Source of the DNA: a bacterium | Lineage (GTDB): Bacteria > Babelota > Babeliae > Babelales > UASB340 | Assembly: GCA_030629005.1 (NCBI GenBank) | Contig: DAOVPV010000006.1 | Span: 3,472 to 67,471, forward strand | DNA length: 64,000 nucleotides | Direction of reading: 5' to 3' | Part shown: piece by piece, positions 1 to 64,000 of the stretch | How the letters are laid out: each line of letters begins with the position of its first letter | Position numbering within the stretch: the first letter of the stretch is position 1 | Position numbers and translations under genes: made by a program | Notes under the pieces: model-generated | The model's input: the letters and a program-made list of their open reading frames with translations, nothing else | The model's database searches: none | What the model was told of the DNA's origin: nothing

Positions 1-1325
1 CATCAAAAAAGTTTTCGTTTTTGGCATTAAATGACGGGTCCTGCTTTAATAGTTTGCAAATCGTTATAGATACAAACATGCCAAAATATGAAGAAACAAT
101 ATCACTACTTTCTACAGGAGCTTCTGTAAAAATTACAGGCAAAATTGTCCAAAGCCCAGGAAAAGAACAATCTATAGAACTTATGGCTCAAGATATAACA
201 GTTATTGGTAAATGTGATCCGGAAACATACCCTTTACAAAAAAAACGACATTCTTTTGAATTCTTAAGAGAAATTGCACACCTAAGACCAAGGACTAATA
301 CTTTTGGAGCAATTGCAAGAGTAAGAAATGCTTTGTCATTTGCAACTCACCAATTCTTCCAAGAAAAAGGTTTTTTATATATTCACACTCCGATTATAAC
401 TGCCGCAGATTGTGAAGGTGCGGGTGAAATGTTTAAAGTAACAACTTTAGATTTAGAAAACCCACCTAAAACTGATAAAAACAATTCGGAAGAAACATTT
501 AATGTTACGGATTATTCAAAAGATTTTTTCGAAAAACCTACATACCTAACAGTATCTGGCCAACTTGAAGGTGAAGCTTACGCATGCGCACTTTCTAATA
601 TTTATACATTTGGACCAACATTTAGAGCTGAAAATTCTAACACTTCCAGACATTTAGCAGAATTCTGGATGATAGAGCCTGAAATGGCTTTTGCAGATCT
701 AAACGATAACATGGATTATGCAGAAGAATATATAAAATATTGTTTAAAATATCTCTTAGAAAAATGTCCTCAAGATATGAAATTTTTTAACAGATATATT
801 AAACCAGGACTTATCGATAAATTAAACAACGTAATAAATTCACCATTTGAAAGACTAGAGTATACAAAGGCAATTGAAATTCTTAAAAACTCCGGCAAAA
901 AATTTGAATATAAAATTAAATGGGGATCTGATTTACAATCCGAGCACGAAAGATACCTTACCGAAGAACATTTTAAAAAACCTGTAATTTTATATAACTA
1001 TCCAAAAGAAATAAAAGCATTTTACATGCGTCAAAATGATGATGGCAAAACAGTTGCCGCAATGGACGTGCTTGTAGAAGGTGTCGGAGAAATAATCGGT
1101 GGTTCTCAAAGGGAAGAACGTCTAAATGTTCTAGAAGAAAAAATGGACCAAACTAGATTAGATAAAGAAAATTACTGGTGGTACCTAGAGCTTAGAAAAT
1201 ATGGTTCAGTTCCTCACGCAGGATTTGGGCTAGGCTTTGAACGACTTATACAATTTGCTACAGGTATGGAAAATATTCGAGATGTTATTCCATTTCCAAG
1301 ATATCCAGGACATTGTGATTTTTAA
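1..1325 (+). CDS. asnS: asparaginyl-tRNA synthetase (5' end cut off by window edge)
   Basis: The reading frame is open to position 1. Class II aaRS motifs are present: [38 protein letters not shown]. It is colinear with E. coli AsnS as recalled. Confidence 0.95.
486..506 (+). repeat. 21-nt hairpin-core repeat, copy 1 (TCGGAAGAAACATTTAATGTT)
   Basis: Exact match to the consensus. It is in frame in asnS and read as SEETFNV. It is identical over 25 nt to the copy at 58518. Confidence 0.9.
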
Positions 1326-1357
1326 TATAATTTAATTTATAATAAAATTTCTAACTT

Positions 1358-1413
1358 AAAAAAGAACGTTTGTTTTGATTTGAAATTAAAGGTCAAAACA
1401 GTCGTTCTTTTTT
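1358..1413 (+). terminator. rho-independent terminator after asnS
   Basis: AGAACGTTTGTTTTGA pairs with TCAAAACAGTCGTTCT (14 of 16 bp) and is followed by a T-run. Confidence 0.7.
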
Positions 1414-1492
1414 AATTATTGCACTTTATCCCCAAATTATTGTAACTATCTTTTAGGAAAAAATATAAACCCTTTTTTGCGGGGGGGTACCG

Positions 1493-2635
1493 ATGACACA
1501 ATTTTCCCAAAAAATATATTGGGGATTCCTTATACTATCTTTTTCATCATGCAATTTAAAAAAAATAAACTGTATGGAACTTGTTAGGAAATTAAGTCGA
1601 GAATTCTTAACATTTGTATCATCAGATGATAACAAACATAAAACAAATCCTAAATATAAAATCCCAAACTCAAAGATTGCCAATGAATTTGTTCTATTTT
1701 TACAAGAACGATCAGGCTTAAACTTGCTAAAGGTTTTATTCACCATGAAGTCAATTGATCGCCTATTTTCAAAATACACAGCAATTGATTTATCAATGAG
1801 CAAAGACGAGATTATTGACAAAAATAAAATAGAATGGATCAAAGAAACATCAAATGAAAATACAAATCCAGAGCAATTATTTTATTTTATATTTAGCAAC
1901 CGTTTATATGAAACAACCCCAATCAATGAAAAAACAAAAGTTTTTGCCTTTATGTCTACAGAAATAAACGAAAGTATTTATCAATTAATTTTAGTACTTC
2001 TCGAAAGTCAAACGTTAAACGGAAATAATATTCTACAAATCATTAAAGTATTGAAAAAAAACATTCTTTTTTACCTAGAAATAAAATACCTATTAAAAGC
2101 CCTACAAATAAAACATTTAAAAGCTCAAGAAAAAAAACTCCAAAAGCAAATCTTGTGGTTTTATGACAAAGGCGAAATAAAAACCTGGGATATTCAAGAA
2201 TTACATAATCCACACCCAATAAAACTTGAATATTATAAAATACAAGACAAAATAACCAGGCTAAAACAATTTTTTTTAAAAAAAGATAACGTAAAAAAAT
2301 TAAATTTGATAACAAAAAAATATACAACATCCCCATCGTTTCTAGATCTCACAAAACAAGAACCTTGTCTATATTATTTACTAAATATAGAAACAAAACG
2401 AAAAATCAAACAAGCACTATCTGAAGAAAAAATAGAATGGCCTGCAGAACTTGAAGAGCTTGCACTTTATGAATATTTAATAAATTACATTGAAAAATAT
2501 ATTATGGAATTTCTAAATGTACTTACATACATATTTAATGATGAAACTTTTTTTGAATTATTAACACAAAAAATAGAGGAATGCACCTTGAACGAGAAAT
2601 CTTTAAAACAAAAATATGATGTTATTTTTATATGA
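1493..2635 (+). CDS. hypothetical protein, possible lipoprotein
   Basis: 380-aa ORF with a G-rich RBS (GGGGGGG) 5 nt before the ATG. The N-terminus IYWGFLILSFSSC looks like a signal peptide with a lipobox. The rest is K/E/I-rich and I recognise no family. Confidence 0.55.
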   Translation: MTQFSQKIYWGFLILSFSSCNLKKINCMELVRKLSREFLTFVSSDDNKHKTNPKYKIPNSKIANEFVLFLQERSGLNLLKVLFTMKSIDRLFSKYTAIDLSMSKDEIIDKNKIEWIKETSNENTNPEQLFYFIFSNRLYETTPINEKTKVFAFMSTEINESIYQLILVLLESQTLNGNNILQIIKVLKKNILFYLEIKYLLKALQIKHLKAQEKKLQKQILWFYDKGEIKTWDIQELHNPHPIKLEYYKIQDKITRLKQFFLKKDNVKKLNLITKKYTTSPSFLDLTKQEPCLYYLLNIETKRKIKQALSEEKIEWPAELEELALYEYLINYIEKYIMEFLNVLTYIFNDETFFELLTQKIEECTLNEKSLKQKYDVIFI

Positions 2636-2700
2636 AAAAAGGCATACTTCGCATTTTTCTAACAAATGTTAACTTACAATTTAGTCAATTCCTTTAAAAG

Positions 2701-2732
2701 GCTGGCCTGCCATACGTAGCCTTGGCGAAGTC
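2701..2732 (-). repeat. GC-rich tRNA-trailer repeat, short form
   Basis: GCTGGCCTGCCATACGTAGCCTTGGCGAAGTC is a version of the 2921-2976 and 14129-14193 module with an internal deletion. It abuts the tRNA-Ala 3' end. Confidence 0.7.
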
Positions 2733-2808
2733 TGGTGGAGGTAAGCGGAGTCGAACCGCTGGCCTTCCGCTTGCAAAGCGGACGCTCTACCAACTGAGCT
2801 ATACCCCC
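2733..2808 (-). tRNA. tRNA-Ala (anticodon UGC), CCA encoded
   Basis: The reverse complement GGGGGTATAGCTCAGTTGGTAGAGCGTCCGCTTTGCAAGCGGAAGGCCAGCGGTTCGACTCCGCTTACCTCCACCA folds as a cloverleaf. The G3:U70 Ala identity pair is present and the anticodon loop is TTTGCAA. Confidence 0.95.
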
Positions 2809-2833
2809 GAAAATTTCAAGTGGCCGTGCCTTT

Positions 2834-2876
2834 TGCCCTACTTCGCTTTAAAAAGCTACGAAGGGCATACTTCGCG
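2834..2876 (-). repeat. GC-rich tRNA-linked repeat module R2
   Basis: TGCCCTACTTCGCTTTAAAAAGCTACGAAGGGCATACTTCGCG has a close copy at 13833-13871. It contains two TACTTCGC boxes. Confidence 0.7.
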
Positions 2877-2920
2877 TCCTTTCTATCAATATCAGGCTTA
2901 AAACTATCTCTTTTAAAAGA

Positions 2921-3015
2921 CTGGCTTGCCATACGACCTGTCCTACGAAGCCACGTAGGGCGTAGTAGGAAGCCTTTACGCCGTCGCTAAAGCTATGGCG
3001 CACATGGGCGAAGTA
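2921..3015 (-). repeat. GC-rich tRNA-trailer repeat module R1 plus CCA-adjacent box
   Basis: CTGGCTTGCCATACGACCTGTCCTACGAAGCCACGTAGGGCGTAGTAGGAAGCCTT is about 90% identical to 14129-14185. The segment ends in GGCGAAGTA directly against the tRNA-Ile 3' end. Confidence 0.75.
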
Positions 3016-3092
3016 TGGTGGGCCTAAGTAGACTCGAACTACTGACCTCTCCGTTATCAGCGGAGTGCTCTAGCCAACTGAGCTATAGGCCC
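3016..3092 (-). tRNA. tRNA-Ile (anticodon GAU), CCA encoded
   Basis: The reverse complement GGGCCTATAGCTCAGTTGGCTAGAGCACTCCGCTGATAACGGAGAGGTCAGTAGTTCGAGTCTACTTAGGCCCACCA folds as a cloverleaf. The anticodon loop is CTGATAA. Confidence 0.95.
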
Positions 3093-3275
3093 CAAAATTT
3101 CTTAAATTATATATTTATTTTAATACTCTTGCAACATCTTATTATGAAGAAATCGTTTCCCAACATAAAAAACTTCATAATGCAGTATTAATTGACCCTA
3201 TTGTAAATAATTATATATGCTTTCACAAAAGCACGTCCAGTTCTATTTTATAGTACAAAATATTAGGGAGATATC

Positions 3276-3449
3276 ATGAATCCAAATAAAATAAACTCTG
3301 AAAATAATGAGAAAAAATTTGAGAAAAAATATGGTTTTTTTAGAAAAATAAAAAGCATGGCCAGAAACACCAAAAACTTCCTCAAAAACCACTTTCCATC
3401 CCGCACTTGGGGCAAACCTCAAGAAAAAAACAAAGGCCCTAAAATATAA
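3276..3449 (+). CDS. small basic hypothetical protein (57 aa)
   Basis: This ORF is below the length cutoff of the supplied track. An AGGGAG RBS lies 6 nt before the ATG. The product MNPNKINSENNEKKFEKKYGFFRKIKSMARNTKNFLKNHFPSRTWGKPQEKNKGPKI is lysine-rich. A GGGCC/GGCCC hairpin lies about 35 nt downstream. It competes with the antisense ORF 3243-3455. Confidence 0.3.
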   Translation: MNPNKINSENNEKKFEKKYGFFRKIKSMARNTKNFLKNHFPSRTWGKPQEKNKGPKI

Positions 3450-3590
3450 ATACAAACTTTACATATAAAAAAAACAAACATAGGGGCCGAATGGCCCTTG
3501 CTCATTTAATGCTATAATCTATAATAATTAACGAATACTCCTCGCAACAAGCTAATGAAATATCATTCAAGAATTTGATTTTTTATTATT

Positions 3591-3667
3591 ACTGGACCCT
3601 GAAACAAGTTCAGGGTGACACACGCAGAATGCAAATTTGTCATCCTAAACTCGTTTCAGGATCCAGT
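3591..3667. repeat. nested palindromic MITE-like element, copy 1
   Basis: The arms ACTGGACCCTGAAACAAGTTCAGGGTGACA and TGTCATCCTAAACTCGTTTCAGGATCCAGT are 26/30 complementary. Each arm holds its own small hairpin (CTGAA-ACAAG-TTCAG). The element is intergenic, upstream of prfB. Confidence 0.8.
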
Positions 3668-3722
3668 CCTAAATAAAACAGAAAACAACGTGAAATTAAA
3701 ACCCTAAGAGATTAATAAAATT

Positions 3723-4805
3723 ATGTTAATTGATGAATTAAGAGAAAAATTAAAAAATATAGAACCTGCAGTTATTGCCATTAAAGACTTTTGGCAAAAC
3801 TCCAACAATCAAGAAAAATTTCTAGAGCTTGATAAACAAATAAATCAAGAAAATTTCTGGCAAAACCCAGATAGAACAAATATTCTAAAAAAATATCTGT
3901 TTATTAAAAACCTAAAAGAAAATTTTGATGATGTAACTAATTCTTTTGAGGAAAACAAAGAACTAATAGAATTATTTGAAACAAACGAAAAAGAACTTAA
4001 AAAACTTATTGGCGAAATAAATTCATTGGTGAAAAAAACAAAAAAATTTAAACTCGAACTTTTGTTAAACAAACCAGAAGATTTATCCAATTGCTTTTTA
4101 AGTATAAACTCAGGAGCTGGTGGCACAGAGTCTCAAGACTGGGCAAATATGCTTTTACGCATGTATACCCGTTTTTGTGAACGAGAAAATTTTTCTATAG
4201 AAATGATAGATTGCCAGTCCGGGGAAGAAGCCGGCATAAAATCTGCTTCTTTATATATTAAAGGTAAAAATGCTTTCGGGTTTTTAAAAAGTGAAAATGG
4301 TATTCACAGATTAGTGCGTATTTCTCCATTTGATGCAAATAAAAGAAGACATACCTCATTTGCAGCAGTAAGCATCACACCTGAAGTGGAAGAAAAATCT
4401 GTAGAAATAAACGATAACGATTTAAAAATAGATACATTCAAAGCCGGTGGCGCTGGCGGACAACACGTAAACAAAACCGAATCTGCCATAAGAATTACAC
4501 ACATTCCATCAAAAATAGTTGTACAATGTCAAAGCCAACGCTCGCAAGGACAAAATAAACAAACTGCAATGAAAATGCTTGCTGCAAAACTTGTCGCAAA
4601 ACAAAAACAAGAAAAACTCGAAAAAGAACAATCTGTAGTAAAGAAAAAAATTGAGTGGGGTTCACAAATTAGATCTTACGTTCTACATCCATATAAAATG
4701 GTAAAAGACTTAAGAACAAATTATGAAAATCCTCAACCAGAATTAGTGCTAGACGGTAACCTAATGCCAATGATAGAAAAATATTTACTCGAATTTAACT
4801 CATAA
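3723..4805 (+). CDS. prfB: peptide chain release factor 2 (single uninterrupted ORF)
   Basis: The RF2-specific SPF tripeptide (RISPFDANKRRHTSF) and the GGQ motif (GGAGGQHVNKTES) are present. The length of 360 aa is close to E. coli RF2. Confidence 0.95.
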   Translation: MLIDELREKLKNIEPAVIAIKDFWQNSNNQEKFLELDKQINQENFWQNPDRTNILKKYLFIKNLKENFDDVTNSFEENKELIELFETNEKELKKLIGEINSLVKKTKKFKLELLLNKPEDLSNCFLSINSGAGGTESQDWANMLLRMYTRFCERENFSIEMIDCQSGEEAGIKSASLYIKGKNAFGFLKSENGIHRLVRISPFDANKRRHTSFAAVSITPEVEEKSVEINDNDLKIDTFKAGGAGGQHVNKTESAIRITHIPSKIVVQCQSQRSQGQNKQTAMKMLAAKLVAKQKQEKLEKEQSVVKKKIEWGSQIRSYVLHPYKMVKDLRTNYENPQPELVLDGNLMPMIEKYLLEFNS

Positions 4806-4809
4806 AAAA

Positions 4810-4830
4810 TTGGAAAAAACATTTAATGTT
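4810..4830 (+). repeat. 21-nt hairpin-core repeat, copy 2 (intergenic)
   Basis: TTGGAAAAAACATTTAATGTT has 2 mismatches to the consensus. It fills the prfB-tilS spacer, and its ATG is the first in-frame start of the tilS ORF. Confidence 0.8.
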
Positions 4831-5836
4831 CATGATTTTTGATAAATTAGAAAAAGAATTAAAAAATATTATCAACTTAAGCGACAAACCCAAAATTATC
4901 CTGGGCCTTTCTGGAGGGCCAGACTCTGTATTCTTATTTTATTTTTTAAAAAAGCTAGCTCAAGAAAATAAAATACAGTTAATTTGCGCACATCTAGACC
5001 ATGAATGGCGGAAAGAATCTAAATCTGATGTAGAGTTTTGTAAAAATCTATGTAAACAACATAAAATTAAATTTATTTCTAATACAACAAATGAATTAAA
5101 TCTTAATTTAAAATTTAATGGCTCCCAAGAAGAAATCGGCAGAAAATTAAGACGTCATTTCTTTAATAAAGTTTTAAAAGAAAATAACGCAAATTATGTT
5201 GCATTAGCTCATCACCTGCAAGACCAGCAAGAAACATTCTTTTGGAGAATTATTAGAGGGACAACATTAAACGGCTTAATTGGAATGAAAAAACTACAAC
5301 CTCCCTACATTCGGTCTTTATTAGATATAGAAAAAAAAGAAATCTTAAATTATTTAAATAAAAATAATATTACGTATTTAATAGACCAAACGAACGACTC
5401 TGATAAATATTTACGCAATAGGATTAGAAAATATGTAATCCCAAGCTTAGAAAAAGTCGACCCTAGATTTTCTAAGAAATTTGCTACAACTTTAAATTAT
5501 CTACAAGAAGAAGAAGCTTTTATTAAAAAAATCACAGAAAATAGTTTTAATAATCTTTTTAAAAAATCTGAAGAAACATTTAATGTTATAGAACAAAAGA
5601 ATTGTTCAGAAAATAAGTTTATCGGAAATCTCAAAGAATTTTTATCTTTAGATACCGTGTTACAAAAAAGAATTATTATTTATTGGTTGACAAAAGAAAA
5701 GGTAAAATTCAGCCCCAGCAATAATTTCTTACTAGAAATTTTACGATTTCTAAAAAATGAAAATGGCGGAGTTCACAAAATAGACAATAACTTCTCTATT
5801 TATAAAAAACAGAATAAATTCAAAATCACAGCTTAA
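4826..5836 (+). CDS. tilS: tRNA(Ile)-lysidine synthase
   Basis: The PP-loop SGGPDS and HLDHEWR are present, and the tilS-like C-terminal region follows. The start is ambiguous between ATG 4826, which lies inside the repeat, and ATG 4832. Confidence 0.9.
   Translation: MFMIFDKLEKELKNIINLSDKPKIILGLSGGPDSVFLFYFLKKLAQENKIQLICAHLDHEWRKESKSDVEFCKNLCKQHKIKFISNTTNELNLNLKFNGSQEEIGRKLRRHFFNKVLKENNANYVALAHHLQDQQETFFWRIIRGTTLNGLIGMKKLQPPYIRSLLDIEKKEILNYLNKNNITYLIDQTNDSDKYLRNRIRKYVIPSLEKVDPRFSKKFATTLNYLQEEEAFIKKITENSFNNLFKKSEETFNVIEQKNCSENKFIGNLKEFLSLDTVLQKRIIIYWLTKEKVKFSPSNNFLLEILRFLKNENGGVHKIDNNFSIYKKQNKFKITA
5567..5587 (+). repeat. 21-nt hairpin-core repeat, copy 3
   Basis: TCTGAAGAAACATTTAATGTT has 1 mismatch. 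It is in frame in tilS and read as SEETFNV. Confidence 0.9.
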
Positions 5837-5944
5837 CGCTATTATATAGACAAAAACTTAAATAATTTATTTACTTACTCAAAAAAAGTAAAATATATAA
5901 ATATATATAATGTATATTTGGTGGGGATTTTTATTGGGTAAGTA

Positions 5945-7027
5945 ATGAATAATAAAAGAAATAAATTCAAAAAACTTTTTTTAACATCACTTCTATTACA
6001 TACAGTCCTTTTCATTATTTTTATTATTTTTGGATTCAAAAAAGGTCCCAAACCTTTTCAAGTTGTTTTTCTGGAAGATAACGATTTTCCAAAAGAAGAA
6101 AAAAAACTTGTTCAAATGAAAGAACTTGCTGAATTAAAACCAAAAAAATCTATGTTCGGCGCAACAACATTTTATGACGAAATACCACAATTTACTCCAG
6201 CAATATCTCCAATTATTAGTGATAGACAAAGAATTACTAAAGAAACAAAAATAAAAAAGCAATCTGAAAAAATAACATCTAAGATAAAACCAGAAATAAC
6301 AGAAAACCTGGAAGAAAAAATTAAAGGCAAAGCTCAAGAAAATATAATACATAAAGATGAACAAAAAACATCTATCGAATTTGAAGAAAAAAACAAAGAC
6401 AAGTTTATAAATAAACTAGAGCAAGATCTACACACAACAACAACTTACAATATTGCAAAAAATCAAATCGATGAATTGGCAAAAACAGGCAACGATAAAA
6501 TAAACCAAGAAGAAATTGATTCTGCAGAAATCTCAGAATCAACAGATATAATTCGCCAACTAGGAACCGATAGAAAAGACGCAAGCCCTGCACCAAAACC
6601 CAAAAGAAGTATTTTGCAAATAACAAGTGGTTATTTATACAATGCTAAAAACGAAGGAGAATACTGGATACGCCAATATGGTAAAAAAAATGCAATGCCA
6701 GACTTCAGTCAACTACAAGAAAAATCTTATGATGAAAAAATCGAATGGTACTTTCAACAAGAATCTGGAATTAAAACAGCACACATGTCACGAAAAGAAA
6801 GTATGCATCTAATGGATGGATATAAATGCAAACCTGCATTTTTTATATCCATTTCTAAAAACGGAAATATCAATAAAGTAAAACTAGTTAGAAGCTCCGG
6901 ATCAAATAATTATGACAACTATCTTTCAAAAACGCTCAAAACGATGTCAGCTCCCCCAATACCAAAGCATCTATGCAAAAAATACAATAACAAGTATGAA
7001 AAAATATATAATATAAATAATAAATAA
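5945..7027 (+). CDS. TonB/TolA-like energy-transducer protein
   Basis: A basic N-terminus is followed by a TM helix carrying an SLLLH motif and a long K/E/P-rich linker. The C-terminal ~80 aa (VKLVRSSGSNNYDNYLSKTLKTMSAPPIP) resemble the TonB C-terminal domain. Confidence 0.55.
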   Translation: MNNKRNKFKKLFLTSLLLHTVLFIIFIIFGFKKGPKPFQVVFLEDNDFPKEEKKLVQMKELAELKPKKSMFGATTFYDEIPQFTPAISPIISDRQRITKETKIKKQSEKITSKIKPEITENLEEKIKGKAQENIIHKDEQKTSIEFEEKNKDKFINKLEQDLHTTTTYNIAKNQIDELAKTGNDKINQEEIDSAEISESTDIIRQLGTDRKDASPAPKPKRSILQITSGYLYNAKNEGEYWIRQYGKKNAMPDFSQLQEKSYDEKIEWYFQQESGIKTAHMSRKESMHLMDGYKCKPAFFISISKNGNINKVKLVRSSGSNNYDNYLSKTLKTMSAPPIPKHLCKKYNNKYEKIYNINNK

Positions 7028-7087
7028 TATTACCTTTACAAAACTACCGATAATTATTACATTTTAGGCAAAAACAAAAGAGGCGAA

Positions 7088-8518
7088 GTGGCAGAAGTAG
7101 TAATTGTTGGTGCAGGACTAACAGGATTAACTGCAGCATATCATCTAGAAAAAAATAATTTTTACGATTTTAAGATTTTCGAAAAAGAAAATACACCTGG
7201 TGGACTTCTACGCTCTTTTACCAAAGATGGATTTACTTTTGATTTTACAGGCCACCTTTTACACATAAGCAACCCAGATTTTTATAATTTTTTAGACGAA
7301 ACTGCTGGCATCCAAAATTTTCTAGTTCAAAATAGAAGTTCTTTTATACATACAAATAATACATTCACAGACTATCCTTTTCAGACAAACCTTTATGGCC
7401 TTCCTGAAAAAATAATTTATGACGTAATCCTTGGATTTATAAATAGACAAAAAAATACTAGAAATCCAAAAAACTTTCATGAATGGGTACTAAAACATTT
7501 TGGTTCCGGTATCGGCAAACACTTTTTATTTCCATATAATCAAAAACTTTTAGCCTACAATATAAAACAAATAGAACACTCATGGACTGGAAGATTTGTA
7601 CCTTCTACAAACTTAAAAAATATAATTTATGGAGCATTAAATAAAAAAAATGCAAAAACAAACCTAGGTTATAATAGCAAATTTTATTATCCAAAATTCG
7701 GCGGCATACAGTATTTAATAGATAAATTACAAAATAAAATAAAAGCTAAAATAAATACCAACTTTAAACTATTCAAAATCGATCTAAAAAATAAACTTGT
7801 TCTTTTTGAAAATGGTCATATAGAAAAATTTAAACATCTTATTTCAACAATGCCACTAAATAATTTACTTAAATGCTCAATAGATAGGACAAATACAAAT
7901 TTACAAAAACAACACACAAATCTTTTATGTAATTCTGTAATAAACTTTAACTTGGGCTTTAATGCCAAAAATTTCGATACAAATTTTAAAAACAAACACT
8001 GGATATATTTTCCAGAAAAAAAATATCTTTTTTATAGACTAGGATTTTGGAATAACATATGCAAAAACTTAGCGCCAAACAATACATATTCAACATATGG
8101 TGAAGTTTCTTTTATGCCACAAACATCGAAAGAAACATTTAATGTTAAAGATCATAAACAAATAGAAAAATTAACAGAAAACTCAATTAATCAAACTATC
8201 AAATATTTAAATATTAATAAAAAAGACATATTAATAAAAAAAACATTAATACTTAAACATGCATATGTAATTTACAATACTTGGAGAAAAAAATATTTAA
8301 ATACTATTCACAAAGAATTAAAAATGGAAGGAATAAATTCTATCGGAAGATTTGGAGAATGGAAATATTCTAGCATGCAAGAAGCATTTATAGATGGAAA
8401 AAATACAGCTATTAAAATATTACATAATATGAAACAAGTAAGTCCCAAAAATTTTAGCCCCAAAAAAATAGAAGGCCTTATTAAACATGAACAAGCTACA
8501 AAACGTTTACAACAATAA
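7088..8518 (+). CDS. FAD-dependent oxidoreductase (amine oxidase / UDP-galactopyranose mutase-like fold)
   Basis: The ORF has a GTG start. A Rossmann dinucleotide motif VVIVGAGLTGLTAAYHL is followed by GGLLRSF..GFTFDFTGH. It lies next to a sugar-nucleotide epimerase gene. Confidence 0.7.
   Translation: MAEVVIVGAGLTGLTAAYHLEKNNFYDFKIFEKENTPGGLLRSFTKDGFTFDFTGHLLHISNPDFYNFLDETAGIQNFLVQNRSSFIHTNNTFTDYPFQTNLYGLPEKIIYDVILGFINRQKNTRNPKNFHEWVLKHFGSGIGKHFLFPYNQKLLAYNIKQIEHSWTGRFVPSTNLKNIIYGALNKKNAKTNLGYNSKFYYPKFGGIQYLIDKLQNKIKAKINTNFKLFKIDLKNKLVLFENGHIEKFKHLISTMPLNNLLKCSIDRTNTNLQKQHTNLLCNSVINFNLGFNAKNFDTNFKNKHWIYFPEKKYLFYRLGFWNNICKNLAPNNTYSTYGEVSFMPQTSKETFNVKDHKQIEKLTENSINQTIKYLNINKKDILIKKTLILKHAYVIYNTWRKKYLNTIHKELKMEGINSIGRFGEWKYSSMQEAFIDGKNTAIKILHNMKQVSPKNFSPKKIEGLIKHEQATKRLQQ
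8126..8146 (+). repeat. 21-nt hairpin-core repeat, copy 4
   Basis: TCGAAAGAAACATTTAATGTT has 1 mismatch. It is in frame and read as SKETFNV. Confidence 0.9.
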
Positions 8519-9398
8519 AAATGTGTTGGTAACTGGAGGTGCAGGCTTTATTGGTTCAAACATAGTAAAAGAGTTAGTAAAACTTAACACAAATGTCACA
8601 GTGTTAGATAATTTTTCAACCGGAAGCCTGAATAATCTCAAAGACGTGATTAATAGAATAAATATCATATATGCAGATGTAACAAACATTTTTTCATGCA
8701 AAAAAGCAGTCGCAAAAAAAGATATTGTTTTTCACCTAGCAGCATTAACTTCAGTAAACCAGTCAATCCAAAATCCTAACTTGTACTATAAAGTCAATAC
8801 TCAAGGTACTAAAAATTTACTGGAAGCATGTCGGCTTTGTAAGAACAAGATAAAATTTATATTTTCATCTTCAGCTTCTGTTTATGGAACAAAAAATACA
8901 CTTTGCTCAGAAGATGACACTCCAAATCCACAATCACCGTATGCTAAAAGCAAACTGGATAGTGAATTTTTATGCAAAAAATATAATCAAAAATATAATC
9001 TTAATACTGGAATTTTACGGTATTTTAACGTGTATGGAAAAAATCAAAATCCAAACGGAGAATATGCTGCGGTTGTTGCAAAATTTAAATATAATTTAAT
9101 TAATAATTTACCAATTACAATATTCGGTGATGGTAAACAAACTAGAGATTTCATACATGTAGATGATGTTGCCATGGCAAATATCTTACTAGCAACAAAA
9201 GAAGAAATGAACGGTGAAATCATAAATGTTGCATCTGGACAAAGTATAAATTTACTAAAATTAATTTCAAAATTAGAAACAGAACTAAATAAAAAAACTA
9301 CAAAAATAGAATTTCAACCAGCAAAAGTTGGTGATATAAAAAATTCAAAAGCAAATTGCCAAAAATATAAAAATTTAAGGTTTGATTTTCCCTTTTAA
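8487..9398 (+). CDS. NAD-dependent epimerase/dehydratase (extended SDR)
   Basis: VLVTGGAGFIGSN and the YAKSK catalytic motif are present. It overlaps the upstream gene by 32 nt. GTG 8523 is an alternative start. Confidence 0.85.
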   Translation: MNKLQNVYNNKNVLVTGGAGFIGSNIVKELVKLNTNVTVLDNFSTGSLNNLKDVINRINIIYADVTNIFSCKKAVAKKDIVFHLAALTSVNQSIQNPNLYYKVNTQGTKNLLEACRLCKNKIKFIFSSSASVYGTKNTLCSEDDTPNPQSPYAKSKLDSEFLCKKYNQKYNLNTGILRYFNVYGKNQNPNGEYAAVVAKFKYNLINNLPITIFGDGKQTRDFIHVDDVAMANILLATKEEMNGEIINVASGQSINLLKLISKLETELNKKTTKIEFQPAKVGDIKNSKANCQKYKNLRFDFPF

Positions 9399-9470
9399 AC
9401 CGTTATAATCTTAGTAAATCTTAGTCTGCGGGACTAAAGAAATTTATATGAATATTCAGAGGATAAAAAC

Positions 9471-10601
9471 ATGACAAAAAAAGATTATTACGAGATTTTG
9501 GGCGTATCAAAAGGTGCATCTAAAGACGAAATTAAAAAATCATACAGAAAAATAGCTTTAAAATACCATCCTGACAAAAACCCAGACAATAAGGAAGCAG
9601 AAAATAAATTTAAAGAAGCATCAGAAGCCTACGAAGTTTTATCCAACGAACAAAAAAGAACAAAATACGATCAATTCGGCCACTCTGGCATGCAAGGCGG
9701 CTCAGACTTCCATGAATATGCAGATTTTGGAGATATTTTTTCAAATTTTGGAGATATCTTCTCGGATCTTTTTGGAGCAGGACAAGCCAGACAAACAAGA
9801 AGTAAATCCGGCATAACACCTCAAAGGGGACATGATCTTTCTTTTAACGTAGAAATTTCATTAAAAGAATCTTATCTCGGTGTAAAAAAAGGTATTTATA
9901 TATCTCACTACGTAAGTTGTACTACATGCAATAATTCTGGCTGTACGGCGGGTACAAAACCCGAAAGGTGTATATCATGCCACGGAACCGGTGCAGTAAA
10001 TTACAGACAAGGTTTCTTTTCATTTTCTCAACCATGTAACAAGTGTGGGGGCCAAGGCTTTATAATAAAGACTCCATGTCCAAAATGTAAGGGGCAATCT
10101 CGAACACGAACAAGAGAGACTATAACCGTAAATATACCCGCTGGAGTTTATAACAACGCAGAACTTAGAGTAAAATCAAAAGGTGATGCAGGCGTTTATG
10201 GCGGAAGCTCTGGAGATCTTTACATAAACTTAAGCGTAAAACCTAATAAAATATTTTGGAGAAAAAATAACAATCTTGTAACAAATCTAAATTTAACATA
10301 TCCACAACTAGTTCTTGGTTGCCAAGTAGATATCGAAAATATCGATAGCCAAACTCATACAATAAAAATTCATAAGGGTTGCCAAATAGATGAAGATGTC
10401 GTTCTTCCAGGAAAAGGCTTTGCAATACCAGGTAGCTTAGCTCGAGGAAATTTAATTGTTATTACAAAATGCCATATACCAAAAAAATTACCATCAAAAG
10501 CAAAAGAACTTTTATTAGAGTATGCAGACAAAATAGGTAACAATGTCGAAAGCAACTCTGAATCGGGAATATCAGGTTTTTTTAAAAAATTTTTAGGATA
10601 A
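9471..10601 (+). CDS. dnaJ: molecular chaperone DnaJ
   Basis: A J domain with HPD is followed by a G/F region and four CxxCxGxG zinc-finger repeats. No dnaK or grpE is adjacent. Confidence 0.95.
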
Positions 10602-10702
10602 ATTAAATTTATATTATTTTTTTTGTTTTAAAAAATAATATATTTGTTAAAATCTTTTAACATGTAAAGTTTTTAGTTGTGGTTATTTTGAAAGGAATTT
10701 GT

Positions 10703-11437
10703 ATGAAGAAGTTTTTAAAACTTATTGCATTTTGTTTATTATTTTCTGTAAGTGCAAACGCTGTAAGCAAAATTACATTAGAAAAACTCGAAAATATTGT
10801 ACGAAAACTTGAAGATTTGAACAATAATCCTGAAAATCCCGAAAATATAAATAATAAAATAAAAAATATCGAAACAGAATTTGAACTACTACAAAAAGAA
10901 GATCCAAATTTAGAAAACAATGAACTTTCTGAAAAAACAAAAGTTTTAATTGAAACCGTAAAATCTTTTAATGCAGCAGAAAAAAAAGCTTTCTTAAAAA
11001 AATATAAAAAAGAAATTGCTGTTTTAACTGCATTAGTCGCTGCAAGTGCAGCTGGTGGATTTGCTTTAAAGAAAGCATCAGCTAAGCAAGCTGCAAAAGA
11101 ATTAGATAGAATAGAAAACAAAGAAGAATCTAATCGATTTATGAAATGGGCTTCAAAACATGCTAAATTTCTAAAAAAAGAAAAGAAAGAAGAAAAAGAA
11201 AAAGTTGAAGAGATCGTAGAAAATTCAGAAAGCAATATCGAAGAGACGCCAATAAGAATAAGCCGATTGGATCGATTTTGGAATTTTGTTACTCGAGCTA
11301 AAATAGCAAATTCAGAAAGCGATATCGAAGAAGCACCAATAAAAACAGGCCTATTGGATCGATTTTGGAATTTTGTTTCTCGAGCTAAATCTGAAACATC
11401 TGATTCTAGTGAATTATCTGATTCTTTCGACAATTAA
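10703..11437 (+). CDS. secreted coiled-coil protein with 29-aa tandem repeat
   Basis: The signal peptide MKKFLKLIAFCLLFSVSANA begins at an internal ATG of ORF 10679-11437. An 87-bp tandem duplication at 11222-11395 encodes two SES(N/D)IEE.PI....LDRFWNFV.RAK units. The mirror ORF on the - strand was rejected. Confidence 0.7.
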   Translation: MKKFLKLIAFCLLFSVSANAVSKITLEKLENIVRKLEDLNNNPENPENINNKIKNIETEFELLQKEDPNLENNELSEKTKVLIETVKSFNAAEKKAFLKKYKKEIAVLTALVAASAAGGFALKKASAKQAAKELDRIENKEESNRFMKWASKHAKFLKKEKKEEKEKVEEIVENSESNIEETPIRISRLDRFWNFVTRAKIANSESDIEEAPIKTGLLDRFWNFVSRAKSETSDSSELSDSFDN

Positions 11438-11453
11438 TATAATCAATAATATT

Positions 11454-11497
11454 AAAGAGGATGCTAAGCAACTGCTGCTTAGCATCCTCTTTTTTGT
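11454..11497 (+). terminator. rho-independent terminator between convergent genes
   Basis: A perfect 15-bp stem AGAGGATGCTAAGCA / TGCTTAGCATCCTCT is followed by TTTTTTG. Confidence 0.85.
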
Positions 11498-11506
11498 TTA
11501 TAAAAA

Positions 11507-12769
11507 CTATACAACCAAAACTTTTAAAAATTCTTCTAAAGAAGTATCTCCTGAATAAACTTTCTCTAAAGCATCAGCCTCTATAAATTTCATATTTCTT
11601 TGTAATAGCTTTTTTTTAATTTGTGCAAAATCAGATTTTTTAGAAATTAAATCTCGAAGTTCATCATCTACTTTTAACAATTCGAAAACACCTAAGCGCC
11701 CCTTATAACCAAGATTAAAACAGTGATTACAACCACACGGTCTATTAATTTCACTCAAATTAATATTTTCTAAATTAATATTTTTATTTTTAATATATTC
11801 CATTTCTTGATCTGTAATAGCATCTTGAGATTTACAATTATTACAAAGTTTACGAACCAATCTTTGAGATAAAACACCAGACAATGCCGCATTAATTAAA
11901 TAAGGGTCAACGCCCATATTAACTAATCTTGTAATAGAACTAACTGTATCATTGGTGTGTAAAGTACTAAAAACCAAATGCCCCGTTAACGCTGCTTCTA
12001 TAGCAATTTTGGCTGTCTCCTTATCTCGTATTTCTCCAACCATTATAATATCCGGATCTTGTCGTAAAATAGAACGTAAACCTTTTGGAAAAGTAAAACC
12101 GGACTTTTCATTTATCTGACTTTGAACAACACCATCGATGTTATACTCAACAGGATCTTCCATTGTAACAATATTTTTCTGGCCATTATTAAGATATGAC
12201 AATATAGAATACAAAGTCGTCGTTTTACCAGAGCCAGTTGGCCCTGTTATTAAAAAAAATCCATGAGGCCGCCCGACTAAATCTTGCAAACAAGAAACCA
12301 TTTTTGAATTCATACCAAGATTATCTAGGCTAATTTTATTTTTAGAAGCATCAAGTATGCGTATAACCATCTTTTCGCCATAAATAGTTGGAAATGTAGA
12401 AATACGCATATCAACCAAATTATGATCCGACGGTCCCCTAAAAACATTTGCCAAAATTTTGCCATCTTGAGGCATACGCTTTTCAGCAATATCTAAACCT
12501 GACAAGATTTTCAATCTCGAAATAATAGACATACCTATATCAGAATCTATAGAATCTTGATCATACAAAACACCATCAATCCTATAACGAACTCTTAGAT
12601 TTTCTTGATTCTGTTCTAAATGAAGATCTGATGCATTATAATCTACACCAATAAATAAAAGGGAATCCACCAAATCTATTACTTGATCATTGGGAATTCC
12701 CTTTTTTAATTTTTCTTCTTTAGAAAAAAGACTATAAACAAACTCTCTCTCTGCCTTTTTTTCCGCCAC
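11507..12769 (-). CDS. GspE/PilB-family secretion or type IV pilus ATPase
   Basis: Walker A GPTGSGKTTT, MVGEIRD, GHLVFSTLHTND and a tetracysteine motif (CNNC...CNHC) are present. It is short (420 aa) and lacks the long N-terminal domain. Confidence 0.9.
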   Translation of the reverse strand: MAEKKAEREFVYSLFSKEEKLKKGIPNDQVIDLVDSLLFIGVDYNASDLHLEQNQENLRVRYRIDGVLYDQDSIDSDIGMSIISRLKILSGLDIAEKRMPQDGKILANVFRGPSDHNLVDMRISTFPTIYGEKMVIRILDASKNKISLDNLGMNSKMVSCLQDLVGRPHGFFLITGPTGSGKTTTLYSILSYLNNGQKNIVTMEDPVEYNIDGVVQSQINEKSGFTFPKGLRSILRQDPDIIMVGEIRDKETAKIAIEAALTGHLVFSTLHTNDTVSSITRLVNMGVDPYLINAALSGVLSQRLVRKLCNNCKSQDAITDQEMEYIKNKNINLENINLSEINRPCGCNHCFNLGYKGRLGVFELLKVDDELRDLISKKSDFAQIKKKLLQRNMKFIEADALEKVYSGDTSLEEFLKVLVV

Positions 12770-12776
12770 TATTAAT

Positions 12777-13184
12777 TTATCCTAATTTATATCCAATTAA
12801 AAAACCAACAGTACAAGAAACAAAAGTCACCAAATTTTGCTTAATCCACTCAAAAGCAGTATTCAAAAGCATTCCAAAATCTGATGTTGGATCAAGGCCT
12901 AAAAGAAGGTTTAAAGCAGTCCAATCTATAGCTAAAACATTTTTATACTCAAAAACCAAAACTATTACCATTGCAAATAAAATAGTAAAAAAAACAAATT
13001 TAAAATATTTTTTAAATAAAAATCCAATAGCAAAGCCTAAACCAAAATATACTGCAGCCTGAACAGCCTGAGAAGACGATCCTCCAATTTGTTCCGACCA
13101 TTTTTTTATATCAACAGCCTCCCAAATAGACTTAATCCAATTTATAAAACTTTCGAATCTTCCCGGAGCAATGGTATCTTGCAT
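12777..13184 (-). CDS. small integral membrane protein, FUN14-like
   Basis: 135 aa with 3-4 hydrophobic helices. GLGFAIGFLFKK and the C-terminal GFLIGYKLG resemble the FUN14 family pattern. Confidence 0.55.
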   Translation of the reverse strand: MQDTIAPGRFESFINWIKSIWEAVDIKKWSEQIGGSSSQAVQAAVYFGLGFAIGFLFKKYFKFVFFTILFAMVIVLVFEYKNVLAIDWTALNLLLGLDPTSDFGMLLNTAFEWIKQNLVTFVSCTVGFLIGYKLG

Positions 13185-13321
13185 ATTCTACTCCCCGATA
13201 TAAAATAAAAAATCAAACTTAACAAAAATAAACCTAACAAAAATAAATAACAAAAAACCAGATTAATAGAAAATATTTTAAATACTATATTTAAATCTAT
13301 AAAAAAATAAAAATTTTACAT

Positions 13322-13363
13322 AAAAAAAATTGCAGGTCAACAAAAGTTTCCTGCAATTTTTTT
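13322..13363 (-). terminator. rho-independent terminator after hup
   Basis: The hairpin ATTGCAGG / CCTGCAAT is flanked by an A-run and a T-run, so its form is bidirectional. Confidence 0.75.
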
Positions 13364-13392
13364 ACCTAAAATTAAAAAATTTAGTCGCTTAA

Positions 13393-13665
13393 TTAACGAA
13401 CTAAATCTTTTAATTTTTTTCCTGGCTTAAACTTAGGAACATTCTTTGAAGGAATTTGCATTTTTTTGCCAGTAGCAGGATTAATACCTGTTCTAGCTTT
13501 TCTCTTCATTACAGAAAACGTTCCAAAGCCTGTTAAAACAACATTTTTTTTCTTTTTTAAAGATTTTCCTACTGATTCTATAAATGCTTCTAAAACATCT
13601 TTACAAGCGGTTTTAGACAACTTTGTTGTTTTTGCCATCATATCTATCAAAGCGGCTTTATTCAT
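13393..13665 (-). CDS. hup: DNA-binding protein HU
   Basis: 90 aa. The sequence MNKAALID...GFGTFSV..R.AR.GINP.TG is the typical HU/IHF fold signature. Confidence 0.95.
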   Translation of the reverse strand: MNKAALIDMMAKTTKLSKTACKDVLEAFIESVGKSLKKKKNVVLTGFGTFSVMKRKARTGINPATGKKMQIPSKNVPKFKPGKKLKDLVR

Positions 13666-13832
13666 ACATAACTCCTAAAATTCTGGCATGATTTCTAATT
13701 AGTCAACACAAACACACAAACAACACAAACTTTTTATAAGCATATCTACGATGTATATTGACATGATTTTTCTTTGTCAAGAAATTGCATAAATAATCGC
13801 TACGCCAATCGTAGCTTAATCAAATTTCTATT

Positions 13833-13871
13833 AGCCCTACTTCGCTCTAAAGAACTACGAAGAGCACACGG
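13833..13871 (-). repeat. GC-rich tRNA-linked repeat module R2
   Basis: AGCCCTACTTCGCTCTAAAGAACTACGAAGAGCACACGG is a copy of 2834-2876. Its TACTTCGCTC (13838-13847) is the perfect complement of the tRNA-Leu trailer at 13927-13936. Confidence 0.7.
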
Positions 13872-13936
13872 CAGAATAAACTCCGCTACTTCATCCCAAG
13901 TAATTTACTTGTAAATCATATCGAGGGAGCGAAGTA

Positions 13937-14024
13937 TGGTGCCGAGGGCCGGACTCGAACCGGCACAGGTTTAAAACCCGAGGGATTTTAAGTCCCTTGC
14001 GTCTACCAATTCCGCCACCCCGGC
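13937..14024 (-). tRNA. tRNA-Leu (anticodon UAA), long variable arm, CCA encoded
   Basis: The reverse complement is GCCGGGGTGGCGGAATTGGTAGACGCAAGGGACTTAAAATCCCTCGGG...GGTTCGAGTCCGGCCCTCGGCACCA. The anticodon loop is CTTAAAA. Confidence 0.95.
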
Positions 14025-14128
14025 ATATAATAACCGTTATAATTATGTACAATTTTTAAATATTAGCAACATTTTTTTGTTTTATTTTTTAGAAAAAAAA
14101 TTTTAGTGAATATTTTAAATTGAAGAAA

Positions 14129-14193
14129 TGGCCGTGCCATACGACTTGTCCTACGAAGCCACGTGGGGCGTAGTAGGAAGCCTTGGCGAAGTA
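14129..14193 (-). repeat. GC-rich tRNA-trailer repeat module R1 plus CCA-adjacent box
   Basis: The sequence is TGGCCGTGCCATACGACTTGTCCTACGAAGCCACGTGGGGCGTAGTAGGAAGCCTTGGCGAAGTA. It has an internal imperfect hairpin around the palindrome CCACGTGG. It abuts the tRNA-Cys 3' end. Confidence 0.75.
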
Positions 14194-14267
14194 TGGAGGC
14201 GGCACCCGGAATTGAACCGGGGATAGCGGTTTTGCAGACCGCGGCCTTACCACTTGGCTATGCCGCC
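14194..14267 (-). tRNA. tRNA-Cys (anticodon GCA), CCA encoded
   Basis: The reverse complement is GGCGGCATAGCCAAGTGGTAAGGCCGCGGTCTGCAAAACCGCTATCCCCGGTTCAATTCCGGGTGCCGCCTCCA. The U73 discriminator typical of tRNA-Cys is present. The 5' end lies 6 nt after the miaB stop codon. Confidence 0.95.
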
Positions 14268-14273
14268 ACAACA

Positions 14274-15617
14274 TTATTCTATCAAAGATCCAATTAAGTT
14301 TGTAGCTCTTGCAGAGTTTATCTTAATATTAACAAATGTGTCAATTTTTGCGAGATCACCATCAAACAAAATTGTATGATTCCCCGCAGACCGAGCTAAA
14401 AGCATGCCATTTACAGCTTCTTTTTCAACTAAACATTTTAAAATACAACCAACATAGTTTTCGTTATTTGCTCTTGAAATATCTACCTGAATTTTTTGCA
14501 GAATAGCTAATCGGGATTGCTTTTGCTCATATGACAAATTATCTTTTAACATTGCAGCTTTTGTAAATTTTCTAGGCGAATAAATAAATGAAAATATATT
14601 ATCAAATTTTATTTTTTTAATAACCTCTAAAGTTTGCTCAAAATCTTGGTCAGTCTCCCCAGGAAAACCAACTATTATATCTGTAGAAATAGTTGCATCC
14701 GGCAAATAATTTCTAATCCAATCCACTTGTTTTAAATATTTTTCTAGAGTATAAGATCTATTCATAGCCTTTAAAATTTTATTCGAGCCAGACTGCAACG
14801 GATGATGTACAAATCCACAAACTTTCTCTTTATATTTAGCCATTACTTTTATGACATCTAAAGTCATATCTTTTGGATGAGAACTTACAAAGCGCACCCA
14901 AAAATCACCTTCTAATTTTGCAACAGCTTCTAGCAGCTGAGCAAAATTTAAATTAGTTTCAGGACATTTATAAGAATTTACATTCTGACCTAATAGAAAT
15001 ATTTCTTTTGTGCCCAAAGCAATATCTTGTTTTATTTTTTCTAAAATTTCTTTTGAACTATAACTAATTTCACTACCTCTAGTAAACGGCACAATGCAAT
15101 AGGTACAAAAATTGTTACATCCGGTCATAATATTTATAAAAGACTGCGTACTATGCCTCGTCTCTCTTCTAACTCCACCAAGCTTAAAATTATTTTTATC
15201 TTGATTGTCTAAAAAATCTTTTTTATTCGGGACCAAAAGACTCTTGCTAGTTTGCATAGATAAAACTATATCAATAAGCTTATCTCTCAAAACGTTTTTA
15301 TCATCTCGCGAACCACTAACAAATGTAATAAATCCAAATCTTACATAAAAATCTTTCTTTTTATAACTAGCCACACAACCTATAACTATAATTTTTAATA
15401 AACTATTTCGTTTTTGCAATTTAGCTAACCTGCCAAGATATGAATATATTTTTTGCTCAGACTTTTCCCTTATTGCACAAGTATTAATAATAATTAGATC
15501 AGCCAATTTTTCTGAATAAACTTGTTTACAATCCAAATTTACTAAAAAATTTGCTACAGCTTGTGAATCAGCAACGTTTGCCTGGCAACCATATGTTTTT
15601 ATAAAGAAATTAATCAT
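14274..15617 (-). CDS. miaB: tRNA-i6A37 methylthiotransferase MiaB
   Basis: The N-terminal FIKTYGCQANVADS, the radical-SAM CNNFCTYC motif and a C-terminal TRAM-like domain are all present. Confidence 0.85.
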   Translation of the reverse strand: MINFFIKTYGCQANVADSQAVANFLVNLDCKQVYSEKLADLIIINTCAIREKSEQKIYSYLGRLAKLQKRNSLLKIIVIGCVASYKKKDFYVRFGFITFVSGSRDDKNVLRDKLIDIVLSMQTSKSLLVPNKKDFLDNQDKNNFKLGGVRRETRHSTQSFINIMTGCNNFCTYCIVPFTRGSEISYSSKEILEKIKQDIALGTKEIFLLGQNVNSYKCPETNLNFAQLLEAVAKLEGDFWVRFVSSHPKDMTLDVIKVMAKYKEKVCGFVHHPLQSGSNKILKAMNRSYTLEKYLKQVDWIRNYLPDATISTDIIVGFPGETDQDFEQTLEVIKKIKFDNIFSFIYSPRKFTKAAMLKDNLSYEQKQSRLAILQKIQVDISRANNENYVGCILKCLVEKEAVNGMLLARSAGNHTILFDGDLAKIDTFVNIKINSARATNLIGSLIE

Positions 15618-15697
15618 ATTGAAAACCTAGTATTAATTTTAGTTAAAGATAGATATTATTATAAATAAAAGAAAAAAAAGGTTAAATGGGTAAAGAC

Positions 15698-16288
15698 TCA
15701 TAATTTAAAATCAATAAAATCATCAATATCAGATAATCCATTTAATCCATTTGCAGCTTCAAAAATAAAGATTGTACGCTCTTCAGATAAATTTAGATAG
15801 GCCTTTAGGTTAAATCCTTTAAAAAAATATTCATCCAGCTTTAATTTTTCAGAAATTTCTTTTAAATGCCTATAAAACACAATTAAAGCAACAACATAAA
15901 AACTATTTTCCCGTGTTAATTTATTTTTACATCTTTTTAAAATTAAGTTTTCAATTGATAGATAAATTAAATCATCAAAAAAAATTTTTCCAAGTAATAC
16001 TTTTCCCAAATTATTAAAAAAAATAGTACAGAAATATTTAAATTCACAAGAAACATTAGAAATCCCTTCAGAATCACTTCCAATAATTTCTCTAATTTTC
16101 TTTAAAGAAACCTGTTCTTTTTTATCAAAGCATTTAATTATTTTATCACTAATCTCGTAAGAAATATTTTTAATAGATTGCATACAAAAAGAAGAATCGA
16201 AATATAAAAACATGGAAGGCAAAATATATATTAATAAAATTATTAATTTTTTATTCAATGAAAAACTCATAATTTTACAAAATAACAT
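15698..16288 (-). CDS. hypothetical protein with N-terminal hydrophobic segment
   Basis: 196-aa ORF with a signal- or TM-like N-terminus. No family recognised. Confidence 0.5.
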   Translation of the reverse strand: MLFCKIMSFSLNKKLIILLIYILPSMFLYFDSSFCMQSIKNISYEISDKIIKCFDKKEQVSLKKIREIIGSDSEGISNVSCEFKYFCTIFFNNLGKVLLGKIFFDDLIYLSIENLILKRCKNKLTRENSFYVVALIVFYRHLKEISEKLKLDEYFFKGFNLKAYLNLSEERTIFIFEAANGLNGLSDIDDFIDFKL

Positions 16289-16372
16289 AAACTTTATAGA
16301 TTAATTACCTAGTTACACATTTTACTTTGACAACGAATTTAAAATTCTGGCACGACAAGAAAAGGCTCTTCC

Positions 16373-16882
16373 TTAAATAAACTCTTTCAAATGTTTTGCA
16401 TAAATATCTTTACCTAACGTTGTTGCAGGAAAAAGATATTCCACTAAACCATATTTACGAGCTTCAGAATTAAATCTCCAATACATTGAATACCAAATAG
16501 AATTAAATCTTCTATCTTCATTCAAGCAGGAATAAATTTCCGGATATTTTTCAATATAACGGTTTACAATATAATTAATACACTCACCAACTATATTTTC
16601 AATATCTTTAAAATTTCCCTGTTCTTCAAAATTTTTAAGTTCTTCTACAACAAGTCCACAAAAAATTCTAAAATATAGATCACTTTTTATATCTCGTTCA
16701 CCATCGCTATCTGCAATCTCTTTTATAAAGCCATATGAATCTTGTAAACAAGAAACAGTAGTCAAACTAGGAACAGAAGAAGACCCAGCAAAAGATTTTT
16801 CTCTCAAAGAAGTAAAAGAAGTATTTACTAAAAATACAATACTAACCAACAATGTTAAGCTTTTCTTAGATATTATCCACAC
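16373..16882 (-). CDS. hypothetical secreted protein
   Basis: 169-aa ORF with a signal-like N-terminus (LTLLVSIVFLVNTSFTS). No family recognised. Confidence 0.55.
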   Translation of the reverse strand: MWIISKKSLTLLVSIVFLVNTSFTSLREKSFAGSSSVPSLTTVSCLQDSYGFIKEIADSDGERDIKSDLYFRIFCGLVVEELKNFEEQGNFKDIENIVGECINYIVNRYIEKYPEIYSCLNEDRRFNSIWYSMYWRFNSEARKYGLVEYLFPATTLGKDIYAKHLKEFI

Positions 16883-17279
16883 AAAAATCTCCTTAACAAA
16901 ATTATTATCATAAAAAAATTAAACTACGACAAAGTAAGTTTAGATAAATTTAAAAGAAATAAAAGCTACAAATTATATTTTTATCATTGCTAAAAAAATA
17001 TGGCTAAGAAACATCAATCAAAAACAATGTTCCAATTAACAAAACAAATATCTTTTTTTATTTAAAATCTTCAGAAAAACCTCACATTTTTAATATTTTC
17101 AACTATTTTATACAATATAATTTGCCTCAAAACATACACATATTACAAATGGTAATAAGCTAAATGGCCTATAAACATATCTTTTTTGCAAAAATAATCA
17201 ATCTTTTTATAATAATTATCTGATCCAATCCAATTAAGAAATAAATTCAAGAAATTCAGTTTTAATAAATAGGTGAAAA

Positions 17280-18410
17280 ATGGCAATACAAGCAGGTCTA
17301 GTTGGCCTTCCAAATGTTGGAAAATCTACTCTTTTTAATGCGTTAACAAAATCCGGAATACCATCGGAAAATTATCCTTTCTGTACTATAGACCCACACG
17401 TTGCAATTACGAATGTTCCAGATAAAAGATTAGATAAACTTTCCGAAATATTTAGTTCACAAAAAATAATACCTGCGACAGTACAATTTTGCGATATCGC
17501 AGGCCTTGTAAAAGGTGCATCCAAAGGCGAAGGTTTAGGCAACCAATTTTTATCTAATATTATGGGCGTCGATTTAATAATTCACGTTTTGCGTTGCTTT
17601 GAAGACAAAAATGTAACACATGTGCATGACAACATAGATCCGATGGATGATTTTGAAGTAATAACATCCGAGCTTATGTTAAAAGATTTAGAGTCGTTAG
17701 AAAAACGTGAAGAAAAAATAAACTTATTATTAAAAACCGCCAAAAATAAAAGCTTTACACCAAATCAAATAAAAGAACTTGAAGAAGAGCTAGAATTTGT
17801 CTCAAAAATAAAAAACTTTATAAACTCTGGAAACTTTTATTCTGTTCAAAACATAGTAAAAGAATCTTCAAAAAATAATATAAAAACTGTAGATCTTTTA
17901 AGTGCAAAAAACTTTATAATAGTTGCCAATATATCCGAAGACGATTTACAAAATAAAAACTACTTAAATAGTGAACATTATAAAAAACTTGTAAACAAAT
18001 TTGGCGAACAAAAAGTTATTGCAATTTCCGCTAAAATAGAAGCCGAATTGGCGCAACTAGAAAAAGACGAAAAAAATGAAATGCTAGAGGCTCTAGAAAT
18101 AGATGAATCTGGTTTAGACAAAGTTATTAGAGGTACATACAAAAATCTTGGTCTTATAACATTTTTTACATGCGGACCAAAGGAAGCCCATGCATGGAGC
18201 ATTAGAGAAAACACTAAAGCACCACAAGCTGCTGGAGAAATTCATTCTGATTTAGAACGAGGTTTTATATGCGCTGTTGTTTATAATTATGATGATATAA
18301 TTCAAGCTGGTAGCGAGGCTAAGCTTAGGGATATTGGTAAAATTAAAACTGAAGGTAAAGATTATATTGTACAAGATGGTGATATAGTTTTAATTCGATT
18401 TAACGTTTAA
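17280..18410 (+). CDS. ychF: ribosome-binding ATPase YchF
   Basis: GLVGLPNVGKSTLFNALT and the C-terminal TGS-like FFTCGPKEAHAWSI...RGFI match the OLA1/YchF family. Confidence 0.95.
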   Translation: MAIQAGLVGLPNVGKSTLFNALTKSGIPSENYPFCTIDPHVAITNVPDKRLDKLSEIFSSQKIIPATVQFCDIAGLVKGASKGEGLGNQFLSNIMGVDLIIHVLRCFEDKNVTHVHDNIDPMDDFEVITSELMLKDLESLEKREEKINLLLKTAKNKSFTPNQIKELEEELEFVSKIKNFINSGNFYSVQNIVKESSKNNIKTVDLLSAKNFIIVANISEDDLQNKNYLNSEHYKKLVNKFGEQKVIAISAKIEAELAQLEKDEKNEMLEALEIDESGLDKVIRGTYKNLGLITFFTCGPKEAHAWSIRENTKAPQAAGEIHSDLERGFICAVVYNYDDIIQAGSEAKLRDIGKIKTEGKDYIVQDGDIVLIRFNV

Positions 18411-18429
18411 TATATATTTTATACTTTCT

Positions 18430-20328
18430 TTAAAAATTTAATTCTTCCCAAAGAGCTAAATTTTTATTTAGCTCTTTTTCAAGTTTATTTAAAATATATA
18501 AAGTTTGATCGTAATCCTTTGAACCATACTCTAAGCTTTCAAACTTTTTAGTTAAAAGCTCTAACTCAACTTCTTGTTTTGATATTTTAGTCTCTAAGCG
18601 CCTAATAAGTTTTCTTTTTTCATAATCGTTTTCTTTGAGTTTTGTTTTATGACAAATATCCTTAGCTTTAGATTCTATAATTTCTGCATCTTGCAAAACT
18701 TCTTTCTGCGCATTTTTTTGAACCAAAAAAGAATCGTAATTACCTTTATACTTATAAGCTGAATCTTCTTTTAGTTCTATAATAGAAGTTGCAAGATTAT
18801 TTAAAAAATCTCTATCGTGAGAAACAAATAAAACAGTTCCATCATATTTTTTAAGAACATTTAACAAAACATCTTTAGATTCTATATCAAGGTGATTTGT
18901 AGGCTCATCTAATAATAAAAAATTTGCATTTTGTAGCAAAACTTTTATCATTGCAACACGATTTTTTTCACCACCACTCAAAACACTTACTCTTTTGTCA
19001 ACATCATCACCACTAAAAAGAAATGCTCCGAGAAGCCCACGAACTCTCTGTCTTTGCTCCGATGTTTTGCAAGCAGATTCTACCTCTTTAATTAAATCAT
19101 TTTTTAAATTTAAAGATTTATTTTGATCTTGTTCAAAAAAAGCAGTTTTTACATTATGACCAAGCTCAAAAGAACCTGCATTACTTTTCAATTTATTCAT
19201 AATAATGTTGAGCACCGTTGATTTACCCTGGCCATTGGGTGCTACAATAGCAACCATTTCACCACGCTCAATTTCAAACGAAATATCTTTAAATATTTTT
19301 TTATCAGCAAAACTTTTTGATAATTTTTTCACAGTTAAAACAATTTTTCCGGTTCGCACTACTTTAGGTAAGCTAAAACGCATTATCTGTGATTTAGGTT
19401 CTAGCTTTACCATCTCTATTTTGTCTAAAGCCTTTAGCCTACTTTGAACCATTTTCGCTTTTGTAGCGGACGCCCTAAATCTATCGATTAACTCTCGTTC
19501 TTTTTTTAAAAACTTTTGTTGTTCCACAAATTTCTTTTCCAAAAGTTCTTGATTATGTTTTTTCTGTTCTAGATATTTAGAATAATTACCTGTAAAAATA
19601 TTTATATGACCTAAGCTTACCTCATAAATTTGATTACAAAGTTTATCTAAAAAATATCTATCGTGGCAAACCAACATAAAACCAAAGCCGGAAGAAGCAT
19701 TTAATGTTTGGGATCTTTTTAAAAAATCCAAAAACCAATCTTTTGCAACCAAATCCAAATGGTTTGTAGGTTCATCAAATAAATAAAAGTCAGCTTTTTG
19801 TAATAAAAGTTTTGCCAAAACCAACCGCATTTTCCAACCAACAGAAAGAGTTTGTACAGGATCTGTAAATTGTTGTTCGCGAAACCCAAGCCCCAATAAA
19901 ATATTTTTTGCTTCTGTTATTTTTTTTTCAAATTCTAATTCTTGCAAATTGATTTGTAACAAAGAATATCTCTCTAAATCTTCTACACTGCTATCATCTA
20001 ATTTTTTTTCTAAAGAATTATACTCTTCTACTAAATCACCTAAATTACCTAACATTATTTTATAGATATTAAGAGCTTCTCTAAAAATAGTCTTCTCTGA
20101 TAGAAGGATTACGTTTTGTGGTAAATATGCAACCTTTTTGTCGCCCTGGATATTAATTTGACCAGAGTCATACTCCTGTTGCCCTGCAATAATTTTTAGC
20201 AATGTCGTTTTTCCAGAGCCATTTCTACCAACAAGACCAATTCTTTGATTTGAATTAACTGTAAAAGAAATATTATCAAAAATGGCACATTGCCCAAAAT
20301 TTAAGCTTAAATTTTTTACTATAAACAT
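18430..20328 (-). CDS. ABC-F family ATPase (Uup/YheS/EttA-like)
   Basis: Two ABC cassettes are present: GRNGSGKTT with LSVGWKMR, and APNGQGKST with LSGGEKNR. There are no TM domains, and the C-terminus is a coiled coil. Confidence 0.9.
   Translation of the reverse strand: MFIVKNLSLNFGQCAIFDNISFTVNSNQRIGLVGRNGSGKTTLLKIIAGQQEYDSGQINIQGDKKVAYLPQNVILLSEKTIFREALNIYKIMLGNLGDLVEEYNSLEKKLDDSSVEDLERYSLLQINLQELEFEKKITEAKNILLGLGFREQQFTDPVQTLSVGWKMRLVLAKLLLQKADFYLFDEPTNHLDLVAKDWFLDFLKRSQTLNASSGFGFMLVCHDRYFLDKLCNQIYEVSLGHINIFTGNYSKYLEQKKHNQELLEKKFVEQQKFLKKERELIDRFRASATKAKMVQSRLKALDKIEMVKLEPKSQIMRFSLPKVVRTGKIVLTVKKLSKSFADKKIFKDISFEIERGEMVAIVAPNGQGKSTVLNIIMNKLKSNAGSFELGHNVKTAFFEQDQNKSLNLKNDLIKEVESACKTSEQRQRVRGLLGAFLFSGDDVDKRVSVLSGGEKNRVAMIKVLLQNANFLLLDEPTNHLDIESKDVLLNVLKKYDGTVLFVSHDRDFLNNLATSIIELKEDSAYKYKGNYDSFLVQKNAQKEVLQDAEIIESKAKDICHKTKLKENDYEKRKLIRRLETKISKQEVELELLTKKFESLEYGSKDYDQTLYILNKLEKELNKNLALWEELNF
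19688..19708 (+). repeat. 21-nt hairpin-core repeat, copy 5
   Basis: CCGGAAGAAGCATTTAATGTT has 2 mismatches. It lies in + polarity inside a - strand gene, where it is read as TLNASSG. Confidence 0.85.
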
Positions 20329-20613
20329 AATTCTCTTAAAATTTTAATTATAAATAAATGATAATTAAGTTTAACACAAGAAATGTATTAATGCATAAGC
20401 TCAACAATAACAAAACAATTAACTTCAACAATCCCATTTAAAGCAATATTCCAAGAAACACTTACTATTTAAGTTTATATAGCCATTCTTAATCTTTTGT
20501 GTTTTACTAAATTGTAATAAAAACACGATTAATTCATCAAATCATCAGGGAAAACCCGATTCTAAAATATATCTACATCAATATATTTATTTTAGCTAAA
20601 GAAAGAGAACAAT

Positions 20614-21816
20614 ATGCCAGAAAACAAAATCGGATTAAAAACAGCTGTTGTAATTGGTATCAATGCAATGATCGGCTCCGGAATTTTAACAATTCCAACA
20701 ATGCTTTCTAATGCTGCCGGCCCCGCTGGAATAATAAGTATGATATTAGGAATAATATTGGTTTTGAGCATTGCATTATCTTTTGGAAGATTAACAAAGT
20801 ACTATTCTGCAACAGGATGGAGTTATAATTATCCATCAAAATGGGCAGGACATAAAACAGGAATTCTTTCAGCATTCTTTTACTTGTTCGGAATAATTGT
20901 TGGAATGGGATTTGTTGTACAACAATCTGGTATCTGGGTCAACAAAATCTTTCCAAGTGTAAACCCAAGTATTCTTGGAATTATTGTAATTTTTATTTTA
21001 ACACTGCTTGTTTTAGCAGGAGCAAAAACTTCTTCCTGGGCACAATATTTAATAGTACTTTTTGTTCTAATTCCATTAATTGCGACATCTATTTTTTGTT
21101 GGTCAAATTTTGATATACATCTTACAACACCGTTTATGCCAAATGGTCTTAGCTCCGTATTTAACTCTTTAACAATTGCTTTATTTGCAATGTTTGGATT
21201 TGAAAGCATTGCTTCACTTTATCCTATTGTAGAAAATCCAGAAAAAAATGTTTCTAAGGCCTTTATCTATTCAATCGCAATAGTTGGTCTAGCATATATA
21301 TTGTTTTCTTACGGGGTATTATTTTCTATCCCATCAGAACATTTTGCACAAGGATTAAGCGAACCGATCTCTTCTGTTTTAGCAAGATACTTTCCACAAG
21401 CAAAATATCTATATCTTTTTATTTTTGTTAGCGCTCTAGCCGGAATTATTGGAACAATCCACTCCATGTTATGGTCAGTAAGCGAACTTTTTACAGATGT
21501 TTTAAAACTAACAAAATTAAAATTTATACAAAAATTAATTAAAAAAAATATTTGGAACTTTAAAGTTGCGGTCATTATTACAGCACTATTAATGACAATT
21601 GCAGCAATTTTTGTTGAAGGTTTCTTTTTAGTTTCTATGACCTCTTTGTTTATTGTTTCTTCATATATTTTATCCATAATGCTTCTATTATTTGAAAAAG
21701 CTGAATGGAAATCTAGACATAATTACATAACACTCATTGGACTTTTCGGTGGAGGAATTTTAATATATTTTGCTTTTAAAAGTTCATTAAACACTCTTTT
21801 AAACTTAATTATGTAA
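20614..21816 (+). CDS. APC-superfamily amino acid permease
   Basis: 400 aa with about 11-12 TM helices. The N-terminal motif AVVIGINAMIGSGIL is typical of amino acid/polyamine permeases. Confidence 0.8.
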   Translation: MPENKIGLKTAVVIGINAMIGSGILTIPTMLSNAAGPAGIISMILGIILVLSIALSFGRLTKYYSATGWSYNYPSKWAGHKTGILSAFFYLFGIIVGMGFVVQQSGIWVNKIFPSVNPSILGIIVIFILTLLVLAGAKTSSWAQYLIVLFVLIPLIATSIFCWSNFDIHLTTPFMPNGLSSVFNSLTIALFAMFGFESIASLYPIVENPEKNVSKAFIYSIAIVGLAYILFSYGVLFSIPSEHFAQGLSEPISSVLARYFPQAKYLYLFIFVSALAGIIGTIHSMLWSVSELFTDVLKLTKLKFIQKLIKKNIWNFKVAVIITALLMTIAAIFVEGFFLVSMTSLFIVSSYILSIMLLLFEKAEWKSRHNYITLIGLFGGGILIYFAFKSSLNTLLNLIM

Positions 21817-21825
21817 GAAATAATT

Positions 21826-22596
21826 TTACTTCGATTTTTCAGCCAAATCTAAATAAAGGTCTAACGATTTATCTACTACATTAAAAATAATTTGATAATA
21901 ATCTGAATAATCACCAGACATTTCTGCTTTAGAAATAGACCTTATATAAGCAAGCTTATCCTCAACTTTTATTATTGCAGGAGGAAATCCAGACTGCATT
22001 AAAATCAAATCCATAAGTAGTCTTGCGCTTCGACCATTTCCATCAACAAAAGGGTGGATCATAACCAATTTTATGTGAGCATCAGCTGCAATTTTAACAG
22101 GATGTTCTTTTGTACAATGCAACCATTTAATAAAATCATCCATCAATTCTGGTACTTTTATAGGCTCTGGTAGCACAGAATCGGAACCCGCTATTTTTAC
22201 TGCTATTTTTCGCAATTTACCTGCATTTTTATCATCTATTTGTTTTAAAATTAAATAGTGAAAATTTAAAAAATCTTTTAAATTTATATCTTGAATTTTT
22301 TTACCTACAAATTTTTTTATATAATCAATAGCAAAAGCTAGATTTTTAGCTTCCAAATGCTCACGAATACTCTTGCCTCCAATAGTAATTCCTTTTTCAA
22401 CAACAAGTGTAGTTTCTTGTTTCGTTAAAGTATTACCCTCAATGGCGTTCGAATTATAAGTTGATTCTATCTTAAACCAATCATCCAAATTCTTTACAAG
22501 CTCTTTTGATAAAGGCCTAAGACTATCTAATTTATTTTTTTTATTATCAATAATTTCTAATAGTTTACCCATGGTATTACCTCGTTTATTCGTCAC
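21826..22596 (-). CDS. Fic-domain protein (AMPylase family)
   Basis: The Fic motif HPFVDGNGRSARLL is present. An N-terminal SNAIEG matches the intramolecular inhibitory motif (S/T)xxxE(G/N). Confidence 0.9.
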   Translation of the reverse strand: MTNKRGNTMGKLLEIIDNKKNKLDSLRPLSKELVKNLDDWFKIESTYNSNAIEGNTLTKQETTLVVEKGITIGGKSIREHLEAKNLAFAIDYIKKFVGKKIQDINLKDFLNFHYLILKQIDDKNAGKLRKIAVKIAGSDSVLPEPIKVPELMDDFIKWLHCTKEHPVKIAADAHIKLVMIHPFVDGNGRSARLLMDLILMQSGFPPAIIKVEDKLAYIRSISKAEMSGDYSDYYQIIFNVVDKSLDLYLDLAEKSK

Positions 22597-22619
22597 AACT
22601 TACATAAATTTATTTAATA

Positions 22620-22699
22620 ACTGGATACTGAAACAAGTTCAGCATGACAATTGAAATACCAAGTCCTCTTGTCATTCTGAACTTGTTTCAGAATCTAGT
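22620..22699. repeat. nested palindromic MITE-like element, copy 2
   Basis: The arms are AACTGGATACTGAAACAAGTTCAGCATGACA and TGTCATTCTGAACTTGTTTCAGAATCTAGT. It is intergenic between the NurA-like and Fic genes. Confidence 0.8.
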
Positions 22700-22721
22700 C
22701 TATATTATTCATTTATTATTT

Positions 22722-23909
22722 TTAAACGCCAATACCACGTTTTTTAATACTCTTTTGCGAAAAAAATAATCTTTTATTTTGCTCAAAAGCTTCCCGCTGT
22801 AATAAACTATAAAAAAATTCACGGTCTGGACCCTTTACAACTGCAGCTTCATGCGCATAAGCCAAAGTTACAGGATAACCTAAACCCTTTTTTATTTGGT
22901 CTAAAGCAACCGCGGACAAAAAATCTAACATATCTTTATCTTGCGCAATATAGGCGAAAGTTTCTATACGCACAACTTCTACATCTGCATTTAAATAAAA
23001 AAAACATGGCTTTAGATGTTCTGGATAACTCTTTGTAATTTTTGAATTACTAAAAAAAATATTACTACGTTCATTTATATTTAAATAAGTTTTTGCTATT
23101 CGTGTATCTATTAAATTATCTACAGCCTTACATGGAAAATCACTATAAACTCTGTGACAAGAAATACATTCTGCAAAATCAAACCGACATAAACCTAGCT
23201 TTATTAAATTTACAAGCTCTTTGCTTTTAGGAAAACTTATAAAACCAGCTATTATTTTTTTATTCTCATAAAATTTTTGCAAAATATTTAAGTATGAATT
23301 CAAGAACAAATCTTTAATTTCTTCTGGTTTAGATTCTAAAAACCAAAAAATTACCGTACCATCTACAAACGCAATATCTATATTTTCTTCTAAAGTTAAT
23401 TTTAGCAAATTTAATAATTCAAGTTCCTCTCTCTTTAAATCTACAATATCATTAGAAAAATTTATCTTATTATTTTGATCTAAAAAATCTTGAATTATAA
23501 AAAGAGTTGGCTCTGAATTTATTTTTACAGAACTATTTTCGTCGGAAGAAACATTTAATCTTGAAGAAACATTTAATATTTTTGAATATTTTATCTGACA
23601 ACTACCAATATTTATTAAAAAACAACCTGAATTAGAAATATTTCGGTCTGGATATATCTGAGAACCATCTACAGATAGTATAGAATAATCATTTTTTTGA
23701 ATTGGAATTTTAAATTTATCAGACAAATTACCAGCCCACGATGGAACCAAAAAACTTGCGTTAGAATTTTCTACTTTAGCTTTAAATTTAGAATCTACAG
23801 AAATACTTTGCCATTTTTCCTGAGCTATACTTGACTGCTCTGTAAAATTATTAAAAAGCTTATCTGCATTTTTTTTTAGTTGTAAAAAAAGACTATTTTT
23901 ATTTAACAT
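22722..23909 (-). CDS. NurA-domain nuclease-like protein
   Basis: ILSVDGSQIYPD, FVDGTVIFW and the C-terminal GYPVTLAYAHEAAVV resemble the NurA nuclease family pattern from memory. No HerA-like partner is adjacent. Confidence 0.45.
   Translation of the reverse strand: MLNKNSLFLQLKKNADKLFNNFTEQSSIAQEKWQSISVDSKFKAKVENSNASFLVPSWAGNLSDKFKIPIQKNDYSILSVDGSQIYPDRNISNSGCFLINIGSCQIKYSKILNVSSRLNVSSDENSSVKINSEPTLFIIQDFLDQNNKINFSNDIVDLKREELELLNLLKLTLEENIDIAFVDGTVIFWFLESKPEEIKDLFLNSYLNILQKFYENKKIIAGFISFPKSKELVNLIKLGLCRFDFAECISCHRVYSDFPCKAVDNLIDTRIAKTYLNINERSNIFFSNSKITKSYPEHLKPCFFYLNADVEVVRIETFAYIAQDKDMLDFLSAVALDQIKKGLGYPVTLAYAHEAAVVKGPDREFFYSLLQREAFEQNKRLFFSQKSIKKRGIGV
23542..23580 (+). repeat. 21-nt hairpin-core repeat, copies 7 and 8 (tandem, 18-nt period)
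   Basis: The sequence is TCGGAAGAAACATTTAATCTT followed by GAAGAAACATTTAATATT. In the - strand gene it is read as ILNVSS-RLNVSS. Confidence 0.85.
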
Positions 23910-23986
23910 AAAATTCTTAGTTTTTATAAATTAACAAATCCAAGCATTAAACCTAGCTTAAATAAATATAAAAAAAAATAGAAATA

Positions 23987-24016
23987 GAAAAAGCCCTTAA
24001 AAAATATGGGCTTTTT
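23987..24016 (-). terminator. rho-independent terminator after acidic repeat protein gene
   Basis: The hairpin AAAAGCCC / GGGCTTTT is followed by a T-run on the - strand. Confidence 0.7.
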
Positions 24017-24047
24017 CACTTTTTAAATATAAAGCTATCTTTTACAT

Positions 24048-24857
24048 TTAAAAATCTTTACCAAAAGATAAATCTGCTAATTCTTGATAAAGCTCTTCAT
24101 CTTCTTTTAATTTCTCAGGCAATTCCATCTTTTCCTCTTTTTCTACATCATCAGATTCTTCATCATCTGGCAAATCCAAAATCATTTTTTCATCATCAAT
24201 AATCTTCTCTTCATCTTTTGGCTCTTCTGCAATAACTTCTTCTATTATTTCAACTTCAGGCTCTTCAACATCTTCTGTTATTTCAACTTCAGGTTCTTCA
24301 ATCTCTTGCTCTTCAATCTCTTGCTCTTCAAACTCCTGCTCTTCAACCTCTTGCTCTTCAAACTCCTGAGCTACAGGCTCAACAACAATCTTTTCTTCTA
24401 TTATTTCAACTTCAGGTTCTTCAACTTTTTCTATAACTTCTTCGACAACCGGCTCTGCAACCTCTTGCTCTTCAACCCCTTGCTCTTCAACCGTTGATTC
24501 AAAAACACTTGGCTCTTCAACATCTTCTGTTACAACTTCAGCTACGGGCTCAACAACAATCTTTTCTTCTATTATTTCAACTTCAGGTTCTTCAACATCT
24601 TCTGTTACAACTTCAGCAACAGGCTCTACAACCTCTTGCTCTTCAACCTCAGGTTCTTCAACTTTTTCTATAACCTCTGTTACAACCTCAGCAACAGGCT
24701 CAGCTTTAATCTCTTCTTCAACAGCCGGCTCAACTACCGACGCCGTTAATTCCGAATCCGAAAATTCGGAACCTAAATCAAAACCGGCTTCTGAATTTAT
24801 AAAAGCTATAAATAATATTTGCACTATTATTAATAATAGATAAATTCTTTTATTCAT
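24048..24857 (-). CDS. secreted, extremely acidic E/V-rich repeat protein
   Basis: A signal peptide MNKRIYLLLIIVQILFIAFINSEAG is followed by repeated EPEVEIIEEKIVVEPVAEVVTEDVEEP units. Identical 50-nt blocks occur at 24376-24425 and 24547-24596, spaced 171 nt (57 codons) apart. Confidence 0.75.
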   Translation of the reverse strand: MNKRIYLLLIIVQILFIAFINSEAGFDLGSEFSDSELTASVVEPAVEEEIKAEPVAEVVTEVIEKVEEPEVEEQEVVEPVAEVVTEDVEEPEVEIIEEKIVVEPVAEVVTEDVEEPSVFESTVEEQGVEEQEVAEPVVEEVIEKVEEPEVEIIEEKIVVEPVAQEFEEQEVEEQEFEEQEIEEQEIEEPEVEITEDVEEPEVEIIEEVIAEEPKDEEKIIDDEKMILDLPDDEESDDVEKEEKMELPEKLKEDEELYQELADLSFGKDF

Positions 24858-25238
24858 ATTCCCCCCACAGAAATACTACTTTTTTAATATATTTAACATA
24901 TTTTCTATATAACAACTCTAGTATATTACAACTGGAAATTATTTTTCAATAAAAATCTAAATATCTCAAATATATCTGAATATAACAAGATAAAATTAAT
25001 TAAAATTTATATTTATAAAAGAAAAATGATAAAATTTACAGATAAAAATTGCGAATAATCTTGGTCCTTCCCAAGATTATTCGCAATAACGAAGCATTAT
25101 AAAAATGTAGCCCCCTCAAACTCTCCATTATTATTCCCTAAACATTTCCCCTTATAAACTCAATATAAAATTTATAAACAACTTAATGCAATTTTTTTTC
25201 AAAATTCTAGTTTTTGCCTTCAAAAATGGGATTAAAAT

Positions 25239-25550
25239 CTAATAATTTAAAAAAACAGGGGATTTTCCTTTATAATTACCCATTTTATACTTAATTCTGT
25301 ATATCAAATGTTTATATCTATCATCATTTATATTCGAATCTTCTAAAGATTTAATAAGTATAGCAATAGAAGCATAAATGAAACAATCTGAGAAATATCT
25401 AAATTCATCGCCCAATAAATTCCAACATTTTGTTAAAACAAAAGAAATAAAATCAATTGAAACATCAAGATCATTTTCAACAAGAATAGCCATAAAAAGT
25501 ATGGCTGAAGAAAATGAATAACCAAGCGACAGATCCCAATTCTTAGGCAA
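25239..25550 (-). CDS. hypothetical protein or gene remnant
   Basis: 103-aa ORF with a TTG start, no clear RBS and no recognised family. Support is weak. Confidence 0.3.
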   Translation of the reverse strand: MPKNWDLSLGYSFSSAILFMAILVENDLDVSIDFISFVLTKCWNLLGDEFRYFSDCFIYASIAILIKSLEDSNINDDRYKHLIYRIKYKMGNYKGKSPVFLNY

Positions 25551-25643
25551 ATCAAAAGGCGGTGTTAAAATACCGTTTTATTATATTACGTCCTCATTAA
25601 AACAACAAACGCCGGTGCTGACTCTGTTAGAGCGAAGTAAAAA

Positions 25644-26264
25644 TTATTCTGTAAAATTTTTACTTCTAAAAATAAAAAACTGAAGACAAAAGATAAAATA
25701 AACAACAACTCCCCTTAAACTATTTAAATAAGTTTGTTGTGGTAACCCTAAACAAAAAGCGGCAATAACTTCTATAAAATCACCCATTCCCATAATGGTC
25801 AGCAATCCAAAACTCAATCCTTGCACAGAGCTACTTTTGTAATTTTTAAAAATTTGAGGAATTTGATGAACAGCCCAAATTGTTGCCATAAGCCAACCTA
25901 AAAGATTTCCAATAAACATAGGATTTTTCACAGCAAAGGGGGTTAATATTAAAAAAAACAAAATGAAACTAATTAAAAAAAATAATTTTAATTTTACTTC
26001 TTTCTTATCTGAATAATAAAACCTCTGCAAAATTAAAATTAAAACTAAAATAAAGCCTGAAGGTATAAAAATTTTATGGGCCAATGTTAAATCTAAGCAA
26101 AAAACATAAAAAATATATGCCATATATGCATAAAAATAACCAATAAACAAAAAGTCACTTAAACCCTTAGTCGATTTAAGCTTAAAATTTAATCTAATTT
26201 GAGGTAAAATACCTAAAAAAAATATCGTTTGAGATATCCAAGGAAACAACAATTTTAAATTCAT
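25644..26264 (-). CDS. PQ-loop repeat membrane protein (two PQ motifs)
   Basis: LGILPQIRLNFKLKSTKGLS and HQIPQIFKNYKSSSVQGLS are two PQ-loop motifs. The protein has about 7 predicted TM helices. Confidence 0.75.
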   Translation of the reverse strand: MNLKLLFPWISQTIFFLGILPQIRLNFKLKSTKGLSDFLFIGYFYAYMAYIFYVFCLDLTLAHKIFIPSGFILVLILILQRFYYSDKKEVKLKLFFLISFILFFLILTPFAVKNPMFIGNLLGWLMATIWAVHQIPQIFKNYKSSSVQGLSFGLLTIMGMGDFIEVIAAFCLGLPQQTYLNSLRGVVVYFIFCLQFFIFRSKNFTE

Positions 26265-26566
26265 AATCTATCCAATATTATTTATACCTAAGTCTTTATC
26301 TCGCATTCCAAGATACCAAATCAAACATCACAGGTTCGGTAATTATCGATACTATCGTAACATTAAGCTATATGCCCTAAGAGGTATTGCGTCAGATTCC
26401 CCTTTTCCACTGCCACTAGAAATATCTTTTTCTAATATGTTCAATGTAGATATACATACTTTTTATTAAGCCTAAACCCTAATTTTAATAAATTTTTTTC
26501 TAAATCAAAAGCATGAGTTGCCCCAATAATTATAATTAACTATTTAACCCAATATCACTATCACCA

Positions 26567-26610
26567 TTTTACAATTAAGCCGAGCTTTAACGCTCGGCTT
26601 AATTGTAAAA
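26567..26610. other. perfect 19-bp inverted repeat (hairpin) just downstream of pepA
   Basis: TTTTACAATTAAGCCGAGC-TTTAAC-GCTCGGCTTAATTGTAAAA. No classical U-tract follows beyond the A/T ends of the stem. Confidence 0.6.
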
Positions 26611-26622
26611 ATTATCTAAACT

Positions 26623-28158
26623 TTATTTACTTTTATTATAATTCAAAACAAATTCAGCCAAAAGCCTTACGCCAGCGCCAGTAGCACCCTTGCCCAAATA
26701 ACTTATACCAGGAACACCATCTGCAGTTCCAGCAATATCTAAATGTGCATATTTTGACTTATCAACAAAGTTTTTCAAAAACCAAGCAGCTGTAATAGTT
26801 CCAGCTTTATATTTTGAAGAACCTGTGTTTGCAATATCAGCAACATCAGATTTAATAGCATCTTTAAAATCATCATCTAAAGGTAACGGCCAAACCCTAT
26901 CACCAGTCTCAAGGCCAACAGTCTGTAACTTTGCACCAATATCTTCATTCTTTGTCATAAGCCCTGTAAAAAAAGGTCCAAGAGCATAAAGACATGCACC
27001 GGTCAACGTTGCCGCATCAATAATAACTTCCGGATTATAAAATTTTTCTGCATAAGAAAGTGCATCAGCCAAAATTAATCTACCTTCCGCATCTGTATTT
27101 TTTATTTCTGCAGTTTTGCCATTTAAAAATGTAATAATGTCATCTTGTTTACAAGCTTTACCACTTGGCATATTTTCTACCAACGGTGTAATTGCAACAA
27201 CTTTAACATTTGGTTTTAGTTGAGCAATAATTTTCATAGCACCAAAAACAGCCGCAGAACCACACATATCATATTTCATGCCGGTCATATATTCTGCAGG
27301 CTTTAAACTTATTCCACCGGAATCAAATGTTACACCTTTACCAACAAGAGCAACTGTTGGAACATCTTTTTTATCAAAACCATATTCTAAAATAACAAAT
27401 TGAGGTTCCTCTTCTGAACCAGCACTTACGGCTAAAAAACCACCCATGCCTAGCTTTAAAGCTTCTTTGCGACCTAAAACTTTACATTCAAGATCATGTT
27501 CATCTGCCATAGCTTTTGCTTCTTGAGCTAGAGCTTTTGGTGTTAAATAGTTTGGAGGCAAATCAGCTAAATTTCTTGTAAAATTTGTTGCATTACCAAT
27601 TACAATACCTTCTTGTAAACCAAGAACATACGTTTGTTCGTTCTCTTCTCCTGGATAAATTAAAAGACTATTCGTAAAACCAGCTTTTTCTAATTTATCT
27701 GTTTTGAATTTTATAAATTCATAATCTGCCATAATAGCAGCAGTTACAACCTGTCTTACCAACCTGTCTTTTATAAGTCCAAATGGTTTATCATCTTGAG
27801 GAAGTTCCAACACAGCCGATTTTATTTCTAGCTCTTTTAATTTTAAAACAACCGTGCCAACCGTACGTCTTAAATTTTCAAGCTCATAGTTCCAGGTTGT
27901 ATCAAGTTTACCTAAACCTGCAAATATAAACTGAATAAGTTTTCCATCTTGATTTGCAGTCAAAACAAAAATATCACCTTTTCTACCCATAAATTTATGT
28001 TTAGCCAAAACATCTCTTAAATTTGGATAAAAATCTTTTTCTATTTTCTCAAAATTTGTATCAAGACCAATAGAATAAAGTCCCTCTTTTAACAAAAAGA
28101 CATAACCCTCTACATCATTTTGCCAAAAACTTTTCTCTGTAATTTGTATATTTAACAT
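26623..28158 (-). CDS. pepA: leucyl aminopeptidase (M17)
   Basis: NTDAEGRLILADAL, VGKGVTFDSGG and the rest of the M17 catalytic-domain signature are present. Confidence 0.95.
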   Translation of the reverse strand: MLNIQITEKSFWQNDVEGYVFLLKEGLYSIGLDTNFEKIEKDFYPNLRDVLAKHKFMGRKGDIFVLTANQDGKLIQFIFAGLGKLDTTWNYELENLRRTVGTVVLKLKELEIKSAVLELPQDDKPFGLIKDRLVRQVVTAAIMADYEFIKFKTDKLEKAGFTNSLLIYPGEENEQTYVLGLQEGIVIGNATNFTRNLADLPPNYLTPKALAQEAKAMADEHDLECKVLGRKEALKLGMGGFLAVSAGSEEEPQFVILEYGFDKKDVPTVALVGKGVTFDSGGISLKPAEYMTGMKYDMCGSAAVFGAMKIIAQLKPNVKVVAITPLVENMPSGKACKQDDIITFLNGKTAEIKNTDAEGRLILADALSYAEKFYNPEVIIDAATLTGACLYALGPFFTGLMTKNEDIGAKLQTVGLETGDRVWPLPLDDDFKDAIKSDVADIANTGSSKYKAGTITAAWFLKNFVDKSKYAHLDIAGTADGVPGISYLGKGATGAGVRLLAEFVLNYNKSK

Positions 28159-28183
28159 AGCAAGAATCCTTATTTTTTTATAA

Positions 28184-28294
28184 GGACTAGATCCCGCATC
28201 AAGTGCGGGATGACAACAAGAGCCTCGCTTAAATCTTATTCAAAGACCTTTTATTAACTTCGAACAATAATAGATCCAATCCAGAATCTAGTCC
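28184..28294. repeat. nested palindromic MITE-like element, copy 3 (degenerate right arm)
   Basis: The left arm is GGACTAGATCCCGCATCAAGTGCGGGATGACA, with the hairpin CCCGCA-TCAAG-TGCGGG. The termini GGACTAGAT / ATCTAGTCC form a 9-bp inverted repeat. It is intergenic between sufU and pepA. Confidence 0.7.
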
Positions 28295-28313
28295 TATTTA
28301 TTTCAAATATCAC

Positions 28314-28679
28314 TTATCTTTTCAAACTACTTTTTAAAGCCTCTAAAGACAGTAAAGCACATTTTATTCTATTTGGCCCCAATGGAATGCCAACCATCTT
28401 TAAAATATCATCTTTATCTAATTTTAATACTTCATCAACCGTTTTGCCAATACAACTTTGCAAAAGCATTGATGCTGCAGCCTGACTAACAACACATCCG
28501 GAACCATCAAATCCCAATTCTTTTATTTTATCACCGTCCAACTTGCCTTCTATTAAAATACTATCGCCACAAGAGGGATTTTGTTGCCCTGAGAAAAAAT
28601 CAGGATTTTTTATCTTTTTTTTATTTCTCGGATTCTTGTAATGATCCATTAATTTTTCTTGATAAATATCAACACTCAT
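28314..28679 (-). CDS. sufU: SufU/IscU-type Fe-S cluster scaffold
   Basis: YKNPRN...NPSCGD...GSGCVVSQAAASML is the NifU N-terminal domain pattern. Confidence 0.9.
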   Translation of the reverse strand: MSVDIYQEKLMDHYKNPRNKKKIKNPDFFSGQQNPSCGDSILIEGKLDGDKIKELGFDGSGCVVSQAAASMLLQSCIGKTVDEVLKLDKDDILKMVGIPLGPNRIKCALLSLEALKSSLKR

Positions 28680-28681
28680 TT

Positions 28682-29917
28682 TTAAGCCCTAAAAAATTTT
28701 ATAGTCTCTCTTAGTTTTTCTAAAAAATATTTTACATCATCTTTAGTATTATAAATATAAAAACTAACACGGACACTGGACTTAATTCCTAAAATATCGG
28801 CCAATGGTTGTGCACAATGGTGCCCACTTCTTACCGCAATGTTTTGCTGCCCCAAAAAACCACTGATGTCATGTGCATGAATATCTGGTAAAGAAAAACT
28901 TACTAAGTGCCCTGTTTTTTTTAGCCGCTCTACGTTACCCCAAATTTTTATATCTTTTATTTTTAGCAAACCATCAATTAATTTACTACATAAATTTGCA
29001 GTATGTTTTTCTAATTCATTAAAATCAATATTATCATTTAAATATTTTACAGCAGCACCAAGTCCAACAACTTGAGCAATCGGAGGAGTTCCTGCTTCAA
29101 ATTTTTCTGGAGCCAGTTTCCAAATTGCATCATTAAAAGATGCCGCTTGCACCATAGAACCACCAACCTGATATGGTTCTATATTATCATGTAACTCTTT
29201 TTTTATAAAGAAAACGCCAATGCCAGTAGGCCCTAACATTTTATGTCCGGATAGAACTAAAAAATCTACATTTAGTTTTTTTACATCAATTTTTTTACAC
29301 GGCGCCATTTGCGATGCATCTAACAAAACTTTTGCTCCAACAGAATGAGCTTTGTCGATGAATTGTTGTAGACTATTATCTAGCCAAATATCACTTAAAA
29401 CATTAGAGTTACCCGATACTGTTAACAATTTTATTTTTGAATTCCAAAAATCATTATCATCTAAATTATTTTTAATAAAGAAACTATCTGTATCAACTTC
29501 TAAAAAATTTAACCGTGCATTATTTCTTTTTGCCACTCGTTGCCAAGGTAAAAAATTTGCATGATGCTCTACTTGCGTTGTAACAATAAAATCACCTTTT
29601 AAAACATTTTGCCGCGCCCAAGCATCTGCTACAAAATTAATACCTTCTGTCGTTCCTGATGTAAAAATAATTTCTTCAGGCTCTGCGCTCAAAAACTTTG
29701 CAATGTCAATTCTTGCCTGTTCGTACAAAGACGTAGAAGCTTCACCTAACTCATGAATAGATCTATGAACGTTAGAATTATATTTTTCATAAAAATCTAC
29801 AATGGATTGAATTACAACTTTAGGTTTTTGAGTTGTTGCGGCACTATCTAAATAAACTAAGCCTTTATTCTTTTCAAATATAGGAAAATCCTTTTTTATT
29901 TTTTTTGCATCAAACAT
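28682..29917 (-). CDS. sufS: cysteine desulfurase SufS (class V aminotransferase)
   Basis: SGHKMLGPTGIG carries the PLP lysine, and RSGHHCAQPL carries the catalytic Cys loop. I placed the start at the internal Met (MFDAKKIKKDFPIF), which matches the usual SufS N-terminus. The ORF is open back to 29950. Confidence 0.9.
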   Translation of the reverse strand: MFDAKKIKKDFPIFEKNKGLVYLDSAATTQKPKVVIQSIVDFYEKYNSNVHRSIHELGEASTSLYEQARIDIAKFLSAEPEEIIFTSGTTEGINFVADAWARQNVLKGDFIVTTQVEHHANFLPWQRVAKRNNARLNFLEVDTDSFFIKNNLDDNDFWNSKIKLLTVSGNSNVLSDIWLDNSLQQFIDKAHSVGAKVLLDASQMAPCKKIDVKKLNVDFLVLSGHKMLGPTGIGVFFIKKELHDNIEPYQVGGSMVQAASFNDAIWKLAPEKFEAGTPPIAQVVGLGAAVKYLNDNIDFNELEKHTANLCSKLIDGLLKIKDIKIWGNVERLKKTGHLVSFSLPDIHAHDISGFLGQQNIAVRSGHHCAQPLADILGIKSSVRVSFYIYNTKDDVKYFLEKLRETIKFFRA

Positions 29918-29934
29918 ATAAAACCTAAAAACAA

Positions 29935-30600
29935 CTAAAACATTGCACAATTACTACATGGGTTATCCCAAAAACTTACTTCTTTTTTATCTAATTCTAA
30001 AGAACTAAATTCTTTTAATTTCATAAGATATATAATAAACCAAATTAAACTTCTACAATCAAATAATTTTGCATAAAATAAAACATCGTTCTTAGCTTCA
30101 TCCTTGATGCTTGTCAACCAATTTGCTAGTTGAACATAACGGGTACCTAATTCATCTTTATCAAATATTGCATCTAAATTTAATTCGGCACCTCTTTCTA
30201 AAAGAAAAACCAAAACATCAAAATTAAAGTTTTTATTCATAATACAATGAAATAATGGAGTATGCCCAAAAATATTTGTTAAATTTATTTTAGCACCATT
30301 TTCAAATAAAAAAGAAACCAACCCATAAGAAGAGCTGGGAGATCTTAAAGCAGAAAAAATAGGCGTTTCCCCCCAGTCATCTATAGAGTTTAAATTTTGT
30401 AAAAATAAATCTTTTTGACAAGATAAACTTTTGGGTTCATCTAGATGGTAAATATCGTTTATAAAATCAACGGCTGGAAGAGATAAACAAAAGTAATGTA
30501 ATTGATTAGGCTTACCATCTAAACTTTCTTGCATAGCAATAAGATTAGAATTTAAAAATAGATTAATAATTAAAAAAAACAAATTAAAAAATAAACGCAT
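29935..30600 (-). CDS. secreted ankyrin-repeat protein
   Basis: An N-terminal signal-like segment is followed by ANK repeats (GETPIFSALRS...LFENGAKINLTNIFGHTPLFHCI...LLERGAELNL). Confidence 0.8.
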   Translation of the reverse strand: MRLFFNLFFLIINLFLNSNLIAMQESLDGKPNQLHYFCLSLPAVDFINDIYHLDEPKSLSCQKDLFLQNLNSIDDWGETPIFSALRSPSSSYGLVSFLFENGAKINLTNIFGHTPLFHCIMNKNFNFDVLVFLLERGAELNLDAIFDKDELGTRYVQLANWLTSIKDEAKNDVLFYAKLFDCRSLIWFIIYLMKLKEFSSLELDKKEVSFWDNPCSNCAMF

Positions 30601-30754
30601 AAAAGCCTCATAGATAAAAAAACATACATTTTAATATCAAAATGTGTGAAAAACATAATGAAAACCAATAAAAACACTTGCAAAAGTATATAAATATGCT
30701 ACAATTATTAAAAATAAAATAAAAAATATTAAAACACAAATAAGAAGGATTAAC

Positions 30755-31237
30755 ATGAAAAATATTAAACTATTGTTTGCAATGATATTTACAGCATTTT
30801 CTATAAATTCAAATACTAAGGCAATGATATCAACCAAACCATTTAATTTGAGTAAAGACTTTTTAAAAGAAACTGCTTTAGCAATATTAGAAAAGCCCGA
30901 AAAAAGAGAACAATTGTACGGCATGTTAACAGAACAAGAAAAAAAAGAACTATTAAGAGTCACAGTAATGTTCAATGTTAATGAAGCAATAAGTGAAGCA
31001 ATAAGTGAAACAACACCAAAAAACAGATTTGAAATACTTGACGGTGCACCCAAATCAGTATTGGCAAGTTTTGTAAAACAGGGACTAATAGAATTTTTAT
31101 TGCTAGAATTTGGAAGTGAAAATCCACGGCCCGGAAACAGATTCAATGGAACATTACCAGAAAGACTTATAGACAAATTAAACTCTACTAAAACATCAGA
31201 AAAAGACTCTATTGAAACATTAGAAAATATCTTTTGA
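30755..31237 (+). CDS. hypothetical secreted protein
   Basis: The signal peptide is MKNIKLLFAMIFTAFSINSNTKA. A 12-nt tandem duplication encodes EAISEAISE. I prefer it to the antisense ORF 30637-31176. Confidence 0.6.
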   Translation: MKNIKLLFAMIFTAFSINSNTKAMISTKPFNLSKDFLKETALAILEKPEKREQLYGMLTEQEKKELLRVTVMFNVNEAISEAISETTPKNRFEILDGAPKSVLASFVKQGLIEFLLLEFGSENPRPGNRFNGTLPERLIDKLNSTKTSEKDSIETLENIF

Positions 31238-31245
31238 TGTTTTTA

Positions 31246-33207
31246 TTAAAATAATCGCGTTCCATTTTCAATTTTACCTGCAACTGTTACCATCTGCATA
31301 TTACCTTTTTTATCTTTTGCAAAAAGCATCATGCCTTGAGATTCTAAACCCATCATTTTTCGTGGTTTTAGGTTTTCAACATAAACACCCTGTTTGCCAA
31401 TAAGATCTTCTGGCTTAAAATATTTGGCAACTCCAGAAAGTATTTGTCTTTTTCCCAAGACCCCCATATCAACTACAGATTTTAGCATTTTTTCTGAACC
31501 TTTAACAGGCTCACATTCCAAAATAGTACCAACAATTAATTTTACTTTTATAACATCATCTATTTTTATAAATTCTGATTTTTCTTCTACTTGTTTATTT
31601 TCGCTTTTACTCTCTGTTGTTTCACTTTTAGAAAGAACATCTGGTCTTATAAATAAAGGTTCACTAAGTTTTTTAAGCGTAAACGTTTTATTCCAAACAT
31701 TTTTTCTTAAATCATCTTCATAATTATTTTCAAGATCAAATTTATGCCCAATAGCACTTAACAACTCTTGAGATTTTTTTGGCATTATAGGCCAAACTAA
31801 AACACCAATGGTATACAAGCTATGTAATACTGCATAAATAACTTCGACAAACATCTCCTTATCTTTTTTTGCTAAAACCCATGGCTGTTGATCATGAAAA
31901 AATGCATTCACTTCAGAAATGAACTTCCAAAGTTCAGATAAGGCAACGTGAAATTGATAATGATTCATATCATCCCAAAAAATTCTAAACGCATCTTCAC
32001 ATTTTTCTTTTAATGCCATTGTTTTAGGCTCAAGTGCAGCTGGTGCTGTAACTTGAGTTAAACCATTGTTAATAGCCAAAGTTAAAGTTCTATTTAAAAG
32101 ATTTCCTAAGTTATTTGCCAAATCAGAAGTAATTCGTGCTTCCAAATCTTTTAAATCAAAGTGACCATCTTGAGTAATAGACATTTGTCTTAACAGATAA
32201 TATCTAAGTTGCTCTACACCATATAACTTTGCAATATCATTTGGGTCTGCCACATTACCCAAAGACTTAGACATCTTTGCACCATTAGTAAGAATATATC
32301 CATGCACCAATAATTTTTTCGGCAATGATATTTCTGCTGACATCAAAAATGCAAGCCAATAAACAGCATGAAAACGAACTATGTCTTTTGCCATTACATG
32401 CAAATCTGCAGGCCAAAATTTATTAAAGTTTTCTAAATCTTTTTTATCATTTGAACCATAGCCAATAGCACTAATATAATTTGTTAACGCATCTGACCAA
32501 ACATATGCTGTGTGGTTTTTGTCCCATGGCAATGGAATGCCCCATTTAACCTTTTTTCTAGAAATACTTAGATCTTTAAGACCCGATTTCACAAAAGAAA
32601 CAACTTCGTTCAACTTTTCTTTTGGAACAATAAAGTTTGGATTTTTTTCATAAAATTCTAAAAGCTTATCCTCATAAGCTGAAAGTCTAAAAAAATAACT
32701 TTCTTCTTCTAACTCTTTTAACTCTCTAGAACAAGATGGACAAACGTATTTACCATCTTTATCTTTTGGAGTTTCTGAATTTGTTGTTACATAAGTTTCG
32801 CACGGCACACAATACCAGCCTGAATATGTCGATTTATAAATATCATCATTTTCATAAAGAGTATTCAAAAGTTTTACAACAGCCTGTTCATGCTCTTTGT
32901 CTGTAGTACGAACAAACTTATCGTAATCGAATTCAAAATTTTCCCAAGTTTTTTTAAACTCAGGAATCATTTCATCTACAAATTCTTTAGGCAATTTATT
33001 ATTTTGTATAGCAGCCTCTTCTATCTTCTGACCATGTTCATCTGTACCTGTTAAAAAGCAAGTATCTTTACCCAAAAGCTTATTCCAACGGCTAACCACA
33101 TCGGCAATAAGAGTAGAATAAAGGGTTCCTAAATGGGGCTTACTGTTTACATAATAAATAGGAGTTGTAACATAAAATTTATTATTCTTATTCATAATTT
33201 TTTCCAA
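31246..33207 (-). CDS. metG: methionyl-tRNA synthetase with C-terminal tRNA-binding domain
   Basis: The HLGT (HIGH) and KMSKS motifs, CPxC zinc knuckles and a C-terminal Trbp111/EMAP-like domain are present. Confidence 0.95.
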   Translation of the reverse strand: MEKIMNKNNKFYVTTPIYYVNSKPHLGTLYSTLIADVVSRWNKLLGKDTCFLTGTDEHGQKIEEAAIQNNKLPKEFVDEMIPEFKKTWENFEFDYDKFVRTTDKEHEQAVVKLLNTLYENDDIYKSTYSGWYCVPCETYVTTNSETPKDKDGKYVCPSCSRELKELEEESYFFRLSAYEDKLLEFYEKNPNFIVPKEKLNEVVSFVKSGLKDLSISRKKVKWGIPLPWDKNHTAYVWSDALTNYISAIGYGSNDKKDLENFNKFWPADLHVMAKDIVRFHAVYWLAFLMSAEISLPKKLLVHGYILTNGAKMSKSLGNVADPNDIAKLYGVEQLRYYLLRQMSITQDGHFDLKDLEARITSDLANNLGNLLNRTLTLAINNGLTQVTAPAALEPKTMALKEKCEDAFRIFWDDMNHYQFHVALSELWKFISEVNAFFHDQQPWVLAKKDKEMFVEVIYAVLHSLYTIGVLVWPIMPKKSQELLSAIGHKFDLENNYEDDLRKNVWNKTFTLKKLSEPLFIRPDVLSKSETTESKSENKQVEEKSEFIKIDDVIKVKLIVGTILECEPVKGSEKMLKSVVDMGVLGKRQILSGVAKYFKPEDLIGKQGVYVENLKPRKMMGLESQGMMLFAKDKKGNMQMVTVAGKIENGTRLF

Positions 33208-34410
33208 CTATTTAATCCATTTTAAAAATCTATTCCAACGAACAGACTTCATCCAAAAGTCTATAGGATGTTTTAGTAATTCAAAAATCCACAATACTTC
33301 TTCACTATCCACAGAATAAATAATAAAACTAGCCCTACCATGAATTAAACTTTCATCGAGTAATCCCCAGAATCGACTATCTTCACTATTCTTTCTACTG
33401 TCACCCATAACCCAATACTTACCTTCAGGTATTCTTATTGGACCAAAATTATCAACACTTCCTTCAATGTCACCGGTATTATAGTCATAAATATAACTTG
33501 GAGAATATGCATATTTTAATATTAAATTATTATCAACATCTCTTCTTACATCCTTATTGCTCATACTATAAAATGGTTGGTCATCAAAAGATTTAGAAAA
33601 ATCGTATGTATAAAAAACAAGTTTTTTACAATTAACTAAAAAGCTTGGAATAGAAAACATACCAATATGATTAAACGGCAAAAAACCAACACTCTTCTTT
33701 AAACAAATTAAAGGATAAGGATTTACATGTCCCGTTTCATTTATTTTTTTCCCATTTCTATATATTACAGTTTTATCATCTTCTATCCTACCCTCTATTA
33801 CATCACCAGGTATAGCAACAACCCTCTTTACCCAATTGTCTGGACCTACGCCTAAACCTAATAATGGAATAGGAAAACCTACATATTTTTGCCAAAAAGA
33901 ATTTAGCAAGCTCGATTTGTCATAAATGAATTTAGGATTATCAAAAATAACAGAATCACCCTGTTTAATTTTATTAAAGTAATAAATCATTTTATTACCC
34001 CAAAGCCTATCACCAACCAATATCGTTGGTTCAGCAGACCCTGTTGGCACATGATATAAACCAAATATATATGTACGAATTATAAAAACCAAAGACCCTG
34101 CAAATATAACTGCCTCTAGCCACTGTCTCCAAACTGGCTTTGTAACATCATGTAACTTTTTAAATGATTTAGATAAATCTTTTATTTTTTTACGAACAAC
34201 TCTCAAATTAGGTTGACCTTCTACAGTTGAAGCTAAACTTTCTGTTATATCTTTTAATGATGCCTCTACCCTATCGTACAAATCATTCACACTTTTATGC
34301 AGACTCAAATCACGTTTAAAAGCTAATTTTTCTATAACTCTTTTATAAAAACTTTTTCTTTTAATAAATTTTTTATTAATTAAATCAAATTTCTCTCTCA
34401 ATTTATTCAT
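33208..34410 (-). CDS. lepB: signal peptidase I with long N-terminal extension
   Basis: GSAEPT carries the Ser box, VKRVVAIPGD the Lys box, and GDSRKNSEDSRFWG is also present. About 100 aa precede the TM anchor. The stop codon abuts the metG start. Confidence 0.9.
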   Translation of the reverse strand: MNKLREKFDLINKKFIKRKSFYKRVIEKLAFKRDLSLHKSVNDLYDRVEASLKDITESLASTVEGQPNLRVVRKKIKDLSKSFKKLHDVTKPVWRQWLEAVIFAGSLVFIIRTYIFGLYHVPTGSAEPTILVGDRLWGNKMIYYFNKIKQGDSVIFDNPKFIYDKSSLLNSFWQKYVGFPIPLLGLGVGPDNWVKRVVAIPGDVIEGRIEDDKTVIYRNGKKINETGHVNPYPLICLKKSVGFLPFNHIGMFSIPSFLVNCKKLVFYTYDFSKSFDDQPFYSMSNKDVRRDVDNNLILKYAYSPSYIYDYNTGDIEGSVDNFGPIRIPEGKYWVMGDSRKNSEDSRFWGLLDESLIHGRASFIIYSVDSEEVLWIFELLKHPIDFWMKSVRWNRFLKWIK

Positions 34411-34424
34411 TTAATACCTTTGTT

Positions 34425-35534
34425 TTATTTTTTAGATAATTGAACTTCTAACCATAAATCATTAATTTTCTTTTCATCCAATCTATTGTGTAATAAATAT
34501 AGATGTTTGAACATTTTATTGTTCGGAAAAAAGTTTTTATTTTTTGAAAACTTTTTCTGCAACAGAGAATACGCTTCAATATTTGCAGGATTATATCCAA
34601 ACTCAGAACTGTTATAAGCAATAATATCTTTTGATATTAAAAAATCTATAAACTTATAAACCAAATCTATTTTATTACTGTATTTTGGAATCACTAAATT
34701 ATCTATTAATAATACTGTTCCTTTTTCGGGAACAACATATTCAAAATCATCACTAATTTCTAAAATTTTCTTTGCAAAAGCACTAGATGTTACAGCTATT
34801 GGTACAACTTCAGAAAGCAAATAGTACTGCAAACTTGCAAGCATATAGGCATCAACATACATACTTTGATTCACCAAAATATTTTTTATAGCCAGCAAAT
34901 CACTATCTGTTAAATTATCAACCCGCCCAAACAAGTTTATTGCCGATAAAAAAACCGCCTCTTTGGCATTATCAATCATACAAATTTTAAAATTTTTATA
35001 ATCACCAGAATTAAATACCAAATCCCAATTTACGTCACTTCTATTAAATTTATTTTTATTAAAAATAATGCCATCAGTCGACCAAAAATACGGTACCGAA
35101 TATTTATTAGTTGGATCAAAATAATATCCGGTTAACCTCTTATCTATATATTTAAAATTCAACAATTTTGTTACATCTATCTCAGATAAAAGATCATCTT
35201 TTATTAGAAGTTCAATAATATTATCCGATGCCGTAATTAAATCATAACCTTCACCACGACTAATTTTGATCTTTGCATAAAGTTCTTCATTTGTATCAAA
35301 ATATTTTAAATTTACTCTTATCCCTGTTTGTTTTTCAAACTCTTGGGCTGACTCCGGAGAAATCATATCTGTAAACGCGTAAACATTTATAACATTTTGT
35401 CGTTTAAAAAAAATATTTTTAATTGTCGGAAAATATAGAAACAATGCAAAAATTAAAACATAAAGTAAAACTATTATAATTTTTGCTAAGTACTTTTCCC
35501 AAAAATCTTTTTTATATCCATCACCATTATTCAT
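34425..35534 (-). CDS. potD: spermidine/putrescine ABC transporter substrate-binding protein
   Basis: It has an N-terminal anchor and PotD-like length, and it is the last gene of a potABCD-ordered operon. Confidence 0.8.
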   Translation of the reverse strand: MNNGDGYKKDFWEKYLAKIIIVLLYVLIFALFLYFPTIKNIFFKRQNVINVYAFTDMISPESAQEFEKQTGIRVNLKYFDTNEELYAKIKISRGEGYDLITASDNIIELLIKDDLLSEIDVTKLLNFKYIDKRLTGYYFDPTNKYSVPYFWSTDGIIFNKNKFNRSDVNWDLVFNSGDYKNFKICMIDNAKEAVFLSAINLFGRVDNLTDSDLLAIKNILVNQSMYVDAYMLASLQYYLLSEVVPIAVTSSAFAKKILEISDDFEYVVPEKGTVLLIDNLVIPKYSNKIDLVYKFIDFLISKDIIAYNSSEFGYNPANIEAYSLLQKKFSKNKNFFPNNKMFKHLYLLHNRLDEKKINDLWLEVQLSKK

Positions 35535-36333
35535 TAGAAATTACCTTATCTGCAACTTTAAAATATGATAATAATAAAACTAATATACTACTGATCAATA
35601 AAAGCAAGGTTGAAACGGCATTTATAGTCGGATCAACCCACGTTTTAATCATAGAATAAACATAAACAGATAAAGTTTGCACCGTAGGACTAGAGCAAAA
35701 AAATGAAATTAAAAAATCATCTAAAGACAACGTAAACACCAAAAGTCCCGCAGCAACTAATGCAGGAACTAAAAGCGGAAAAACAACTCTTAAAAAAGTA
35801 TATATATAGCCCGCACCTAAATCTAAAGAAGCTTCCGTTAACTCAGGATCCAACTCTTTAAATCTAGCCATTACTATAGGAATTACAAAACCTAAACCAA
35901 TAACAGTATGACCAACAATTAAGCTTCCATAACCTAAAGGAATATGTAAAAAAGAAAAAATACTGAGCACACTTACAGCCAAAATAATATCCGGCAAAAT
36001 AATACTTGCACTAAACAAATTAGATAAAAGCCCTATATTTATCCACCTAGTAGATATAACTAAAAGTGTTCCAAACAATAAACTTATAAAAGTAGACGAA
36101 AAGGCAACAATTAAGGATACAGATAATGACTCCCATATTTCCACAGACAAAAACAATTTGTAATACCACTTTAAACTAAATCCAGTCCACGTTATGGAAA
36201 CAGCAGATTCATTAAAAGAAAAAATAATTAAAACTAATATGGGCAAATACAAAAAAACATATGTAAATAACACTAACAGCGAGTTCAAATATTTTGCAAA
36301 AATTCTTTTACCTAAAACCATAAGCTCATCCAA
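35527..36333 (-). CDS. potC: spermidine/putrescine ABC transporter permease
   Basis: 6-TM permease carrying the EAA-loop (TEASLDLGAG). Confidence 0.85.
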   Translation of the reverse strand: MDELMVLGKRIFAKYLNSLLVLFTYVFLYLPILVLIIFSFNESAVSITWTGFSLKWYYKLFLSVEIWESLSVSLIVAFSSTFISLLFGTLLVISTRWINIGLLSNLFSASIILPDIILAVSVLSIFSFLHIPLGYGSLIVGHTVIGLGFVIPIVMARFKELDPELTEASLDLGAGYIYTFLRVVFPLLVPALVAAGLLVFTLSLDDFLISFFCSSPTVQTLSVYVYSMIKTWVDPTINAVSTLLLLISSILVLLLSYFKVADKVISNE

Positions 36334-36336
36334 AAA

Positions 36337-37200
36337 CTAAACGTTTGTTCTAAAAATTTTTTTTACTAAATGTAAAACAATCATTAGCAACAATAATCCA
36401 AACACTAATGATAAAATACCGACAACAGTTAATGCTGCACCTTCCTTCCAATCCCTAGCAAACAAAAACTTATCTACTATAACACTTCCCCAATAAATTT
36501 TCCTACCACCACCAAGTAGATCTGGCACAGCAAACTCACCAAACGTAGGGATAAAAACAAGCAAAAAACCTGTTCTAACACCAGAAAAGGATGTAGGAAA
36601 AATAATCCTTTTAAAAGTCTGAAATTTGTTTGCGCCCAAATCATATGATGCTTCTATTAAAGTTTTATCCATTTTTTCTAAAATTGTATAAATAGGAAAA
36701 ATCATAAACGGCAAAAAACAATACGCCATGCCAACCTGCACAGCAAAATAATTGTTTAAAAGATGTGCTGAATGAGATAATACTCCAATCTTTTGAAATA
36801 AATAGCTAAATAATCCACCCTTTTTTAAAAGAAAAAGCCAAGCATAAACTTGAACAATAAAACTCGTCCAAGATGGTAATATCAAAGAAAATAAAAATAA
36901 AGACTTATGCCTTCTTACCTTTAACGCTATAAAATAAGCAACCGGATAAGCCAAAAACAATGTGATAATAGAAGTATTTAAAGCCAAAAAGAATGACTTC
37001 ACCAAAACCTTGAAGTACAACGAATTCAAAATAGCTTTATAGACAGAAAAAGTTAATGGTATTGCATAACGAAAATCTAAAAAGCTATTTATTATTAAAA
37101 ATAACAGTGGAAAATATAAAAATAAAATTTGCCAAATAAACGCCGGAGCAACAAAAATAAACGGTAACTCATCATAAGAAAAAAAATTTGAAACTTTCAT
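36337..37200 (-). CDS. potB: spermidine/putrescine ABC transporter permease
   Basis: 6-TM permease carrying the EAA-loop (IEASYDLGAN). Confidence 0.85.
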   Translation of the reverse strand: MKVSNFFSYDELPFIFVAPAFIWQILFLYFPLLFLIINSFLDFRYAIPLTFSVYKAILNSLYFKVLVKSFFLALNTSIITLFLAYPVAYFIALKVRRHKSLFLFSLILPSWTSFIVQVYAWLFLLKKGGLFSYLFQKIGVLSHSAHLLNNYFAVQVGMAYCFLPFMIFPIYTILEKMDKTLIEASYDLGANKFQTFKRIIFPTSFSGVRTGFLLVFIPTFGEFAVPDLLGGGRKIYWGSVIVDKFLFARDWKEGAALTVVGILSLVFGLLLLMIVLHLVKKIFRTNV

Positions 37201-37206
37201 AATTTA

Positions 37207-38298
37207 TTACTCCTGTAACAGGACCACATTCTCTTTTTGAAAGTAAAGATTAACAATATCATCATAATCTATAACTTCTTGAGGAAAGTGTTCTTCATTC
37301 TGCTCAAAAACAATTATTTTTTTTCCATTTTTTAACATAACAGTATATTGTGTAGAGCGACCATAATAAATAATATTCTCAACGCGTCCTTGCAAATGAT
37401 TAGAAAAACCTGAAATTTCTTTTTTACTTATAAATATTTTCTCAGGACGAACACTTACAAAAAGATTACAACCTAAAATCATCCAATTTTTTTGAGATTG
37501 AATAAAAACATAAACATTCCCAAGACCTTTCACTTCAACCATTGGTTGACCATCTTTTTCTAAAAGTTTTCCAGAAATTATATTTGTATTACCAACAAAA
37601 TTTGCAACAAATCTAGAAACTGGAAATTCGTAAATTTGCTTTGGCGTTCCTATTTGTTCTATACGCCCATCACTATTCATAATAGCCATCTTATCGGCAA
37701 CAGTTAACGCTTCGGCCTGATCATGAGTAACATAAACAAAAGTTGTTTTAAGCACATCTTGCAACTCTATTAACTCTATAAGTAATTTTTCCTTCAACCT
37801 CTGATCCAAAGCAGCTAAAGGTTCATCCAAAAGCAAAACCTCTGGCTGACTAATAATTGCACGAGCCAAAGCAACTCTTTGCTTCTGACCACCAGAAAGA
37901 CTTTTTATGTTTTTATTTTCAAAACCTAACAAATGCACCATTTTTAATACATCAAAAACGTTGTCTCTTATAATTATCTCTTTCTCTCGTCTAATTCTAA
38001 GACCGTATGCAACATTTTCAAAAACAGATAAATGCGGAAATAACGCATACTGTTGAAACACGGTATTTACTCGACGCTTATAAATTGGCTGATGAGTTAT
38101 ATCTTTATCGCCTAAAAAGATTCGTCCGGAATCTACAAATTCAAGACCTGCTATAAGACGCAAAATAGTTGTTTTTCCGCATCCAGAAGGACCAAGTAAC
38201 GCAAAAAACTTACCTGCAGGAATCTCCAAACTTAGACCAGAAACAATCTCTTCTCCATCAAAAGATTTAGTTACATTTTCAAATCGAATCTGCCTCAT
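37207..38298 (-). CDS. potA: spermidine/putrescine ABC transporter ATP-binding protein
   Basis: GPSGCGKTT, LSGGQKQRVALARA and a C-terminal TOBE-like domain are present. I placed the start at the ATG (MRQIRFENV) 6 nt after AGAGGA. The ORF is open back to a TTG at 38328. Confidence 0.9.
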   Translation of the reverse strand: MRQIRFENVTKSFDGEEIVSGLSLEIPAGKFFALLGPSGCGKTTILRLIAGLEFVDSGRIFLGDKDITHQPIYKRRVNTVFQQYALFPHLSVFENVAYGLRIRREKEIIIRDNVFDVLKMVHLLGFENKNIKSLSGGQKQRVALARAIISQPEVLLLDEPLAALDQRLKEKLLIELIELQDVLKTTFVYVTHDQAEALTVADKMAIMNSDGRIEQIGTPKQIYEFPVSRFVANFVGNTNIISGKLLEKDGQPMVEVKGLGNVYVFIQSQKNWMILGCNLFVSVRPEKIFISKKEISGFSNHLQGRVENIIYYGRSTQYTVMLKNGKKIIVFEQNEEHFPQEVIDYDDIVNLYFQKENVVLLQE

Positions 38299-38510
38299 GC
38301 ACATTCCTCTAAAAGAATTAGCAGCCAAGCAATACCAATAAAACCAAATTTAGTTTATATAATTTTTAAACCTTTGTCTTTCTAGTTTAAGAATCAAGGG
38401 ATTTCAGTTATTTCTTTATTTTTTTGCAAAAAAATCAATACCACTATGTCAAATAATGTGCAACATAAAATACTTAAATTTTTATAAAAGAAGTTGTAAG
38501 AAAAAAACGC

Positions 38511-41339
38511 TTAAAACGCTTCTCCAAAAGTCAAATACCATCCATACCGAATATCATCAGGCAAAACACTTTTCCACTTAAATCCCAAATCAAACCTTAT
38601 TGGCCCAAACGGAGTTTTGTATCTAAAACCAAAACCTGTAGATGGAAACCATTTTCCTAAAAAACCAGCTAATCCTGTTTGACTAAGAACACCAACATCT
38701 TGAAAAATAACTCCTCTAAATTTTTTATAAATTGGAAATCTTAATTCTATATTTGAATTAAACATTCCTCTTCCACCCTGCACACTATAACTTTTTTGCA
38801 GAACTCCATTGTCATCTAAATATTCTTGCATTCCATATGGAGGTAAGGCATCTTTGTCATAACCTCTTACCGAATAAGGCCCACCAAGAAAAAATCTTTG
38901 TGATGGTTGAATAGTACTAAAATCAGAATTTAAAATATGACCAAGCCTAAACCTTACAGCCAAAACTACCTTTTCAAAAATAGATTTAAAAAACGATTGC
39001 TCTAACATAACTTTTGCAGATGGTTTTCCTGTATACTCAGGAATCATAAATTTTAAAGATGCAAAAGTGATACTTCCACTTTTAATATCTAACTCGTCAT
39101 TTACTTTCTTTATAATAAAAGTTGGATTAATAAAAAAATATGGCAAAGTTCTATTTATAAAATTATCATCCAAATTAATATTACCTCTAACACGTTCTGT
39201 TTTTATCCATTCATTGCCCAAAACGGTTCTCCAATAATAATCACGTTTAAACTCATTATTAAAACTAACTAAAAAACCATTTTCTGTCGCTTGATAAGCC
39301 GATTCACTAACTCGGACTGCAACGGGATTAATAAATTTATTAGCATAAATCTTTGCTTTACCAATCAACCTGGAACCATTAAACTTTAAACCAAATGGCG
39401 AAAGAATTTTATATTCCAAATCAAATTTTCTTTCAAACCGAGTAAAATCAGCTTCTAAAGTTAATTTATCTAAATTATTAGTCGGGTTCTTAAAAATAAG
39501 AGCCGTTCCAAATCTATATGTCGAAGCCCGTTTGAATATAAAATTTTTATTAGTTAAAAAATAACCAAATCTAAATGCAGCCGTTACCGGATCTGAATCT
39601 GAAAGCGTCAACTTTACGGGAATAGTTTCTTCTTTATTACTAATGGCAATCGGATCTAATTCAAATTTTACAATTTTAAATATATCTAATTTTTTAAAAT
39701 TCTTTCTAGCTTTTTCTACTTTTTCAGCGTCCCAAACAGAATCTTTTTCAAAGTCTAACTCACTTAAAATAGTTTTAAATGGAACTTTAGTGTCACCCTT
39801 CAAAAAAACTGTACCAAATTTTATTTGCTTCCCTGGGAAAATTTTCCAATTCACAAATACATTTAATTTATTATCTATAAGTTCTTCTTTTAAATTTGCA
39901 AATACCTGTGCATACCAATATCCAACTTTTTGCATTTTTTTTAGAATATATTGCCGCTGCTCTTGCAACAAACCAAAATCAAATGGTATTAATTTTTTTT
40001 CATAATTTAATATTTGATATTTTTCTAAAAACTCTTTTTTATTGAAATAAGATCCAGCATCGACAGCAAAGCCATTTATGAATCGCGGCTTACCCTTTTT
40101 TACATTCATAATAATATCACAAGTATTCTTGGTTTTTCTTCGTTTAAAATCTTTACTTAATACTTTAAAATCCCAAAAACCATTTTTTAAATAAACTTGA
40201 ACTAATTTATTAATGAATTCATCTAATAAATCTTCATTAAATAATTTATTTTCTAAATTTTTTAGAAATAGTTCCTTACTCTGAAACAAAGAATTATTCT
40301 CATCTTTTATTAAAATTTCTTTTACAAAAACAGGCTCCCCCTCTTTTATGTTAAATAAAAAAGAGCCATCTTTCCTTTTACTGTAAAATATCACTGAATC
40401 CCAATAACCACGCTTATGATAAAAATTTAGTAACTCTTGGGCAACAATTTCTGGAGTAAAAAACCAAGAAGGATAATCTAAACCTAATAAATTCTCTTTA
40501 ATATATTTAGATGTAAACAGTTTATTGCCAATAAATTCCAATTTCTGATTTTTACCTAATAAAATATTAAAATCAAAATTTAAAAAATTATCATTCCTAT
40601 AAATTTTTTTTTTGACAGAAACTTTTGGTGAAACAAATCCTTGCAACTTGAAAAAATTAATTATCCTTCTTGCATATTTTGCTGTTTTTTCTTTCTTATA
40701 AGTCTTCTTTTTTAACTTTTTATTAATCTCACTTTTAAAATATTTATTAAAACTTTGAAAAACATCATCAGAAAGTCCCTTTGATTCTAAATTAAAACTT
40801 ATATTTTTCACAAAAAATTTTTTATTCTTTTTTACAGTTATATAAGCCGAAATTGTTTTATTTTTTTTATCATAAACAAGCTCATCGTAAACACTACAAT
40901 TTAAATACCCATCATCCATGAGCATTTGCTTAATATTTTCTACGGCTTTCTCATGTAACAAAATATCAAAAAAATCCCCGGGCTGCATTTTATAATGGGA
41001 ACTATAACTATGTTTTCCAAATAATATTTTTTTTATAACTAACTTTTTAAGAATCCAATTTGCAACTAAAGAAAAATGAACCGACTTCCCCTTATCCATT
41101 TTTTTTTCTTTTATTTTCACTCGCAAAAAACGTCCTTTAGCCTGCAAGTTTTGCTTCGCAATAAACAAATCTTGTTCTGATACAATATCCCCTTCACACA
41201 AACCAGTAAGATATAAAAACTCAACTTCTTCAAATTTTACATCACATGAATAAGAGAGTTTTTTTAACAAAAAACTCTCTTGTGCAAAACAGAATGGAAA
41301 TATTATAATTAACAATAAAATAAACTTTATTTTTATCAT
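38511..41339 (-). CDS. bamA: outer membrane protein assembly factor BamA (Omp85)
   Basis: A signal peptide and POTRA-like repeats are followed by a C-terminal beta-barrel ending ...YLTFGEAF, with the usual terminal aromatic residue. At 942 aa it is longer than typical. Confidence 0.85.
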   Translation of the reverse strand: MIKIKFILLLIIIFPFCFAQESFLLKKLSYSCDVKFEEVEFLYLTGLCEGDIVSEQDLFIAKQNLQAKGRFLRVKIKEKKMDKGKSVHFSLVANWILKKLVIKKILFGKHSYSSHYKMQPGDFFDILLHEKAVENIKQMLMDDGYLNCSVYDELVYDKKNKTISAYITVKKNKKFFVKNISFNLESKGLSDDVFQSFNKYFKSEINKKLKKKTYKKEKTAKYARRIINFFKLQGFVSPKVSVKKKIYRNDNFLNFDFNILLGKNQKLEFIGNKLFTSKYIKENLLGLDYPSWFFTPEIVAQELLNFYHKRGYWDSVIFYSKRKDGSFLFNIKEGEPVFVKEILIKDENNSLFQSKELFLKNLENKLFNEDLLDEFINKLVQVYLKNGFWDFKVLSKDFKRRKTKNTCDIIMNVKKGKPRFINGFAVDAGSYFNKKEFLEKYQILNYEKKLIPFDFGLLQEQRQYILKKMQKVGYWYAQVFANLKEELIDNKLNVFVNWKIFPGKQIKFGTVFLKGDTKVPFKTILSELDFEKDSVWDAEKVEKARKNFKKLDIFKIVKFELDPIAISNKEETIPVKLTLSDSDPVTAAFRFGYFLTNKNFIFKRASTYRFGTALIFKNPTNNLDKLTLEADFTRFERKFDLEYKILSPFGLKFNGSRLIGKAKIYANKFINPVAVRVSESAYQATENGFLVSFNNEFKRDYYWRTVLGNEWIKTERVRGNINLDDNFINRTLPYFFINPTFIIKKVNDELDIKSGSITFASLKFMIPEYTGKPSAKVMLEQSFFKSIFEKVVLAVRFRLGHILNSDFSTIQPSQRFFLGGPYSVRGYDKDALPPYGMQEYLDDNGVLQKSYSVQGGRGMFNSNIELRFPIYKKFRGVIFQDVGVLSQTGLAGFLGKWFPSTGFGFRYKTPFGPIRFDLGFKWKSVLPDDIRYGWYLTFGEAF

Positions 41340-41449
41340 AACGATTAAAAATCAACTTATATAAAAACATTTGTACAAAATAAAAATAAGTCTTTTTTAC
41401 TTACTAATCAAGATACAATATTTATATTATTTTTTTTTAAAATAAAGTT

Positions 41450-41737
41450 TTAGTGAGAATCTCCAATTACCCTAAAAATGCCCCTGAAGTCTGTTTCAAT
41501 CTGCACCGGCTCTATAATAACATCTTCAATCTTGGCCTTAGATGAACCTTGATAAACAACATCTATCAAATCATCAATCTTTTCTGAAGGACCACATACA
41601 AGAATCGCAACACTTCCATCTTCATTATTCTGAACTCGCCCTTCCAAAGCAAGCTTCTCCGCATGCTTTTGAACATAATGCCTGTATCCAACATCTTGAA
41701 CTTTACCGAGTACTCTTACCTTTATGCATCTCTTCAT
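41450..41737 (-). CDS. acyP: acylphosphatase
   Basis: 95 aa. VLGKVQDVGYRHYV...EGRVQNNEDGSV is the acylphosphatase signature. Confidence 0.85.
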   Translation of the reverse strand: MKRCIKVRVLGKVQDVGYRHYVQKHAEKLALEGRVQNNEDGSVAILVCGPSEKIDDLIDVVYQGSSKAKIEDVIIEPVQIETDFRGIFRVIGDSH

Positions 41738-41833
41738 TAAATCACCTTTCGGAACCTCTTTATTTAATAAACTATTCTGGTGCGTAAATTTAACAAAAGA
41801 AAAAAATAAATGTCAAAATTTTTTTTTAATAAA

Positions 41834-42994
41834 CTAGAAAAAGCTCTTATAAAGCCTAATATGATCTTGAACCATTGCACTACTTTTAAAATCAATTAAA
41901 TTATCCTGATAATTGCTCATCTGTTCATACTTTAATTTATCTTTTACCAATAATTTAATCCGACCAGACAAACTTTCCCAATCTCCTGCAACAACCAAAA
42001 AACCATTAACATCATTAAAAACAACCTCAGGAATTCCAGAAATTTTATACGCAATAACAGGCAACTTAGCCAGCCGTGCTTCTACTACTGCACACGGCAA
42101 CCCCTCCCACAAAGAGCTTAATACAAACAAGTCCCAACTATGCATGTACTCAGAAACATCATTTTGCCAACCAAGAATTTCTACATTTTTTTCTAAATTA
42201 TTTTTCAAAACAAATTCTTCTAACTCGTGACGCAAGATACCATCACCAACAATTTGTAGTAATATTTTTTTATTAAATTTTTCATAAGACAAATCATCTA
42301 ATAATTTTTTATAAGCACGCAATAAATCTATTAAATTCTTTTGAGGCTTAAAACAAGAAACCGTACCAACTACAAATTTATCTTTTTTTAAATTTTCTAG
42401 CTTCTTAGCAGGTATGTAAAATTTTTCATAATCAACGGCAGCATTTATTTTGCAAGATCGTTTTTTAAAAAAAGGAAATAATTTTAAACCTATATTTAAA
42501 TCAAAATCGGAAACACAAATAAACTTTGTTGTTATAAAGAATGTTGCAAGCTCTGCCAAGTAAATTATAAGCCAAACAATCTTATTTTGTCCGTCATGAA
42601 AACCAAAACCGTGAATAGTGTGAACTATATTTTTTACACCAGCAAAAAATGCAGCCCACCGTCCTAACATACCAGCTTTGGTGCTATGAGTATGAATAAT
42701 TAAATTGGGTTGTTTTTTTTTAACACTTTTTATAATCCTAATAAGTTTTATAAAAAGTTTAGCTTCGTTAAAAATATTTTTTATTCCAACTTCTCGCTTA
42801 AATTCAGATAACAAAAAAATAGATTCAAAATTTTTAACTTCACCAACAAGAGCACCTTCGTCTCCTGTTATAATGCCCGCAAAATCGCCGTTTTTATTTA
42901 AACCATTTAAAAGAGATAAGCAAACCTTTTGAGCTCCACCAAGTTCTAATTTGGTAATAATATATAAAACACTATTTTTTTTTGTATTCGACAT
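41834..42994 (-). CDS. glycosyltransferase family 4 (GT-B)
   Basis: The N-terminal GGAQK and the C-terminal EGLPCAVVEARLAKLPVIA (E-x7-E) are present. Confidence 0.85.
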   Translation of the reverse strand: MSNTKKNSVLYIITKLELGGAQKVCLSLLNGLNKNGDFAGIITGDEGALVGEVKNFESIFLLSEFKREVGIKNIFNEAKLFIKLIRIIKSVKKKQPNLIIHTHSTKAGMLGRWAAFFAGVKNIVHTIHGFGFHDGQNKIVWLIIYLAELATFFITTKFICVSDFDLNIGLKLFPFFKKRSCKINAAVDYEKFYIPAKKLENLKKDKFVVGTVSCFKPQKNLIDLLRAYKKLLDDLSYEKFNKKILLQIVGDGILRHELEEFVLKNNLEKNVEILGWQNDVSEYMHSWDLFVLSSLWEGLPCAVVEARLAKLPVIAYKISGIPEVVFNDVNGFLVVAGDWESLSGRIKLLVKDKLKYEQMSNYQDNLIDFKSSAMVQDHIRLYKSFF

Positions 42995-42997
42995 AGT

Positions 42998-44275
42998 TTA
43001 AAAATTAAACGCTAATTGACCACCAACGGTATACGTCTTAATAACTCGTTTTCCAGACACCGGCAACTTTGTAAATAAACTTATTTGCGGCATCATTGCA
43101 TAATTACTTTTCTCTTTAAAGAAATCAAAATTTAACTGAAATATAAAATCTTGGGTATTCCATTCTTGTAAGCGCTCTGCCGAATTAATAATACTATAAT
43201 CAAACTTATTTGACTCTGCCGTAAACTTATCTGAATCATGTTTTAAATATTGATAAGCTATTTTGACTGTGACAAATTTTCCAAATTTCTTTTGCATAAA
43301 CAAATTAAATTTCCAAGAAATTCCTTGACTCAAAGTTGCTTTACCCTTATGCAATAATAAAAAATCAGTTTGATTGATATCTGTTTTTAACCTATAAGTA
43401 TCTGAAGTATCAAACACAAACAACAGGTCAAACTCAAGGCCAGCTTTAAACTCTCTAATAAAATGCAAATCTATTGCTGCACCAACAGGAACACCCCAAG
43501 CTCCATTATTACCCATAGGTAAGTCTAAAATCTTGTCTGAATTAATTCTATGTCCAGTAGGCGCGCTCAAGCCCAATCTAAAATTTAACCTAACATTTTT
43601 TAAATGATCTTTAATTTGTTTATAGTCATTATACCACCAAATTTGTGTGACAATGTCTGATATACCAAATCTTTCAAATCCATCAAGACTTAATCCATCA
43701 CCCAAAGTGTAGATGTTATTAAAAAAAGAATCGGTCAAGTTTTGATGCACATCCAAATCTGCAACCAAAACACTTTTTGTAAGATCTCGCCAAACAACAT
43801 TCTTAATTTCCATCTGACTAAACGGTACATGAACATATAAATCAAAATTACCCGGTATCGTTTTTATTGGTAATTTATACTTTGCAAGCAAATTTAAATT
43901 TGTCATCTCAAACTCACCATCAAGTTCAAAGTGACCACGGACACCATCATCTGTTGCAGGACTGTATGCAGGTAAAAATAAAGTCGCTTTTTCATAAATA
44001 GCACTGCCAGGATCCGCGCCCAGTAACATCGCTAAACTGGATTCAGTTGCATTATACAATCTTAGTAAACCAGATTTATTTTCCCACAAATTCCAACTAT
44101 CTTTTGTACTACCATGTTCTATATTTGCGCCAAACAAAAACTTTTTAGGTTCACAGTCTGGCAATCTCCAGTTTATATTATATGGTGTATAAAAATTTGT
44201 TGGTGCATATGCAAATACCAAATTAAAACTGCTTAGCCCAAGAAGTGCGGTAAAAATAAATTTAAAATTTTTCAT
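42998..44275 (-). CDS. putative outer-membrane beta-barrel protein
   Basis: The signal peptide ends ...NLVFA-YA. The sequence has an alternating amphipathic pattern and ends ...GGQLAFNF, with a terminal Phe as in OMPs. Confidence 0.65.
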   Translation of the reverse strand: MKNFKFIFTALLGLSSFNLVFAYAPTNFYTPYNINWRLPDCEPKKFLFGANIEHGSTKDSWNLWENKSGLLRLYNATESSLAMLLGADPGSAIYEKATLFLPAYSPATDDGVRGHFELDGEFEMTNLNLLAKYKLPIKTIPGNFDLYVHVPFSQMEIKNVVWRDLTKSVLVADLDVHQNLTDSFFNNIYTLGDGLSLDGFERFGISDIVTQIWWYNDYKQIKDHLKNVRLNFRLGLSAPTGHRINSDKILDLPMGNNGAWGVPVGAAIDLHFIREFKAGLEFDLLFVFDTSDTYRLKTDINQTDFLLLHKGKATLSQGISWKFNLFMQKKFGKFVTVKIAYQYLKHDSDKFTAESNKFDYSIINSAERLQEWNTQDFIFQLNFDFFKEKSNYAMMPQISLFTKLPVSGKRVIKTYTVGGQLAFNF

Positions 44276-44291
44276 TATAACTATCCTTTAT

Positions 44292-47213
44292 TTACTCACT
44301 AACTCTAATTCCCCAATCTCCAGGAATTACCCAACCTCCAGATGCTGTATTTAATGCCATTAATCCAATATTATGTGCACTACTTTCTAAATCTAAATTA
44401 ATATTACTTTCTGCTGTCCTTATAGAACTTTGATCAGAAATCATTCTTATTGATCGTAAAAATTGCGTTTTATCAAAATGTTTGGAAAGCATACTAAAAC
44501 CTAAAGCTCCATCTGTTACAAAATTAGATCTAAGCTCACCAATAGAATAAAAATAATCTGTTCCTGAATTTTCTTTTATTGCAGTAATTAAACCATTTTG
44601 AACATTAAATCTATACACTGTAGCCATATTTAACGAAAAATCTGTAGCCAACACATATAAATTACCATTTGTTGTGTAACCACCCTTTTGTACGTCCACA
44701 AAGCTTAAATGTGAAACCGGCTTGGAAAGAGCCGTACCTGAATTTAAATTAACCCTTGTCCAAACAGGAGTTTTATTTCCTGGAGCATCAATTATAATAT
44801 TAGAATAAAATAAACCATGAGTTGTCGCCACTAATAAACGAGTATCTCCGGCACCACCAGCATCTCTATGAAAAACAATCATATCTAATAAATAACCAGG
44901 AGGTGGTGTTATATCATCTTCCGCTAAAACAGCAGAAACCGGGTCATCAAATTTATTAGCAGCCATAACAAATCTATAAATTTTATCCAAAGTCATTACA
45001 TTACAAAAACCACCACTAATAAATATTTTTCTTATATTTGAAAAATCGCCGATTTCTTTAAATGTCCAACCTGCAACTGTAGCTAAATCAACCACCGCCT
45101 GATTTACTCGACCATCCCAACCGTTACCGTCGGCCTGACGTAATACAGCTAAACCATTATAACCACCAACAAAGATCCAACCTTTATTTTCTTCTTGAAT
45201 TCTAGAAACATCTGCGCAACAAATTGGACCAATGTCACTTAAAGCTTGACCACTCAAAATAAATGTATTCTGGCCACCGCCCGTTTTTTCGAATAAATTT
45301 GTTGGAGTGAATGCATTATTTCCATCAGCAGCACCACTTTGAATTAATGCTATTTTTTTATATCCAAGAGCAGCCATAAAGGACATCCTATCTGCCGCAG
45401 CGGTACGAGCAATACTTGGAGTATATTCATCAAAATTAAACATCTGGTGCACACCTGCATTAACTTGTATAAATTCATCTCTTAAAATTTCAGTTAATCC
45501 ATTACCCATCAAACCACTCAAAGCTTTACCTTTTCCCCATTGCGTAACTTTTGCTGTATTTATATTTGCACCATCATCAGTTAAATACCAATAATTTGCT
45601 CCGGAAATATCAAAACCAAAACCATAAACCTTATCAATATTTCCCATTACACGTTGCCACGGAGACCAAATTCTAATTTTGCCATTAGAACTAAAAATTG
45701 CAGTACTTTTAAATATTCCCGACTCATTTACAGCAATATTTCGCGTACCTTGTAATGCAACAAAAACAGTATCATTTACAATGTAAATATCAGAAACAAT
45801 ACCATCGTCAGGAATTGGCAAATCACCACCACCAACAATAGCAGCAGCATCTGTAGATAAAGTCATATCTGCATTAGAAGCCACAACGGCATCATAATTA
45901 TTTTTCTTTACAACTTTACCAACATTTTCAACAGGTGTCACAGTTGTACCATCACTCAATTTTGTGCCAAGAATTGGTAATGCATAAACTCTATTCTTTT
46001 TATCAGTCGCATCAAGCGAACTATCACTATTTACTATCAAATAATTTTTATTAGTACTTGTAACCATAGTTTTCAACTTAAAAGTATCACAATGAGCATC
46101 TGCGGCAGCACCCGCAGCCTTATAAAAAGCAAATATCTTTGTTGCATCATCAAGGCCTGGGTCAAAAATATTCTGCGATAAAATAACAACTGGCTCAATT
46201 TTTAATGCACCGGCATCGTCAAACCTACCAACTAAAATAGATATACCACCACCATCCAAAGTATTATTATCACGCTCGACACTTTTAAGACCAATAAATA
46301 ATCTTTTCAAAGTTGAGTCCCAATACATATCACCAAGATCAACAGTATTTTTTGCATTTTGAGTTATTGCAAAAAGAACACCTTGAGTTAAATCAAATTT
46401 AAAAGCCAAATTACCGGCCTTGTCACCGGTTTGAGCATTTATCGGCTTTAATTTGCTTTCTTCTTGAATTAAAACAGCAAATCCAGCATTGCCATCAACA
46501 AAATTATTTGCATTAGATTTTACTGCTGCAATAATTTTGTCTAAACTTGCAGCAAGACCAATAACACCAGCAGTTGTTTTAAGAGTTGCATCTGAATCAT
46601 TAATTTCTATAATATTAGTTTTTACAGAACTACCATCTGCCAAATCATCTATCAAACAAACACATTTACCTGCGCCAATAGGATTACCACCAAAACCACC
46701 GTCTACAGTAGTTGCATCACTTAAAGTCAAAATAGGATTCCTGACCTGCAACGTCAATTTATCAACACGCTTGTTATAAATAGGATTATTTTTTTTAACA
46801 GCTTTTTTATTTTCCTTGATGCCATTAAGATATGCAGTTATTGCTGCTAGTGGTAAAAATTCCAAACTATTAAGATCGGGTGAAGAACCTAAGTTTAATT
46901 TTATTCTTACAAGAGCTGAAGTTCCAGGTGTAGCCGAACTAGCTCCTAAATAAAAATAGTCAGCCGCAGCAAAAGCATTTGCAACAAAATCTACGGTACC
47001 AACAGCGGCTAAATATCTCGTAGCTTTTTCGTCACCATCTTGAACATTAATGTTTGTTAAAAATTTAACATTTTGAAATTCTTCCGGAGTTTCTATTTTT
47101 GAATCTTCGTTTTCTGAAAAAACAAAACTTGGAACTTTAGTAGAGATAGAAGATTTTATAAATATTGGAAAAAAAAGATATAGAACTAGTATTGAAAATA
47201 TTCTAAACTTCAT
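44292..47213 (-). CDS. large secreted/surface protein (973 aa), G/A/T/N/D-rich, possible beta-propeller
   Basis: It has a signal peptide and no TM helix. Motifs of the type GxxYxxT/GLFxS recur. No family recognised. Confidence 0.75.
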   Translation of the reverse strand: MKFRIFSILVLYLFFPIFIKSSISTKVPSFVFSENEDSKIETPEEFQNVKFLTNINVQDGDEKATRYLAAVGTVDFVANAFAAADYFYLGASSATPGTSALVRIKLNLGSSPDLNSLEFLPLAAITAYLNGIKENKKAVKKNNPIYNKRVDKLTLQVRNPILTLSDATTVDGGFGGNPIGAGKCVCLIDDLADGSSVKTNIIEINDSDATLKTTAGVIGLAASLDKIIAAVKSNANNFVDGNAGFAVLIQEESKLKPINAQTGDKAGNLAFKFDLTQGVLFAITQNAKNTVDLGDMYWDSTLKRLFIGLKSVERDNNTLDGGGISILVGRFDDAGALKIEPVVILSQNIFDPGLDDATKIFAFYKAAGAAADAHCDTFKLKTMVTSTNKNYLIVNSDSSLDATDKKNRVYALPILGTKLSDGTTVTPVENVGKVVKKNNYDAVVASNADMTLSTDAAAIVGGGDLPIPDDGIVSDIYIVNDTVFVALQGTRNIAVNESGIFKSTAIFSSNGKIRIWSPWQRVMGNIDKVYGFGFDISGANYWYLTDDGANINTAKVTQWGKGKALSGLMGNGLTEILRDEFIQVNAGVHQMFNFDEYTPSIARTAAADRMSFMAALGYKKIALIQSGAADGNNAFTPTNLFEKTGGGQNTFILSGQALSDIGPICCADVSRIQEENKGWIFVGGYNGLAVLRQADGNGWDGRVNQAVVDLATVAGWTFKEIGDFSNIRKIFISGGFCNVMTLDKIYRFVMAANKFDDPVSAVLAEDDITPPPGYLLDMIVFHRDAGGAGDTRLLVATTHGLFYSNIIIDAPGNKTPVWTRVNLNSGTALSKPVSHLSFVDVQKGGYTTNGNLYVLATDFSLNMATVYRFNVQNGLITAIKENSGTDYFYSIGELRSNFVTDGALGFSMLSKHFDKTQFLRSIRMISDQSSIRTAESNINLDLESSAHNIGLMALNTASGGWVIPGDWGIRVSE

Positions 47214-47363
47214 ACTGACCCTTTTTTTAACTATTCAATTTTTAAAAAATTATTTCATTAAGAGACTATAGTAATACATCTTTTTGTTAAGCTCAATTAG
47301 AAAACAAAGATTTTATAACATATAAAATATCTTTTAATTTTCTGCAGAATAAAACTTTAGATA

Positions 47364-48314
47364 TTAAGGTTGAAAAACTTCTTTTTGAGCAAACAAATCA
47401 GATCTCTCCAAAATTTTATCTAATAGATCTAAAACCTCTTGAATTGTTGGACGATATTCAGGCCAATGCCCCCAACATTTGCTTATAATATTATTAATTG
47501 AAGCAAACTCAGGGTCAAGATAAGGACGAGCACCACGCAATATAGAATTCGTAAAAACATCCGGATCATCAATAAAATTTGCAGTAGTTTCATCATAAAA
47601 AATATAATGAATCAAATGACCTAATGCATAAATATCATCTGAAAAAGCCACTGTATATTCTGCCTTTTCCTGCCAAGCAATTATTTTTTCGGGTGGAAAA
47701 AAAACAAGAGTACCACAAATTCCTTCAGACCGCTCTCTAATATCACATGACATAGATAAATCAATTATTTTAGGAATATTACCATCAAACATAACAATAT
47801 TTTCGGGCTTCAAATCGCAATGAACAATATTGTTTTCATGCAAATATTTAACACCTAAACAAATTTTCTTTGTCATATCTAAGCGTTCTTTAAAGGACAA
47901 TATACCTTTATTTTGCGCTAAAAAATCAACTAAATCACATAAACCTTGAGAAGTTACTATTACAAAACTTTTAGGATCATATCCAATTAAATCAACAATA
48001 AATTCACATTCTGAAAACCGATGTAAAATATCTACTTCTTGAAAGAAAAATTGTGAATTTCTTTTTACTATTTCCTTCGATTTAGAAGGAATGCTCCTAT
48101 AAACCAAAAAAACTACTGGCTGCCCCTCCAATAAGCCCTTATAAACAATCTTTTCACTCCCACCAATAAAACGTTCATATTCCTTTGCAATTGTAGCTCT
48201 ATCTAAAACTGTAATAGAAAGCCCAGCATTCCTTTTTGTGGGCTGCATAGAAAAAAGATTTATAATAAAAAATAAAAATATTAAAAATATTTTAAAATTT
48301 TTAAATTTCAACAA
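47364..48314 (-). CDS. eukaryotic-like Ser/Thr protein kinase with N-terminal signal/anchor, WNK-like lysine placement
   Basis: The catalytic loop HCDLKPEN is intact, with DLS in place of DFG and PPE in place of APE. The G-loop reads IGGSEKIVYKG. The position expected for the beta3 VAIK lysine reads VVFL. Confidence 0.85.
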   Translation of the reverse strand: MLKFKNFKIFLIFLFFIINLFSMQPTKRNAGLSITVLDRATIAKEYERFIGGSEKIVYKGLLEGQPVVFLVYRSIPSKSKEIVKRNSQFFFQEVDILHRFSECEFIVDLIGYDPKSFVIVTSQGLCDLVDFLAQNKGILSFKERLDMTKKICLGVKYLHENNIVHCDLKPENIVMFDGNIPKIIDLSMSCDIRERSEGICGTLVFFPPEKIIAWQEKAEYTVAFSDDIYALGHLIHYIFYDETTANFIDDPDVFTNSILRGARPYLDPEFASINNIISKCWGHWPEYRPTIQEVLDLLDKILERSDLFAQKEVFQP

Positions 48315-48329
48315 AACAGATTGCCCCTA

Positions 48330-49892
48330 TTATTTAGATAAATAGTATATTTTTATACCAAAAAATTTTGTAGTCTTATAAAGCAAATAGCCACAAAACC
48401 CAGCCAAGGGAATAATAATAATCCAAAAACCATAACTATTCTTAAAAAATTCGTAATAACTTGTAAATGTTATCAAATGAAAAAATAATTTGTACAAAGC
48501 CATATAAATCGTAGACACAACAGTTAGTTGTAAAATATATTTAAATAAAAAACTGAAATATCTAGCATGATAAAATTTAAAATCATATTTTTTACTAAGA
48601 AATATAAAATATAATATTGTTAACACAACTCCAGAAATAGCGGTTGATGCGGCAATACCAAAAGCTCCCCAATAAATCATACCAACAATATTTGCAACAA
48701 TGTTTAATAACGATGAAATCACTAACGCAATAGTAGGGGTTACAGTATTATTCATAGCGTAAAACACATTTACCAATACTTTATTTAGGCAATAAAAAAC
48801 AAGTGCCGTCGAATATATAATCAAAAGATTTTTTGCAATCAAAGCATTTTCTAACGTTGTAACTTTTCCAAACATTAAAATTGTAAAAATTTCTTTTGAT
48901 ACAAATATTAAAAACATCATTGCCGGCAAGACAAGCCATGTTATTAATTTAGTGCTTTCAAATATTTGAAACTTTAATCTTTTTGGAGCATAAGCAGCAT
49001 ACCTAGAAAAATGTGGCAAAATAATTGTCGCAAATCCAACTGCAAAAATACCGATGGGCATATTAACAAACCGACCAGCATAATGCATCATAGATACATT
49101 TCCAGCTTTTAAATAAGAAGCTATTGCCGTATCTGCAAATAAATTTATCTCGATAATACTTACACCCAAAAGACTGGGTAAAAATTTTGTTAATATCTGT
49201 AATAAAGACTTATTCGTTTCTCTAATCGGCTTTCTAAACCTAAAATTATAATAAAAAAAGGCAATTAAGTGCATTATAAAAGAAATCAAACCTGATAATA
49301 AAACACCATAACAAACTGTAGTTAGAGATAGTCCCCAAAACTTTGCTCCTAGTAAAAATACAATCAAAACAATGTTCATCACAACAGGACCAGCTGCAGG
49401 AATTGCAACATGATTAATCGAATTCAGCGCACCAGATAAAAGAGCCGTAGAAGAATAAAAGAACAACATTGGAAAAACTATACGCAAAAAAGGAATCGCA
49501 TAACTCAACTGTTCTTCAGTAAACCCGGGAGCTGCAAAATAAAAAACATACCGAGGAAAAATTACAACTAACAAAACCAATAAAAAAACAAATCCCTCAA
49601 AAAATATAAATGTGGATGTAAGTAAACTACTTGCAAATTTAAAATCCTTTGTTCGCATTTTTTTCACAAAAACGGGCACAAACGCCGCAGACAAAGCTCC
49701 TTCTGCAAAAATACGTCTCAAAAAATTGGGAATCTTGAGTGCAATTAAAAAAGCATCTGAAACCGCTCCAACACCCAAAACACGAGCCAGCAGAGTCTCT
49801 CTAATTATACCAAACACACGACTCAAAAAAGTAATACTGCCAAACTGAACCGCTTTTTTTAAAATAGATTTCCTCGTTAAATTTAAACTCAC
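48330..49892 (-). CDS. murJ: lipid II flippase MurJ
   Basis: SRVFGIIRETLLARVLGVGAVSDAF...AEGALSAAFVPVF and about 14 TM helices match MurJ. Confidence 0.9.
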   Translation of the reverse strand: MSLNLTRKSILKKAVQFGSITFLSRVFGIIRETLLARVLGVGAVSDAFLIALKIPNFLRRIFAEGALSAAFVPVFVKKMRTKDFKFASSLLTSTFIFFEGFVFLLVLLVVIFPRYVFYFAAPGFTEEQLSYAIPFLRIVFPMLFFYSSTALLSGALNSINHVAIPAAGPVVMNIVLIVFLLGAKFWGLSLTTVCYGVLLSGLISFIMHLIAFFYYNFRFRKPIRETNKSLLQILTKFLPSLLGVSIIEINLFADTAIASYLKAGNVSMMHYAGRFVNMPIGIFAVGFATIILPHFSRYAAYAPKRLKFQIFESTKLITWLVLPAMMFLIFVSKEIFTILMFGKVTTLENALIAKNLLIIYSTALVFYCLNKVLVNVFYAMNNTVTPTIALVISSLLNIVANIVGMIYWGAFGIAASTAISGVVLTILYFIFLSKKYDFKFYHARYFSFLFKYILQLTVVSTIYMALYKLFFHLITFTSYYEFFKNSYGFWIIIIPLAGFCGYLLYKTTKFFGIKIYYLSK

Positions 49893-50563
49893 TTTAAAAT
49901 TCCACCTTCTAATTTTAAAACATTATCCATTCGTTTATATACTGCACCATCGTGAGAACACATAATCAAGCCCATATTCCAATCTTTAACACAATTTAAT
50001 AATAGATCTGTTATTACACTCGCATTTTGCTCATCCAAGTCTCCCGTTGGCTCATCTGCAAGCAAAAAAGATGGTTCATTAAAAATTGCACGTAAAATAG
50101 AAACCCTTTGTTGCTCCCCACCAGAAAGTTGTGTTGGATAATTATTTCCTTTCTCAATAAGGCCAACTTTATTTAACAACATTTTTGCTTTTTGTATAGA
50201 TTCCTCTTTCCTTTTTCCAGAAATTAAACCTGGTAAAATTATATTTTCTAAAACTGATAATTCTTTTATTAAATAGTGAAATTGAAAAACAAAACCTAAA
50301 TTTAAACTTAAAAGTTCTTCTTTTTGTTTCTGTTTTAATTTAAAAATATCTTTATCATCGAACAAAACCGCGCCACTTGTCGGTTCATCCAGCCCACCCA
50401 ACAAATGGATTAAAGTAGACTTTCCAGAACCTGAAGCCCCTGTTATGGCATAAGAAGAGCCGCGCTTAAACTCAAATGCCACTCCTTTTACAACTTTTAA
50501 TTCTTTATCTCCGTCCCAAAAGCTTTTAAATAAACTTTTTGCAACCAAAAATTCAATCTTCAT
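49889..50563 (-). CDS. ABC transporter ATP-binding protein (LolD/FtsE/MacB-type)
   Basis: GASGSGKSTL, LSGGEQQRVSILRA and DEPTGDLD are present. It overlaps murJ by 4 nt. Confidence 0.85.
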   Translation of the reverse strand: MKIEFLVAKSLFKSFWDGDKELKVVKGVAFEFKRGSSYAITGASGSGKSTLIHLLGGLDEPTSGAVLFDDKDIFKLKQKQKEELLSLNLGFVFQFHYLIKELSVLENIILPGLISGKRKEESIQKAKMLLNKVGLIEKGNNYPTQLSGGEQQRVSILRAIFNEPSFLLADEPTGDLDEQNASVITDLLLNCVKDWNMGLIMCSHDGAVYKRMDNVLKLEGGILK

Positions 50564-50770
50564 ATAAAATCCCTTTTACAAATATTGCACGAATTATGAA
50601 CAATATCCATATGTTTTAAAAATTTCAAAAAAATCGAATGATCCTCGATTTTCAACAGCAAATTCAATTAATATTAAGATTATTGAATTATACCAAATTA
50701 ATTTTTTATAATGCATCTGTAAACATTAGGGAAAATTTAGGGAAAATAAAAAATATATGGGGAGGGACCA

Positions 50771-53119
50771 ATGAAAAAAAATAACAAGAAAAAGATATCG
50801 GAACAAATTCCCAATCGCTTACCTATTGTACCAACTATAGACGTTGTGGTATTTCCAAACATGGTCGTACCTCTTTTAATTCTAGATCAAAAAATTATAG
50901 AAGGCATAAACAACACATTAGAAAACGATAAAAAAATTATCCTCTTGGCTGCAAAACAACCTGAGGATAACGCCGGACCAATAGGTATTGAAGACTTATA
51001 TCAAACCGGAACAATTGCAAATATAATGAGAACAATGCAATTACCAGACGGTGGAATAAAAATATTAGCCCAAGGTATTTCAAAGGCAACTATAAAAGAA
51101 ATAGATCAAGACGAAAATTCTCTTTATGCATTTGTTAATCCAATAAATCTAGACCCTTCTAAAGAAGATCAAAATCAACTAACAGCCATACAACGAAAAA
51201 TAATAGTCCTAGTAGAAGAACTTTCTGCAACAGGCAAAATATTTGGACCAGACTTTCAAATATTATTATCACAAATGCAAGAGCCAGAAAAAATTGCTGA
51301 ATTTATTATTTCTCATTTAAGTATGAGCGTACCTCAAGCACAAGAACTTCTAGAAAAAGAAACAATGTTAGAAACTTATCAAACAATATTTGATAACTTA
51401 ACAAATGAAATCGAAATAAGCCAAATTCAAGAAAACATTCAAAGTAATACTAGAGAATCAATAAATAAATCTCAACGAGAATATTATCTTAGAGAACAAT
51501 TAAAAAGTATTCACAAAGAACTTGGAGACGAAATTGAATCAGAAGTAGAAGATATGAAATCAAAAATCTCAGAACTTCCACTATCTACAGAGGCAAAAGA
51601 AGAAGCAATCAGACAATTAAGAAGACTTGAGCGAACAAGCCCTGATTCTATGGAATCCACCGTATTAAGAAACCATGTAGAATGGATTTTAAACCTACCA
51701 TGGGGAAACTACACAAAAGATAGTACCGATATACAAAATGTTAAAAAAATCCTAGATACTGATCATTCAGGATTAGAACAAGTAAAAGACAGACTATTAG
51801 ACTTCTTGTCTGTCAGAACATTAAAAGATGATTGCGACACTCCAATACTATGTCTTTCTGGCCCTCCAGGAGTTGGTAAAACGTCCTTAGGAAAATCTGT
51901 CGCGAAAGCTCTAGGAAGAGAATTCATACGAATTTCTCTTGGTGGAGTTCACGATGAATCTGAAATTCGCGGACATAGAAGAACTTATGTTGGAGCCTTA
52001 CCGGGAAGATTTATACAAGCTATTAAAAAAGCAGGAACAATGAATCCTTTAATCATGATAGACGAAATAGACAAAGTTGGGCAATCACAAAGAGGTGATC
52101 CTTCCGCAGCATTGCTAGAAGTTTTAGACCCAGAACAAAACAATGCATTTTATGACAATTACCTAGGTATCCATTTTGATCTATCTAAAGTTTTATTTAT
52201 TACAACAGCAAATGATCTATCGGGCATTCCAGAACCATTAAGAGACAGAATGGAAATCATTCAACTTCCTGGATACACACATGAAGAAAAAATTGAAATA
52301 GCAAGAAAACACTTAATAGAAAAGGCAATTATCAAGTCCGGTCTAGAAAAGAAAGGATTTAAAATAACAAATGAAATAGTTAGTGAAGTAGTAATAAACT
52401 ACACAAGAGAGGCTGGAGTTAGAGAGCTAGAACGATTTATCACAAAGCTTTGTTCTAAATTCGCCAGAGCTCTTGTTGAAAATAAAGAAAAAACATCATT
52501 TAATTCTGAAAATTTACGAACATTTTTAGGACCAAAGAGAATACTTGATGAAGATGGTAACCATACAGACAAAGTTGGTGTTACCAACGGACTTGCATGG
52601 ACACCATATGGCGGAGAGGTTCTTCAAGTTGAAGCAGTGCTAATGCACGGAAGCGGCAAATTAATTCTTACAGGCCAGCTTGGTGACGTTATGAAAGAAT
52701 CCGCACAAGCAGCCGTAACATACGCAAAAGCCCATGCCGAAATATTTGGAATAACTGAAGATATTTTTGATAAATACGATTTACATATCCACCTACCAGC
52801 AGGAGCAATTCCAAAAGATGGTCCTTCTGCAGGCATAACACTTCTATCTTCAGTTCTTTCTGTTTATACAGGTAGAGCCGTGAACTCAAACTTTGCAATG
52901 ACAGGAGAGTTAAACTTGCAAGGAAATGTACTACCAATTGGTGGACTTAAAGAAAAAATACTTGCAGCCAAAAGACGTGGTCTTAAAAATTTAATAATAC
53001 CTAAATTAAATCAAAAAGACTTAGATATAAACGATGAAAAAATATATAAAGACATAAACGTATTTTGGGTAGATGATGCAAAGGATGTTCTTGAAAAAGT
53101 GCTTTTAAAAAAGATATAA
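50771..53119 (+). CDS. lon: ATP-dependent Lon protease
   Basis: A LON N-domain, the AAA+ motif GPPGVGKTS and the protease motif PKDGPSAGIT with the catalytic Ser are present. Confidence 0.97.
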   Translation: MKKNNKKKISEQIPNRLPIVPTIDVVVFPNMVVPLLILDQKIIEGINNTLENDKKIILLAAKQPEDNAGPIGIEDLYQTGTIANIMRTMQLPDGGIKILAQGISKATIKEIDQDENSLYAFVNPINLDPSKEDQNQLTAIQRKIIVLVEELSATGKIFGPDFQILLSQMQEPEKIAEFIISHLSMSVPQAQELLEKETMLETYQTIFDNLTNEIEISQIQENIQSNTRESINKSQREYYLREQLKSIHKELGDEIESEVEDMKSKISELPLSTEAKEEAIRQLRRLERTSPDSMESTVLRNHVEWILNLPWGNYTKDSTDIQNVKKILDTDHSGLEQVKDRLLDFLSVRTLKDDCDTPILCLSGPPGVGKTSLGKSVAKALGREFIRISLGGVHDESEIRGHRRTYVGALPGRFIQAIKKAGTMNPLIMIDEIDKVGQSQRGDPSAALLEVLDPEQNNAFYDNYLGIHFDLSKVLFITTANDLSGIPEPLRDRMEIIQLPGYTHEEKIEIARKHLIEKAIIKSGLEKKGFKITNEIVSEVVINYTREAGVRELERFITKLCSKFARALVENKEKTSFNSENLRTFLGPKRILDEDGNHTDKVGVTNGLAWTPYGGEVLQVEAVLMHGSGKLILTGQLGDVMKESAQAAVTYAKAHAEIFGITEDIFDKYDLHIHLPAGAIPKDGPSAGITLLSSVLSVYTGRAVNSNFAMTGELNLQGNVLPIGGLKEKILAAKRRGLKNLIIPKLNQKDLDINDEKIYKDINVFWVDDAKDVLEKVLLKKI

Positions 53120-53136
53120 ACTCCAATCAACACAAT

Positions 53137-53172
53137 AAAAAAGAGCCTGCAACAAACCGCAGGCTCTTTTTT
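53137..53172. terminator. bidirectional rho-independent terminator
   Basis: AAAAAAGAGCCTGC-AACAAACC-GCAGGCTCTTTTTT lies between convergent lon and the phospholipase gene. Confidence 0.85.
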
Positions 53173-53192
53173 AAGACCTAATTTATTAATGC

Positions 53193-56100
53193 CTAACTTG
53201 CAACTTGCGCTTGAAGCTGATCAATTTTTCGTTCTATAGCGCCTAATATCTTATCTTTATTTTCAACAACAGCATGTTCCATAACTCCACTAAGTAAATT
53301 AAATTGTTTTTTTGTATATTTAAACTTTGCTGTATGGCAAAATCCTTTCAATGATTTAGTTTCTTTTTCTGGATCAAATGTAGAACTAAAATTCGGATTT
53401 TTTAATAATGCAAAATAAATAATTGTAGGAACTTTTGAATCACTTAAATCCTCAAATATCAATACTGAATTTTGCTTAATTTTATCTTTAAGCTCAGCTT
53501 TAATTTCAACATCAGTTTTATCCTTTTCATTAACCACAAGCTCCGGAAACGCTAATCCATTTTCTCCAGCCCATTTTTTAACTTTTAATAACGATCGCGC
53601 ATAAGTACTAACCCTTCCATTCGCCTCATACAATATTATTATGCTTGAATCTCTTCTTACCAGAGGTGGAACAGGAAAATCTAAACCTTCACCTGCATCA
53701 ACCAATTTTATATTTTTTATATTTCTCAACGGACTCCCCTTTACCCCCAATACGGGATTTTTTATCTTTGCAGGCCATAACCGCTGCTTCTCAAACTTCG
53801 AAAAAGCCATAACTTTTTCAAGAAAACCTTTAACTTTTGCAGGAAGTTTTTTTAACAAGCCATTTATCATCGTTACAAATCTCAAAGCAAATGCAGATCC
53901 CCATATCCCCATAAAAAATCCAATTTTTTGTTCTGGTGCAAAATTTTTAGATTCACCATTTAAAAATTTCCTACCAAAAGACCAAGTTGGAACATAAAAA
54001 TCTTCAATATTTGCACCAATATAGAATGGTGTATATTCAAACCATAAAAACGGTGGGCCGGGGCTTATTGCTGTTAATATTGGCATAGGAACAAGCCCTT
54101 TTGACGTATTTTCAGCCAAGTCAGAAAGAAAAATGCCTTCTTTCTTATATTTTTTCGTTTGACCAAAAAATTTATTGCCTAAAATTCCACCATAAATGTC
54201 TATTAAGTTTGTATGTTCACCAAGCATATTTTTCATAAAAATATTAGAAATAATAGACATCATATCTACAGGTGTCTTAAAAATATTCTTTTTAACTTTA
54301 TCTGCTAAAAACTGCTTATACTCCTGAGCCGATTTTCCATAATAAACAAACGGAGCAAAGCACCAAGTCGATCCTGAAATTCCAGCAATGTAAGTTACTG
54401 CGTCCAAAATTCCAATTTTTTCTAATCCAGAAAGTATACCGGCACTTGATATCATAGCCCTAAATCCACCGCCACTATGAGCACAAGCTATAACTGGAAC
54501 AGCTTGGGGCTCTATATTTTTATTTAAAACTTTGGACAATGCTTCTGCTCCAACCTTCCTTCTCTTCACTAAAAAATCTTTTTCTTCTTTAGATAATTCG
54601 GAACCAAAAGAAACATGTGCGACCTTTTTTTTGTACGGCCCTCTAGCTAACTTTTCACTCACCTTCTTTTTAAGCTTATCAAAAAAATCAAGCCCTCCCA
54701 GATGTCGACGTCCTAACCAACCCAATTGATTATATCCACGTAAAATGGAATTTCTTTCTTCAATATAAAAATTATGTCCCCGACCGAGCCCAATACCAAT
54801 CTTTGTTGCATTCAAAGAATCTCTGCCGCTAATCATATCTTTTAGATCATCTTTTATATACGAAAAAAACAATTTTCTAAAATGCATCCCTTTCCATTTT
54901 AGCCGACTTATAGATTCAGCTTTTCCTGCATCTATCTTTATTACACCTCCAGCCCTTTTGGCCTTACCACCTTGATGATAATATGTTGCAACAAAAATAT
55001 CTTTGGGCGCCTCATTATAAACGATTAAGCCCTTACTAAAAGAATCTTCATCAAAAGCCTTATCCTTAGGCCTAACAACATCTTTTTTCTTAAGATAAGC
55101 CGTCGCAAAATCTTTATATTCTTTTTGCAATTTTAAATTAGGATTATCTATCATTCTTAATGAAATTCGATTTAACTCATTAACTAAATGCAGCGAATTA
55201 CCTTCATGAACTTGATCCAAATTTAAAAAATTCGGCATCTGACCTTTTAAAGAATCTGTTTCATCCAAACCTTTTGCCATAACTTGTTCAACAATTTTAA
55301 AAAGAATCTTACCGTTCACAACTCTATAATTTAAACCCCAATAAAGTTTTATATTCCTAAAAGCTTTTATTAACTCTGACAAACCCGCTCTAATGTGCCA
55401 CTTGGTCATATCTTTTATCGTTATTTTTTTTGTAGCTTCCAAAATATATTTTTGAGCATTTTCTAAAAGAGCTCCTGGAAATAAATTAATTGCGCCTAAA
55501 TATTTAAAATTATTTAATCGATTCCGTTTCTCTATCAAACCTTGAAATTTTTTGGCCAGATCTCCAAGTAATTTTTCACCAACCGAAACTAACATTCTTT
55601 TATTTAGATCTCTTATTTCTTTGTTTAAATCGGCAATCTTTTTATCAAACATTTTTACTGAATCTGATCGCTCTTTTAATGCACCCTCCACCGTAGAAGT
55701 AACTCCATATAAATTAGAACGTTGAATTTCCCACTGATTATAAACATATTTAGATGGACCGTTGTTAGCCCAAAAAACAACTCGCTTATTATTTTTTAAC
55801 ATCCAGTCTAAAGTTGGCCACTTACCTTCTTTTTCTAAAATATCCCAATCTTCCGGCCTCAATGTAATCGCATCAATCCCAGAATCTCTTATAACCTTAT
55901 CTGTTGTTTCCATATCTATATAATTTTCTAACTCTATACAAAGAACTTCATCTCTATTTTCAAATAAAAGGGTTTTTAAAATTTCTAATGATTCTTTCAA
56001 GGTCATTGTCACATAATCAGTCCTTTTTTGTCGCTTAACAGCAATTAAAGCTTTTACCAAATTTACATAATTAAGTTTTCCCTGCAACCTTAATACTGGA

Positions 56101-56900
56101 CCCAATTTACAATCACCATGACAAAGCCTTGCCTCCACAGGACGACTTGATTTTTTTATATCAATATTTGTTCCCGGCTTTGTTGGATAACAATCAAGAA
56201 GAAAACATCGAACACCCATATTAAATTGTTTTATTATGTCATAGTATTGTTGATAATAAAAACGATAACCATCTTGAAAACATGAAAAAGAATTGTGAGA
56301 GGCTAACAAACAAACTTGATCTAACCTTAGCCTTCTGTTTGGTATAATCCATTTCTCCAAATCAATTTTAATATTTTCTCGCTTAAAAGAACTTTTAAAC
56401 AATGAATGCAATAGAATTTTAAAATGCCTTAACTTTGTATCTGCACCAAATTTTTCTAAATATTCTTCTCTTAACTTACCGTCACGCACGACCCTCCGAC
56501 CTAACAAATGTTTTTTATCCAAACGCTTATCTATTTCAACTTTACTATCTCGAAACATCTTAAAATAAACATCTGTTGTTTTATTATTTTCTATTCGAAT
56601 ATTGGGAGACCAGAGAGCAATATCAACAGGCTTATAATCTCTCTCTCTAAAAATAGAAACAACCATGTCCCTAACATCTGCAGAGCCTGAACCATGTTTT
56701 CCAGAGCGATAAGCTTTGCTCTTCTCTTCAGGTCTTAAAAAAACATGTCTCCAATTTGTCTTTCCAGACAAACGATATTCAACATCCAAATAATAAGGTG
56801 ATAAATTATGAAAACGAGTTTTACCAATATCAGAAAAAAGACTCGAACTAAAAAATAACATCCATCCAAAAAATAAATTTATAAATTTATTCATATTCAC
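53193..56900 (-). CDS. secreted multidomain phospholipase: PI-PLC-X-like domain plus cPLA2/phospholipase B-like domain
   Basis: A signal peptide is followed by LLASHNSFSC...GVRCFLLDCY...CHGDC, which is PLC-like phosphodiesterase. Later come HSGGGFRAM, GISGSTW and DAGEGLDFPVPPL, matching the cPLA2-type oxyanion hole, nucleophile elbow and catalytic Asp. Confidence 0.8.
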   Translation of the reverse strand: MNMNKFINLFFGWMLFFSSSLFSDIGKTRFHNLSPYYLDVEYRLSGKTNWRHVFLRPEEKSKAYRSGKHGSGSADVRDMVVSIFRERDYKPVDIALWSPNIRIENNKTTDVYFKMFRDSKVEIDKRLDKKHLLGRRVVRDGKLREEYLEKFGADTKLRHFKILLHSLFKSSFKRENIKIDLEKWIIPNRRLRLDQVCLLASHNSFSCFQDGYRFYYQQYYDIIKQFNMGVRCFLLDCYPTKPGTNIDIKKSSRPVEARLCHGDCKLGPVLRLQGKLNYVNLVKALIAVKRQKRTDYVTMTLKESLEILKTLLFENRDEVLCIELENYIDMETTDKVIRDSGIDAITLRPEDWDILEKEGKWPTLDWMLKNNKRVVFWANNGPSKYVYNQWEIQRSNLYGVTSTVEGALKERSDSVKMFDKKIADLNKEIRDLNKRMLVSVGEKLLGDLAKKFQGLIEKRNRLNNFKYLGAINLFPGALLENAQKYILEATKKITIKDMTKWHIRAGLSELIKAFRNIKLYWGLNYRVVNGKILFKIVEQVMAKGLDETDSLKGQMPNFLNLDQVHEGNSLHLVNELNRISLRMIDNPNLKLQKEYKDFATAYLKKKDVVRPKDKAFDEDSFSKGLIVYNEAPKDIFVATYYHQGGKAKRAGGVIKIDAGKAESISRLKWKGMHFRKLFFSYIKDDLKDMISGRDSLNATKIGIGLGRGHNFYIEERNSILRGYNQLGWLGRRHLGGLDFFDKLKKKVSEKLARGPYKKKVAHVSFGSELSKEEKDFLVKRRKVGAEALSKVLNKNIEPQAVPVIACAHSGGGFRAMISSAGILSGLEKIGILDAVTYIAGISGSTWCFAPFVYYGKSAQEYKQFLADKVKKNIFKTPVDMMSIISNIFMKNMLGEHTNLIDIYGGILGNKFFGQTKKYKKEGIFLSDLAENTSKGLVPMPILTAISPGPPFLWFEYTPFYIGANIEDFYVPTWSFGRKFLNGESKNFAPEQKIGFFMGIWGSAFALRFVTMINGLLKKLPAKVKGFLEKVMAFSKFEKQRLWPAKIKNPVLGVKGSPLRNIKNIKLVDAGEGLDFPVPPLVRRDSSIIILYEANGRVSTYARSLLKVKKWAGENGLAFPELVVNEKDKTDVEIKAELKDKIKQNSVLIFEDLSDSKVPTIIYFALLKNPNFSSTFDPEKETKSLKGFCHTAKFKYTKKQFNLLSGVMEHAVVENKDKILGAIERKIDQLQAQVAS

Positions 56901-57062
56901 CCTCAGTAAACTAAATAAATAAAATCACATAAAAATAAATCTAGCCCATATCTTTAAAAGAACACAAAGTCTTTTAAAAAAAATTTGAATACTTGCATTT
57001 AAAGACAATTGTAATTTAAAATTTTTAGACAAAAAAAGTTTTGATAATTGGGGAAATACAAA

Positions 57063-58181
57063 ATGAAAAAAGTTTTAACAATTGGTGGATCAACCAAAGA
57101 TATATACCTTAGCAACCAAGGCGTTGACTATATGTCCATAACTCAAAAAAACTGTAATATAAAATATATGTTATTAAAGTCTGGAGATAAAATCGAAGTC
57201 GAAAACATTCTTTATTTTTCTGGCGGAGGAGCCACAAACTCTGCTGCATCATTTAAACGACTGGGATTTGATACGAGCTGTATTTCAAAAATAGGAAATG
57301 ATGAATCTGGAAAATTTGTAATTAATGAACTTGAAAAAGAAAATATAAATATCCAAAATATTATTAAATCTGAAGACAAAAACACAGGCACATCCTTTGT
57401 AATAAATACACTAGAGCGAGAACGAACTATATTTGCCTATAGAGGAGCCAACGGATATTTAGAAAAAAAAGACATCCCTTTTAATATCATTAAAAATACA
57501 GATCAAATCTATATAACATCACTAAGTCATGAATCATCTAAAGTTCTACCAGATATAGTTAAATTTACACATGAAAACAACATTCCCGTAGCAATAAATC
57601 CAGGAACAAGTCAACTCTCACATGGATCTCAAACTCTAAAAGAATCATTAAAATATATCGATACTATAATTATGAATAGTGATGAAGCCAAAACATTTAT
57701 GATAGCTCTTATAGAAAACGACAAAAACTATAAAGAGACACTTAAAAGCTCACGACAAAATAAATTGAACAGCGAATCAACAGAAAACAAACCTACCTTA
57801 CTAGACTCTCCACTCAGACACATGGACTATTATTTTAGCATATGGAAGTTTTTTAAAGAAGTTATGCACATGGGACCAAAAACCGTTGTCATTACAGATG
57901 GCGCAAACGGCGTCTATGTTGCAAATAATAAACAAATTTTTTATCACCCTAGCATTAAAACAGATGTTGTAGATACGCTCGGAGCTGGAGACTCATTTGG
58001 ATCATGCTTTGTTGCAAGCATTCTAGCAGAATACTCAACAGAGGAAGCTCTAATTAGAGGAATTATAAACAGCTCATCTGTTATTAGTAAATTTGGAGCA
58101 AAACCAGGTCTTTTAACAAAAGAAGAGTTAGATAAAAAGAAAATAGATTTTAGTCTTCTTCAAAAATTTAAACTAAACTAA
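57063..58181 (+). CDS. PfkB-family carbohydrate kinase
   Basis: GGGATNSA, NSDEA and DTLGAGDSFGSCF are present. I placed the start at the ATG after a GGGGA RBS. The ORF is open back to a TTG at 57048. It has an internal low-complexity insertion of about 50 aa. Confidence 0.85.
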   Translation: MKKVLTIGGSTKDIYLSNQGVDYMSITQKNCNIKYMLLKSGDKIEVENILYFSGGGATNSAASFKRLGFDTSCISKIGNDESGKFVINELEKENINIQNIIKSEDKNTGTSFVINTLERERTIFAYRGANGYLEKKDIPFNIIKNTDQIYITSLSHESSKVLPDIVKFTHENNIPVAINPGTSQLSHGSQTLKESLKYIDTIIMNSDEAKTFMIALIENDKNYKETLKSSRQNKLNSESTENKPTLLDSPLRHMDYYFSIWKFFKEVMHMGPKTVVITDGANGVYVANNKQIFYHPSIKTDVVDTLGAGDSFGSCFVASILAEYSTEEALIRGIINSSSVISKFGAKPGLLTKEELDKKKIDFSLLQKFKLN

Positions 58182-58199
58182 CTTTTAGGGAGAATATTC

Positions 58200-59159
58200 T
58201 TGCACAAAAAAATAGTTTTTATAGAAATAAATCAAAACAAAATATCTCTTGCAAATTTAATAGAATCAAAAGATAAATATACTCTTACAGATAAAGAAAC
58301 AACTAACCTAGATAAACTAACTTTTTTTGACAACAAACTATTTAATAACTCAAACCTTTTACAAATAATTCAAGAATATCTTAGTAAGAATAATATAAAA
58401 AAGGGTCGCAGTATTTTATCCGTTCCAAGCAACGTTTCAGAAATTACAATCCTCCAAATAGCCTTGTGCCTAAGTAAAACATGCCTTAAAATAGAAAAAA
58501 TAATATCATTAAATAATTCGGAAGAAACATTTAATGTTATTGAAAATTTTATATTAAAAAAAGATCTCCGAAAAACTACAAACCATTGGCAAGTATTTTT
58601 ACCACCAAAAAATCAAAATCCTAAAAAATGGATCGCTATTTCTTTAAGTATACTGATAATAGAATTTTCACTCTTAACAACAACAAGCATCAAAAAACAC
58701 ATTAACCATAAAAACCTTAAAAAACAAAATCTTTCGCTTAAACAAAAGGTAAAAGGTTTAAAATCAGAACTAAATAAAAATAACAATACCTCAAAAAGCA
58801 ACACCATGTTACAAAAAAAAATAAATAAGCTTTACGCAAAACAAAATCAACAATTCCTAAATAGCTTGTTGGACATTGCCAATCACCTACCACCAAATGC
58901 AAAATTAAACAAAATAAAGCTAATGAGTCAAAACAAAGAAATAGAAGAGAATAAGCAAACTTCTAATAAAAAAAATAAAGCAGCAATTTCATTAGAAGGC
59001 AAAAGTAAACACCAACAAAATCTTATTAACTTTGTAAAAAAATTAAATAACTCTAAAGTTTTTTCTAAAGCCTCATTAAAGAATATCAACAGAATAAAAG
59101 AGAAAATCTCCCATAAAATCTACAATTTTAATATCCATGCCAAACTAAACCCTCTATAA
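58200..59159 (+). CDS. hypothetical bitopic membrane protein (possible PilN-like assembly protein)
   Basis: A TTG start follows an AGGGAG RBS. A central TM helix (WIAISLSILIIEFSLLTTTSI) is followed by a K/N-rich coiled coil. The PilN-like call is tentative. Confidence 0.55.
   Translation: MHKKIVFIEINQNKISLANLIESKDKYTLTDKETTNLDKLTFFDNKLFNNSNLLQIIQEYLSKNNIKKGRSILSVPSNVSEITILQIALCLSKTCLKIEKIISLNNSEETFNVIENFILKKDLRKTTNHWQVFLPPKNQNPKKWIAISLSILIIEFSLLTTTSIKKHINHKNLKKQNLSLKQKVKGLKSELNKNNNTSKSNTMLQKKINKLYAKQNQQFLNSLLDIANHLPPNAKLNKIKLMSQNKEIEENKQTSNKKNKAAISLEGKSKHQQNLINFVKKLNNSKVFSKASLKNINRIKEKISHKIYNFNIHAKLNPL
58518..58538 (+). repeat. 21-nt hairpin-core repeat, copy 6
   Basis: Exact match to the consensus. 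It is in frame and read as SEETFNV. It is identical over 25 nt to copy 1. Confidence 0.9.
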
Positions 59160-59321
59160 ATAAGGCAATTCGGGCTTGCGCTTATATCTAAAATCTGATA
59201 AATTTTGATTCATATAGCCTAAAGTAGGCTTTATATAATATATTTAACCCTTAAACCATCACGAAACATGCTTTTTAAATCAAAAACAGCAGTTTTAGTG
59301 AATCACAAAAGGATCCTCTTA

Positions 59322-61130
59322 ATGGAAAAGAATCCAGATATAATGTCTATCTCACCTCTTCTTAATACAGAATTACTAGAAGAAAGTTTTAAACTTAGCG
59401 AAAAAGAGCTAAGCGAACTATCTTCCATCTATGATGAAGCAACACAAAATTTTGAAGCTGGGAAGATAATAAAAGGTAAAATTCTAACCAAAGAAAATAA
59501 CGGTGTAATCGTTACCATAGATTATAAGTCTGATGGCTTTATTCCTAACTATGAATTTTCTGAAATAGAATTCAAAAAATTAACCGTAGATGACCAAGTC
59601 GACGTAATTTTAGACCGAATTGAAGACGAATATGGCAACATAATTCTTTCATACCAAAAAGCAAAAGCTATGAAAGCTTGGGAAAAAATTGCAGAATTGG
59701 CAGAAAACAATGAACCTGTAACAGGTATTGTAACACACAAGGTTAAAGGTGGACTTAGTGTTGATATCGGGATTCCTGCATTCTTACCGGGTTCTCAAGT
59801 GGACACACAAAGAATTACTAATTTTGATCAATTTGTAGGCCAAGAAGTAACTGGTCAAATATTAAAAGTAAACAAAAAACGTGGAAATGTAATAATTTCC
59901 CGTCGTAAATACCTTGAAGAACAAAGAAGCGTTGACAAGAAAAAAGCACTTGAAAATATCAACGAAGATCAAATTATTATGGGTATCGTCAAAAATATCA
60001 CTAATTATGGCGTATTCGTTGACGTTGGTGGAATTGATGGTCTTTTACATATCACAGATATGTCTTGGGGCAGAATTACACACCCTAGCGAAATGCTAAA
60101 AATTGGCGACGAAATTACCGTAAAAGTGTTATCCTTTGATAAGCAATTTGAAAAAATATCACTTGGTATTAAACAACTTTCAGACAATCCATGGGAAGGT
60201 ATTGATAAAAAATATCCAATTGAAAGCACTATCGAGGGTAAAATATCAAGCATTACCGACTACGGTTTATTTGTAGAAGTAGAAAAAGGTGTAGAAGGTC
60301 TTGTACATATTTCTGAAATATCTTGGACAGAAAGAATTAGTAATCTTTCTAAGTACTACAATGTAGGCGACACAATAAAAGTAAAAGTTGTTGCATTAGA
60401 TAAAGACAACAGAAGAATGTCTTTAAGTATTAAACAACTAGGCCAAGATCCATGGAAAGAAGTCGCCAATAAGTTTAAAGCTGGCGATAAAATAAAAGGT
60501 AAAATAACAAATATCACTGACTTTGGAATATTTGTGCAACTTCTAGATGGCGTAGACGGCCTTGTTCATATCTCTGATATATCATGGTCCAGCAACCTAG
60601 GTCACCCAAGCGAAAAATACAAAAAAGGTGACGACGTTGAAGCCCTTATACTTGGCGTAGACAGTGACAACAAAAAAGTTTCCCTCGGGATCAAACAATT
60701 AGCTGGCGATCCATGGAAAAATATCGAAACTAAACATCCTGTTGGAAGCGAAGTTGAAGGTAAAGTTTCCAAAATTACAAACTTTGGAGCTTTCGTTAAA
60801 TTAGAATCTGGAATTGAAGGTTTAATTCATATTTCAGAAGTATCCGACAACGATGTAGAAAAAGTTGAAGATATTTTACAAGTAGGCGAAACAAGAAAAT
60901 TCAAAGTTATAAAAGTTAACGAAGAAGATAAAAAACTTGGATTAAGCCTAAGAACCTCTAGCAAGCCAAAAGAAACAAGAAACAAAAGAGACGGTTCAGC
61001 ACCAAGAGGTCGCAAAGGTTCTTTTGCAAAAGACTCAAACTTTAATTATGCACCCGAAGAAAGCAAAAAACCTAAATCAGCATTACAACAAGCACTAGAA
61101 GCTCACATGAATAAAAAAGACAACGAATAA
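59322..61130 (+). CDS. rpsA: 30S ribosomal protein S1
   Basis: Six S1 (OB-fold) repeats are present, each with the (Y/F)G(V/L/I/A)FV...G(I/V)(D/E)GL(L/V/I)HIS(E/D) pattern. I chose the ATG after an AAAGGA RBS. The ORF is open back to 59268. Confidence 0.93.
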   Translation: MEKNPDIMSISPLLNTELLEESFKLSEKELSELSSIYDEATQNFEAGKIIKGKILTKENNGVIVTIDYKSDGFIPNYEFSEIEFKKLTVDDQVDVILDRIEDEYGNIILSYQKAKAMKAWEKIAELAENNEPVTGIVTHKVKGGLSVDIGIPAFLPGSQVDTQRITNFDQFVGQEVTGQILKVNKKRGNVIISRRKYLEEQRSVDKKKALENINEDQIIMGIVKNITNYGVFVDVGGIDGLLHITDMSWGRITHPSEMLKIGDEITVKVLSFDKQFEKISLGIKQLSDNPWEGIDKKYPIESTIEGKISSITDYGLFVEVEKGVEGLVHISEISWTERISNLSKYYNVGDTIKVKVVALDKDNRRMSLSIKQLGQDPWKEVANKFKAGDKIKGKITNITDFGIFVQLLDGVDGLVHISDISWSSNLGHPSEKYKKGDDVEALILGVDSDNKKVSLGIKQLAGDPWKNIETKHPVGSEVEGKVSKITNFGAFVKLESGIEGLIHISEVSDNDVEKVEDILQVGETRKFKVIKVNEEDKKLGLSLRTSSKPKETRNKRDGSAPRGRKGSFAKDSNFNYAPEESKKPKSALQQALEAHMNKKDNE

Positions 61131-61147
61131 ATATACAGTAACTTTTG

Positions 61148-61182
61148 AATATGGGCAGCTTTATAGCTGCCCATATTTTTTA
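61148..61182 (+). terminator. rho-independent terminator after rpsA
   Basis: AATATGGGCAGCT-TTAT-AGCTGCCCATATT is followed by a T-run. Confidence 0.9.
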
Positions 61183-61217
61183 ATAAATAAAATTAATTAA
61201 AAATAGAAAGAATAGAA

Positions 61218-61628
61218 ATGGAAAAAACATTTGCAATAATAAAACCTGATGCAGTAAAAGCAAAAAATGCTGGTAAAATTATAAACAGAATAGAAAAAGA
61301 AGGCTTTGAAATTTTAGGCATGAAAAAAATACACTTGAGCAAAGATCAAGCTGAACAATTTTATGCTGTTCATAAAGAAAGACCTTTCTATGGTGAACTT
61401 GTAGAATTTATGACATCAGGCCCAGTAGTTGTAATGACTCTTCAAAAAGAAAATGCTATCAAAGCATGGAGAGATTTAATGGGTGCAACAGATCCAGCAG
61501 AAGCAGGAGAAAATACGTTAAGAAAATTATACGGCTCTAATAAAGGTGAAAATGCAACTCATGGTTCTGATGCACCAGAGACTGCTGCTGAAGAAATTAA
61601 ATTCTTTTTTCCAGAATTAGCTAATTAA
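61218..61628 (+). CDS. ndk: nucleoside diphosphate kinase
   Basis: [11 protein letters not shown]...NATHGSD carries the active-site His. Confidence 0.97.
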
Positions 61629-61690
61629 AAAAACACAAAAGAGGGCCGGTAAAATTTACCAGCCCTTATTTTATAAATATATTTTTAAAT

Positions 61691-62542
61691 CTAACTAATT
61701 TCTGGAAATTTCTTTGATTTAACAAAAGCATCTAAATCCATTAAATGCTTTAATAAATCTTCTAATTGAGAAAACCTTATAGAATTTGGCCCATCACAAA
61801 GTGCTTTTTCAGGATTATCATGCACTTCCATAAAAACACCTGAAATACTTTGGGCAACCGCCGAAACCGCTAAAGGCAACACAAAACGCCGATCTCCACC
61901 AGAAGAACAACCTTGAGCGCTGGGCATCTGGACGGAGTGAGTAGCATCAAACACCACAGGATAACCAAAACGTTTCATAATACTAAAATTTCGATAATCT
62001 ACAACTAAATTATTATAGCCAAAGACATACCCTCGCTCACAAGCCCAAACCTTTTTATTTCCAGCAGAAGTTACTTTTTCAATAACAGGCTTCATGTTTT
62101 CTGCAGAAATAAACTGTCCCTTTTTTACATTAATAAACTTTTCAGTTTTTCCTGCAGCAACAAGTAAATCTGTTTGTCTACAAAGCAATGCTGGAATCTG
62201 CAAAACATCGACTACACTGGCAACAGAATCAACTTGATCAACTGAATGAATATCTGTAACAACAGGAACATCAAATTCACTTCTAACACGCTGCAAAATT
62301 CTTAGCCCTTCATCAAAACCAATACCTCTAAAATTATTTAAAGAAGTCCTGTTCGCTTTATCAAAAGAGCTTTTAAATATAAAGTTAAACTTTAACTTTT
62401 CAGATAAGTTTTTTAGAAATTCAGCGGCTTTTAATGAATGCTCTTCACTCTCTATAACGCAGGGTCCTAAAATAAAAAATAAAGGACTGTTGATATTTAT
62501 ATTTTCTAAACTATTTAATACTTGCGTTATCTTCTCGCTCAT
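61691..62542 (-). CDS. kdsA: 3-deoxy-8-phosphooctulonate synthase
   Basis: GPCVIESEEH and KSSFDKANRTS are present. This is an LPS core (Kdo) pathway enzyme. It overlaps nusB by 32 nt. Confidence 0.93.
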   Translation of the reverse strand: MSEKITQVLNSLENININSPLFFILGPCVIESEEHSLKAAEFLKNLSEKLKFNFIFKSSFDKANRTSLNNFRGIGFDEGLRILQRVRSEFDVPVVTDIHSVDQVDSVASVVDVLQIPALLCRQTDLLVAAGKTEKFINVKKGQFISAENMKPVIEKVTSAGNKKVWACERGYVFGYNNLVVDYRNFSIMKRFGYPVVFDATHSVQMPSAQGCSSGGDRRFVLPLAVSAVAQSISGVFMEVHDNPEKALCDGPNSIRFSQLEDLLKHLMDLDAFVKSKKFPEIS

Positions 62543-63008
62543 TATTTATCTCCGAATAAATATCATCTTCATCTGAAATATTTAATTTTTTACAAACTTC
62601 ATCAAGAATTCCATTTACAAATTTATAAGAATCTTTTTCTGCAAAACACTTAGCCAACTCTATTGCCTCATTAATAACAATTGATGGTGGCAATTGTTTT
62701 TGTTTTATTTCCCATATAGCTAAACGCATAATTAACAAAGTACAAGTTCCAAGCCTACCAATCTTCCAATTCTTAAGCAGAGGCCTAATTATATCATCAA
62801 GCTCGTTACGCCCTTCGATCACATTAAACGCCATATGAATCGCCCTAGAATCATCTTCAACGACAACATCAAAGCCATCTCTGAATCCTTGAACAATTTC
62901 ATCTACAGAAATAGAATAACCAAGACCTTCGGCTGCATAAAGTAAATGAAAGGCAAAACCCCTAATGTCTCTCATGCTTTTAATTGCAATTTTACTAATT
63001 TCACTCAT
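62511..63008 (-). CDS. nusB: transcription antitermination factor NusB
   Basis: 165 aa, with a NusB helical pattern (R..A...LY......INEAIELAK.F....S..FVNGILD). Confidence 0.9.
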   Translation of the reverse strand: MSEISKIAIKSMRDIRGFAFHLLYAAEGLGYSISVDEIVQGFRDGFDVVVEDDSRAIHMAFNVIEGRNELDDIIRPLLKNWKIGRLGTCTLLIMRLAIWEIKQKQLPPSIVINEAIELAKCFAEKDSYKFVNGILDEVCKKLNISDEDDIYSEINNEREDNASIK

Positions 63009-63042
63009 AAATTTTTACTCTAATTAAAACTCAGAAGACACA

Positions 63043-63603
63043 TTAATCTACACGTTCTATATAAGAATTATCTCTTGTATCTATCTTAATTCGTTGTCCC
63101 TCTTCTACAAATAAAGGAACAGTTACTACAAGCCCAGTCTCTAATGTTGCAGGCTTACTACCACCTTGAGCAGTATCACCCTTTACACCAGGCAAAGTCT
63201 CCTTAATCTCCAAAATCATAAACATTGGAGGTTCAACATTTATAGGTCTTCCTTTAAAAAACAAAACACTATATTCTTGACCTTCCTGAAGATATAACCT
63301 AACAGATTCAAGAACATCTAAATCAAAATCTATTTGGTCAAAGCTTTCTTGATCCATAAAATGAGCATGCTCATCTAAATACAAATATTGCATTACTCTC
63401 TTCTCTAACTCAGGATCAGGAAACTTCTCACCAGATCTAAAAGTTTCATCTAAAATTCGTCCTGTTATAAGATTTTTCATCTTTGTACGAACAAATGCAC
63501 CGCCCTTACCTGGTTTTACATGTTGAAAATCAACAACGACCCAAGGCTCATTGCGCCACAAAATTTTTGTAGAATTTTTACGAAAATCTGACGTTGAAAT
63601 CAT
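63043..63603 (-). CDS. efp: elongation factor P
   Basis: 186 aa. It carries VKPGKGGAFVRTKMKNL, which includes the modified-Lys loop. Confidence 0.95.
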   Translation of the reverse strand: MISTSDFRKNSTKILWRNEPWVVVDFQHVKPGKGGAFVRTKMKNLITGRILDETFRSGEKFPDPELEKRVMQYLYLDEHAHFMDQESFDQIDFDLDVLESVRLYLQEGQEYSVLFFKGRPINVEPPMFMILEIKETLPGVKGDTAQGGSKPATLETGLVVTVPLFVEEGQRIKIDTRDNSYIERVD

Positions 63604-63694
63604 ATTAAAAGATCCTTATAAATATTTTACACTAAATAAAAGTTTTTATTTAAAAAATATCCTTTATTATTGCGAATCTTTTTAATTAAGACAA

Positions 63695-63726
63695 GAAAAA
63701 AAATTGCCCGCTTTCGCAGGCAATTT
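63695..63726 (-). terminator. rho-independent terminator
   Basis: On the - strand the sequence is GGGAAATTGCCTGCGAAAGCGGGCAATTTTTTTT. Confidence 0.8.
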
Positions 63727-63768
63727 CCCTAAATAAACAATACTTTATTTAAATTATAAAAAATAAAG

Positions 63769-64000
63769 TTATTTTACAGGAATAGCTCGTCTTAACTCTG
63801 AGATTTCTCTTTCAAGCTTAGCATGTTCAGCTTTAAATTTAGCATTTTCAGATTCTAACTCTCCTAATCTGTCGTTAAGCTTATTTAAATCACTTCTTAC
63901 AACAGATTCCAAACCATTAAGGCGAACATCGAAATTTTTCTCAAGTCTGTGCGCTTCATCTCGAGAAACCCCACCGCTCCCTTCTCTAATAATAACTGTT
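63769..64000 (-). CDS. C-terminal part of a coiled-coil protein (5' end outside window)
   Basis: An open frame runs off the right edge and is not in the supplied track. It reads ...SRDEAHRLEKNFDVRLNGLESVVRSDLNKLNDRLGELESENAKFKAEHAKLEREISELRRAIPVK*. A terminator follows it. Confidence 0.5.
   Translation of the reverse strand, partial: TVIIREGSGGVSRDEAHRLEKNFDVRLNGLESVVRSDLNKLNDRLGELESENAKFKAEHAKLEREISELRRAIPVK

Follow-up and report, generated by a model that had tools for sequence, protein, structure and literature searches.

Rickettsia palindromic elements (RPEs) are repetitive sequences found in an obligate intracellular bacterium, located in frame in unrelated and often essential genes, where they add a tolerated peptide that is missing from the orthologues (PMC10969869). 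Insertion sequences of the IS200/IS605 family insert with their left end 3' of a 4-5-nt target, use the lagging-strand template as substrate and show an orientation bias (PMC5027513). REP sequences form a class of 20-40 nt with a small palindrome and a tag at one end, reach high copy numbers and are mobilised in trans by an HUH enzyme, RAYT (PMC3733652). Here we describe a 21-nt repeat family (TCGGAAGAAACATTTAATGTT) that resembles each of these systems in part. We consider it a good possibility, held with less than firm confidence, that the family consists of lineage-specific insertion elements, confined to one strand and mobilised in single-stranded form at the replication fork.

The window, that is, the whole 64-kb stretch of DNA analysed, is part of a 96-kb scaffold in a metagenome genome of an uncultured member of Candidatus Dependentiae (TM6/Babeliales). 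Seven matches to TCGGAAGAAACATTTAATGTT with up to 3 mismatches and, in addition, a tandem unit of 18 nt were found in it, compared with 0.02 expected from 100 dinucleotide shuffles at the same threshold, which agrees with the view taken in a preliminary description of this DNA that the repeat is not an effect of composition. The copies reported there at 486, 4810, 5567, 8126, 19688, 23542 and 58518 were all recovered, with 0-2 mismatches. Once the scaffold was extended to 89 kb, three more copies beyond the window (77160, 80044 and 80657) brought the known loci to 10, a density of 1 per ~9 kb; eight are inside genes and two are intergenic. All these counts refer to one scaffold of one metagenome genome, with 89 kb covered. 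A position-weight scan of 79.6 kb gave no weaker copies on either strand: the true copies all scored at least 30 bits, nothing else reached 12 bits, and shuffled sequences gave 0.6 hits.

Within the window all copies are on the + strand, and each is directly followed at its 3' side by the signature NNN-GA-W. Copy 1 (486..506, no mismatches) is located in the + strand gene asnS, where it is read SEETFNV, and is followed by ACG GAT (507..512). Copy 2 (4810..4830, 2 mismatches; CAT GAT at 4831-4836) is in the prfB-tilS spacer, as had been proposed, although it overlaps a possible start of tilS: its own ATG at 4826 could serve as an alternative to the start at 4832, which is the one supported by alignment to the relative. 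Copy 3 (5567..5587, 1 mismatch; ATA GAA at 5588-5593) is read SEETFNV in tilS, a + strand gene, and copy 4 (8126..8146, 1 mismatch, G4->A; AAA GAT at 8147-8152) is read SKETFNV in a + strand gene of the FAD/amine-oxidase family. The next two are antisense to their host genes, which are on the - strand. Copy 5 (19688..19708, 2 mismatches; TGG GAT at 19709-19714) is read TLNASSG in an ABC-F gene, while copy 6 (23542..23580; TTT GAA at 23581-23586), in a gene with a NurA domain (PF09376), is read (K)ILNVSSRLNVSS and consists of a full 21-nt unit with 1 mismatch and a second, tandem unit (23563-23580) limited, as previously reported, to the 18-nt core with 1 mismatch. Copy 7 (58518..58538, no mismatches; ATT GAA at 58539-58544) is read SEETFNV in a + strand gene first taken for that of a membrane protein, and which corresponds to pilN (PilN, PF05137). 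An identity over 25 nt (AATTCGGAAGAAACATTTAATGTTA) between two copies was also confirmed, but the partner of the copy at 486 is the one at 58518, which is the seventh and not the sixth.

An assembly or sequencing artefact, for example one derived from adapters, can be regarded as effectively refuted. What could suggest it is the 8-mer TCGGAAGA, which we take to be common to the motif and Illumina adapters, together with the origin of all data in a single sample. Nevertheless, the independent Logan assemblies of run SRR13892594 contain identical copies at seven of the 10 loci (486 in contig L114, 4810 and 5567 in L110, 58518 in L112, and 77160, 80044 and 80657), so that two assemblies agree base for base there. 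Furthermore, the copies differ among themselves by point changes and by the one tandem unit, the frame is kept in all coding copies, both flanks are contiguous with orthologous sequence, and the target rule described below is obeyed.

Comparison with orthologues shows the motif to be inserted DNA rather than conserved protein. The AsnRS encoded here has 468 aa instead of 461, and a clean 7-aa gap faces the block in 11 of 11 orthologues and in PDB 6pqh; in ABC-F the block is an exact 7-aa insertion, missing from 24 of 24 orthologues. NurA carries a 13-aa insertion (39 nt, that is, 21+18) with respect to the NurA of a syntenic relative, whose TilS is 13 aa shorter and whose FAD oxidoreductase is 9 aa shorter, the block being among the missing residues in both cases. 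The prfB-tilS spacer is 26 nt long here, but in the syntenic relative (L115) it has 2 nt. In PilN, the copy, a candidate insertion, is in a linker of variable length among distant homologues (<=39% identity). At the asnS site, the relative reads AAT AAT/GTC GAT (the slash marks the position of the element), from which it follows that the Asp codon GAT downstream is native, and the GA of the target is likewise native codon sequence in the orthologues of both asnS and ABC-F. Neither target-site duplication nor terminal inverted repeats were present, and no empty-site polymorphism was seen. An AlphaFold model of ABC-F (pLDDT 84) places the block in a loop (206-215) between a helix (193-205) and a strand (216-220), with pLDDT below 50 at residues 209-212; the model of AsnRS was set aside (12-sequence alignment, pLDDT 55). 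The parallel drawn initially with RPEs, as inserted DNA in unrelated genes, is thus supported by blocks of exact length missing from the orthologues examined, in none of which (AsnRS, ABC-F, or the relative's NurA, TilS and FAD oxidoreductase) the same residues were found.

These results also refute the idea that SEETFNV is a conserved or convergent peptide module under selection at the protein level. It is true that a peptide of this type is present in five + strand genes among the 10 loci. Yet the same DNA is read TLNVSS in - strand genes, two copies are intergenic, one supplies a stop codon, and the signature in the flank is a property of the DNA; the peptide is a passenger. The reading frames are those originally described, S-(E/K)-E-T-F-N-V in + strand genes and, with R added as a possible first residue, (T/I/R)-L-N-(V/A)-S-S in - strand genes. 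Because the element measures 3x7 nt and two of the three frames in each orientation are free of stops, most hits in genes only add a harmless 7-residue loop, which is why copies are found in genes at about coding density. It had been remarked that no copy uses the alternative open frame. The explanation lies in the codon phase of the flanking GA (+4/+5) and not in the peptide: 86% of usable GAW sites are in the observed frame, and the frame is constant because GA(W) is mostly an in-frame Asp or Glu codon (or the complement of xxW-TCx) and because insertions that create stops are lost. The frame that contains TAA is in fact used once, outside the window, by a copy located where a gene ends, to which it gives the stop codon.

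The common + strand location of all copies had escaped the preliminary description. This holds for 10 of 10 loci, irrespective of gene orientation, even though candidate targets for the opposite orientation are more numerous (2664 WTC versus 2002 GAW; p about 2e-4 for the polarity). Third-codon-position skew on the + strand is C-rich in genes of both orientations (-0.36 in + genes and -0.48 in - genes), which indicates that the + strand has lagging-strand sequence throughout the window. As for the target, it is one-sided and begins 3 nt beyond the end of the element, with G at +4 in 9 of 10 loci (background G 12%, p 4.7e-8) and A at +5 also in 9 of 10. Beyond the 21-nt unit no similarity between flanks was detected other than this GA on the right, whereas on the left the flank is variable and the end of the element conserved. 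GA(W) is absent at two loci; read on the G-rich strand, eight of the 10 have WTC-NNN just before the element. The three copies in the added DNA served as a test of these predictions: all were on the + strand, two had G at +4, and the single copy in the TAA frame was the one at the extreme 3' end of a gene. A strict GAW rule, followed by 7 of 7 loci in the window but only by 1 of the 3 new ones, had to be given up in favour of a strong preference. Usable targets in the window were expected to be distributed as 49.5% in + strand genes, 13.7% in intergenic DNA and 36.8% in - strand genes, the observed copies being four, one and two, respectively, and the enrichment in + strand genes follows from the codon phase of the GA target. 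A clustering of the copies (p 0.04) could be attributed to the denser GA targets in blocks of + strand genes.

The core AACAT-TTA-ATGTT does contain the 5-bp inverted repeat previously pointed out, but the hairpin attributed to it does not surpass shuffled sequence in stability (-2.0 kcal/mol, z -0.8; DNA folding of both strands, -1.7 to -2.0). Three of the eight units in the window break the inverted repeat, without compensation. With a folding energy within the range of the shuffles and no support from covariation, the hairpin was rejected as evidence of structure, and its weakness, with 5 bp only, speaks against single-stranded DNA transposition. The CATTTAATGTT half of the motif is invariant in 9 of 10 loci, and variation is mostly toward the 5' end of the unit. 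Given that five of the six G/C positions of the element are within its first 11 positions and that the changes are mostly GC->AT, a stronger constraint on the palindromic half is unproven. The G4->A variant, common to three copies, hints at descent by copying of copies.

Two other explanations of the family were considered, and both appear improbable. According to the first, which we judge unlikely, a polymerase or reverse transcriptase would recopy a short RNA or single-stranded DNA template, in the manner of retrons or telomerase, starting at a nick or a 3' end in one replication strand, where a few bases of microhomology would align it. Such templated patch synthesis would fit the single polarity at 10 of 10 loci, the absence of a transposase from the 89 kb, and junction contexts that are short, A-rich and GA. 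It would also fit the extra 18-nt head-to-tail unit at one locus, as iterative copying of a template would give, but a lone tandem can equally come from ordinary slippage, just as the higher variation near the 5' end fits AT-biased decay at G/C positions equally well. Moreover, no reverse transcriptase or retron-like gene was found in the 89 kb, and we know of no bacterium in which insertions inside the chromosome have been seen to arise in this way.

The second, which seems rather unlikely, is that of a polar chromosomal motif under selection, whose palindromic core would bind a dimeric protein acting in fork arrest, in the organisation or segregation of the chromosome, or in DNA uptake, with copies spread by recombination and their orientation kept by selection. 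The copies are co-oriented with replication and repeated along the chromosome as the short motifs Ter, KOPS and Chi are, the CATTTAATGTT half is the constant one, and type IV pilus genes (PilN, T2SSE ATPase) are present. Against this, the copies are exact 21-nt insertions in loops of essential genes rather than substitutions, they are missing from syntenic DNA of the sister genome, they spread according to GA target availability and coding density and not at regular spacing, and their changes, largely GC->AT in a unit with few G/C positions, resemble neutral decay.

The insertion of single-stranded DNA at the fork is the explanation we favour. The element may be moved in trans, in the 'peel and paste' style of IS200/IS605 and REP/RAYT (HUH/Y1) systems. 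The G-rich strand is the lagging-strand template, on which the unit reads 5'-WTC NNN/AACAT-TAA-ATGTT TCTTCCGA/-3' (slashes marking its ends), so that the 5' end of the element would join 3' of the short target. Its own 3' end (TTC CGA) offers the same TTC-N3 cleavage context as the target, and the small palindrome, the only internal feature, could be gripped by a dimeric enzyme. Among the ORFs of the 89 kb, Pfam scans together with precomputed hits revealed no Y1/HUH transposase, RAYT, reverse transcriptase or other recombinase domain. To our knowledge, no element this short has been found to transpose.

Searches in other genomes make a lineage-specific family the best reading of the sequence data. 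About 20 kb of sister-genome sequence contained neither a copy nor an analogous repeat family, and the motif pattern matched none of the sister loci compared. Scanning a genome collection with the 17-mer AAGAAACATTTAATGTT gave at least 108 matches, and those listed were all unrelated single occurrences; a metagenome scan (18-mer plus NNNGAW) gave 19 single hits, corresponding to ordinary coding of EETFNV, and no multi-copy contig. In a viral scan the matches proved unrelated, coming from a phage protein in which an internal repeat (NIDVEETFNVPFKS) is flanked by long conserved stretches. In the literature we found no account of an element of this type, whether in Dependentiae or in other organisms, in line with the earlier statement that no 21-nt equivalent had been described.

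It is possible, if somewhat doubtful, that the family represents the smallest mobile DNA element recognised to date, 21 nt containing only the recognition features for a single-strand DNA enzyme acting in trans, bound to one replication strand and a GA target, with a length and stop-free frames shaped to colonise essential genes as a 7-residue loop. If so, the complete genome should hold ~100 copies or more, with polarity flipping at origin and terminus. Confirmation would set the lower size limit of a transposable unit at ~20 nt and would imply that in-frame colonisation of essential genes evolved independently of Rickettsia in a second phylum of obligate intracellular bacteria, by a different route tied to the replication strand. 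The element could also provide a minimal natural substrate for studies of single-strand DNA insertion and a marker of replication direction for uncultured genomes, and 7-residue indels in conserved proteins of such genomes may be selfish DNA and not adaptive.

With regard to the known systems, RPEs differ from the present family, when compared by description, in size (~100-150 bp instead of 21 nt), in their long palindromes, where only a 5-bp inverted repeat exists here, in comprising several families, and in the phylum of the host. We are not aware of reports of strict strand polarity or of a one-sided target motif for RPEs. With IS200/IS605 the family shares the absence of terminal inverted repeats and of target duplication, a preference for a short specific sequence on one side, an orientation tied to the lagging-strand template, and a structure reduced to an internal palindrome (PMC5027513). 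Those sequences, however, have two subterminal hairpins with longer stems instead of one weak palindrome, a target that abuts the left end, while here it is offset by 3 nt and not absolute, and a length of hundreds of bases or more with tnpA, compared to no Y1_Tnp hit in 89 kb. In length the element fits the size class of REPs, and it has a single small palindrome, whose stability lies within the range of shuffles, and a conserved tag at one end. REPs, for their part, are found outside genes, bear GTAG or CGTC tags, fold into stable hairpins and are frequently arranged as inverted pairs; their stems are longer than the 5 bp found here, and the element is mostly genic (8/10 loci), with a TCGG tag, a weak hairpin and copies that are never inverted. 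KOPS and Chi are motifs of 5-8 nt. Polar motifs and uptake sequences arise by substitution and are kept by selection or uptake bias, and we know of none that are exact insertions in conserved genes. Finally, DNA uptake sequences, which are also short, repeated along the chromosome and found in preferred frames of coding DNA, show no strand polarity and are ~10x denser than the element, appearing in both orientations about equally and near 1 per kb, whereas the copies described here, none of 10 in the opposite orientation and 1 per ~9 kb, were made by insertion.

The 21-nt repeat TCGGAAGAAACATTTAATGTT, with the palindromic core AACATTTAATGTT, was found at all seven start coordinates claimed in the preliminary description (486, 4810, 5567, 8126, 19688, 23542 and 58518, with 0-2 mismatches); at ≤3 mismatches the window contains 7 matches, versus 0.02 expected from dinucleotide shuffles. 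An 18-nt second unit directly adjoins the copy at 23542. In a position-weight scan of both strands the real copies scored at least 30 bits and everything else less than 12 bits. Outside the unit the copies share no similarity, the sole exception being an identity of 25 nt between those at 486 and 58518. The reading frames proposed from the sequence alone were also borne out, while the fact that every copy in the window lies on the + strand had been overlooked.

The analysis covers one scaffold of one metagenome genome (ZHAN22-2_SAMN18200505_METAG-scaffold_62, 96,050 nt, ENA ERZ23498683; G+C ~30%), which includes the window and of which 88.9 kb were analysed. Its closest protein matches are in Candidatus Dependentiae (TM6)/Babeliales, with an AsnRS 80% identical to that of TM6 bacterium GW2011_GWF2_28_16. 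Beyond the right end of the window, the final 9.3 kb of the extended sequence (contig L168) held three new copies, all on the + strand: one at window-equivalent 77160 (L168:5679-5699), intergenic and 30 nt upstream of a gene start; one at 80044 (L168:2795-2815), in frame as SNETFNV in a gene of 609 aa; and one at 80657 (L168:2182-2202), at the extreme end of that same gene and in the TAA-containing frame, so that the element's own TAA is the stop codon (…GRNI*). The total is thus 10 loci and 11 units in 88.9 kb. Of the loci, 8 are genic and 2 intergenic, in DNA that is 88.5% coding. At 7 of the 10 loci, identical copies are also present in independent Logan assemblies of run SRR13892594, and an artefact as source of the repeat is effectively excluded. 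Between the scaffold and one of these contigs (L112, window 57875-64652) there are seven single-base differences, none within the repeat, which point to strain-level variation in the population; another contig, L169, departs from the scaffold in its final ~165 nt (window-equivalent 80987-81151).

Comparison with orthologues bore on whether the repeat is inserted DNA, as had been proposed, or conserved protein sequence. AsnRS has 468 aa here and 461 aa in relatives, and the alignment shows a single clean gap of 7 columns precisely at SEETFNV in 11/11 orthologues, the same 7-residue gap being seen against the solved structure 6pqh. A 7-column gap is likewise present in all 24 ABC-F orthologues, within the otherwise near-invariant DWFLDFLK-NS-FGFMLVCHD. 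With respect to the syntenic relative, a sister Dependentiae genome, NurA has 13 additional aa at the block, i.e. 39 nt, which fits the 21+18 nt of the tandem at 23542; TilS and the FAD oxidoreductase of the relative are 13 and 9 aa shorter, the block being among the missing residues in both, and the prfB-tilS spacer measures 2 nt there versus 26 nt here. The block in PilN may likewise be an insertion, its site falling within a length-variable linker with distant homologues only. The syntenic relative has no copy of the 21-mer in the loci searched and no analogous repeat family in its first ~20 kb; matches in metagenome and viral collections were all isolated, unrelated occurrences in ordinary coding sequence. 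Judged from these alignments, the copies are inserted DNA, in agreement with the earlier proposal. In the ABC-F structural model (pLDDT 84) the block falls in a loop of low confidence that links a helix to a strand, a position consistent with a tolerated passenger peptide.

A short target was apparent on one side of the insertions. After a variable spacer of 3 nt, position +4 of the right flank is G in 9/10 loci (p 4.7e-8 against a background of 12%), position +5 is A, again in 9/10, and 8/10 loci conform to GAW (A or T at +6). In asnS the GA corresponds to a near-invariant Asp codon, the syntenic relative having AAT AAT/GTC GAT (the slash marks the insertion point), and in ABC-F to the complement of a conserved Ser codon; since GA is native in the orthologues of both genes, it is pre-existing target sequence outside the insert. 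The left flank is mildly A-rich and no more. There is no target duplication, given that the left end of the element is conserved and the right flank variable, and the 21-mer has no terminal inverted repeats. The target also bears on the observation that the other open frame is never used. This pattern holds in the window, but a peptide-level cause is not needed, because it follows from the codon phase of GAW: GAW is in frame at 71% of its sites in + genes and, once the stop-creating phase is excluded, 86% of usable sites yield the observed frame, the figure being likewise 86% for the observed TLNVSS frame in - genes. Of the usable targets, + genes hold 49.5%, intergenic DNA 13.7% and - genes 36.8% (copies observed in the window: 4, 1 and 2), a distribution that also explains why copies seem to cluster in blocks of + genes. 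A peptide module as explanation of the 21-mer is effectively excluded.

Genes of both strands serve as hosts (six sense and two antisense with respect to the element), and all 10 loci have one polarity. GC skew on the + strand is -0.36 and -0.48 at third codon positions of + and - genes, respectively, and -0.19 in intergenic DNA. The usual rule is that the C-rich strand is the lagging-strand sequence and its complement the lagging-strand template; being C-rich whichever way genes point, the + strand is by this rule the lagging-strand sequence. Potential targets number 2664 for the opposite orientation versus 2002 for the observed one, and with these numbers the probability of finding 0/10 opposite copies is ~2e-4. 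The polarity is real and tracks replication, not transcription. A rival explanation for the 21-mer is a selected polar binding site.

Exact insertion, no duplication, no inverted ends, a one-sided short target and strict replication-strand polarity together match 'peel and paste' movement, and we infer that the 21-mer may have been moved by single-strand transposition in the manner of IS200/IS605. Read on the G-rich strand, the arrangement is WTC-NNN/AACATTAAATGTT-TCTTCCGA/ (slashes mark the ends of the element), with the target 5' of the unit, as the IS200/IS605 model demands, and TTC-N3 repeated at the element's 3' end. In IS200/IS605 the left end inserts 3' of a target of 4-5 nt on the lagging-strand template, with a genome-wide orientation bias (PMC5027513). 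Three points fall short of that model: the absence of an enzyme in 89 kb, the short stem and the offset target. No transposase, HUH, RAYT or reverse-transcriptase domain was found among the ORFs of the 89 kb. Four adjacent small ORFs upstream of the window (L113:1385-3268; 136, 131, 131 and 115 aa), similar in size to IS200-like transposases, gave no match in a Pfam scan and the candidature has no support. As for the stem, the AACAT-TTA-ATGTT inverted repeat described initially is present, but its stability is only -1.7 to -2.0 kcal/mol (z ~-0.8), and three units carry uncompensated changes that disrupt the hairpin. A rival to single-strand transposition is templated patch synthesis from short RNA or ssDNA. 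Point differences between copies are mostly GC->AT, at the six G/C positions of the unit, and look like neutral decay; a G4->A change common to three copies could reflect a subfamily or recurrent mutation.

Other features of the locus were observed. Rfam and ARAGORN identified only four tRNAs, none overlapping the 21-mer. A G+C-rich direct repeat of 65 nt, 86% identical, occurs at 2912-2976, between tRNA-Ala (2733-2808) and tRNA-Ile (3016-3092), and at 14120-14184, between tRNA-Leu (13937-14024) and tRNA-Cys (14194-14267). Three similar intergenic hairpins (3580-3620, 22609-22649 and 28175-28215; e.g. CCCTGAAACAAGTTCAGGG followed by TGACA) are probably shared terminator-like elements. Amino-acid permease and Fic-domain genes (20614-22596) lie between ABC-F and NurA and are absent in the syntenic relative, where NurA directly adjoins ABC-F; the difference is one of local gain or loss of genes. 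An ORF of 269 aa (24048-24857), with no Pfam match and with 15-nt periodic repeats (CTCTTGCTCTTCAAC-like, + strand), encodes an acidic low-complexity protein. The sister genome has its own in-frame insertion in NurA, of ~108 nt or 36 aa (L137:~9440-9560; ENA ERZ27254744 k141_861558), with ~47% G+C in a ~27% genome and short palindromes (GCAGCAAGCTGCTGC, CGAACGCCCCGTTCG). The NurA studied here lacks this insertion, which was found once among the sister-genome loci searched and looks like a Rickettsia palindromic element (RPE)-like element in a second Dependentiae lineage.

The literature search retrieved no account of a family of in-frame 21-nt insertions with strand polarity. The analogy with RPEs drawn in the preliminary description stands with regard to in-frame, tolerated insertion in host proteins; however, RPEs are ~150 bp (PMC10969869), and the 21-mer resembles them neither in size nor in palindromic structure. 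In size it is closer to REPs, of 20-40 nt, but these carry GTAG or CGTC tags and are extragenic (PMC3733652), and the 21-mer differs on both counts. With IS200/IS605 it shares the insertion geometry, although it has neither paired hairpins nor a visible tnpA. The family may be one of small non-autonomous insertion elements, with a substantial chance that it represents something more distinct.

What the first reader, a model, noticed from the sequence alone, without database searches (positions are those of the whole stretch)
486..506. The repeat adds exactly 7 residues to a variable loop of an essential enzyme (AsnRS)
Between the conserved LDLEN and DFF blocks this protein has 20 residues ([20 protein letters not shown]). 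E. coli AsnS, as I recall it, has 13 ([13 protein letters not shown]). The difference of 7 aa, or 21 nt, equals the repeat length. That points to insertion of the unit rather than convergent evolution of a motif.
Basis: partly seen in the sequence, partly recalled or inferred. Interest (0 to 1): 0.6.

Follow-up and report, generated by a model that had tools for sequence, protein, structure and literature searches.

The report
21-base repeat inserted into genes
A 21-base DNA unit scattered through this uncultured bacterium's chromosome has been inserted in frame into the essential enzyme AsnRS and other housekeeping genes, adding seven amino acids to a surface loop. I found no described mobile or repeated element this small with the same strand and target-site rules.

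Summary
Window 486-506 (TCGGAAGAAACATTTAATGTT) lies in asnS of a Candidatus Dependentiae (TM6) genome and is read as SEETFNV. E. coli AsnS has 13 residues between LDLEN and DFF; this protein has 20. Of 119 other AsnRS homologues, 118 keep the short loop, including the closest relative (81% identity), whose DNA lacks exactly these 21 nt. The loop varies in sequence but hardly in length.

The unit occurs eight times in the window (0.02 expected), always on the + strand. Orthologue comparison shows clean insertions in four genes: +21 nt in asnS, in an amine-oxidase-like gene and in an ABC-F ATPase, and +39 nt (21+18 tandem) in NurA. tilS also has +39 nt, judged against one relative only. The ABC-F and NurA copies are antisense to their genes, so this is a DNA-level event, not a selected peptide.

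Where the empty site is resolved, it is followed by NNNGAW (asnS, ABC-F, NurA). There is no stable hairpin, terminal inverted repeat or target-site duplication. There are no decayed copies, and none in four relatives or as multi-copy hits in public collections.

Best reading: a young, lineage-specific, ultra-short insertion element. Its mechanism is unknown.

The parts
486..506 (+). Copy 1 of the 21-nt unit (0 mismatches), inserted between codons of asnS and translated SEETFNV (residues S190-V196 of the full 468-aa protein P0001).
3..1325 (+). asnS (asparaginyl-tRNA synthetase, class IIb). The first 28 codons lie before the window start.
507..512 (+). ACG GAT, the NNNGAW that follows the insert. 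The GAT is the native Asp codon: the relative has GTC GAT, and position D198 is nearly invariant (at least 90%) in the 59-sequence AsnRS alignment.
4810..4830 (+). Copy 2 (2 mismatches) in the prfB-tilS spacer. The relative has 2 nt between the genes; here about 30 extra nt are present. The unit's GGA...ATG (ATG at 4826) is in frame with tilS.
5567..5605 (+). Copy 3 (1 mismatch; 5567-5587) in tilS, read SEETFNV. The protein is 13 aa (39 nt) longer than the one available relative here, so the insert is 21 nt plus 18 further nt (5588-5605).
8126..8146 (+). Copy 4 (1 mismatch) in an amine-oxidase-like gene (7088-8518), read SKETFNV. It is exactly +7 aa against relatives L119 and L121 (+9 against L001).
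19688..19708 (+). Copy 5 (2 mismatches), antisense inside the ABC-F ATPase gene (18430-20328, minus strand), read there as (Q)TLNASS(G). It is exactly +7 aa against 119 of 119 homologues.
23542..23580 (+). Copies 6 and 7, a tandem of 21+18 nt, antisense inside the NurA gene (22722-23909, minus strand), read ILNVSSRLNVSS. It is +13 aa against L095 and +14 against L119/L121.
58518..58538 (+). Copy 8 (0 mismatches) in a PilN-like gene (58200-59159), read SEETFNV. Insertion status is unresolved: the closest homologue (39% identity) is 6 aa shorter here, while most distant homologues have the same length.

Best explanation
Window 486-506 is one copy of a young, lineage-specific dispersed 21-nt unit (consensus TCGGAAGAAACATTTAATGTT; the last 13 nt form a 6-1-6 palindrome) in a Candidatus Dependentiae chromosome.

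Shown: the unit was inserted whole (21 nt; in NurA as a 21+18 tandem) into unrelated housekeeping genes and one gene junction. It always lies on the same chromosomal strand, whatever the direction of the gene. Where the empty site can be seen in relatives, the insertion point is immediately 5' of a native NNNGAW.

In asnS it landed between two codons of a 13-residue, length-conserved surface loop and is translated as SEETFNV. Thermus- and archaeal-type AsnRS lack that loop altogether.

Inferred: the peptide is a tolerated passenger. Only insertions that are multiples of 3 nt, stop-free and in permissive loops survive, because one of the three phases in each orientation contains TAA.

Inferred and least certain: the unit is copied and inserted by a trans-acting activity encoded elsewhere in the genome. 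That activity would work on one DNA strand at the replication fork (single-strand transposition or target-primed, templated synthesis), which would explain the single orientation and the short NNNGAW target.
For: - Copy number: 8 copies against 0.02 expected, with a sharp gap to noise.
- Insertion in asnS: +7 aa against 118 of 119 homologues, E. coli and PDB entry 6pqh, and 21 nt absent from the relative's DNA.
- Insertion elsewhere: ABC-F +7 aa against 119 of 119; amine-oxidase-like protein +7 aa against two relatives; NurA +13/14 aa, the 21+18 tandem. Exact excision restores orthologue length with no stops.
- DNA-level event: two insertion events (three units) are antisense to their genes and one is intergenic. 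The exact codon spelling has P=0.007 from codon usage, and TCG is 5.8% of Ser codons.
- Orientation: 7 independent events all on the + strand (two-sided p=0.016). The + strand is C-rich throughout, including where genes are on +.
- Target: NNNGAW follows 7 of 7 sites (GAW frequency 0.031). It is native at the empty sites of asnS (GTCGAT), ABC-F (L119 TTAGAA) and NurA (L119 TTAGAA, L121 TTTGAA).
- Youth and lineage restriction: no copies with 3-6 mismatches. No profile hits in about 85 kb of syntenic DNA from relatives L001/L002, L095, L119 and L121. No multi-copy locus in the genome, metagenome or viral scans.
- Permissive loop: the AlphaFold model shows coil at residues 175-207 with pLDDT about 65-70. 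Query residues 181-205 have no counterpart in the second-ranked PDB AsnRS (5zg8; Thermus type by my recollection).
Against: - No enzyme candidate: no transposase, reverse transcriptase or HUH gene in the window or its flanks. No longer master copy was seen.
- Only about 80 kb of one genome could be examined, so the orientation rule rests on 7 events.
- The unit has none of the usual signatures of mobile DNA: no terminal inverted repeats, no target-site duplication, no stable hairpin (-2 kcal/mol, z=-0.65).
- 6 of 7 events lie in coding sequence, which makes up 87% of the window. A deleterious selfish element would be expected to pile up in spacers.
- The absence of decayed copies also fits purifying selection on a functional DNA site.
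- The PilN-like copy is not clearly an insertion.
- At the amine-oxidase site and in one ABC-F relative the empty site does not carry GAW.
Confidence: 0.6

Rival explanations
1. The unit is a functional, polar chromosomal DNA signal. It would be a binding site for a dimeric protein on the 13-nt palindrome AACATTTAATGTT plus an asymmetric 5' extension, with an orientation-dependent role tied to replication or segregation, in the manner of KOPS, Chi or Ter sites, or of an uptake signal. Selection would keep the copies nearly identical, and the protein insertions would be the price paid.
For: All copies are on one strand, co-oriented with the GC skew. They are spaced about 1 per 8 kb. Identity is very high with no decayed tail. 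There is no excess in spacers. A perfect 6-1-6 palindrome that does not fold looks more like a duplex binding site than a hairpin. Type IV pilus / T2SSE genes are present in the window.
Against: Known polar motifs are 5-8 nt and arise by point substitution, not by insertion of a 21-nt block into conserved proteins. Four syntenic relatives do without it entirely. Substitutions in the palindrome arms are tolerated and uncompensated (copies at 19688, 23542, 23560). The copies cluster unevenly, with 4 in the first 8 kb and none between 24 and 58 kb.
Confidence: 0.2
2. The copies are short templated patches: gene conversion or template switching during repair or replication, copied from one native source sequence. 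The source could be the PilN-like gene, where the segment has the normal family length. Microhomology (A-rich 5' side, GAW 3' side; the unit itself begins NNNGAA) would guide the switch.
For: The PilN-like copy is a perfect consensus copy. It sits in a region whose length matches most family members, with a weakly similar native pattern (LKKAYNM against SEETFNV). The unit's own 5' end, TCGGAA, matches the NNNGAW found after every copy. Downstream flanks are more alike than random pairs, 10.5 against 7.0 identities per 24 nt.
Against: The closest PilN-like homologue (39% identity) is 6 aa shorter at this spot, so that copy may be an insertion too. Flank similarity beyond GAW is weak in AT-rich DNA. 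The NNN differs between copies, so a single donor was not copied through to the GAW. Repeated template switching to one 21-nt donor at seven loci has no precedent that I know of.
Confidence: 0.1
3. The motif is a selected peptide (SEETFNVxD/E) that evolved or was recruited independently in several proteins. The nucleotide identity would be a by-product of AT-rich codon usage.
For: Four copies are in frame as S[EK]ETFNV followed by x-D/E. The same 18-mer encodes EETFNV in many unrelated proteins of AT-rich organisms, including the DpnII restriction endonuclease family.
Against: Two insertion events (three units) are antisense to their genes, read as TLNASS and ILNVSSRLNVSS, and one is intergenic, yet they keep the same nucleotides and the same NNNGAW. 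The rare TCG codon is used in 3 of 4 sense copies, and P(exact spelling)=0.007 per copy. The length differences are exact 21-nt blocks.
Confidence: 0.02
4. Assembly or library artefact (the first 8 nt, TCGGAAGA, match part of the Illumina adapter AGATCGGAAGAGC), or an ancestral loop segment lost in all other lineages.
For: The genome is known from a single sample. Each motif-bearing protein cluster has one member.
Against: Two different assemblies of the sample (the ENA scaffold and the Logan contigs) carry the copies. Copies differ from each other by point changes, are always multiples of 3 nt inside genes and leave all ORFs open. Only 8 of 21 nt resemble the adapter (my recollection of the adapter sequence). 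Loss in 118 of 119 lineages, E. coli and PDB entry 6pqh is far less parsimonious than one gain.
Confidence: 0.02

Closest known systems
Rickettsia palindromic elements (RPEs) and other intragenic MITE-like repeats
   Same: Dispersed repeats in an obligate intracellular bacterium that sit in frame inside conserved housekeeping genes. They add a peptide at permissive surface positions and are absent from orthologues (RPE description in PMC10969869, read).
   Different: RPEs are about 100-150 bp, palindromic and fall into several families. This unit is 21 nt, does not fold and has no inverted ends or target duplication. It shows a single strand orientation and an NNNGAW target.
REP / REPIN elements mobilised by RAYT (Y1/HUH) transposases, and IS200/IS605 single-strand transposition
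   Same: Very short units (REPs are 20-40 nt). For IS200/IS605, the orientation is fixed relative to the replication fork and the target is a short specific sequence (established knowledge). The window also holds true REP-like hairpins (3585-3625; -7.5 kcal/mol, z=-3.6).
   Different: REPs are extragenic stable hairpins, often in inverted pairs. IS200/IS605 insert directly 3' of a tetra- or pentanucleotide and need hairpins at both ends. Here there is no hairpin, 6 of 7 events are intragenic, the conserved GAW lies 3 nt from the junction, and no Y1 gene was seen in about 80 kb.
DNA uptake sequences (USS/DUS) and polar motifs (KOPS, Chi, Ter)
   Same: Over-represented oligonucleotides found largely inside genes in tolerated reading frames. 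Polar motifs share the replication-linked strand bias (established knowledge).
   Different: Those motifs are 5-12 nt (Ter is about 23 nt but present in few copies) and arise by substitution in place. USS/DUS occur on both strands at about 1 per kb. Here a 21-nt block was inserted at about 1 per 8 kb, with 100% of copies on one strand.
Lineage-specific insertions in aminoacyl-tRNA synthetases
   Same: A short peptide added in a surface loop of the class IIb catalytic domain without touching the invariant motifs.
   Different: Here the insert can be traced to a dispersed nucleotide unit shared with unrelated genes. That is not the usual origin of synthetase insertions.

Membership tests
Asparaginyl-tRNA synthetase (class IIb), host gene | tRNA-synt_2 catalytic domain plus OB-fold anticodon-binding domain, with close identity to AsnRS of known structure | tested here: met
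   Pfam PF00152 E=1e-67 and PF01336. PDB 6pqh AsnRS E=4.5e-165. 59% identity to E. coli AsnS.
RPE / intragenic MITE-like repeats | Dispersed repeat inserted in frame in conserved genes and absent from orthologues | tested here: met
   asnS, ABC-F and the amine-oxidase-like gene (+21 nt) and NurA (+39 nt) against orthologues; tilS +39 nt against one relative.
RPE / intragenic MITE-like repeats | Length about 50-400 bp with palindromic structure or terminal inverted repeats and a target-site duplication | tested here: not met
   The unit is 21 nt. Its ends, TCGGAAG and AATGTT, are not inverted repeats. The triplets flanking the copies do not match each other. Folding gives -2 kcal/mol, z=-0.65.
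REP/REPIN-RAYT | Stable imperfect hairpin, extragenic location, frequent inverted doublets | tested here: not met
   No stable hairpin. 6 of 7 events are intragenic. All copies are in direct orientation on one strand.
REP/REPIN-RAYT | Cognate RAYT (Y1 transposase) gene in the genome | not testable with these tools
   Only about 80 kb of the genome was reachable. No Y1_Tnp hit among the window ORFs or among the called genes of the flanks.
IS200/IS605-type single-strand transposition | Orientation fixed relative to the replication fork | tested here: inconclusive
   7 of 7 events are on the C-rich strand (p=0.016). There is no origin or terminus in the window to show a switch.
IS200/IS605-type single-strand transposition | Insertion directly 3' of a specific tetra- or pentanucleotide, with subterminal hairpins at both ends | tested here: not met
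   The conserved GAW is separated from the junction by 3 variable nt. The other flank is only A-rich. No hairpins.
DNA uptake sequences (USS/DUS) | High density (about 1 per kb), both orientations, arising by substitution in place | tested here: not met
   8 copies in 64 kb, all on one strand. The copies are block insertions.
Polar chromosomal motifs (KOPS/Chi) | Short (5-8 nt) motif skewed to one replication strand | tested here: inconclusive
   The strand skew is met. The length (21 nt) and the insertional origin do not fit.

The most novel reading that the evidence does not exclude
This is a previously undescribed class of ultra-short (21-nt) mobile insertion. It has no hairpin, inverted ends or target duplication. 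An unknown templated or single-strand mechanism writes it next to NNNGAW sites on one replication strand only. In doing so it stamps a defined heptapeptide (SEETFNV, or TLNVSS in the other orientation) into essential proteins of a Dependentiae bacterium.
Probability: 0.35. Interest if true: 0.85.

Novelty: new variant of a known kind. Interest (0 to 1): 0.62.

Why it matters
If the strand and target rules hold genome-wide, this is the smallest unit known to me that spreads by insertion in a bacterial genome. It would point to an insertion mechanism that needs only about 21 nt of element sequence, which is of interest both for mobile-DNA biology and as a possible natural short-tag writer.

It also gives a clean natural experiment. 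The same seven residues were dropped into AsnRS, an ABC-F ATPase and an amine-oxidase-like protein, a related 21+18 tandem went into NurA, and a 13-residue insert went into TilS. This marks positions in these proteins that tolerate insertions.

For genome annotation, it shows that lineage-specific loop insertions in conserved enzymes can originate from dispersed nucleotide repeats rather than from local slippage.

Tried and rejected
- **Genome collection scan.** In frame they encode EETFNV in diverse proteins, so the scan said nothing about the source genome.
- **Dependentiae hit L080.** The one Dependentiae match (20 of 21 nt) is not an insertion: its orthologue in the window differs by only 2 aa there.
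- **Metagenome and viral scans.** The exact 21-mer gave 0 hits and the core+NNNGA pattern gave 22 single hits. The viral scan gave 3 single hits. No locus holds more than one profile hit.
- **Link to DpnII.** Several background hits are DpnII-family (GATC) restriction endonuclease genes that natively encode NLEETFNV[ML][DE]. I judged this a coincidence of a conserved hexapeptide spelled with AT-rich codons (11 by strict pattern plus at least one further case, of 109 hits).
- **Rfam.** Only 4 tRNAs in the window.
- **Hairpin, REP or terminator idea.** Rejected by folding.
- **Target-site duplication or inverted ends.** None found.
- **Promoter idea (by eye).** TCGGAA and TTTAAT hexamers are only 6 nt apart, so they do not make a sigma-70 promoter.
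- **Extending the contig.** An extra 6 kb upstream and 10 kb downstream added no copies. Other contigs of the genome could not be reached.
- **Mobile-element genes.** A Pfam survey of the window ORFs found none.
- **Literature.** Searches for a described Dependentiae repeat or a 21-nt in-frame element found nothing relevant.
- **PilN-like copy.** Homologue searches left its insertion status unresolved.

Full report
**1. What is at the coordinates**

Window 486-506 is TCGGAAGAAACATTTAATGTT. It lies in the + strand ORF 21..1325. The gene actually begins before the window; its product matches Pfam tRNA-synt_2 (E=1e-67) and the OB-fold anticodon-binding domain. The full 468-aa protein (P0001) is on record from one metagenome scaffold of 96 kb. 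Its nearest named relatives are Candidatus Dependentiae (TM6) / Babeliales bacteria.

**2. The E. coli comparison and the loop-length test**

I fetched asnS of E. coli K-12 (NC_000913.3, b0930) and aligned it. It reads [21 protein letters not shown], 13 residues, so the recollection was correct.

I then aligned the 120 best AsnRS homologues. Between the invariant GAGE and LTVSGQ blocks:
- 111 proteins have 42 residues;
- 7 have 41;
- one (P0050) has 48 because of a different, local insertion;
- only the window's protein has 49.

The closest relative, P0002 (81% identity; 'candidate division TM6 bacterium GW2011_GWF2_28_16'), reads ...KTDKNN-------VDYTKDFF. The best PDB match (6pqh, E=4.5e-165) shows the same 7-residue gap. 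The loop therefore varies in sequence but is conserved in length, and this genome alone has +7.

**3. DNA-level comparison**

The relative's locus (L001) is syntenic with the window: asnS, a hypothetical gene, prfB, tilS, a hypothetical gene, the amine-oxidase-like gene, an epimerase and dnaJ. At the site it reads GAT AAA AAT AAT GTC GAT TAT. The window reads GAT AAA AAC AAT [TCG GAA GAA ACA TTT AAT GTT] ACG GAT TAT. Removing exactly the 21 nt gives ...KTDKNN|TDYSKDFF, which has the orthologue's length.

**4. The repeat family**

With up to 3 mismatches the 21-mer occurs 7 times in the window, against 0.02 expected and in 0 of 100 shuffles. The sites are 486, 4810, 5567, 8126, 19688, 23542 and 58518. 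An eighth, 18-nt unit follows directly at 23563-23580.

A profile built from the copies separates them sharply from noise: E is at most 8e-5 for the copies and at least 0.47 for the next hit. The mismatch spectrum is bimodal. Seven sites have 0-2 mismatches, and nothing exceeds background at 3-6 mismatches on either strand except the tandem second unit.

All copies are on the + strand. The last 13 nt, AACATT-T-AATGTT, form a perfect 6-1-6 palindrome (read directly from the sequence). Even so, the unit does not form a stable hairpin as single-stranded DNA: -2 kcal/mol, z=-0.65. A REP-like hairpin at 3585-3625 gives -7.5 kcal/mol, z=-3.6 for comparison.

**5. The other copies are also insertions, in either gene orientation**

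| Site | Host gene (strand) | Reading | Length against orthologues |
|---|---|---|---|
| 19688 | ABC-F ATPase, 18430-20328 (-) | antisense, ...K RSQTLNASS GFGF | +7 aa against 119 of 119 homologues (65 vs 58 residues in the segment) |
| 8126 | amine-oxidase-like gene (+) | SKETFNV | +7 aa against L119 and L121 |
| 23542 | NurA, 22722-23909 (-) | antisense, 21+18 tandem | +13 aa against L095, +14 against L119/L121 |
| 5567 | tilS (+) | SEETFNV | +13 aa (39 nt) against the one available relative |
| 4810 | prfB-tilS junction | intergenic | about 30 extra nt where the relative has 2 nt |
| 58518 | PilN-like gene (+) | SEETFNV | unresolved |

For the PilN-like copy, the closest homologue (39% identity) is 6 aa shorter at this spot, but most distant homologues have a segment of the same length.

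Cutting out exactly 21 nt (or 39 nt for NurA and tilS) leaves every ORF open and matches orthologue lengths.

**6. This is a DNA event, not a peptide motif**

Two insertion events (three units) are antisense to their genes and one is intergenic, yet they keep the same nucleotides. The Ser codon is TCG in three of the four sense copies, although TCG is only 5.8% of Ser codons in this window. The probability that SEETFNV is spelled exactly this way is 0.007 per copy.

The frame pattern has a simple explanation. In each orientation one of the three phases contains TAA, so two phases are viable. The sense copies are all in phase 0, which is what a target with an in-frame GAT or GAA codon would produce (the phase argument is inference).

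**7. Target site**

Every copy is followed by NNNGAW, 7 of 7. GAW has a frequency of 0.031 on this strand, so P is about 3e-11. The GAW belongs to the target, not to the insert, at three sites:
- In asnS it is the native Asp codon. The relative reads GTC GAT, and D198 is nearly invariant in the 59-sequence alignment.
- The empty ABC-F site of L119 reads ...CCAAAA|TTAGAA.
- The empty NurA sites read |TTAGAA in L119 and |TTTGAA in L121.

At the amine-oxidase site, and in one other ABC-F relative (L095), the empty site has no GAW. The preference is therefore supported at three of four resolved sites.

The 5' flank is merely A-rich. There is no target-site duplication, and the ends of the unit are not inverted repeats. 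The unit's own first six bases, TCGGAA, fit NNNGAW.

**8. Orientation**

GC skew is negative along the whole window. It is about 0 to -0.07 where genes are on the + strand and -0.13 to -0.32 where they are on the - strand. The + strand is therefore C-rich beyond the coding-strand effect and is probably the lagging strand (inference). About 37 kb of coding sequence is on - and 18 kb on +.

The unit is on + in all 7 independent events (two-sided p=0.016). Selection cannot explain this, because either orientation offers two stop-free phases in any gene. The single orientation points to a strand-specific process or function. It still rests on 7 events in one 80-kb stretch.

**9. Distribution**

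No copy is found in the 6 kb upstream or the 10 kb downstream of the window on the same scaffold. None is found in about 85 kb of syntenic DNA from relatives L001/L002, L095, L119 and L121.

Public scans found no multi-copy locus:
- The exact 21-mer gave 0 hits in metagenome contigs.
- Core+NNNGA gave 22 single hits.
- A 19-mer gave 3 single viral hits.

These background hits are in-frame EETFNV in unrelated proteins, among them DpnII-family restriction endonucleases that natively carry NLEETFNV. I treat that as coincidence. The single Dependentiae hit (L080) is not an insertion.

Two different assemblies of the sample carry the copies. The copies differ from one another by point changes. An artefact is therefore very unlikely.

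**10. The loop on the structure**

The insert is S190-V196 of P0001. An AlphaFold2 model built from 59 homologues has mean pLDDT 76. It shows residues 175-207 as coil with two isolated bridge residues, block pLDDT of 65-70, and values below 50 at 188-190.

In the second-ranked PDB AsnRS (5zg8, which I recall as Thermus thermophilus), the alignment jumps from query residue 180 to 206 at a single chain position. The P. horikoshii-type entry (1x54) behaves similarly. That class of AsnRS therefore lacks the whole 25-residue loop. This supports a permissive surface position. I could not measure distances, because no coordinates are returned.

**11. Interpretation**

*Shown:* a young, lineage-restricted 21-nt unit has been inserted as a block into unrelated genes. 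It has one chromosomal orientation and a short downstream target motif.

*Inferred:* the AsnRS heptapeptide is a tolerated passenger, and survivors are filtered for frame, absence of stops and loop position.

*Least certain:* the mechanism. The single orientation and short target recall single-strand (HUH/Y1) transposition or target-primed templated synthesis. However, the defining hairpins and directly abutting target of IS200/IS605 and REP elements are absent. No candidate enzyme lies in the 80 kb examined.

The main rival is a functional polar DNA site kept by selection. That would also explain the lack of decayed copies and the lack of enrichment in spacers.

**12. Comparison with known systems**

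In effect it works like Rickettsia palindromic elements, which are in-frame selfish repeats in housekeeping genes of an intracellular bacterium (PMC10969869). It fails their structural definition, and also those of MITEs, REPs, USS/DUS and KOPS/Chi (see the membership table). I therefore file it as a new variant of a known kind of phenomenon. There is a substantial chance (about 0.35) that the underlying mechanism is new.

Noticed in passing
window 3580-3620, 22609-22699 (an inverted pair), 28175-28215: A second repeat family that is intergenic and GC-richer, with core CCCTGAAACAAGTTCAGGG. It forms a stable hairpin (-7.5 kcal/mol, z=-3.6) and looks like a REP-like element or terminator.
   Followed up: partly
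L095 9461-9574, 11678-11725, 13103-13128, 9125-9147 (relative genome): The relative lacks the 21-nt unit but has its own in-frame intragenic repeats. A GC-rich palindrome (TCATCCCGGGCAAGGACCCGGGATCC) occurs three times, including inside ABC-F and NurA, and NurA also carries a 114-nt insert. In-frame repeat invasion of genes may be common in this clade.
   Followed up: partly
window 4810-4835: The intergenic copy supplies a Shine-Dalgarno-like GGA and an ATG (4826) in frame with tilS. It replaces the 2-nt prfB/tilS junction of the relative. Which ATG (4826 or 4832) is used is unknown.
   Followed up: partly
loci L106, L108, L115, L100, L109, L113, L114, L078, L027, L009, L099, L023: DpnII-family (GATC) restriction endonuclease genes of AT-rich organisms natively encode ...ARRNLEETFNV[ML][DE]N... 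with the same 18 nt plus NNNGAW. This explains much of the database background for the motif. I judged it coincidental.
   Followed up: yes
window 2912-2976 and 14120-14184: Two 65-nt segments, 86% identical (…CCATACGAC.TGTCCTACGAAGCCACGT.GGGCGTAGTAGGAAGCCTT). Each lies next to a pair of tRNA genes (Ala/Ile and Leu/Cys, minus strand). There is no Rfam hit and the function is unknown.
   Followed up: no
window 24048-24857 (minus strand ORF): A 269-aa ORF with no Pfam match. It is built largely of 15-nt and 171-nt periodic repeats encoding acidic E/Q/V-rich peptides.
   Followed up: no
window 11217-11389: An 87-nt tandem duplication (88% identity) inside the overlapping ORFs 10679-11437 (+) and 10657-11433 (-), neither with a Pfam match.
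   Followed up: no
window 3723-4805: prfB is a single uninterrupted 360-aa ORF covering the PCRF and RF-1 domains. It aligns from Met1 with the relative, so no programmed +1 frameshift site appears to be used here.
   Followed up: no
window 21826-22596, 29935-30600, 47364-48314: Genes for Fic/DOC, ankyrin-repeat and eukaryotic-type Ser/Thr kinase proteins. These are typical host-interaction genes of intracellular Dependentiae.
   Followed up: no
P0050 (AsnRS homologue): This is the only other AsnRS of the 120 with a longer loop. It carries a 6-aa insert at a different spot (KTEKAGTTEKTA) that looks like a local duplication and is unrelated to the 21-nt unit.
   Followed up: no

Follow-up and report, generated by a model that had tools for sequence, protein, structure and literature searches.

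An Apparently Mobile 21-nt Hairpin Repeat with a Defined Target Site and a Single Polarity in a Dependentiae (TM6) Genome

A 21-nt repeat found in eight copies in the 64-kb window analyzed here (the whole stretch of DNA, 64,000 nt) would be, on our reading, a very small non-autonomous mobile element of recent spread in the genome of this uncultured Dependentiae (TM6) bacterium. There is good support for its mobility. The first-pass annotation had singled out the repeat because all of its copies point the same way along the chromosome, whichever strand the host gene is on. Beyond this, the motif proves to be an insertion of exactly 7 codons that follows a target-site rule, and these are the two most informative facts about it. 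Among known systems we regard the repeat as akin to the REP/SDR/PATE-like micro-elements.

Results

Copies of the Repeat in the Window

Repeat scans of both strands confirmed that TCGGAAGAAACATTTAATGTT and its close variants occur in eight copies at seven loci, all on the + strand (Table 1). The earlier tally, which assigned three copies and two loci to - strand genes, also holds, with one copy in the ABC-F gene and two in the NurA gene. When up to 3 mismatches were allowed, 7 matches were seen in the 64-kb window, against 0.02 expected from shuffled sequences. In a position-weight scan of both strands the true copies all scored 27.8 bits or more, and no other site in the window exceeded 11 bits; neither a decayed copy nor a copy on the opposite strand was detected. 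With 0 to 2 mismatches per copy and no decayed copies, the repeat family is young. No additional copies were found in 15 kb of the same contig outside the window.

Six of the seven loci are intragenic, the exception being the spacer between RF2 and TilS. The copies are somewhat crowded, with 4 loci inside 7.6 kb and 7 of the 8 copies inside 24 kb; a test of this clustering gave p = 0.08, which is not significant. The sequence is carried by one sample only, and the copy at 58518 recurs in a second, independent assembly of that run, from Logan.

Table 1. Copies of the 21-nt repeat and the target signatures, NNNGA(A/T) on the + strand, that follow them.
Feature	Positions	Strand	Sequence	Location and reading	Target signature
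Copy 1	486-506	+	TCGGAAGAAACATTTAATGTT (consensus)	in AsnRS (+ gene); S-E-E-T-F-N-V	507-512, ACGGAT
Copy 2	4810-4830	+	TTGGAAAAAACATTTAATGTT	RF2/TilS spacer	4831-4836, CATGAT
Copy 3	5567-5587	+	TCTGAAGAAACATTTAATGTT (begins TCTGAAG)	in TilS (+ gene); S-E-E-T-F-N-V	5588-5593, ATAGAA
Copy 4	8126-8146	+	TCGAAAGAAACATTTAATGTT (begins TCGAAAG)	in amine-oxidase-like flavoprotein gene (+); S-K-E-T-F-N-V	8147-8152, AAAGAT
Copy 5	19688-19708	+	CCGGAAGAAGCATTTAATGTT (begins CCGGAAGAAGC)	antisense in ABC-F (- gene); T-L-N-A-S-S-G	19709-19714, TGGGAT
Nested pair, 42 nt	23539-23580	+		antisense in NurA (- gene)	23581-23586, TTTGAA
NurA inner copy	23542-23562	+	TCGGAAGAAACATTTAATCTT (ends AATCTT)	directly after outer TCG, before GAAGAA	
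NurA outer copy	23539-23541, 23563-23580	+	TCG plus GAAGAAACATTTAATATT (18-nt partial repeat)	split by inner copy	
Copy 8	58518-58538	+	TCGGAAGAAACATTTAATGTT (exact consensus)	in PilN-like gene (+); S-E-E-T-F-N-V	58539-58544, ATTGAA

Comparison with Relatives

We have used the two nearest relatives, R1 and R2, for syntenic comparison. Neither carries the motif in its syntenic regions, and it is also lacking in relatives at 76-80% AsnRS identity. The alignments show lineage-specific insertions in the AsnRS, ABC-F, NurA, and amine-oxidase-like genes and in the RF2/TilS spacer. The AsnRS gene has exactly 7 extra codons relative to nine Dependentiae orthologues (468 aa here, 461 aa there), and the ABC-F gene has exactly 7 extra codons relative to R1 and R2, flanked by conserved blocks. 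NurA is 395 aa long here and 381 aa in most orthologues; all 14 extra codons lie at one site, a surplus equal to 2 x 21 nt. At the copy site in the amine-oxidase-like gene the excess is 7 codons relative to R2 and 9 relative to R1. The RF2/TilS spacer, measured from the RF2 stop codon at 4805 to the probable true TilS start, the ATG at 4832, is 26 nt long here, 2 nt in R1, and 11 nt in R2, an enlargement of ~21 nt. Copy 3 lies in a variable TilS loop that exceeds its R1 counterpart by 13 codons and its R2 counterpart by 11. Homologues of the PilN-like host gene are at most 39% identical, too divergent for an insertion call.

Target Site and the NurA Pair

Directly 3' of each copy lies NNNGA(A/T), and all 7 independent loci have G at position +4 and A at position +5. 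At a background GA frequency of 0.042 the probability of this is ~2e-10, or ~5e-9 when corrected for 22 offsets. The flanking GA is already present in relatives and is therefore a target site: the Asp codon (GAT) 3' of the AsnRS copy, Asp198, is invariant among relatives, and the NurA gene of R2 has a Ser TCT codon. The first six bases of the element itself, TCGGAA, also fit the target pattern. What is more, the inner NurA copy obeys the same rule, its flank being GAAGAA, exactly at the outer copy's own start. The NurA pair is thus a nested insertion under the same target rule.

When viewed on the complementary strand, the arrangement is 5'-TCNNN/hairpin...TCCGA/ (slashes at the junctions). 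The sequence 5'-(A/T)TCNNN precedes the hairpin end on the - strand in 8/8 copies, with 2 of 5 target positions specific, and the other end of the element on that strand, ...TTCCGA, has the same (A/T)TCNNN form.

No target-site duplication was seen, as the flanks of the copies have no direct repeats. Models with a 3-nt or a 5-nt target duplication were rejected because the left triplet is constant (TCG) and the right triplet variable. A palindrome built from an AATGTT already present at the target was also discarded, the insert lengths being inconsistent with it. The sequence AATGTT does occur at AsnRS and at the RF2/TilS junction of R1, and AATGCT at ABC-F; some microhomology is possible.

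Structure of the Element and Reading Frames

In the 21-nt element an 8-nt tail (TCGGAAGA) is joined to a palindrome of 13 nt, AACATT-T-AATGTT (perfect 6-1-6). The hairpin has a 5-bp stem and a 3-nt loop, is AT-rich, and at -1.9 kcal/mol as DNA is weak. Likenesses to parS, dif, the LexA box, and the geminivirus nonanucleotide, judged by eye, were rejected; half-sites and spacing differ.

Four of the six reading frames of the element contain no stop codon. For this reason, and with a length divisible by three, the element survives in frame in essential genes as a 7-residue loop. The frames used are SEETFNV in 4/4 sense copies and TLNxSS at 2/2 antisense loci. These are the frames to be expected from the target rule and codon usage, at 80% (SEETFNV) and 76% (TLNxSS) of stop-free sites, so that selection is unnecessary as a cause of the constant frames. 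The reading-frame pattern follows from the target rule.

Polarity and Replication

The two-sided p = 0.016 first calculated for the polarity of 7 loci is arithmetically right, for a pattern noticed post hoc in 7 events. We recalculated it under a null in which each polarity is weighted by its stop-free target sites; within genes there are 1905 such targets for the opposite polarity versus 1237 for the observed one. This gives P(+) = 0.40, P(7/7 +) = 0.0017, and P(all same) = 0.029. At p of about 0.016 to 0.03 the single polarity is suggestive and nominally significant only.

The GC skew of the + strand at third codon positions is -0.36 in + genes and -0.49 in - genes, and that of intergenic DNA is -0.18. 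The skew is negative in all three, and the whole window therefore lies on one replichore, without an origin or terminus. At third codon positions the + strand is enriched in C and A, in + and - genes alike, from which we infer that the - strand, where the target is 5' of the element, is the lagging-strand template. All 7 loci are in the orientation predicted for a lagging-strand-template bias, the match between active strand and lagging template being one binary agreement for which the prior is 50%. The shared polarity points to strand-specific single-stranded DNA transposition; 8 copies on one replication arm are no proof of it.

Discussion

Proposed Mechanism

The account that we tentatively favor is that of a non-autonomous 21-nt element moved by an HUH/Y1-type enzyme on single-stranded DNA, in a process linked to replication. 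The element inserts without target duplication, directly 5' of NNNGA(A/T) on the + strand; seen on the complementary strand, the hairpin end is joined 3' of a 5'-(A/T)TCNNN target. A transposase acting in trans, either an IS200/IS605 TnpA or a RAYT-like protein, may cut 3' of two similar sites, the target and the element end, on single-stranded DNA. The expected outcome would be the same polarity for all copies of one replichore, whatever the gene strand. We infer the single-stranded intermediate, the enzyme class, and the replication link. As to the first, a 21-bp duplex would be too short for the bending and two-end synapsis carried out by a classical DDE transposase, which favors a single-stranded route.

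Mobilization of the IS200/IS605 or REP-RAYT kind had been one of the three explanations offered in the first-pass annotation, and it is the one that gains real support here. The insertions, the lack of target duplication, the NNNGA signature at 7/7 loci, the pre-existing GA, the start that mimics the target, the NurA pair, and the strand on the lagging template all speak for it. Against it stand the weak hairpin and the gene content, for a search of the genes on the ~79 kb of contig that were read found no transposase gene, whether Y1/HUH, RAYT, or other (contig positions 1-16432 and 95211-96050 lie outside this span). A protein search with a 165-aa fragment of the neighboring ABC transporter, aimed at extending the contig, returned only short fragments from other samples.

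A more specific version of this mechanism, which we consider doubtful, is that of a 21-nt single-hairpin element that passes as single-stranded DNA through a mini-circle or dumbbell, is moved by an HUH enzyme in trans at the replication fork, spreads through the essential genes of an obligately intracellular bacterium in the form of 7-residue insertions, and marks each replichore with one polarity. It would perhaps be the smallest site-specific transposable unit described. If confirmed, one hairpin and an 8-nt tail would mark how small a site-specific mobile element can be, and strand-specific transposition would extend beyond intergenic DNA into essential coding sequence. The repeat would also provide a natural replication-oriented marker in Dependentiae/TM6, a phylum without genetic tools, and a source of proteome-wide 7-residue loop insertions for the study of tolerance. 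The target rule and the target-mimicking end offer concrete substrates for biochemistry on a candidate HUH enzyme.

Comparison with Known Systems

In IS608 and ISDra2 the active strand is found on the lagging-strand template (PMC5027513, PMC6006769). In the IS200/IS605 family the left end inserts 3' of a specific tetra- or pentanucleotide. The 21-mer shares with these elements and their hairpin-only derivatives, the PATEs, one-sided insertion at a short specific target without target duplication, an element end that resembles the flank cleavage site, the presence of a hairpin, and an active strand on the inferred lagging-strand template. However, the ends of IS200/IS605 elements normally have two distinct subterminal imperfect hairpins, which TnpA recognizes, and guide tetranucleotides, whereas the 21-mer has one weak 5-bp hairpin, and its 21 nt are too few for distinct structures at the left and right ends. 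It also differs in that 3 nt separate its specific target dinucleotide from the junction, and in that most of its sites are intragenic.

REP sequences and REPINs, the partners of RAYT (TnpA-REP), are ~20-40 nt long, dispersed, and non-autonomous, with a conserved 5' tail and an imperfect palindrome (PMC3116915, PMC6006769). The 21-mer belongs to a similar size class and likewise is a dispersed, non-autonomous short tail with a palindrome. The REPs, however, lie outside genes, tend to be GC-rich and stable, and are often arranged as inverted doublets (REPINs/BIMEs) around a single-copy RAYT gene, while the 21-mer is AT-rich, lies within coding sequences at 6/7 loci, never forms inverted pairs (all copies are direct), and has no RAYT gene on the ~79 kb of contig read. 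Its tail, what is more, lacks a GTAG-like tetranucleotide.

The in-frame position within genes recalls the Rickettsia palindromic elements (RPEs), selfish palindromes inserted in frame in unrelated housekeeping genes of an obligate intracellular host, where the peptide segment that they add is compatible with protein function (PMC10969869). Unlike the 21-mer, RPEs are ~100-150 bp long, encode 30-50 residues, and have a fixed sense; the 21-mer encodes 7 residues and occurs in both gene orientations with a fixed chromosomal polarity. The taxon is also different.

The 21-mer also resembles the cyanobacterial repeats SDR1-8, which Elhai et al. reportedly described in 2008 (Genome Res 18:1484, cited in PMC3116915) as 21-27-nt dispersed hairpin repeats absent at the orthologous sites of relatives. 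They have reportedly been put forward as the smallest of mobile elements, and are said to lie often within heptamer tandem repeats or mini-transposons. To our knowledge, neither strand polarity nor a distance-defined target rule has been reported for them. The likeness is in kind only: the 21-mer is 21 nt long, forms a hairpin, and is absent at the orthologous sites of two relatives, but differs in phylum and sequence.

Alternative Explanations

A possibility that we take seriously without favoring it is that the 21-mer is mobile and has the target preference described, yet moves by another route, be it short templated insertion during repair or replication, a nuclease and ligase, or a non-HUH recombinase, and that its polarity reflects chance or local copying on the same strand. 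The nominal significance of the polarity, the lack of a transposase on the ~79 kb of contig, and the marginal hairpin are all compatible with this, as is the mild clustering of the copies, were it significant. The junctions are less so. Microhomology or template switching predicts that donor or target supplies the junction triplets in the opposite of the pattern seen, which is a constant 5' TCG and a variable 3' triplet, and a strict distance-defined target without duplication, together with a target-mimicking end, is the signature of sequence-specific cleavage and joining.

It is improbable that the repeat is a functional polar chromosome signal, either KOPS/AIMS-like or a site for a dimeric protein on the 13-bp palindrome, with its orientation kept by selection. 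A KOPS/Chi-like motif had been among the initial suggestions. Uniform polarity within one replichore is what KOPS, Chi, and AIMS would show; the spacing of ~1 per 8 to 10 kb is comparable to KOPS density, and the perfect 6-1-6 palindrome could take a dimer. Yet KOPS, Chi, and AIMS are 8-mers that arise by point mutation, are conserved across species, and are read on duplex DNA, whereas the 21-mer is far longer than known polar words and its copies are 21-nt insertions in conserved proteins, absent from the nearest relatives, although the skew is present. The flanking GA is pre-existing target sequence and no part of an imported site, and no enrichment was seen in other genomes among the matches listed. 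The suggestion is therefore not upheld.

Still less probable is a DNA-uptake sequence serving a type IV pilus or competence machinery, which had been raised on account of a PilB-like ATPase encoded at 11507-12769. That gene is real (T2SSE family) and is joined by the PilN-like gene at 58200-59159, and uptake sequences are known within coding DNA, in tolerated frames. However, DUS/USS occur at ~1/kb in both orientations and are shared by relatives, while the window has 8 copies in 64 kb, a density ~10x below typical values, in a single orientation and of insertional origin; the relatives lack the motif, and collection scans gave isolated chance-like matches only, among the matches listed. A sequencing or assembly artefact, such as adapter-like sequence or chimeric joins, is hardly credible: the tail resembles the Illumina adapter core, GATCGGAAGAGC, over 8 nt, and the repeat is confined to one sample, but the copies vary in sequence, each obeys the flank rule, every host gene remains in frame and free of stop codons, TCGG is not preceded by GA as it is in the adapter, the sequence after GAAGA is unlike the adapter, and the two assemblies of the run agree at 58518, the one copy common to both.

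Wider Searches and Other Repeats

A scan of genome contigs for the exact 18-mer gave more than 84 isolated matches, mostly ordinary EETFNV-coding DNA from unrelated taxa, the pattern being too unspecific; no multi-copy genome was present among the matches listed. Metagenome contigs scanned for the 21-mer gave 6 isolated matches, none with TCG and none multi-copy, and a scan of viral contigs gave none. Rfam identified four tRNAs only in the window, and no literature on such elements in Dependentiae was found.

Two further observations concern other repeats. The intergenic DNA of the window contains a separate REP-like family. R1 has different small hairpin repeats, in frame and in the same genes, which suggests that intragenic colonization by micro-repeats is a general feature of the clade, as in Rickettsia.

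Copies of the 21-nt Repeat and Their Setting

The window belongs to a 96,050-bp metagenomic scaffold (ENA ERZ23498683, ZHAN22-2_SAMN18200505_METAG-scaffold_62; run SRR13892594, BioSample SAMN18200505). Its DNA has a G+C content of ~30%, and its AsnRS and NurA are closest to proteins of Candidatus Dependentiae (TM6). The nearest genomes are those of TM6 GW2011_GWF2_28_16 (R1, GCA_000989185.1) and GCA_018896115.1 (R2), with AsnRS identities of 80% and 76%, respectively.

The first-pass annotation had described the copies and their shared + polarity accurately, including the three copies at two loci in - strand genes, as confirmed by our re-scan of the window. The consensus is TCGGAAGAAACATTTAATGTT, and close variants are included in the count of eight copies at seven loci. 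The + strand hosts are four genes (for AsnRS, TilS, an amine-oxidase-like and a PilN-like protein) and the RF2/TilS spacer; the other two loci lie in the - strand genes for ABC-F and NurA. Shuffled sequence is expected to give ~0.02 matches at ≤3 mismatches. In a weight-matrix scan of both strands the copies scored at least 27.8 bits and everything else at most 11 bits, with no copy on the opposite strand; because of this gap we regard the family as sharply defined and young. A further 15 kb of the scaffold, read beyond the window, held no extra copies, and neither did ~80 kb of largely syntenic DNA of R1 or R2.

Repeats and other features located in the window and in related Dependentiae DNA
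Feature	Location	Strand	Remarks
21-nt repeat	window 486, 4810, 5567, 8126, 19688, 58518 (starts)	+	
21-nt repeat	window 23542 (start)	+	adjoining partial repeat runs to 23580
REP-like family	window 3580-3620		
REP-like family	window 22609-22649 with 22669-22699		inverted REPIN-like pair
REP-like family	window 28175-28215		
GC-rich hairpin repeats of R1	L097 (R1 DNA) 10385-10424, 12401-12440, 12958-12997, 14366-14405		4/4 on same strand
36-residue NurA insertion of R1	L097 ~10740-10850		protein P0123
20/21 match to 21-nt repeat	L076 (DNA of WJIY01000017.1) 4505-4525		
Acidic repetitive coding region	window 24048-24857	-	15-nt period
86-nt tandem duplication	window 11217-11389		inside ORF 10679-11437
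tRNA pairs Ile-GAT/Ala-TGC and Leu-TAA/Cys-GCA	window 2733-3092, 13937-14267	-	
Segments common to the tRNA pairs	window 2832-2976 vs 13831-14184		~40-65 nt

The Copies as Insertions

Comparison with homologues shows that the copies are insertions. The AsnRS has 468 residues, as against 461 in the nine closest orthologues, and the surplus is exactly SEETFNV, flanked by invariant blocks. The nucleotide sequence at this point is AAC AAT [TCG GAA GAA ACA TTT AAT GTT] ACG GAT where R1 has AAT AAT GTC GAT and R2 has AAT AAT ATT GAT. ABC-F carries exactly seven additional codons relative to both R1 and R2, between FL(K/Q) and FGFMLV, and the amine-oxidase-like gene carries seven at the site relative to R2. 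NurA is 395 residues long, compared with 381 in most orthologues, and all 14 surplus codons fall at the repeat site. TilS has 11-13 surplus codons in a variable loop. The RF2/TilS spacer, which precedes an ATG at 4832 that is probably the true TilS start codon, measures 26 nt here as against 2 nt (R1) and 11 nt (R2). The homologues of the PilN-like gene are too divergent to tell whether its copy was inserted.

A Target-Site Rule

The hexamers directly 3' of the copies on the + strand are ACGGAT, CATGAT, ATAGAA, AAAGAT, TGGGAT, TTTGAA and ATTGAA. Position +4 is G and position +5 is A at each of the independent loci (7/7), and the next base is A or T, whereas the three bases between copy and GA vary among loci. 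Given a GA frequency of 0.042 in the window, P is ~2e-10, or ~5e-9 when corrected for 22 flank offsets. This target-site rule, NNNGA(A/T), is new. The GA was already in place before insertion rather than brought in by it: in AsnRS it belongs to the codon of Asp198, invariant in all relatives, and in NurA, on the opposite strand, to the conserved Ser codon of a K-Y-S motif. No direct repeats were detected in the flanks of the copies.

The first six bases of the repeat, TCGGAA, themselves fit the rule. The 42-nt NurA composite reads TCG, then TCGGAAGAAACATTTAATCTT, then GAAGAAACATTTAATATT, and is best explained by a second copy nested in the first at the internal target before GAAGAA, which would account for both the 2 x 21 nt and the odd TCGTCG.

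The reading frames are constant, both among the sense copies (4/4) and at the antisense loci (2/2). Among sense-orientation targets in the window's genes, GAW lies as a codon in 68%, giving S-E-E-T-F-N-V, and a stop codon would arise in another 16%, so that 80% of stop-free sense sites yield the observed frame; for antisense insertions, T-L-N-V-S-S results from 76% of stop-free sites. Since the target rule already predicts the frame at most stop-free sites, the constancy needs no added explanation.

Polarity and Replichore

The two-sided probability of 0.016 calculated earlier for a single polarity holds for 7/7 loci under a 50:50 null. Stop-free target sites number 1237 genic and 227 intergenic in + polarity, and 1905 and 272 in - polarity. 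With weighting by these sites, P(+) is 0.40, the probability of 7/7 in + polarity is 0.0017 and that of one shared polarity of either sign is 0.029; this significance is nominal and post hoc and comes from a small sample of 7 loci.

GC skew of the + strand at third codon positions is -0.36 in + genes and -0.49 in - genes, that of intergenic DNA is -0.18, and A exceeds T throughout. As the skew has the same sign in genes of both strands and in intergenic DNA, we assign the whole window to one replichore, with the + strand of lagging-strand composition; the - strand, which is the leading strand, carries ~70% of coding DNA. The window contains neither an origin nor a terminus. The asymmetry at third codon positions is very strong and uniform across 1-64000 whatever the gene orientation, which should make replichore assignment easy with the rest of the genome. 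The most extreme value, -0.86, belongs to the - strand gene with the acidic repetitive region, made of at least 13 copies of CTCTTGCTCTTCAAY units.

Mode of Insertion

Read on the - strand, each locus has the form 5'-(A/T)TCNNN followed by AACAT-TAA-ATGTT TCTTCCGA, so that a short target sits before the hairpin end; the far end, TTCCGA, is also of (A/T)TCNNN form. An HUH-type enzyme could cut a single strand 3' of TCNNN and of TCCGA in a substrate (A/T)TCNNN-AACATTAAATGTTTCTTCCGA and then join the ends, and the excised repeat would form a circle in which ...TTTAATGTT adjoins TCGGAAGAAAC... at the junction. IS200/IS605 elements behave comparably: insertion of the left end is invariably on the 3' side of a specific tetra- or pentanucleotide and creates no duplication, a related cleavage site belongs to the right end itself, the top strand alone is active, and the lagging-strand template is favoured in excision and integration (PMC5027513, PMC6006769). 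The repeat resembles them in having a target 5' of the hairpin end, a target-like other end and no duplication. It also resembles them in placement, the target-bearing strand being the - strand, by skew the lagging-strand template, although this is one binary check. A duplex of 21 bp would leave too little room for the synaptic complex of a classical DDE transposase, which also favours a single-stranded route.

Single-stranded insertion of the IS200/IS605 or RAYT kind, one of three readings offered in the first-pass annotation, is unproven but the best supported of them, strengthened by the insertion status of the copies and the target rule. Against it stand the single weak hairpin (-1.9 kcal/mol) and the lack of a Y1/HUH or other transposase gene on the scaffold DNA read. 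For these reasons, and because the specific dinucleotide is 3 nt away from the junction, we do not file the repeat in the IS200/IS605 family and say only that it seems to work like an HUH-mobilised hairpin element.

The main rival is that the same mobile repeat moved by a non-HUH route, its polarity reflecting chance or local copying; clustering of the copies gives p = 0.08, and template-switch models mispredict which junction triplets are constant and which variable. That the motif is a polar word with a function of its own (KOPS/Chi-like), or a site bound by a protein, is contradicted by the insertional origin of the copies and their absence from relatives. A DNA-uptake sequence, the third reading, is contradicted by density, polarity and relatives lacking the motif, and among the matches listed in collection scans only isolated, chance-like ones occur. 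Sequence variation among copies, the retained frame, the flank rule and the agreement of two assemblies at 58518, the sole copy covered by both, speak against an artefact.

Related and Additional Repeats

Among the known systems closest in kind to the 21-nt repeat are REP/REPIN-RAYT elements, which are of its size class and likewise consist of a tail and a palindrome, but which are extragenic and often inverted doublets (PMC3116915). Rickettsia palindromic elements also colonise housekeeping genes in frame but are ~150 bp long (PMC10969869). Hairpin-only IS200/IS605 derivatives are also among the closest in kind. So are the small dispersed repeats of cyanobacteria, reportedly 21-27 nt long (Elhai, 2008, cited in PMC3116915). 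We found no account of such elements in the literature on Dependentiae.

A separate, intergenic REP-like family, TGTCAYCC-[GC-containing hairpin]-GGRTCYAGT, is present in the window; the arms of its inverted pair are 90% complementary and 18 nt apart. R1 has GC-rich hairpin repeats (...CATCCCGGGCAAGGACCCGGGATCYA) in frame in NurA and ABC-F, with one intergenic copy, and it may be a general trait of the clade that small hairpin repeats settle within genes. Its NurA also has a GC-rich insertion, AFDKVDSTTQQAAALTTNAPFALSEVEGVAISKNAQ, seen only in this relative's NurA, which looks like another repeat element translated in frame. In WJIY01000017.1, from another Dependentiae MAG, the match TCCGAAGAAACATTTAATGTT is read T-L-N-V-S-S in a 959-aa protein, its flank GCAAAT breaks the NNNGA rule, and it is the single copy in 8 kb; it may be a chance match or a distant relative.

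The units of the 86-nt tandem duplication are 88% identical, and the surrounding ORF has no Pfam match. No rRNA gene accompanies the Ile/Ala tRNA pair in the window. The repeat segments accompanying each tRNA pair are 85-86% identical.

Follow-up and report, generated by a model that had tools for sequence, protein, structure and literature searches.

Repeats of the REP, BIME and REPIN type (RAYT, TnpA_REP) are short, GC-rich, imperfect palindromes outside genes. They fall into many subfamilies, cluster with their orientation alternating and may be nested in each other; they presumably function in single-strand hairpin form and are transcribed along with the genes at whose 3′ ends they lie. 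The element described here is alike in these respects. However, REPs are confined to a single species or genus and lie scattered behind protein-coding genes, whereas the element lies base-exactly at the CCA of genes for tRNA and tmRNA, has nearly the same sequence across phyla and appears to lack an unpaired GTAG tag on the 5′ side of its main hairpin. The miniature elements derived from IS200/IS605 (PATEs) are single-strand elements built on hairpins, always found immediately 3′ of a short specific target that is recognised through base pairing with a guide next to the hairpin. By analogy, the TGG of the element would read CCA; unlike PATEs, it has no separate left-end and right-end hairpins and no TnpA or TnpB nearby, and its choice of target goes beyond a 3-nt word. 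Mitochondrial GC clusters, double-hairpin elements and Rickettsia palindromic elements are GC-rich mobile palindromes that invade compact AT-rich genomes and nest. We know of none that is tied to CCA ends; they insert in many contexts, coding regions included, unlike the CCA-bound element.

The CGTC-tagged REP superfamily, which includes RPE-4 and RPE-6 of Rickettsia (Di Nocera et al. 2013, PMC3733652), resembles the element in spanning several phyla, in its CGTC-like tag (compare ..TTCGTC-TGG in G-type copies of the element), in its 3′ CCA tail and in having no dedicated transposase known. Its members have 8–9-bp stems starting with A-T pairs and 4–5-nt loops, and are not reported at tRNA ends (PMC3733652). 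The element departs from this description: the stem of its hairpin 2 is 3–5 bp, its main hairpin combines an outer stem of 3 bp with a fixed 3 × 3 internal loop and a GC clamp, CGTM is half paired, and the 5′ CCA belongs to the RNA gene. A different repeat, at 3580, 22609 and 28175 of the window (the whole 64,000-nt stretch of DNA analysed), looks like a canonical CGTC REP and fits the superfamily description. Theta ribozymes, which are minimal HDV-like ribozymes, are structured RNAs that start within a few nucleotides of a tRNA 3′ end and are proposed to release the tRNA, although only 4.5% of theta-associated tRNAs encode CCA (PMC10879173). The element, by contrast, includes CCA in its structure, lacks a nested double pseudoknot, matches neither HDV nor hatchet in Rfam and was not found on viral contigs.

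The box and its hairpin in the window

The four tRNA genes of the 96-kb Dependentiae-like scaffold, called on the window with ARAGORN and Rfam and all on the minus strand, are each followed directly after CCA by the box (T/G)ACTTCGC (the bases right after CCA are GACTTCGCC in Ala, TACTTCGCC in Ile and Cys, and TACTTCGCT in Leu). The other 32 kb of the scaffold hold no further tRNA. On this scaffold, the claim of an earlier, sequence-only reading that every tRNA gene carries the box is borne out; in related Dependentiae loci, about half of the neighbouring tRNAs (those not chosen by the search) are without the element. GCGAAGTM occurs nine times in the window against 1.32 expected, a count reached in none of 100 shuffles, and eight of the nine copies are inside tRNA trailers. 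The ninth, GCGAAGTA at 25632–25639 just past the stop of an ORF, has no B box and no match to model R1 and is taken as chance, as is an ACTTCGC at 7083–7089 for the same reasons.

The box forms the 5′ arm of a hairpin built from modules, CCA-KAC-TTC-GC-(loop or extra stem)-GC-TTC-GTM-TGG-C-loop-G-CCA, with the RNA gene ending at the first CCA. In the single-strand form, a 6-bp closing helix, CCAKAC/GTMTGG, takes in the CCA of the tRNA itself and encloses a 3 × 3 pyrimidine internal loop (TTC/TTC), then a GC/GC clamp with a variable hairpin. The small hairpin 2 (TGGC-loop-GCCA) comes after the main hairpin and ends in another CCA. CGTM stands upstream of hairpin 2 and GTAG in type-b units (..TTCGTAGGA), both partly paired in the main helix. 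The GC content of the element is about 60%, compared with 30% for the genome. The window contains three full copies and one partial copy, and the minimal unit of 33 nt is a short imperfect palindrome, as expected of a REP or REPIN. A search of 103 kb of scaffold with model R1 gave no match beyond the four trailers. The features of the window are as follows (MFE, minimum free energy).

2641–2652, minus strand: distal A′ box GCGAAGTATGCC, complement of the Ala box; the MFE fold uses this long-range helix
2703–2735, minus strand: minimal type-a element, CCA GAC TTC GC CAAG GC TAC GTA TGG; R1 44.8 bits, E 2e-9
2733–2808, minus strand: tRNA-Ala(TGC), ARAGORN and Rfam; its CCA (2735–2733) forms the first three bases of the closing helix of the element
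2821–2875, minus strand: second module of the Ile-Ala spacer; R1 match on the plus strand at 2836–2870, E 0.04
2922–3018, minus strand: composite type-a element after Ile; R1 23.5 bits, E 8e-4; the MFE fold (−35.1 kcal/mol) closes exactly CCATAC/GTATGG
3016–3092, minus strand: tRNA-Ile(GAT), ARAGORN and Rfam; promoter-like TTGCAA-17-TATAAT upstream at 3134–3106
13799–13815, minus strand: terminator-like hairpin GCTACGATTGGCGTAGC with a T-rich tail, past the Leu trailer
13834–13939, minus strand: Leu trailer; MFE −32.5, z −2.4; R1 weak, 11.6 bits, E about 1
13937–14024, minus strand: tRNA-Leu(TAA), ARAGORN and Rfam; own promoter-like TTGCTA-16-CATAAT at 14069–14042
14129–14196, minus strand: type-a element after Cys; R1 24.7 bits, E 4e-4; terminal hairpin 2 TGGCACGGCCA
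14194–14267, minus strand: tRNA-Cys(GCA), ARAGORN and Rfam; starts 6 nt past the stop codon of a miaB-like gene

After the minimal Ala element, in which the K:M position is a G.A mismatch, hairpin 2 (TGGCAGGCCA) comes next. The helix CCATAC/GTATGG of the Ile element encloses two nested hairpins, one of reverse type (GCC-ATA-GC-TTTA-GC-GAC-GGC, about 2977–3002) and one of type b (TCC-TAC-TAC-GC..GC-TTC-GTA-GGA, about 2941–2970), and is followed by hairpin 2 (TGGCAAGCCA). The second spacer module is made up of an A′ box, GCGAAGTA (2868–2875), a hairpin-2-like GGCACGGCCA (2821–2830) and an imperfect hairpin, TGCCC-TTCGTAGC..GCGAAGTA-GGGCA (2834–2868). In the Cys element, a type-b hairpin (about 14149–14178) is nested between GCTTC and GTATGG. 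The Leu A box TACTTCGC (13929–13936) has no regular B box; there is a near partner, GGGATGAAGTA (about 13887–13897), and a distal hairpin, GCTC-TTCGTAG..GAGCGAAGTA-GGGC (13834–13865), whose GAGCGAAGTA pairs with the box over 10 bp.

The sequence-only reading suggested that the box could close a long stem with a distal complement around a GC-rich insert. The complements are present at 2645–2652, 2868–2875, 2839–2846 (previously placed at 2841–2848) and 13838–13845, and the 10-bp pairing of 13927–13936 with 13838–13847 in Leu is perfect; the Cys trailer has no distal complement. However, the distal GCGAAGTA is a second, alternative partner, and the regular partner is the nearer GCTTCGTMTGG. In Cys and Ile, the insert is made up of related hairpin modules, present as additional nested copies.

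Distribution, covariation and signs of copying

Genome contigs were scanned with a pattern anchored on the T-arm, CCA and box only. At least about 40 true tRNAs were found, all with the same B box and hairpin 2, and the carriers, in a motif-seeded scan with a biased taxon list, are Dependentiae, CPR, Planctomycetota, Acidobacteriota, Kiritimatiellae, Cloacimonadota, Omnitrophica and some proteobacterial MAGs; almost all carrier genomes are MAGs. Of the genome-contig matches listed, two thirds were false positives; they fell within a single conserved gene that codes for protein (..CATGTTCGACTG..CCAGACTTCGCC..) and were not used further. Metagenomes were scanned with a tRNA-independent 23-mer from which CCA and K had been left out, also motif-seeded, and this gave at least 124 matches. 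CCA and K stand upstream of the 23-mer in 117 of the 124 matches listed; among the same 124, at least 77 adjoin the end of a tRNA called by ARAGORN (at least 15 amino-acid types) and 11 adjoin the end of an Rfam-confirmed tmRNA, exact to the base. The collected loci hold more than 160 descriptor matches. The element is not peculiar to this genome but belongs to a family that spans many phyla and follows tmRNA too. Type-a copies occur almost solely at tRNA or tmRNA 3′ ends and are not, as REPs and REPINs are, dispersed outside genes and mostly after protein-coding genes; related type-b hairpins are also found away from tRNAs. As a negative control, the gapped pattern gave 96 matches on viral contigs, none at a tRNA and one preceded by CCA; these matches are essentially all chance, in coding DNA, and a phage-borne element was rejected. 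About 20 copies are preceded by conserved sequences that end in CCA (X1–X4), for which Rfam (gathering and E-value thresholds), relaxed ARAGORN, motif searches for RNase P, SRP and 6S RNA, RNAalifold and RNAfold gave no identity.

In the set of at least 124 metagenome matches, K and M covary (T-A 87, G-C 27, T-C 2, G-A 0; Fisher p = 2e-24), although this could stem from two propagated subfamilies and not from many independent compensatory changes. In alignment A2, 98% of cells pair, compared with 19–38% in slid controls. Hairpin 2 covaries as well (TGGT..ACCA, TGGCC..GGCCA). The test for RNA-level selection, G:U against A:C, gave 2 against 1, the variable stems being nearly all Watson-Crick, and the folding z-scores of single trailers are modest (−0.01 to −2.4).

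Several features point to copying. Identical 33-mers stand behind many different tRNAs, and head-to-tail tandem copies begin after the GCCA of the element itself. The window and loci L212 and L179 share one nesting point for type-b hairpins, between GCTTC and GTATGG, and reverse-complement modules are present, so that related modules occur in both orientations. Junction-BLAST for empty sites gave one clear orthologous set (L238, L147 and L202), in which the tRNA spacers have 2, 1 or 0 copies. The tRNA pair Cys-Leu(TAA) is syntenic in L042, L079 and the window, and its tRNA-Cys site is filled in the latter two but empty in L042; L239 and L240 differ by one nested hairpin. The Pfam labels of the called genes on the 96-kb scaffold include no transposase. 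If CCA were all that a DNA transposon recognised, copies would be expected at random intergenic CCAs as well, and such copies are essentially not seen; either targeting uses more than the trinucleotide, therefore, or selection removes the other copies.

Possible origin and role of the repeat

The Rfam 15 gathering search of the window returned only the tRNAs, and HDV-like, hatchet, twister and pistol ribozymes were rejected; at E ≤ 10 over 2550–3150 there were only tRNAs and noise, with no ribozyme covariance-model hit or double pseudoknot. When an HDV fold was threaded by hand, P2 and P1.1 were absent and the spacing was wrong. An integrase att site or genomic-island junction was discarded because the same sequence follows at least 15 tRNA types and tmRNA and has only CCA in common with the gene. 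Two further readings were discarded: the ends are not inverted repeats of the kind that accompany IS630/mariner-type TA duplication, and the core sites of an integron attC do not match. Nothing in Rfam 15 resembles the element, and no description was found in the literature on tRNA trailers, on Dependentiae repeats or for the literal sequence; a hairpin repeat at tRNA and tmRNA CCA ends appears to be undescribed.

The explanation we favour, with about even confidence, is a short GC-rich palindromic repeat, REP- or MITE-like, that is copied and pasted onto the CCA 3′ end of stable-RNA genes and probably also serves as a 3′-end cassette, the octamer being its 5′ arm. New copies would be inserted 3′ of the terminal CCA of a structured RNA gene, probably by a putative nuclease or transposase that recognises hairpins, like those that mobilise REPs and IS200/IS605 derivatives, and the element would regenerate the CCA target at its own end. 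As it is co-transcribed with the tRNA, it probably also shapes 3′-end processing: while the trailer is removed, the CCA:UGG helix would define the CCA end or shield it, and the competing distal GCGAAGTM box would offer an alternative pairing. We propose that copies persist at RNA-gene ends and not elsewhere because of this benefit.

An RNA-level device on CCA-3′ ends, be it a new endonucleolytic or self-cleaving module that makes the mature CCA end of tRNAs and tmRNA in lineages whose genes encode CCA or a retro-mobile minihelix joined to the CCA-3′OH of mature stable RNAs by template switching of a reverse transcriptase, is possible but on the whole doubtful. Each of the two forms would account for the restriction of copies to the ends of CCA-terminated RNAs, for the CCA at the end of every unit and for the head-to-tail order of tandems. 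We also consider unlikely a purely cis-acting RNA signal for the maturation of CCA-encoded stable RNAs, with copies kept by selection and not by transposition, whether cut between CCA and K by RNase P (on a minihelix mimic) or by an enzyme of RNase Z or RNase III type, or self-cleaved at the 5′ edge as in HDV-like and hatchet ribozymes. Such a signal would fit the position of the element, which coincides with the mature 3′ end of tRNAs and tmRNAs and is hardly ever found in other places, and its necessary transcription in polycistronic tRNA units (Ile-Ala; L238, with 11 nt to the next tRNA); a stable hairpin adjoining CCA would block 3′ exonucleases, which favours an endonucleolytic cut. The sequence of the duplex CCAKAC/GUMUGG is kept across phyla, the variable hairpins have RNA-type loops (UUCG and GCAA, for example), and theta ribozymes directly 3′ of phage tRNAs, with their proposed role in trailer processing, are a precedent (PMC10879173). 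However, the identical 33-mers at unrelated tRNAs, the nesting, the tandems, the reverse modules and the presence/absence polymorphism need a copying mechanism, and a signal that related genomes lack at about one in two neighbouring tRNAs cannot be required. The trailer of the window tRNA-Leu has no B box, the minimal unit, a plain hairpin of 11 bp, shows no obvious catalytic core, and no Rfam ribozyme matches even at E ≤ 10. A retro-mobile hairpin, whose reverse transcriptase would start at the CCA of the element and switch template to the CCA-3′OH of a tRNA, tmRNA or element RNA, with the hybrid cDNA recombining into the RNA gene, would account in one step for copies only on mature CCA ends, for the terminal CCA and for the head-to-tail CCA-KAC tandems. 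Variants and integrants of the Mauriceville retroplasmid of Neurospora reportedly contain tRNA-CCA junctions made through template switching. We nevertheless find this improbable, as template switching at RNA ends explains neither the two orientations nor the nesting in hairpin loops, and the join on the downstream side is left unexplained.

An intrinsic transcription terminator common to stable-RNA genes is very improbable, even though a run of at least four T within 10 nt past hairpin 2 is found in 23 of 81 distinct copies (28%) from AT-rich carriers, against a background of 8.4% for all CCAs in these loci. Some of the reverse-type modules consist of a long GC stem with a T run behind it, and a consensus scan flags 14145–14131 and 2875–2858 as terminator-like. 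However, just 7 of 41 copies (17%) from GC-rich carriers have the T run, hairpin 2 is only 3–4 bp, CCA within a helix is needless for termination, and the element stands between probably co-transcribed tRNAs (Ile-Ala, and L238 with its 11-nt gap). In the window, a simple terminator role is unlikely: tRNA-Ala lacks a promoter-like site, and its transcription must come through the spacer of 207 nt, rich in elements, that follows tRNA-Ile; of the original proposal, a shared processing or termination structure or a tRNA-3′ repeat, the repeat tied to tRNA 3′ ends is the part that is supported. Chance, or a recent segmental duplication of tRNA genes with their flanks, would account for the shared box itself and nothing more, and its probability is negligible given nine copies against 1.3 expected (0 of 100 shuffles) and the spread over many phyla. 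Segmental duplication, which the sequence-only reading had named as an outcome that would undo its case, is excluded, since the four tRNAs are different genes and the similarity stops at the element.

Meaning for stable-RNA ends

To our knowledge, the loss of the 3′ trailer from precursors of CCA-encoding tRNAs is poorly understood beyond a few model bacteria, including in Dependentiae, CPR, Planctomycetota and Acidobacteriota. A conserved CCA-pairing structure behind tRNAs and tmRNA in all these groups, missing from Rfam, is a testable handle on trailer removal. For annotation, such GC-rich hairpins are easily miscalled in MAGs as small ORFs or as parts of tRNA or tmRNA. If the copied and pasted repeat turns out to be largely selfish DNA, we would know of no earlier bacterial palindromic repeat that is base-exact for the ends of stable-RNA genes; such placement would be a safe-haven strategy, so far known mainly from eukaryotic tRNA-targeting retrotransposons.

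tRNA genes and trailers in the window

The window (GC content about 30%) is contained, as its reverse complement, in a 96-kb metagenomic scaffold (ENA ERZ23498683 scaffold_62), and its closest relatives among the database loci retrieved by motif scans (L numbers) are Dependentiae/Babeliales (TM6) MAGs. The remainder of the 96-kb scaffold holds no tRNA gene beyond the four of the window, and the scaffold is also free of rRNA genes. The usual place of a tRNA-Ile(GAT)–tRNA-Ala(TGC) pair is the 16S–23S spacer; here the pair is isolated.

tRNA genes of the window and the element copies behind them (R1, covariance model of the element; K, the T or G directly after CCA; M, the A or C facing K in the closing helix)
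2733–3092, minus strand: tRNA-Ile(GAT) and tRNA-Ala(TGC), with their own promoter-like site
about 13937–14267, minus strand: tRNA-Cys(GCA) and tRNA-Leu(TAA), just after a miaB-like gene
After tRNA-Ala: minimal 33-nt unit; R1 score 44.8 bits; G·A mismatch at K:M
After tRNA-Cys: unit with a related (type-b) hairpin, TCC TAC TAC GC .. GC TTC GTA GGA, nested between GCTTC and GTATGG
After tRNA-Ile: the same nested type-b hairpin, and a reverse-type module (related, opposite orientation), GCC ATA GC TTTA GC GAC GGC, in the place of the variable hairpin
After tRNA-Leu: A box only, pairing instead with downstream GAAGTA-containing segments

The sequence-only reading had noted one octamer, (T/G)ACTTCGC (the A box), directly after the CCA of every tRNA gene, and this is correct for all four (GACTTCGCC, TACTTCGCC, TACTTCGCT and TACTTCGCC for Ala, Ile, Leu and Cys, respectively). 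GCGAAGTM occurs nine times in the window (1.3 expected), a number reached in none of 100 shuffles. The distal complements proposed to close a long stem with the octamer are also present, with one coordinate wrong by two bases. Because these GCGAAGTM boxes complement the A box perfectly, the A box has two alternative partners, the near B-box type (GCTTCGTMTGG) and the distal box. The distal boxes usually start a second imperfect hairpin (..CCC TTC GTA GC .. GC GAA GTA GGG..), and R1 run over 103 kb of scaffold finds, beyond the known copies, only this hairpin, in reverse orientation. For the Ile trailer, RNAfold closes the whole 90-nt domain by CCAUAC/GUAUGG. The octamer feature is real, non-random and widespread.

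Other repeats occur in the window. The 18-mer GAAGAAACATTTAATGTT, with the palindrome AACAT-TTA-ATGTT, was searched with up to three mismatches and is found eight times (0.65 expected), always on the plus strand and with at most one mismatch per copy.

Copies of GAAGAAACATTTAATGTT, plus strand
489–506, 4813–4830, 5570–5587, 8129–8146, 19691–19708, 23545–23562, 23563–23580, 58521–58538

In four unrelated plus-strand ORFs it is in frame and encodes (E/K)ETFNV, and two of its sites fall within ORFs of the minus strand. Either a DNA motif with a fixed orientation or a repeat inserted in frame could account for it. The segment 24209–24707, inside the minus-strand ORF 24048–24857 (269 aa, no Pfam match), carries degenerate repeats with a 15-nt period (CTCTTCAACCTCTTG..) and higher-order repeats of 75 and 171 nt; the sequence implies a putative low-complexity acidic repeat protein. 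Two tandem 86–87-nt copies (11217–11389, 88% identical) are located inside the overlapping ORFs 10657–11433 (minus) and 10679–11437 (plus).

Anatomy, covariation and placement of the element

A scan of one genome per species used a pattern in which nothing but the T-loop, CCA and the box was specified. Of the matches listed, two thirds were discarded, as they are inside a conserved protein-coding gene. These false matches (about 80 of loci L004–L122, for example L005 5800–5832) are the antisense of a conserved coding segment, ..CATGTTCGACTGNCCNGA....CCAGACTTCGCCNAC.., common in Planctomycetota, Verrucomicrobiota and Bacteroidota, and are a trap for any scan for the element by motif. The remaining matches, about 40, are real tRNAs whose trailer similarity extends well past the box.

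The trailer consensus is CCA | KAC TTC GC [variable hairpin] GC TTC GTM TGG, then C-loop-GCCA. CCAKAC pairs with GTMTGG in the closing helix, and therefore the tRNA's own CCA is inside the helix. Two opposed TTC triplets form a 3 × 3 internal loop; beyond it, the variable hairpin is clamped by GC/GC and consists either of a simple loop of 4–5 nt (CAAG, TAAA, GTAAA) or of a longer stem-loop, at most about 30 nt in length. A second small hairpin follows (hairpin 2, TGGC-loop-GCCA) and covaries (TGGT..ACCA, TGGCC..GGCCA, TGGTC..GACCA). Alternative outer triplets pair as GCC/GGC or CCC/GGG; GTC-type triplets have a mismatch at the middle position. In an alignment of 40 sequences, 98% of cells are paired, as compared with 19–38% when the partner is slid, but as this alignment was partly selected for pairing, the cleaner test is K against M in metagenome 23-mer matches, for which K was left unspecified in the query. 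The counts are T–A 87, G–C 27, T–C 2 and G–A 0 (p = 2e-24).

A metagenome query that contains neither tRNA nor CCA, ACTTCGCCAAGGCTTCGTMTGGC, gave at least 124 matches (at least 120 loci). Among the 124 matches listed, CCA and K stand directly before the element in 117; 77 adjoin a tRNA end (ARAGORN; 15 amino-acid types), a few more follow low-scoring tRNAs, 11 directly follow, base-exactly, the 3′ terminus of a tmRNA confirmed with Rfam, and 5 are cut by contig ends. About 20 follow conserved, non-coding, CCA-ending sequences with no assigned identity, and virtually none of those listed follows a random CCA.

Groups of CCA-ending sequences that precede the element
X1: L148, L154 (twice), L165, L175, L189, L208, L209, L220
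X2: L130, L172, L173, L204, L213
X3: L137, L222
X4: L239, L240

The sequences of these groups are 30–90 nt long (e.g. ..AAAGTTCTAAGATAGTCCACTAGGGCACACCA), are not recognised by Rfam or ARAGORN, and are followed by the element base-exactly, as with tRNAs. Because the groups recur in different contigs, genes are a likelier reading than random sites; small RNAs that annotation has so far missed in Dependentiae-like genomes are one candidate. Copies found by a structural descriptor only, and not by the retrieval pattern, are at tRNA ends in 14 of 24 CCA-preceded matches; the rest are mainly of the related type-b family. Viral contigs, searched with the same gapped pattern, show the picture of chance matching (96 matches, none at a tRNA, one with CCA).

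Distribution, turnover and transcription

The carriers, nearly all uncultured, include Dependentiae (in large number), Saccharibacteria, Doudnabacteria, Kazan and other CPR, as well as Planctomycetota, Acidobacteriota, Kiritimatiellae, Cloacimonadota, Omnitrophica and some proteobacterial MAGs. One identical 33-mer stands behind many different tRNAs in many contigs. A second unit often begins directly after the GCCA of hairpin 2 (L163, L078, L179, L212, L165), type-b hairpins are nested at one common internal point (the window, L179 and, twice, L212), and related modules occur in both orientations, sometimes distant from tRNAs. An orthologous tRNA–tRNA spacer holds two copies in L238, one in L147 and none in L202. 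In the syntenic Cys–Leu(TAA) tRNA pair, the element follows tRNA-Cys in the window and L079, whereas L042 has an empty site there, a comparison which suggests that the inserted unit would run from K through the terminal CCA. The soil contigs L239 and L240 (about 90% identical) differ by a 31-nt hairpin, TTC TTC GTA G TTTTAA C GAA GTA GAA, that is set into another, related hairpin at its loop, which looks like a recent nesting event. Identical 33-mers, tandems, nesting, both orientations and presence/absence together require a copy-and-paste process.

Promoter-like sites precede tRNA-Ile and tRNA-Leu, and tRNA-Cys starts 6 nt past the miaB stop. No promoter-like site was found before tRNA-Ala, and in L238 the next tRNA begins just 11 nt beyond the element; the element is therefore within pre-tRNA transcripts. 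A role in termination, one of the functions first suggested, is unlikely at these loci, as the element could not be an efficient terminator inside their predicted pre-tRNA transcripts. In AT-rich carriers, a T run follows hairpin 2 in 28% of cases (8% by chance).

Relatives and interpretation

No Rfam 15 family covers the element, literature searches by text and by sequence gave no match, and it appears to be undescribed so far. The nearest described kind is the GTAG and CGTC REP superfamilies; CGTC REPs end in a CCA tail and have no known transposase (PMC3733652). The element has neither their defining stem and loop dimensions nor their dispersed extragenic distribution, and the association with tRNA ends is not reported for them in PMC3733652. 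Theta ribozymes (PMC10879173) are the nearest functional precedent, although fold, CCA status and hosts all differ. The window itself has canonical-looking intergenic CGTC REPs:
3580–3620, minus strand: CGTC-REP-like repeat
22609–22649, minus strand: CGTC-REP-like repeat
28175–28215, minus strand: CGTC-REP-like repeat
This GC-rich repeat (TGTC-A-CCCTGAA-CTTGT-TTCAGGG-T-CCA) fits the CGTC description in its tag, 8-bp stem from A–T, 5-nt loop and CCA tail, and the stem covaries between copies (CCCGCA..TGCGGG).

If the element acted purely at the DNA level, copies at random CCAs would be expected, and their absence is the main weakness of such a model. A purely RNA-level signal has its main weakness in the evidence for copying and in the tRNAs that do without it (of the neighbouring tRNAs in related genomes, roughly one in two has no copy), and we regard it as unlikely. 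A reverse transcriptase that switches template onto CCA-3′OH ends would neatly explain the specificity for CCA ends, but we consider this retro-mobile variant quite improbable.

The element is a kind of palindromic repeat whose tie to CCA ends is exact and unusual. Its anatomy, covariation, placement, distribution and turnover are shown by the sequence comparisons. Our own reading, held with even confidence, is that of a REP/MITE-like family whose type-a members (those described here behind CCA) have specialised in the CCA ends of stable-RNA genes. Insertion would be by a hairpin-recognising nuclease, with the TGG of the element reading CCA by analogy with the guides of IS200/IS605. Because the element is co-transcribed, its helix would sequester CCA in the RNA, where it probably acts in the definition or protection of the 3′ end.
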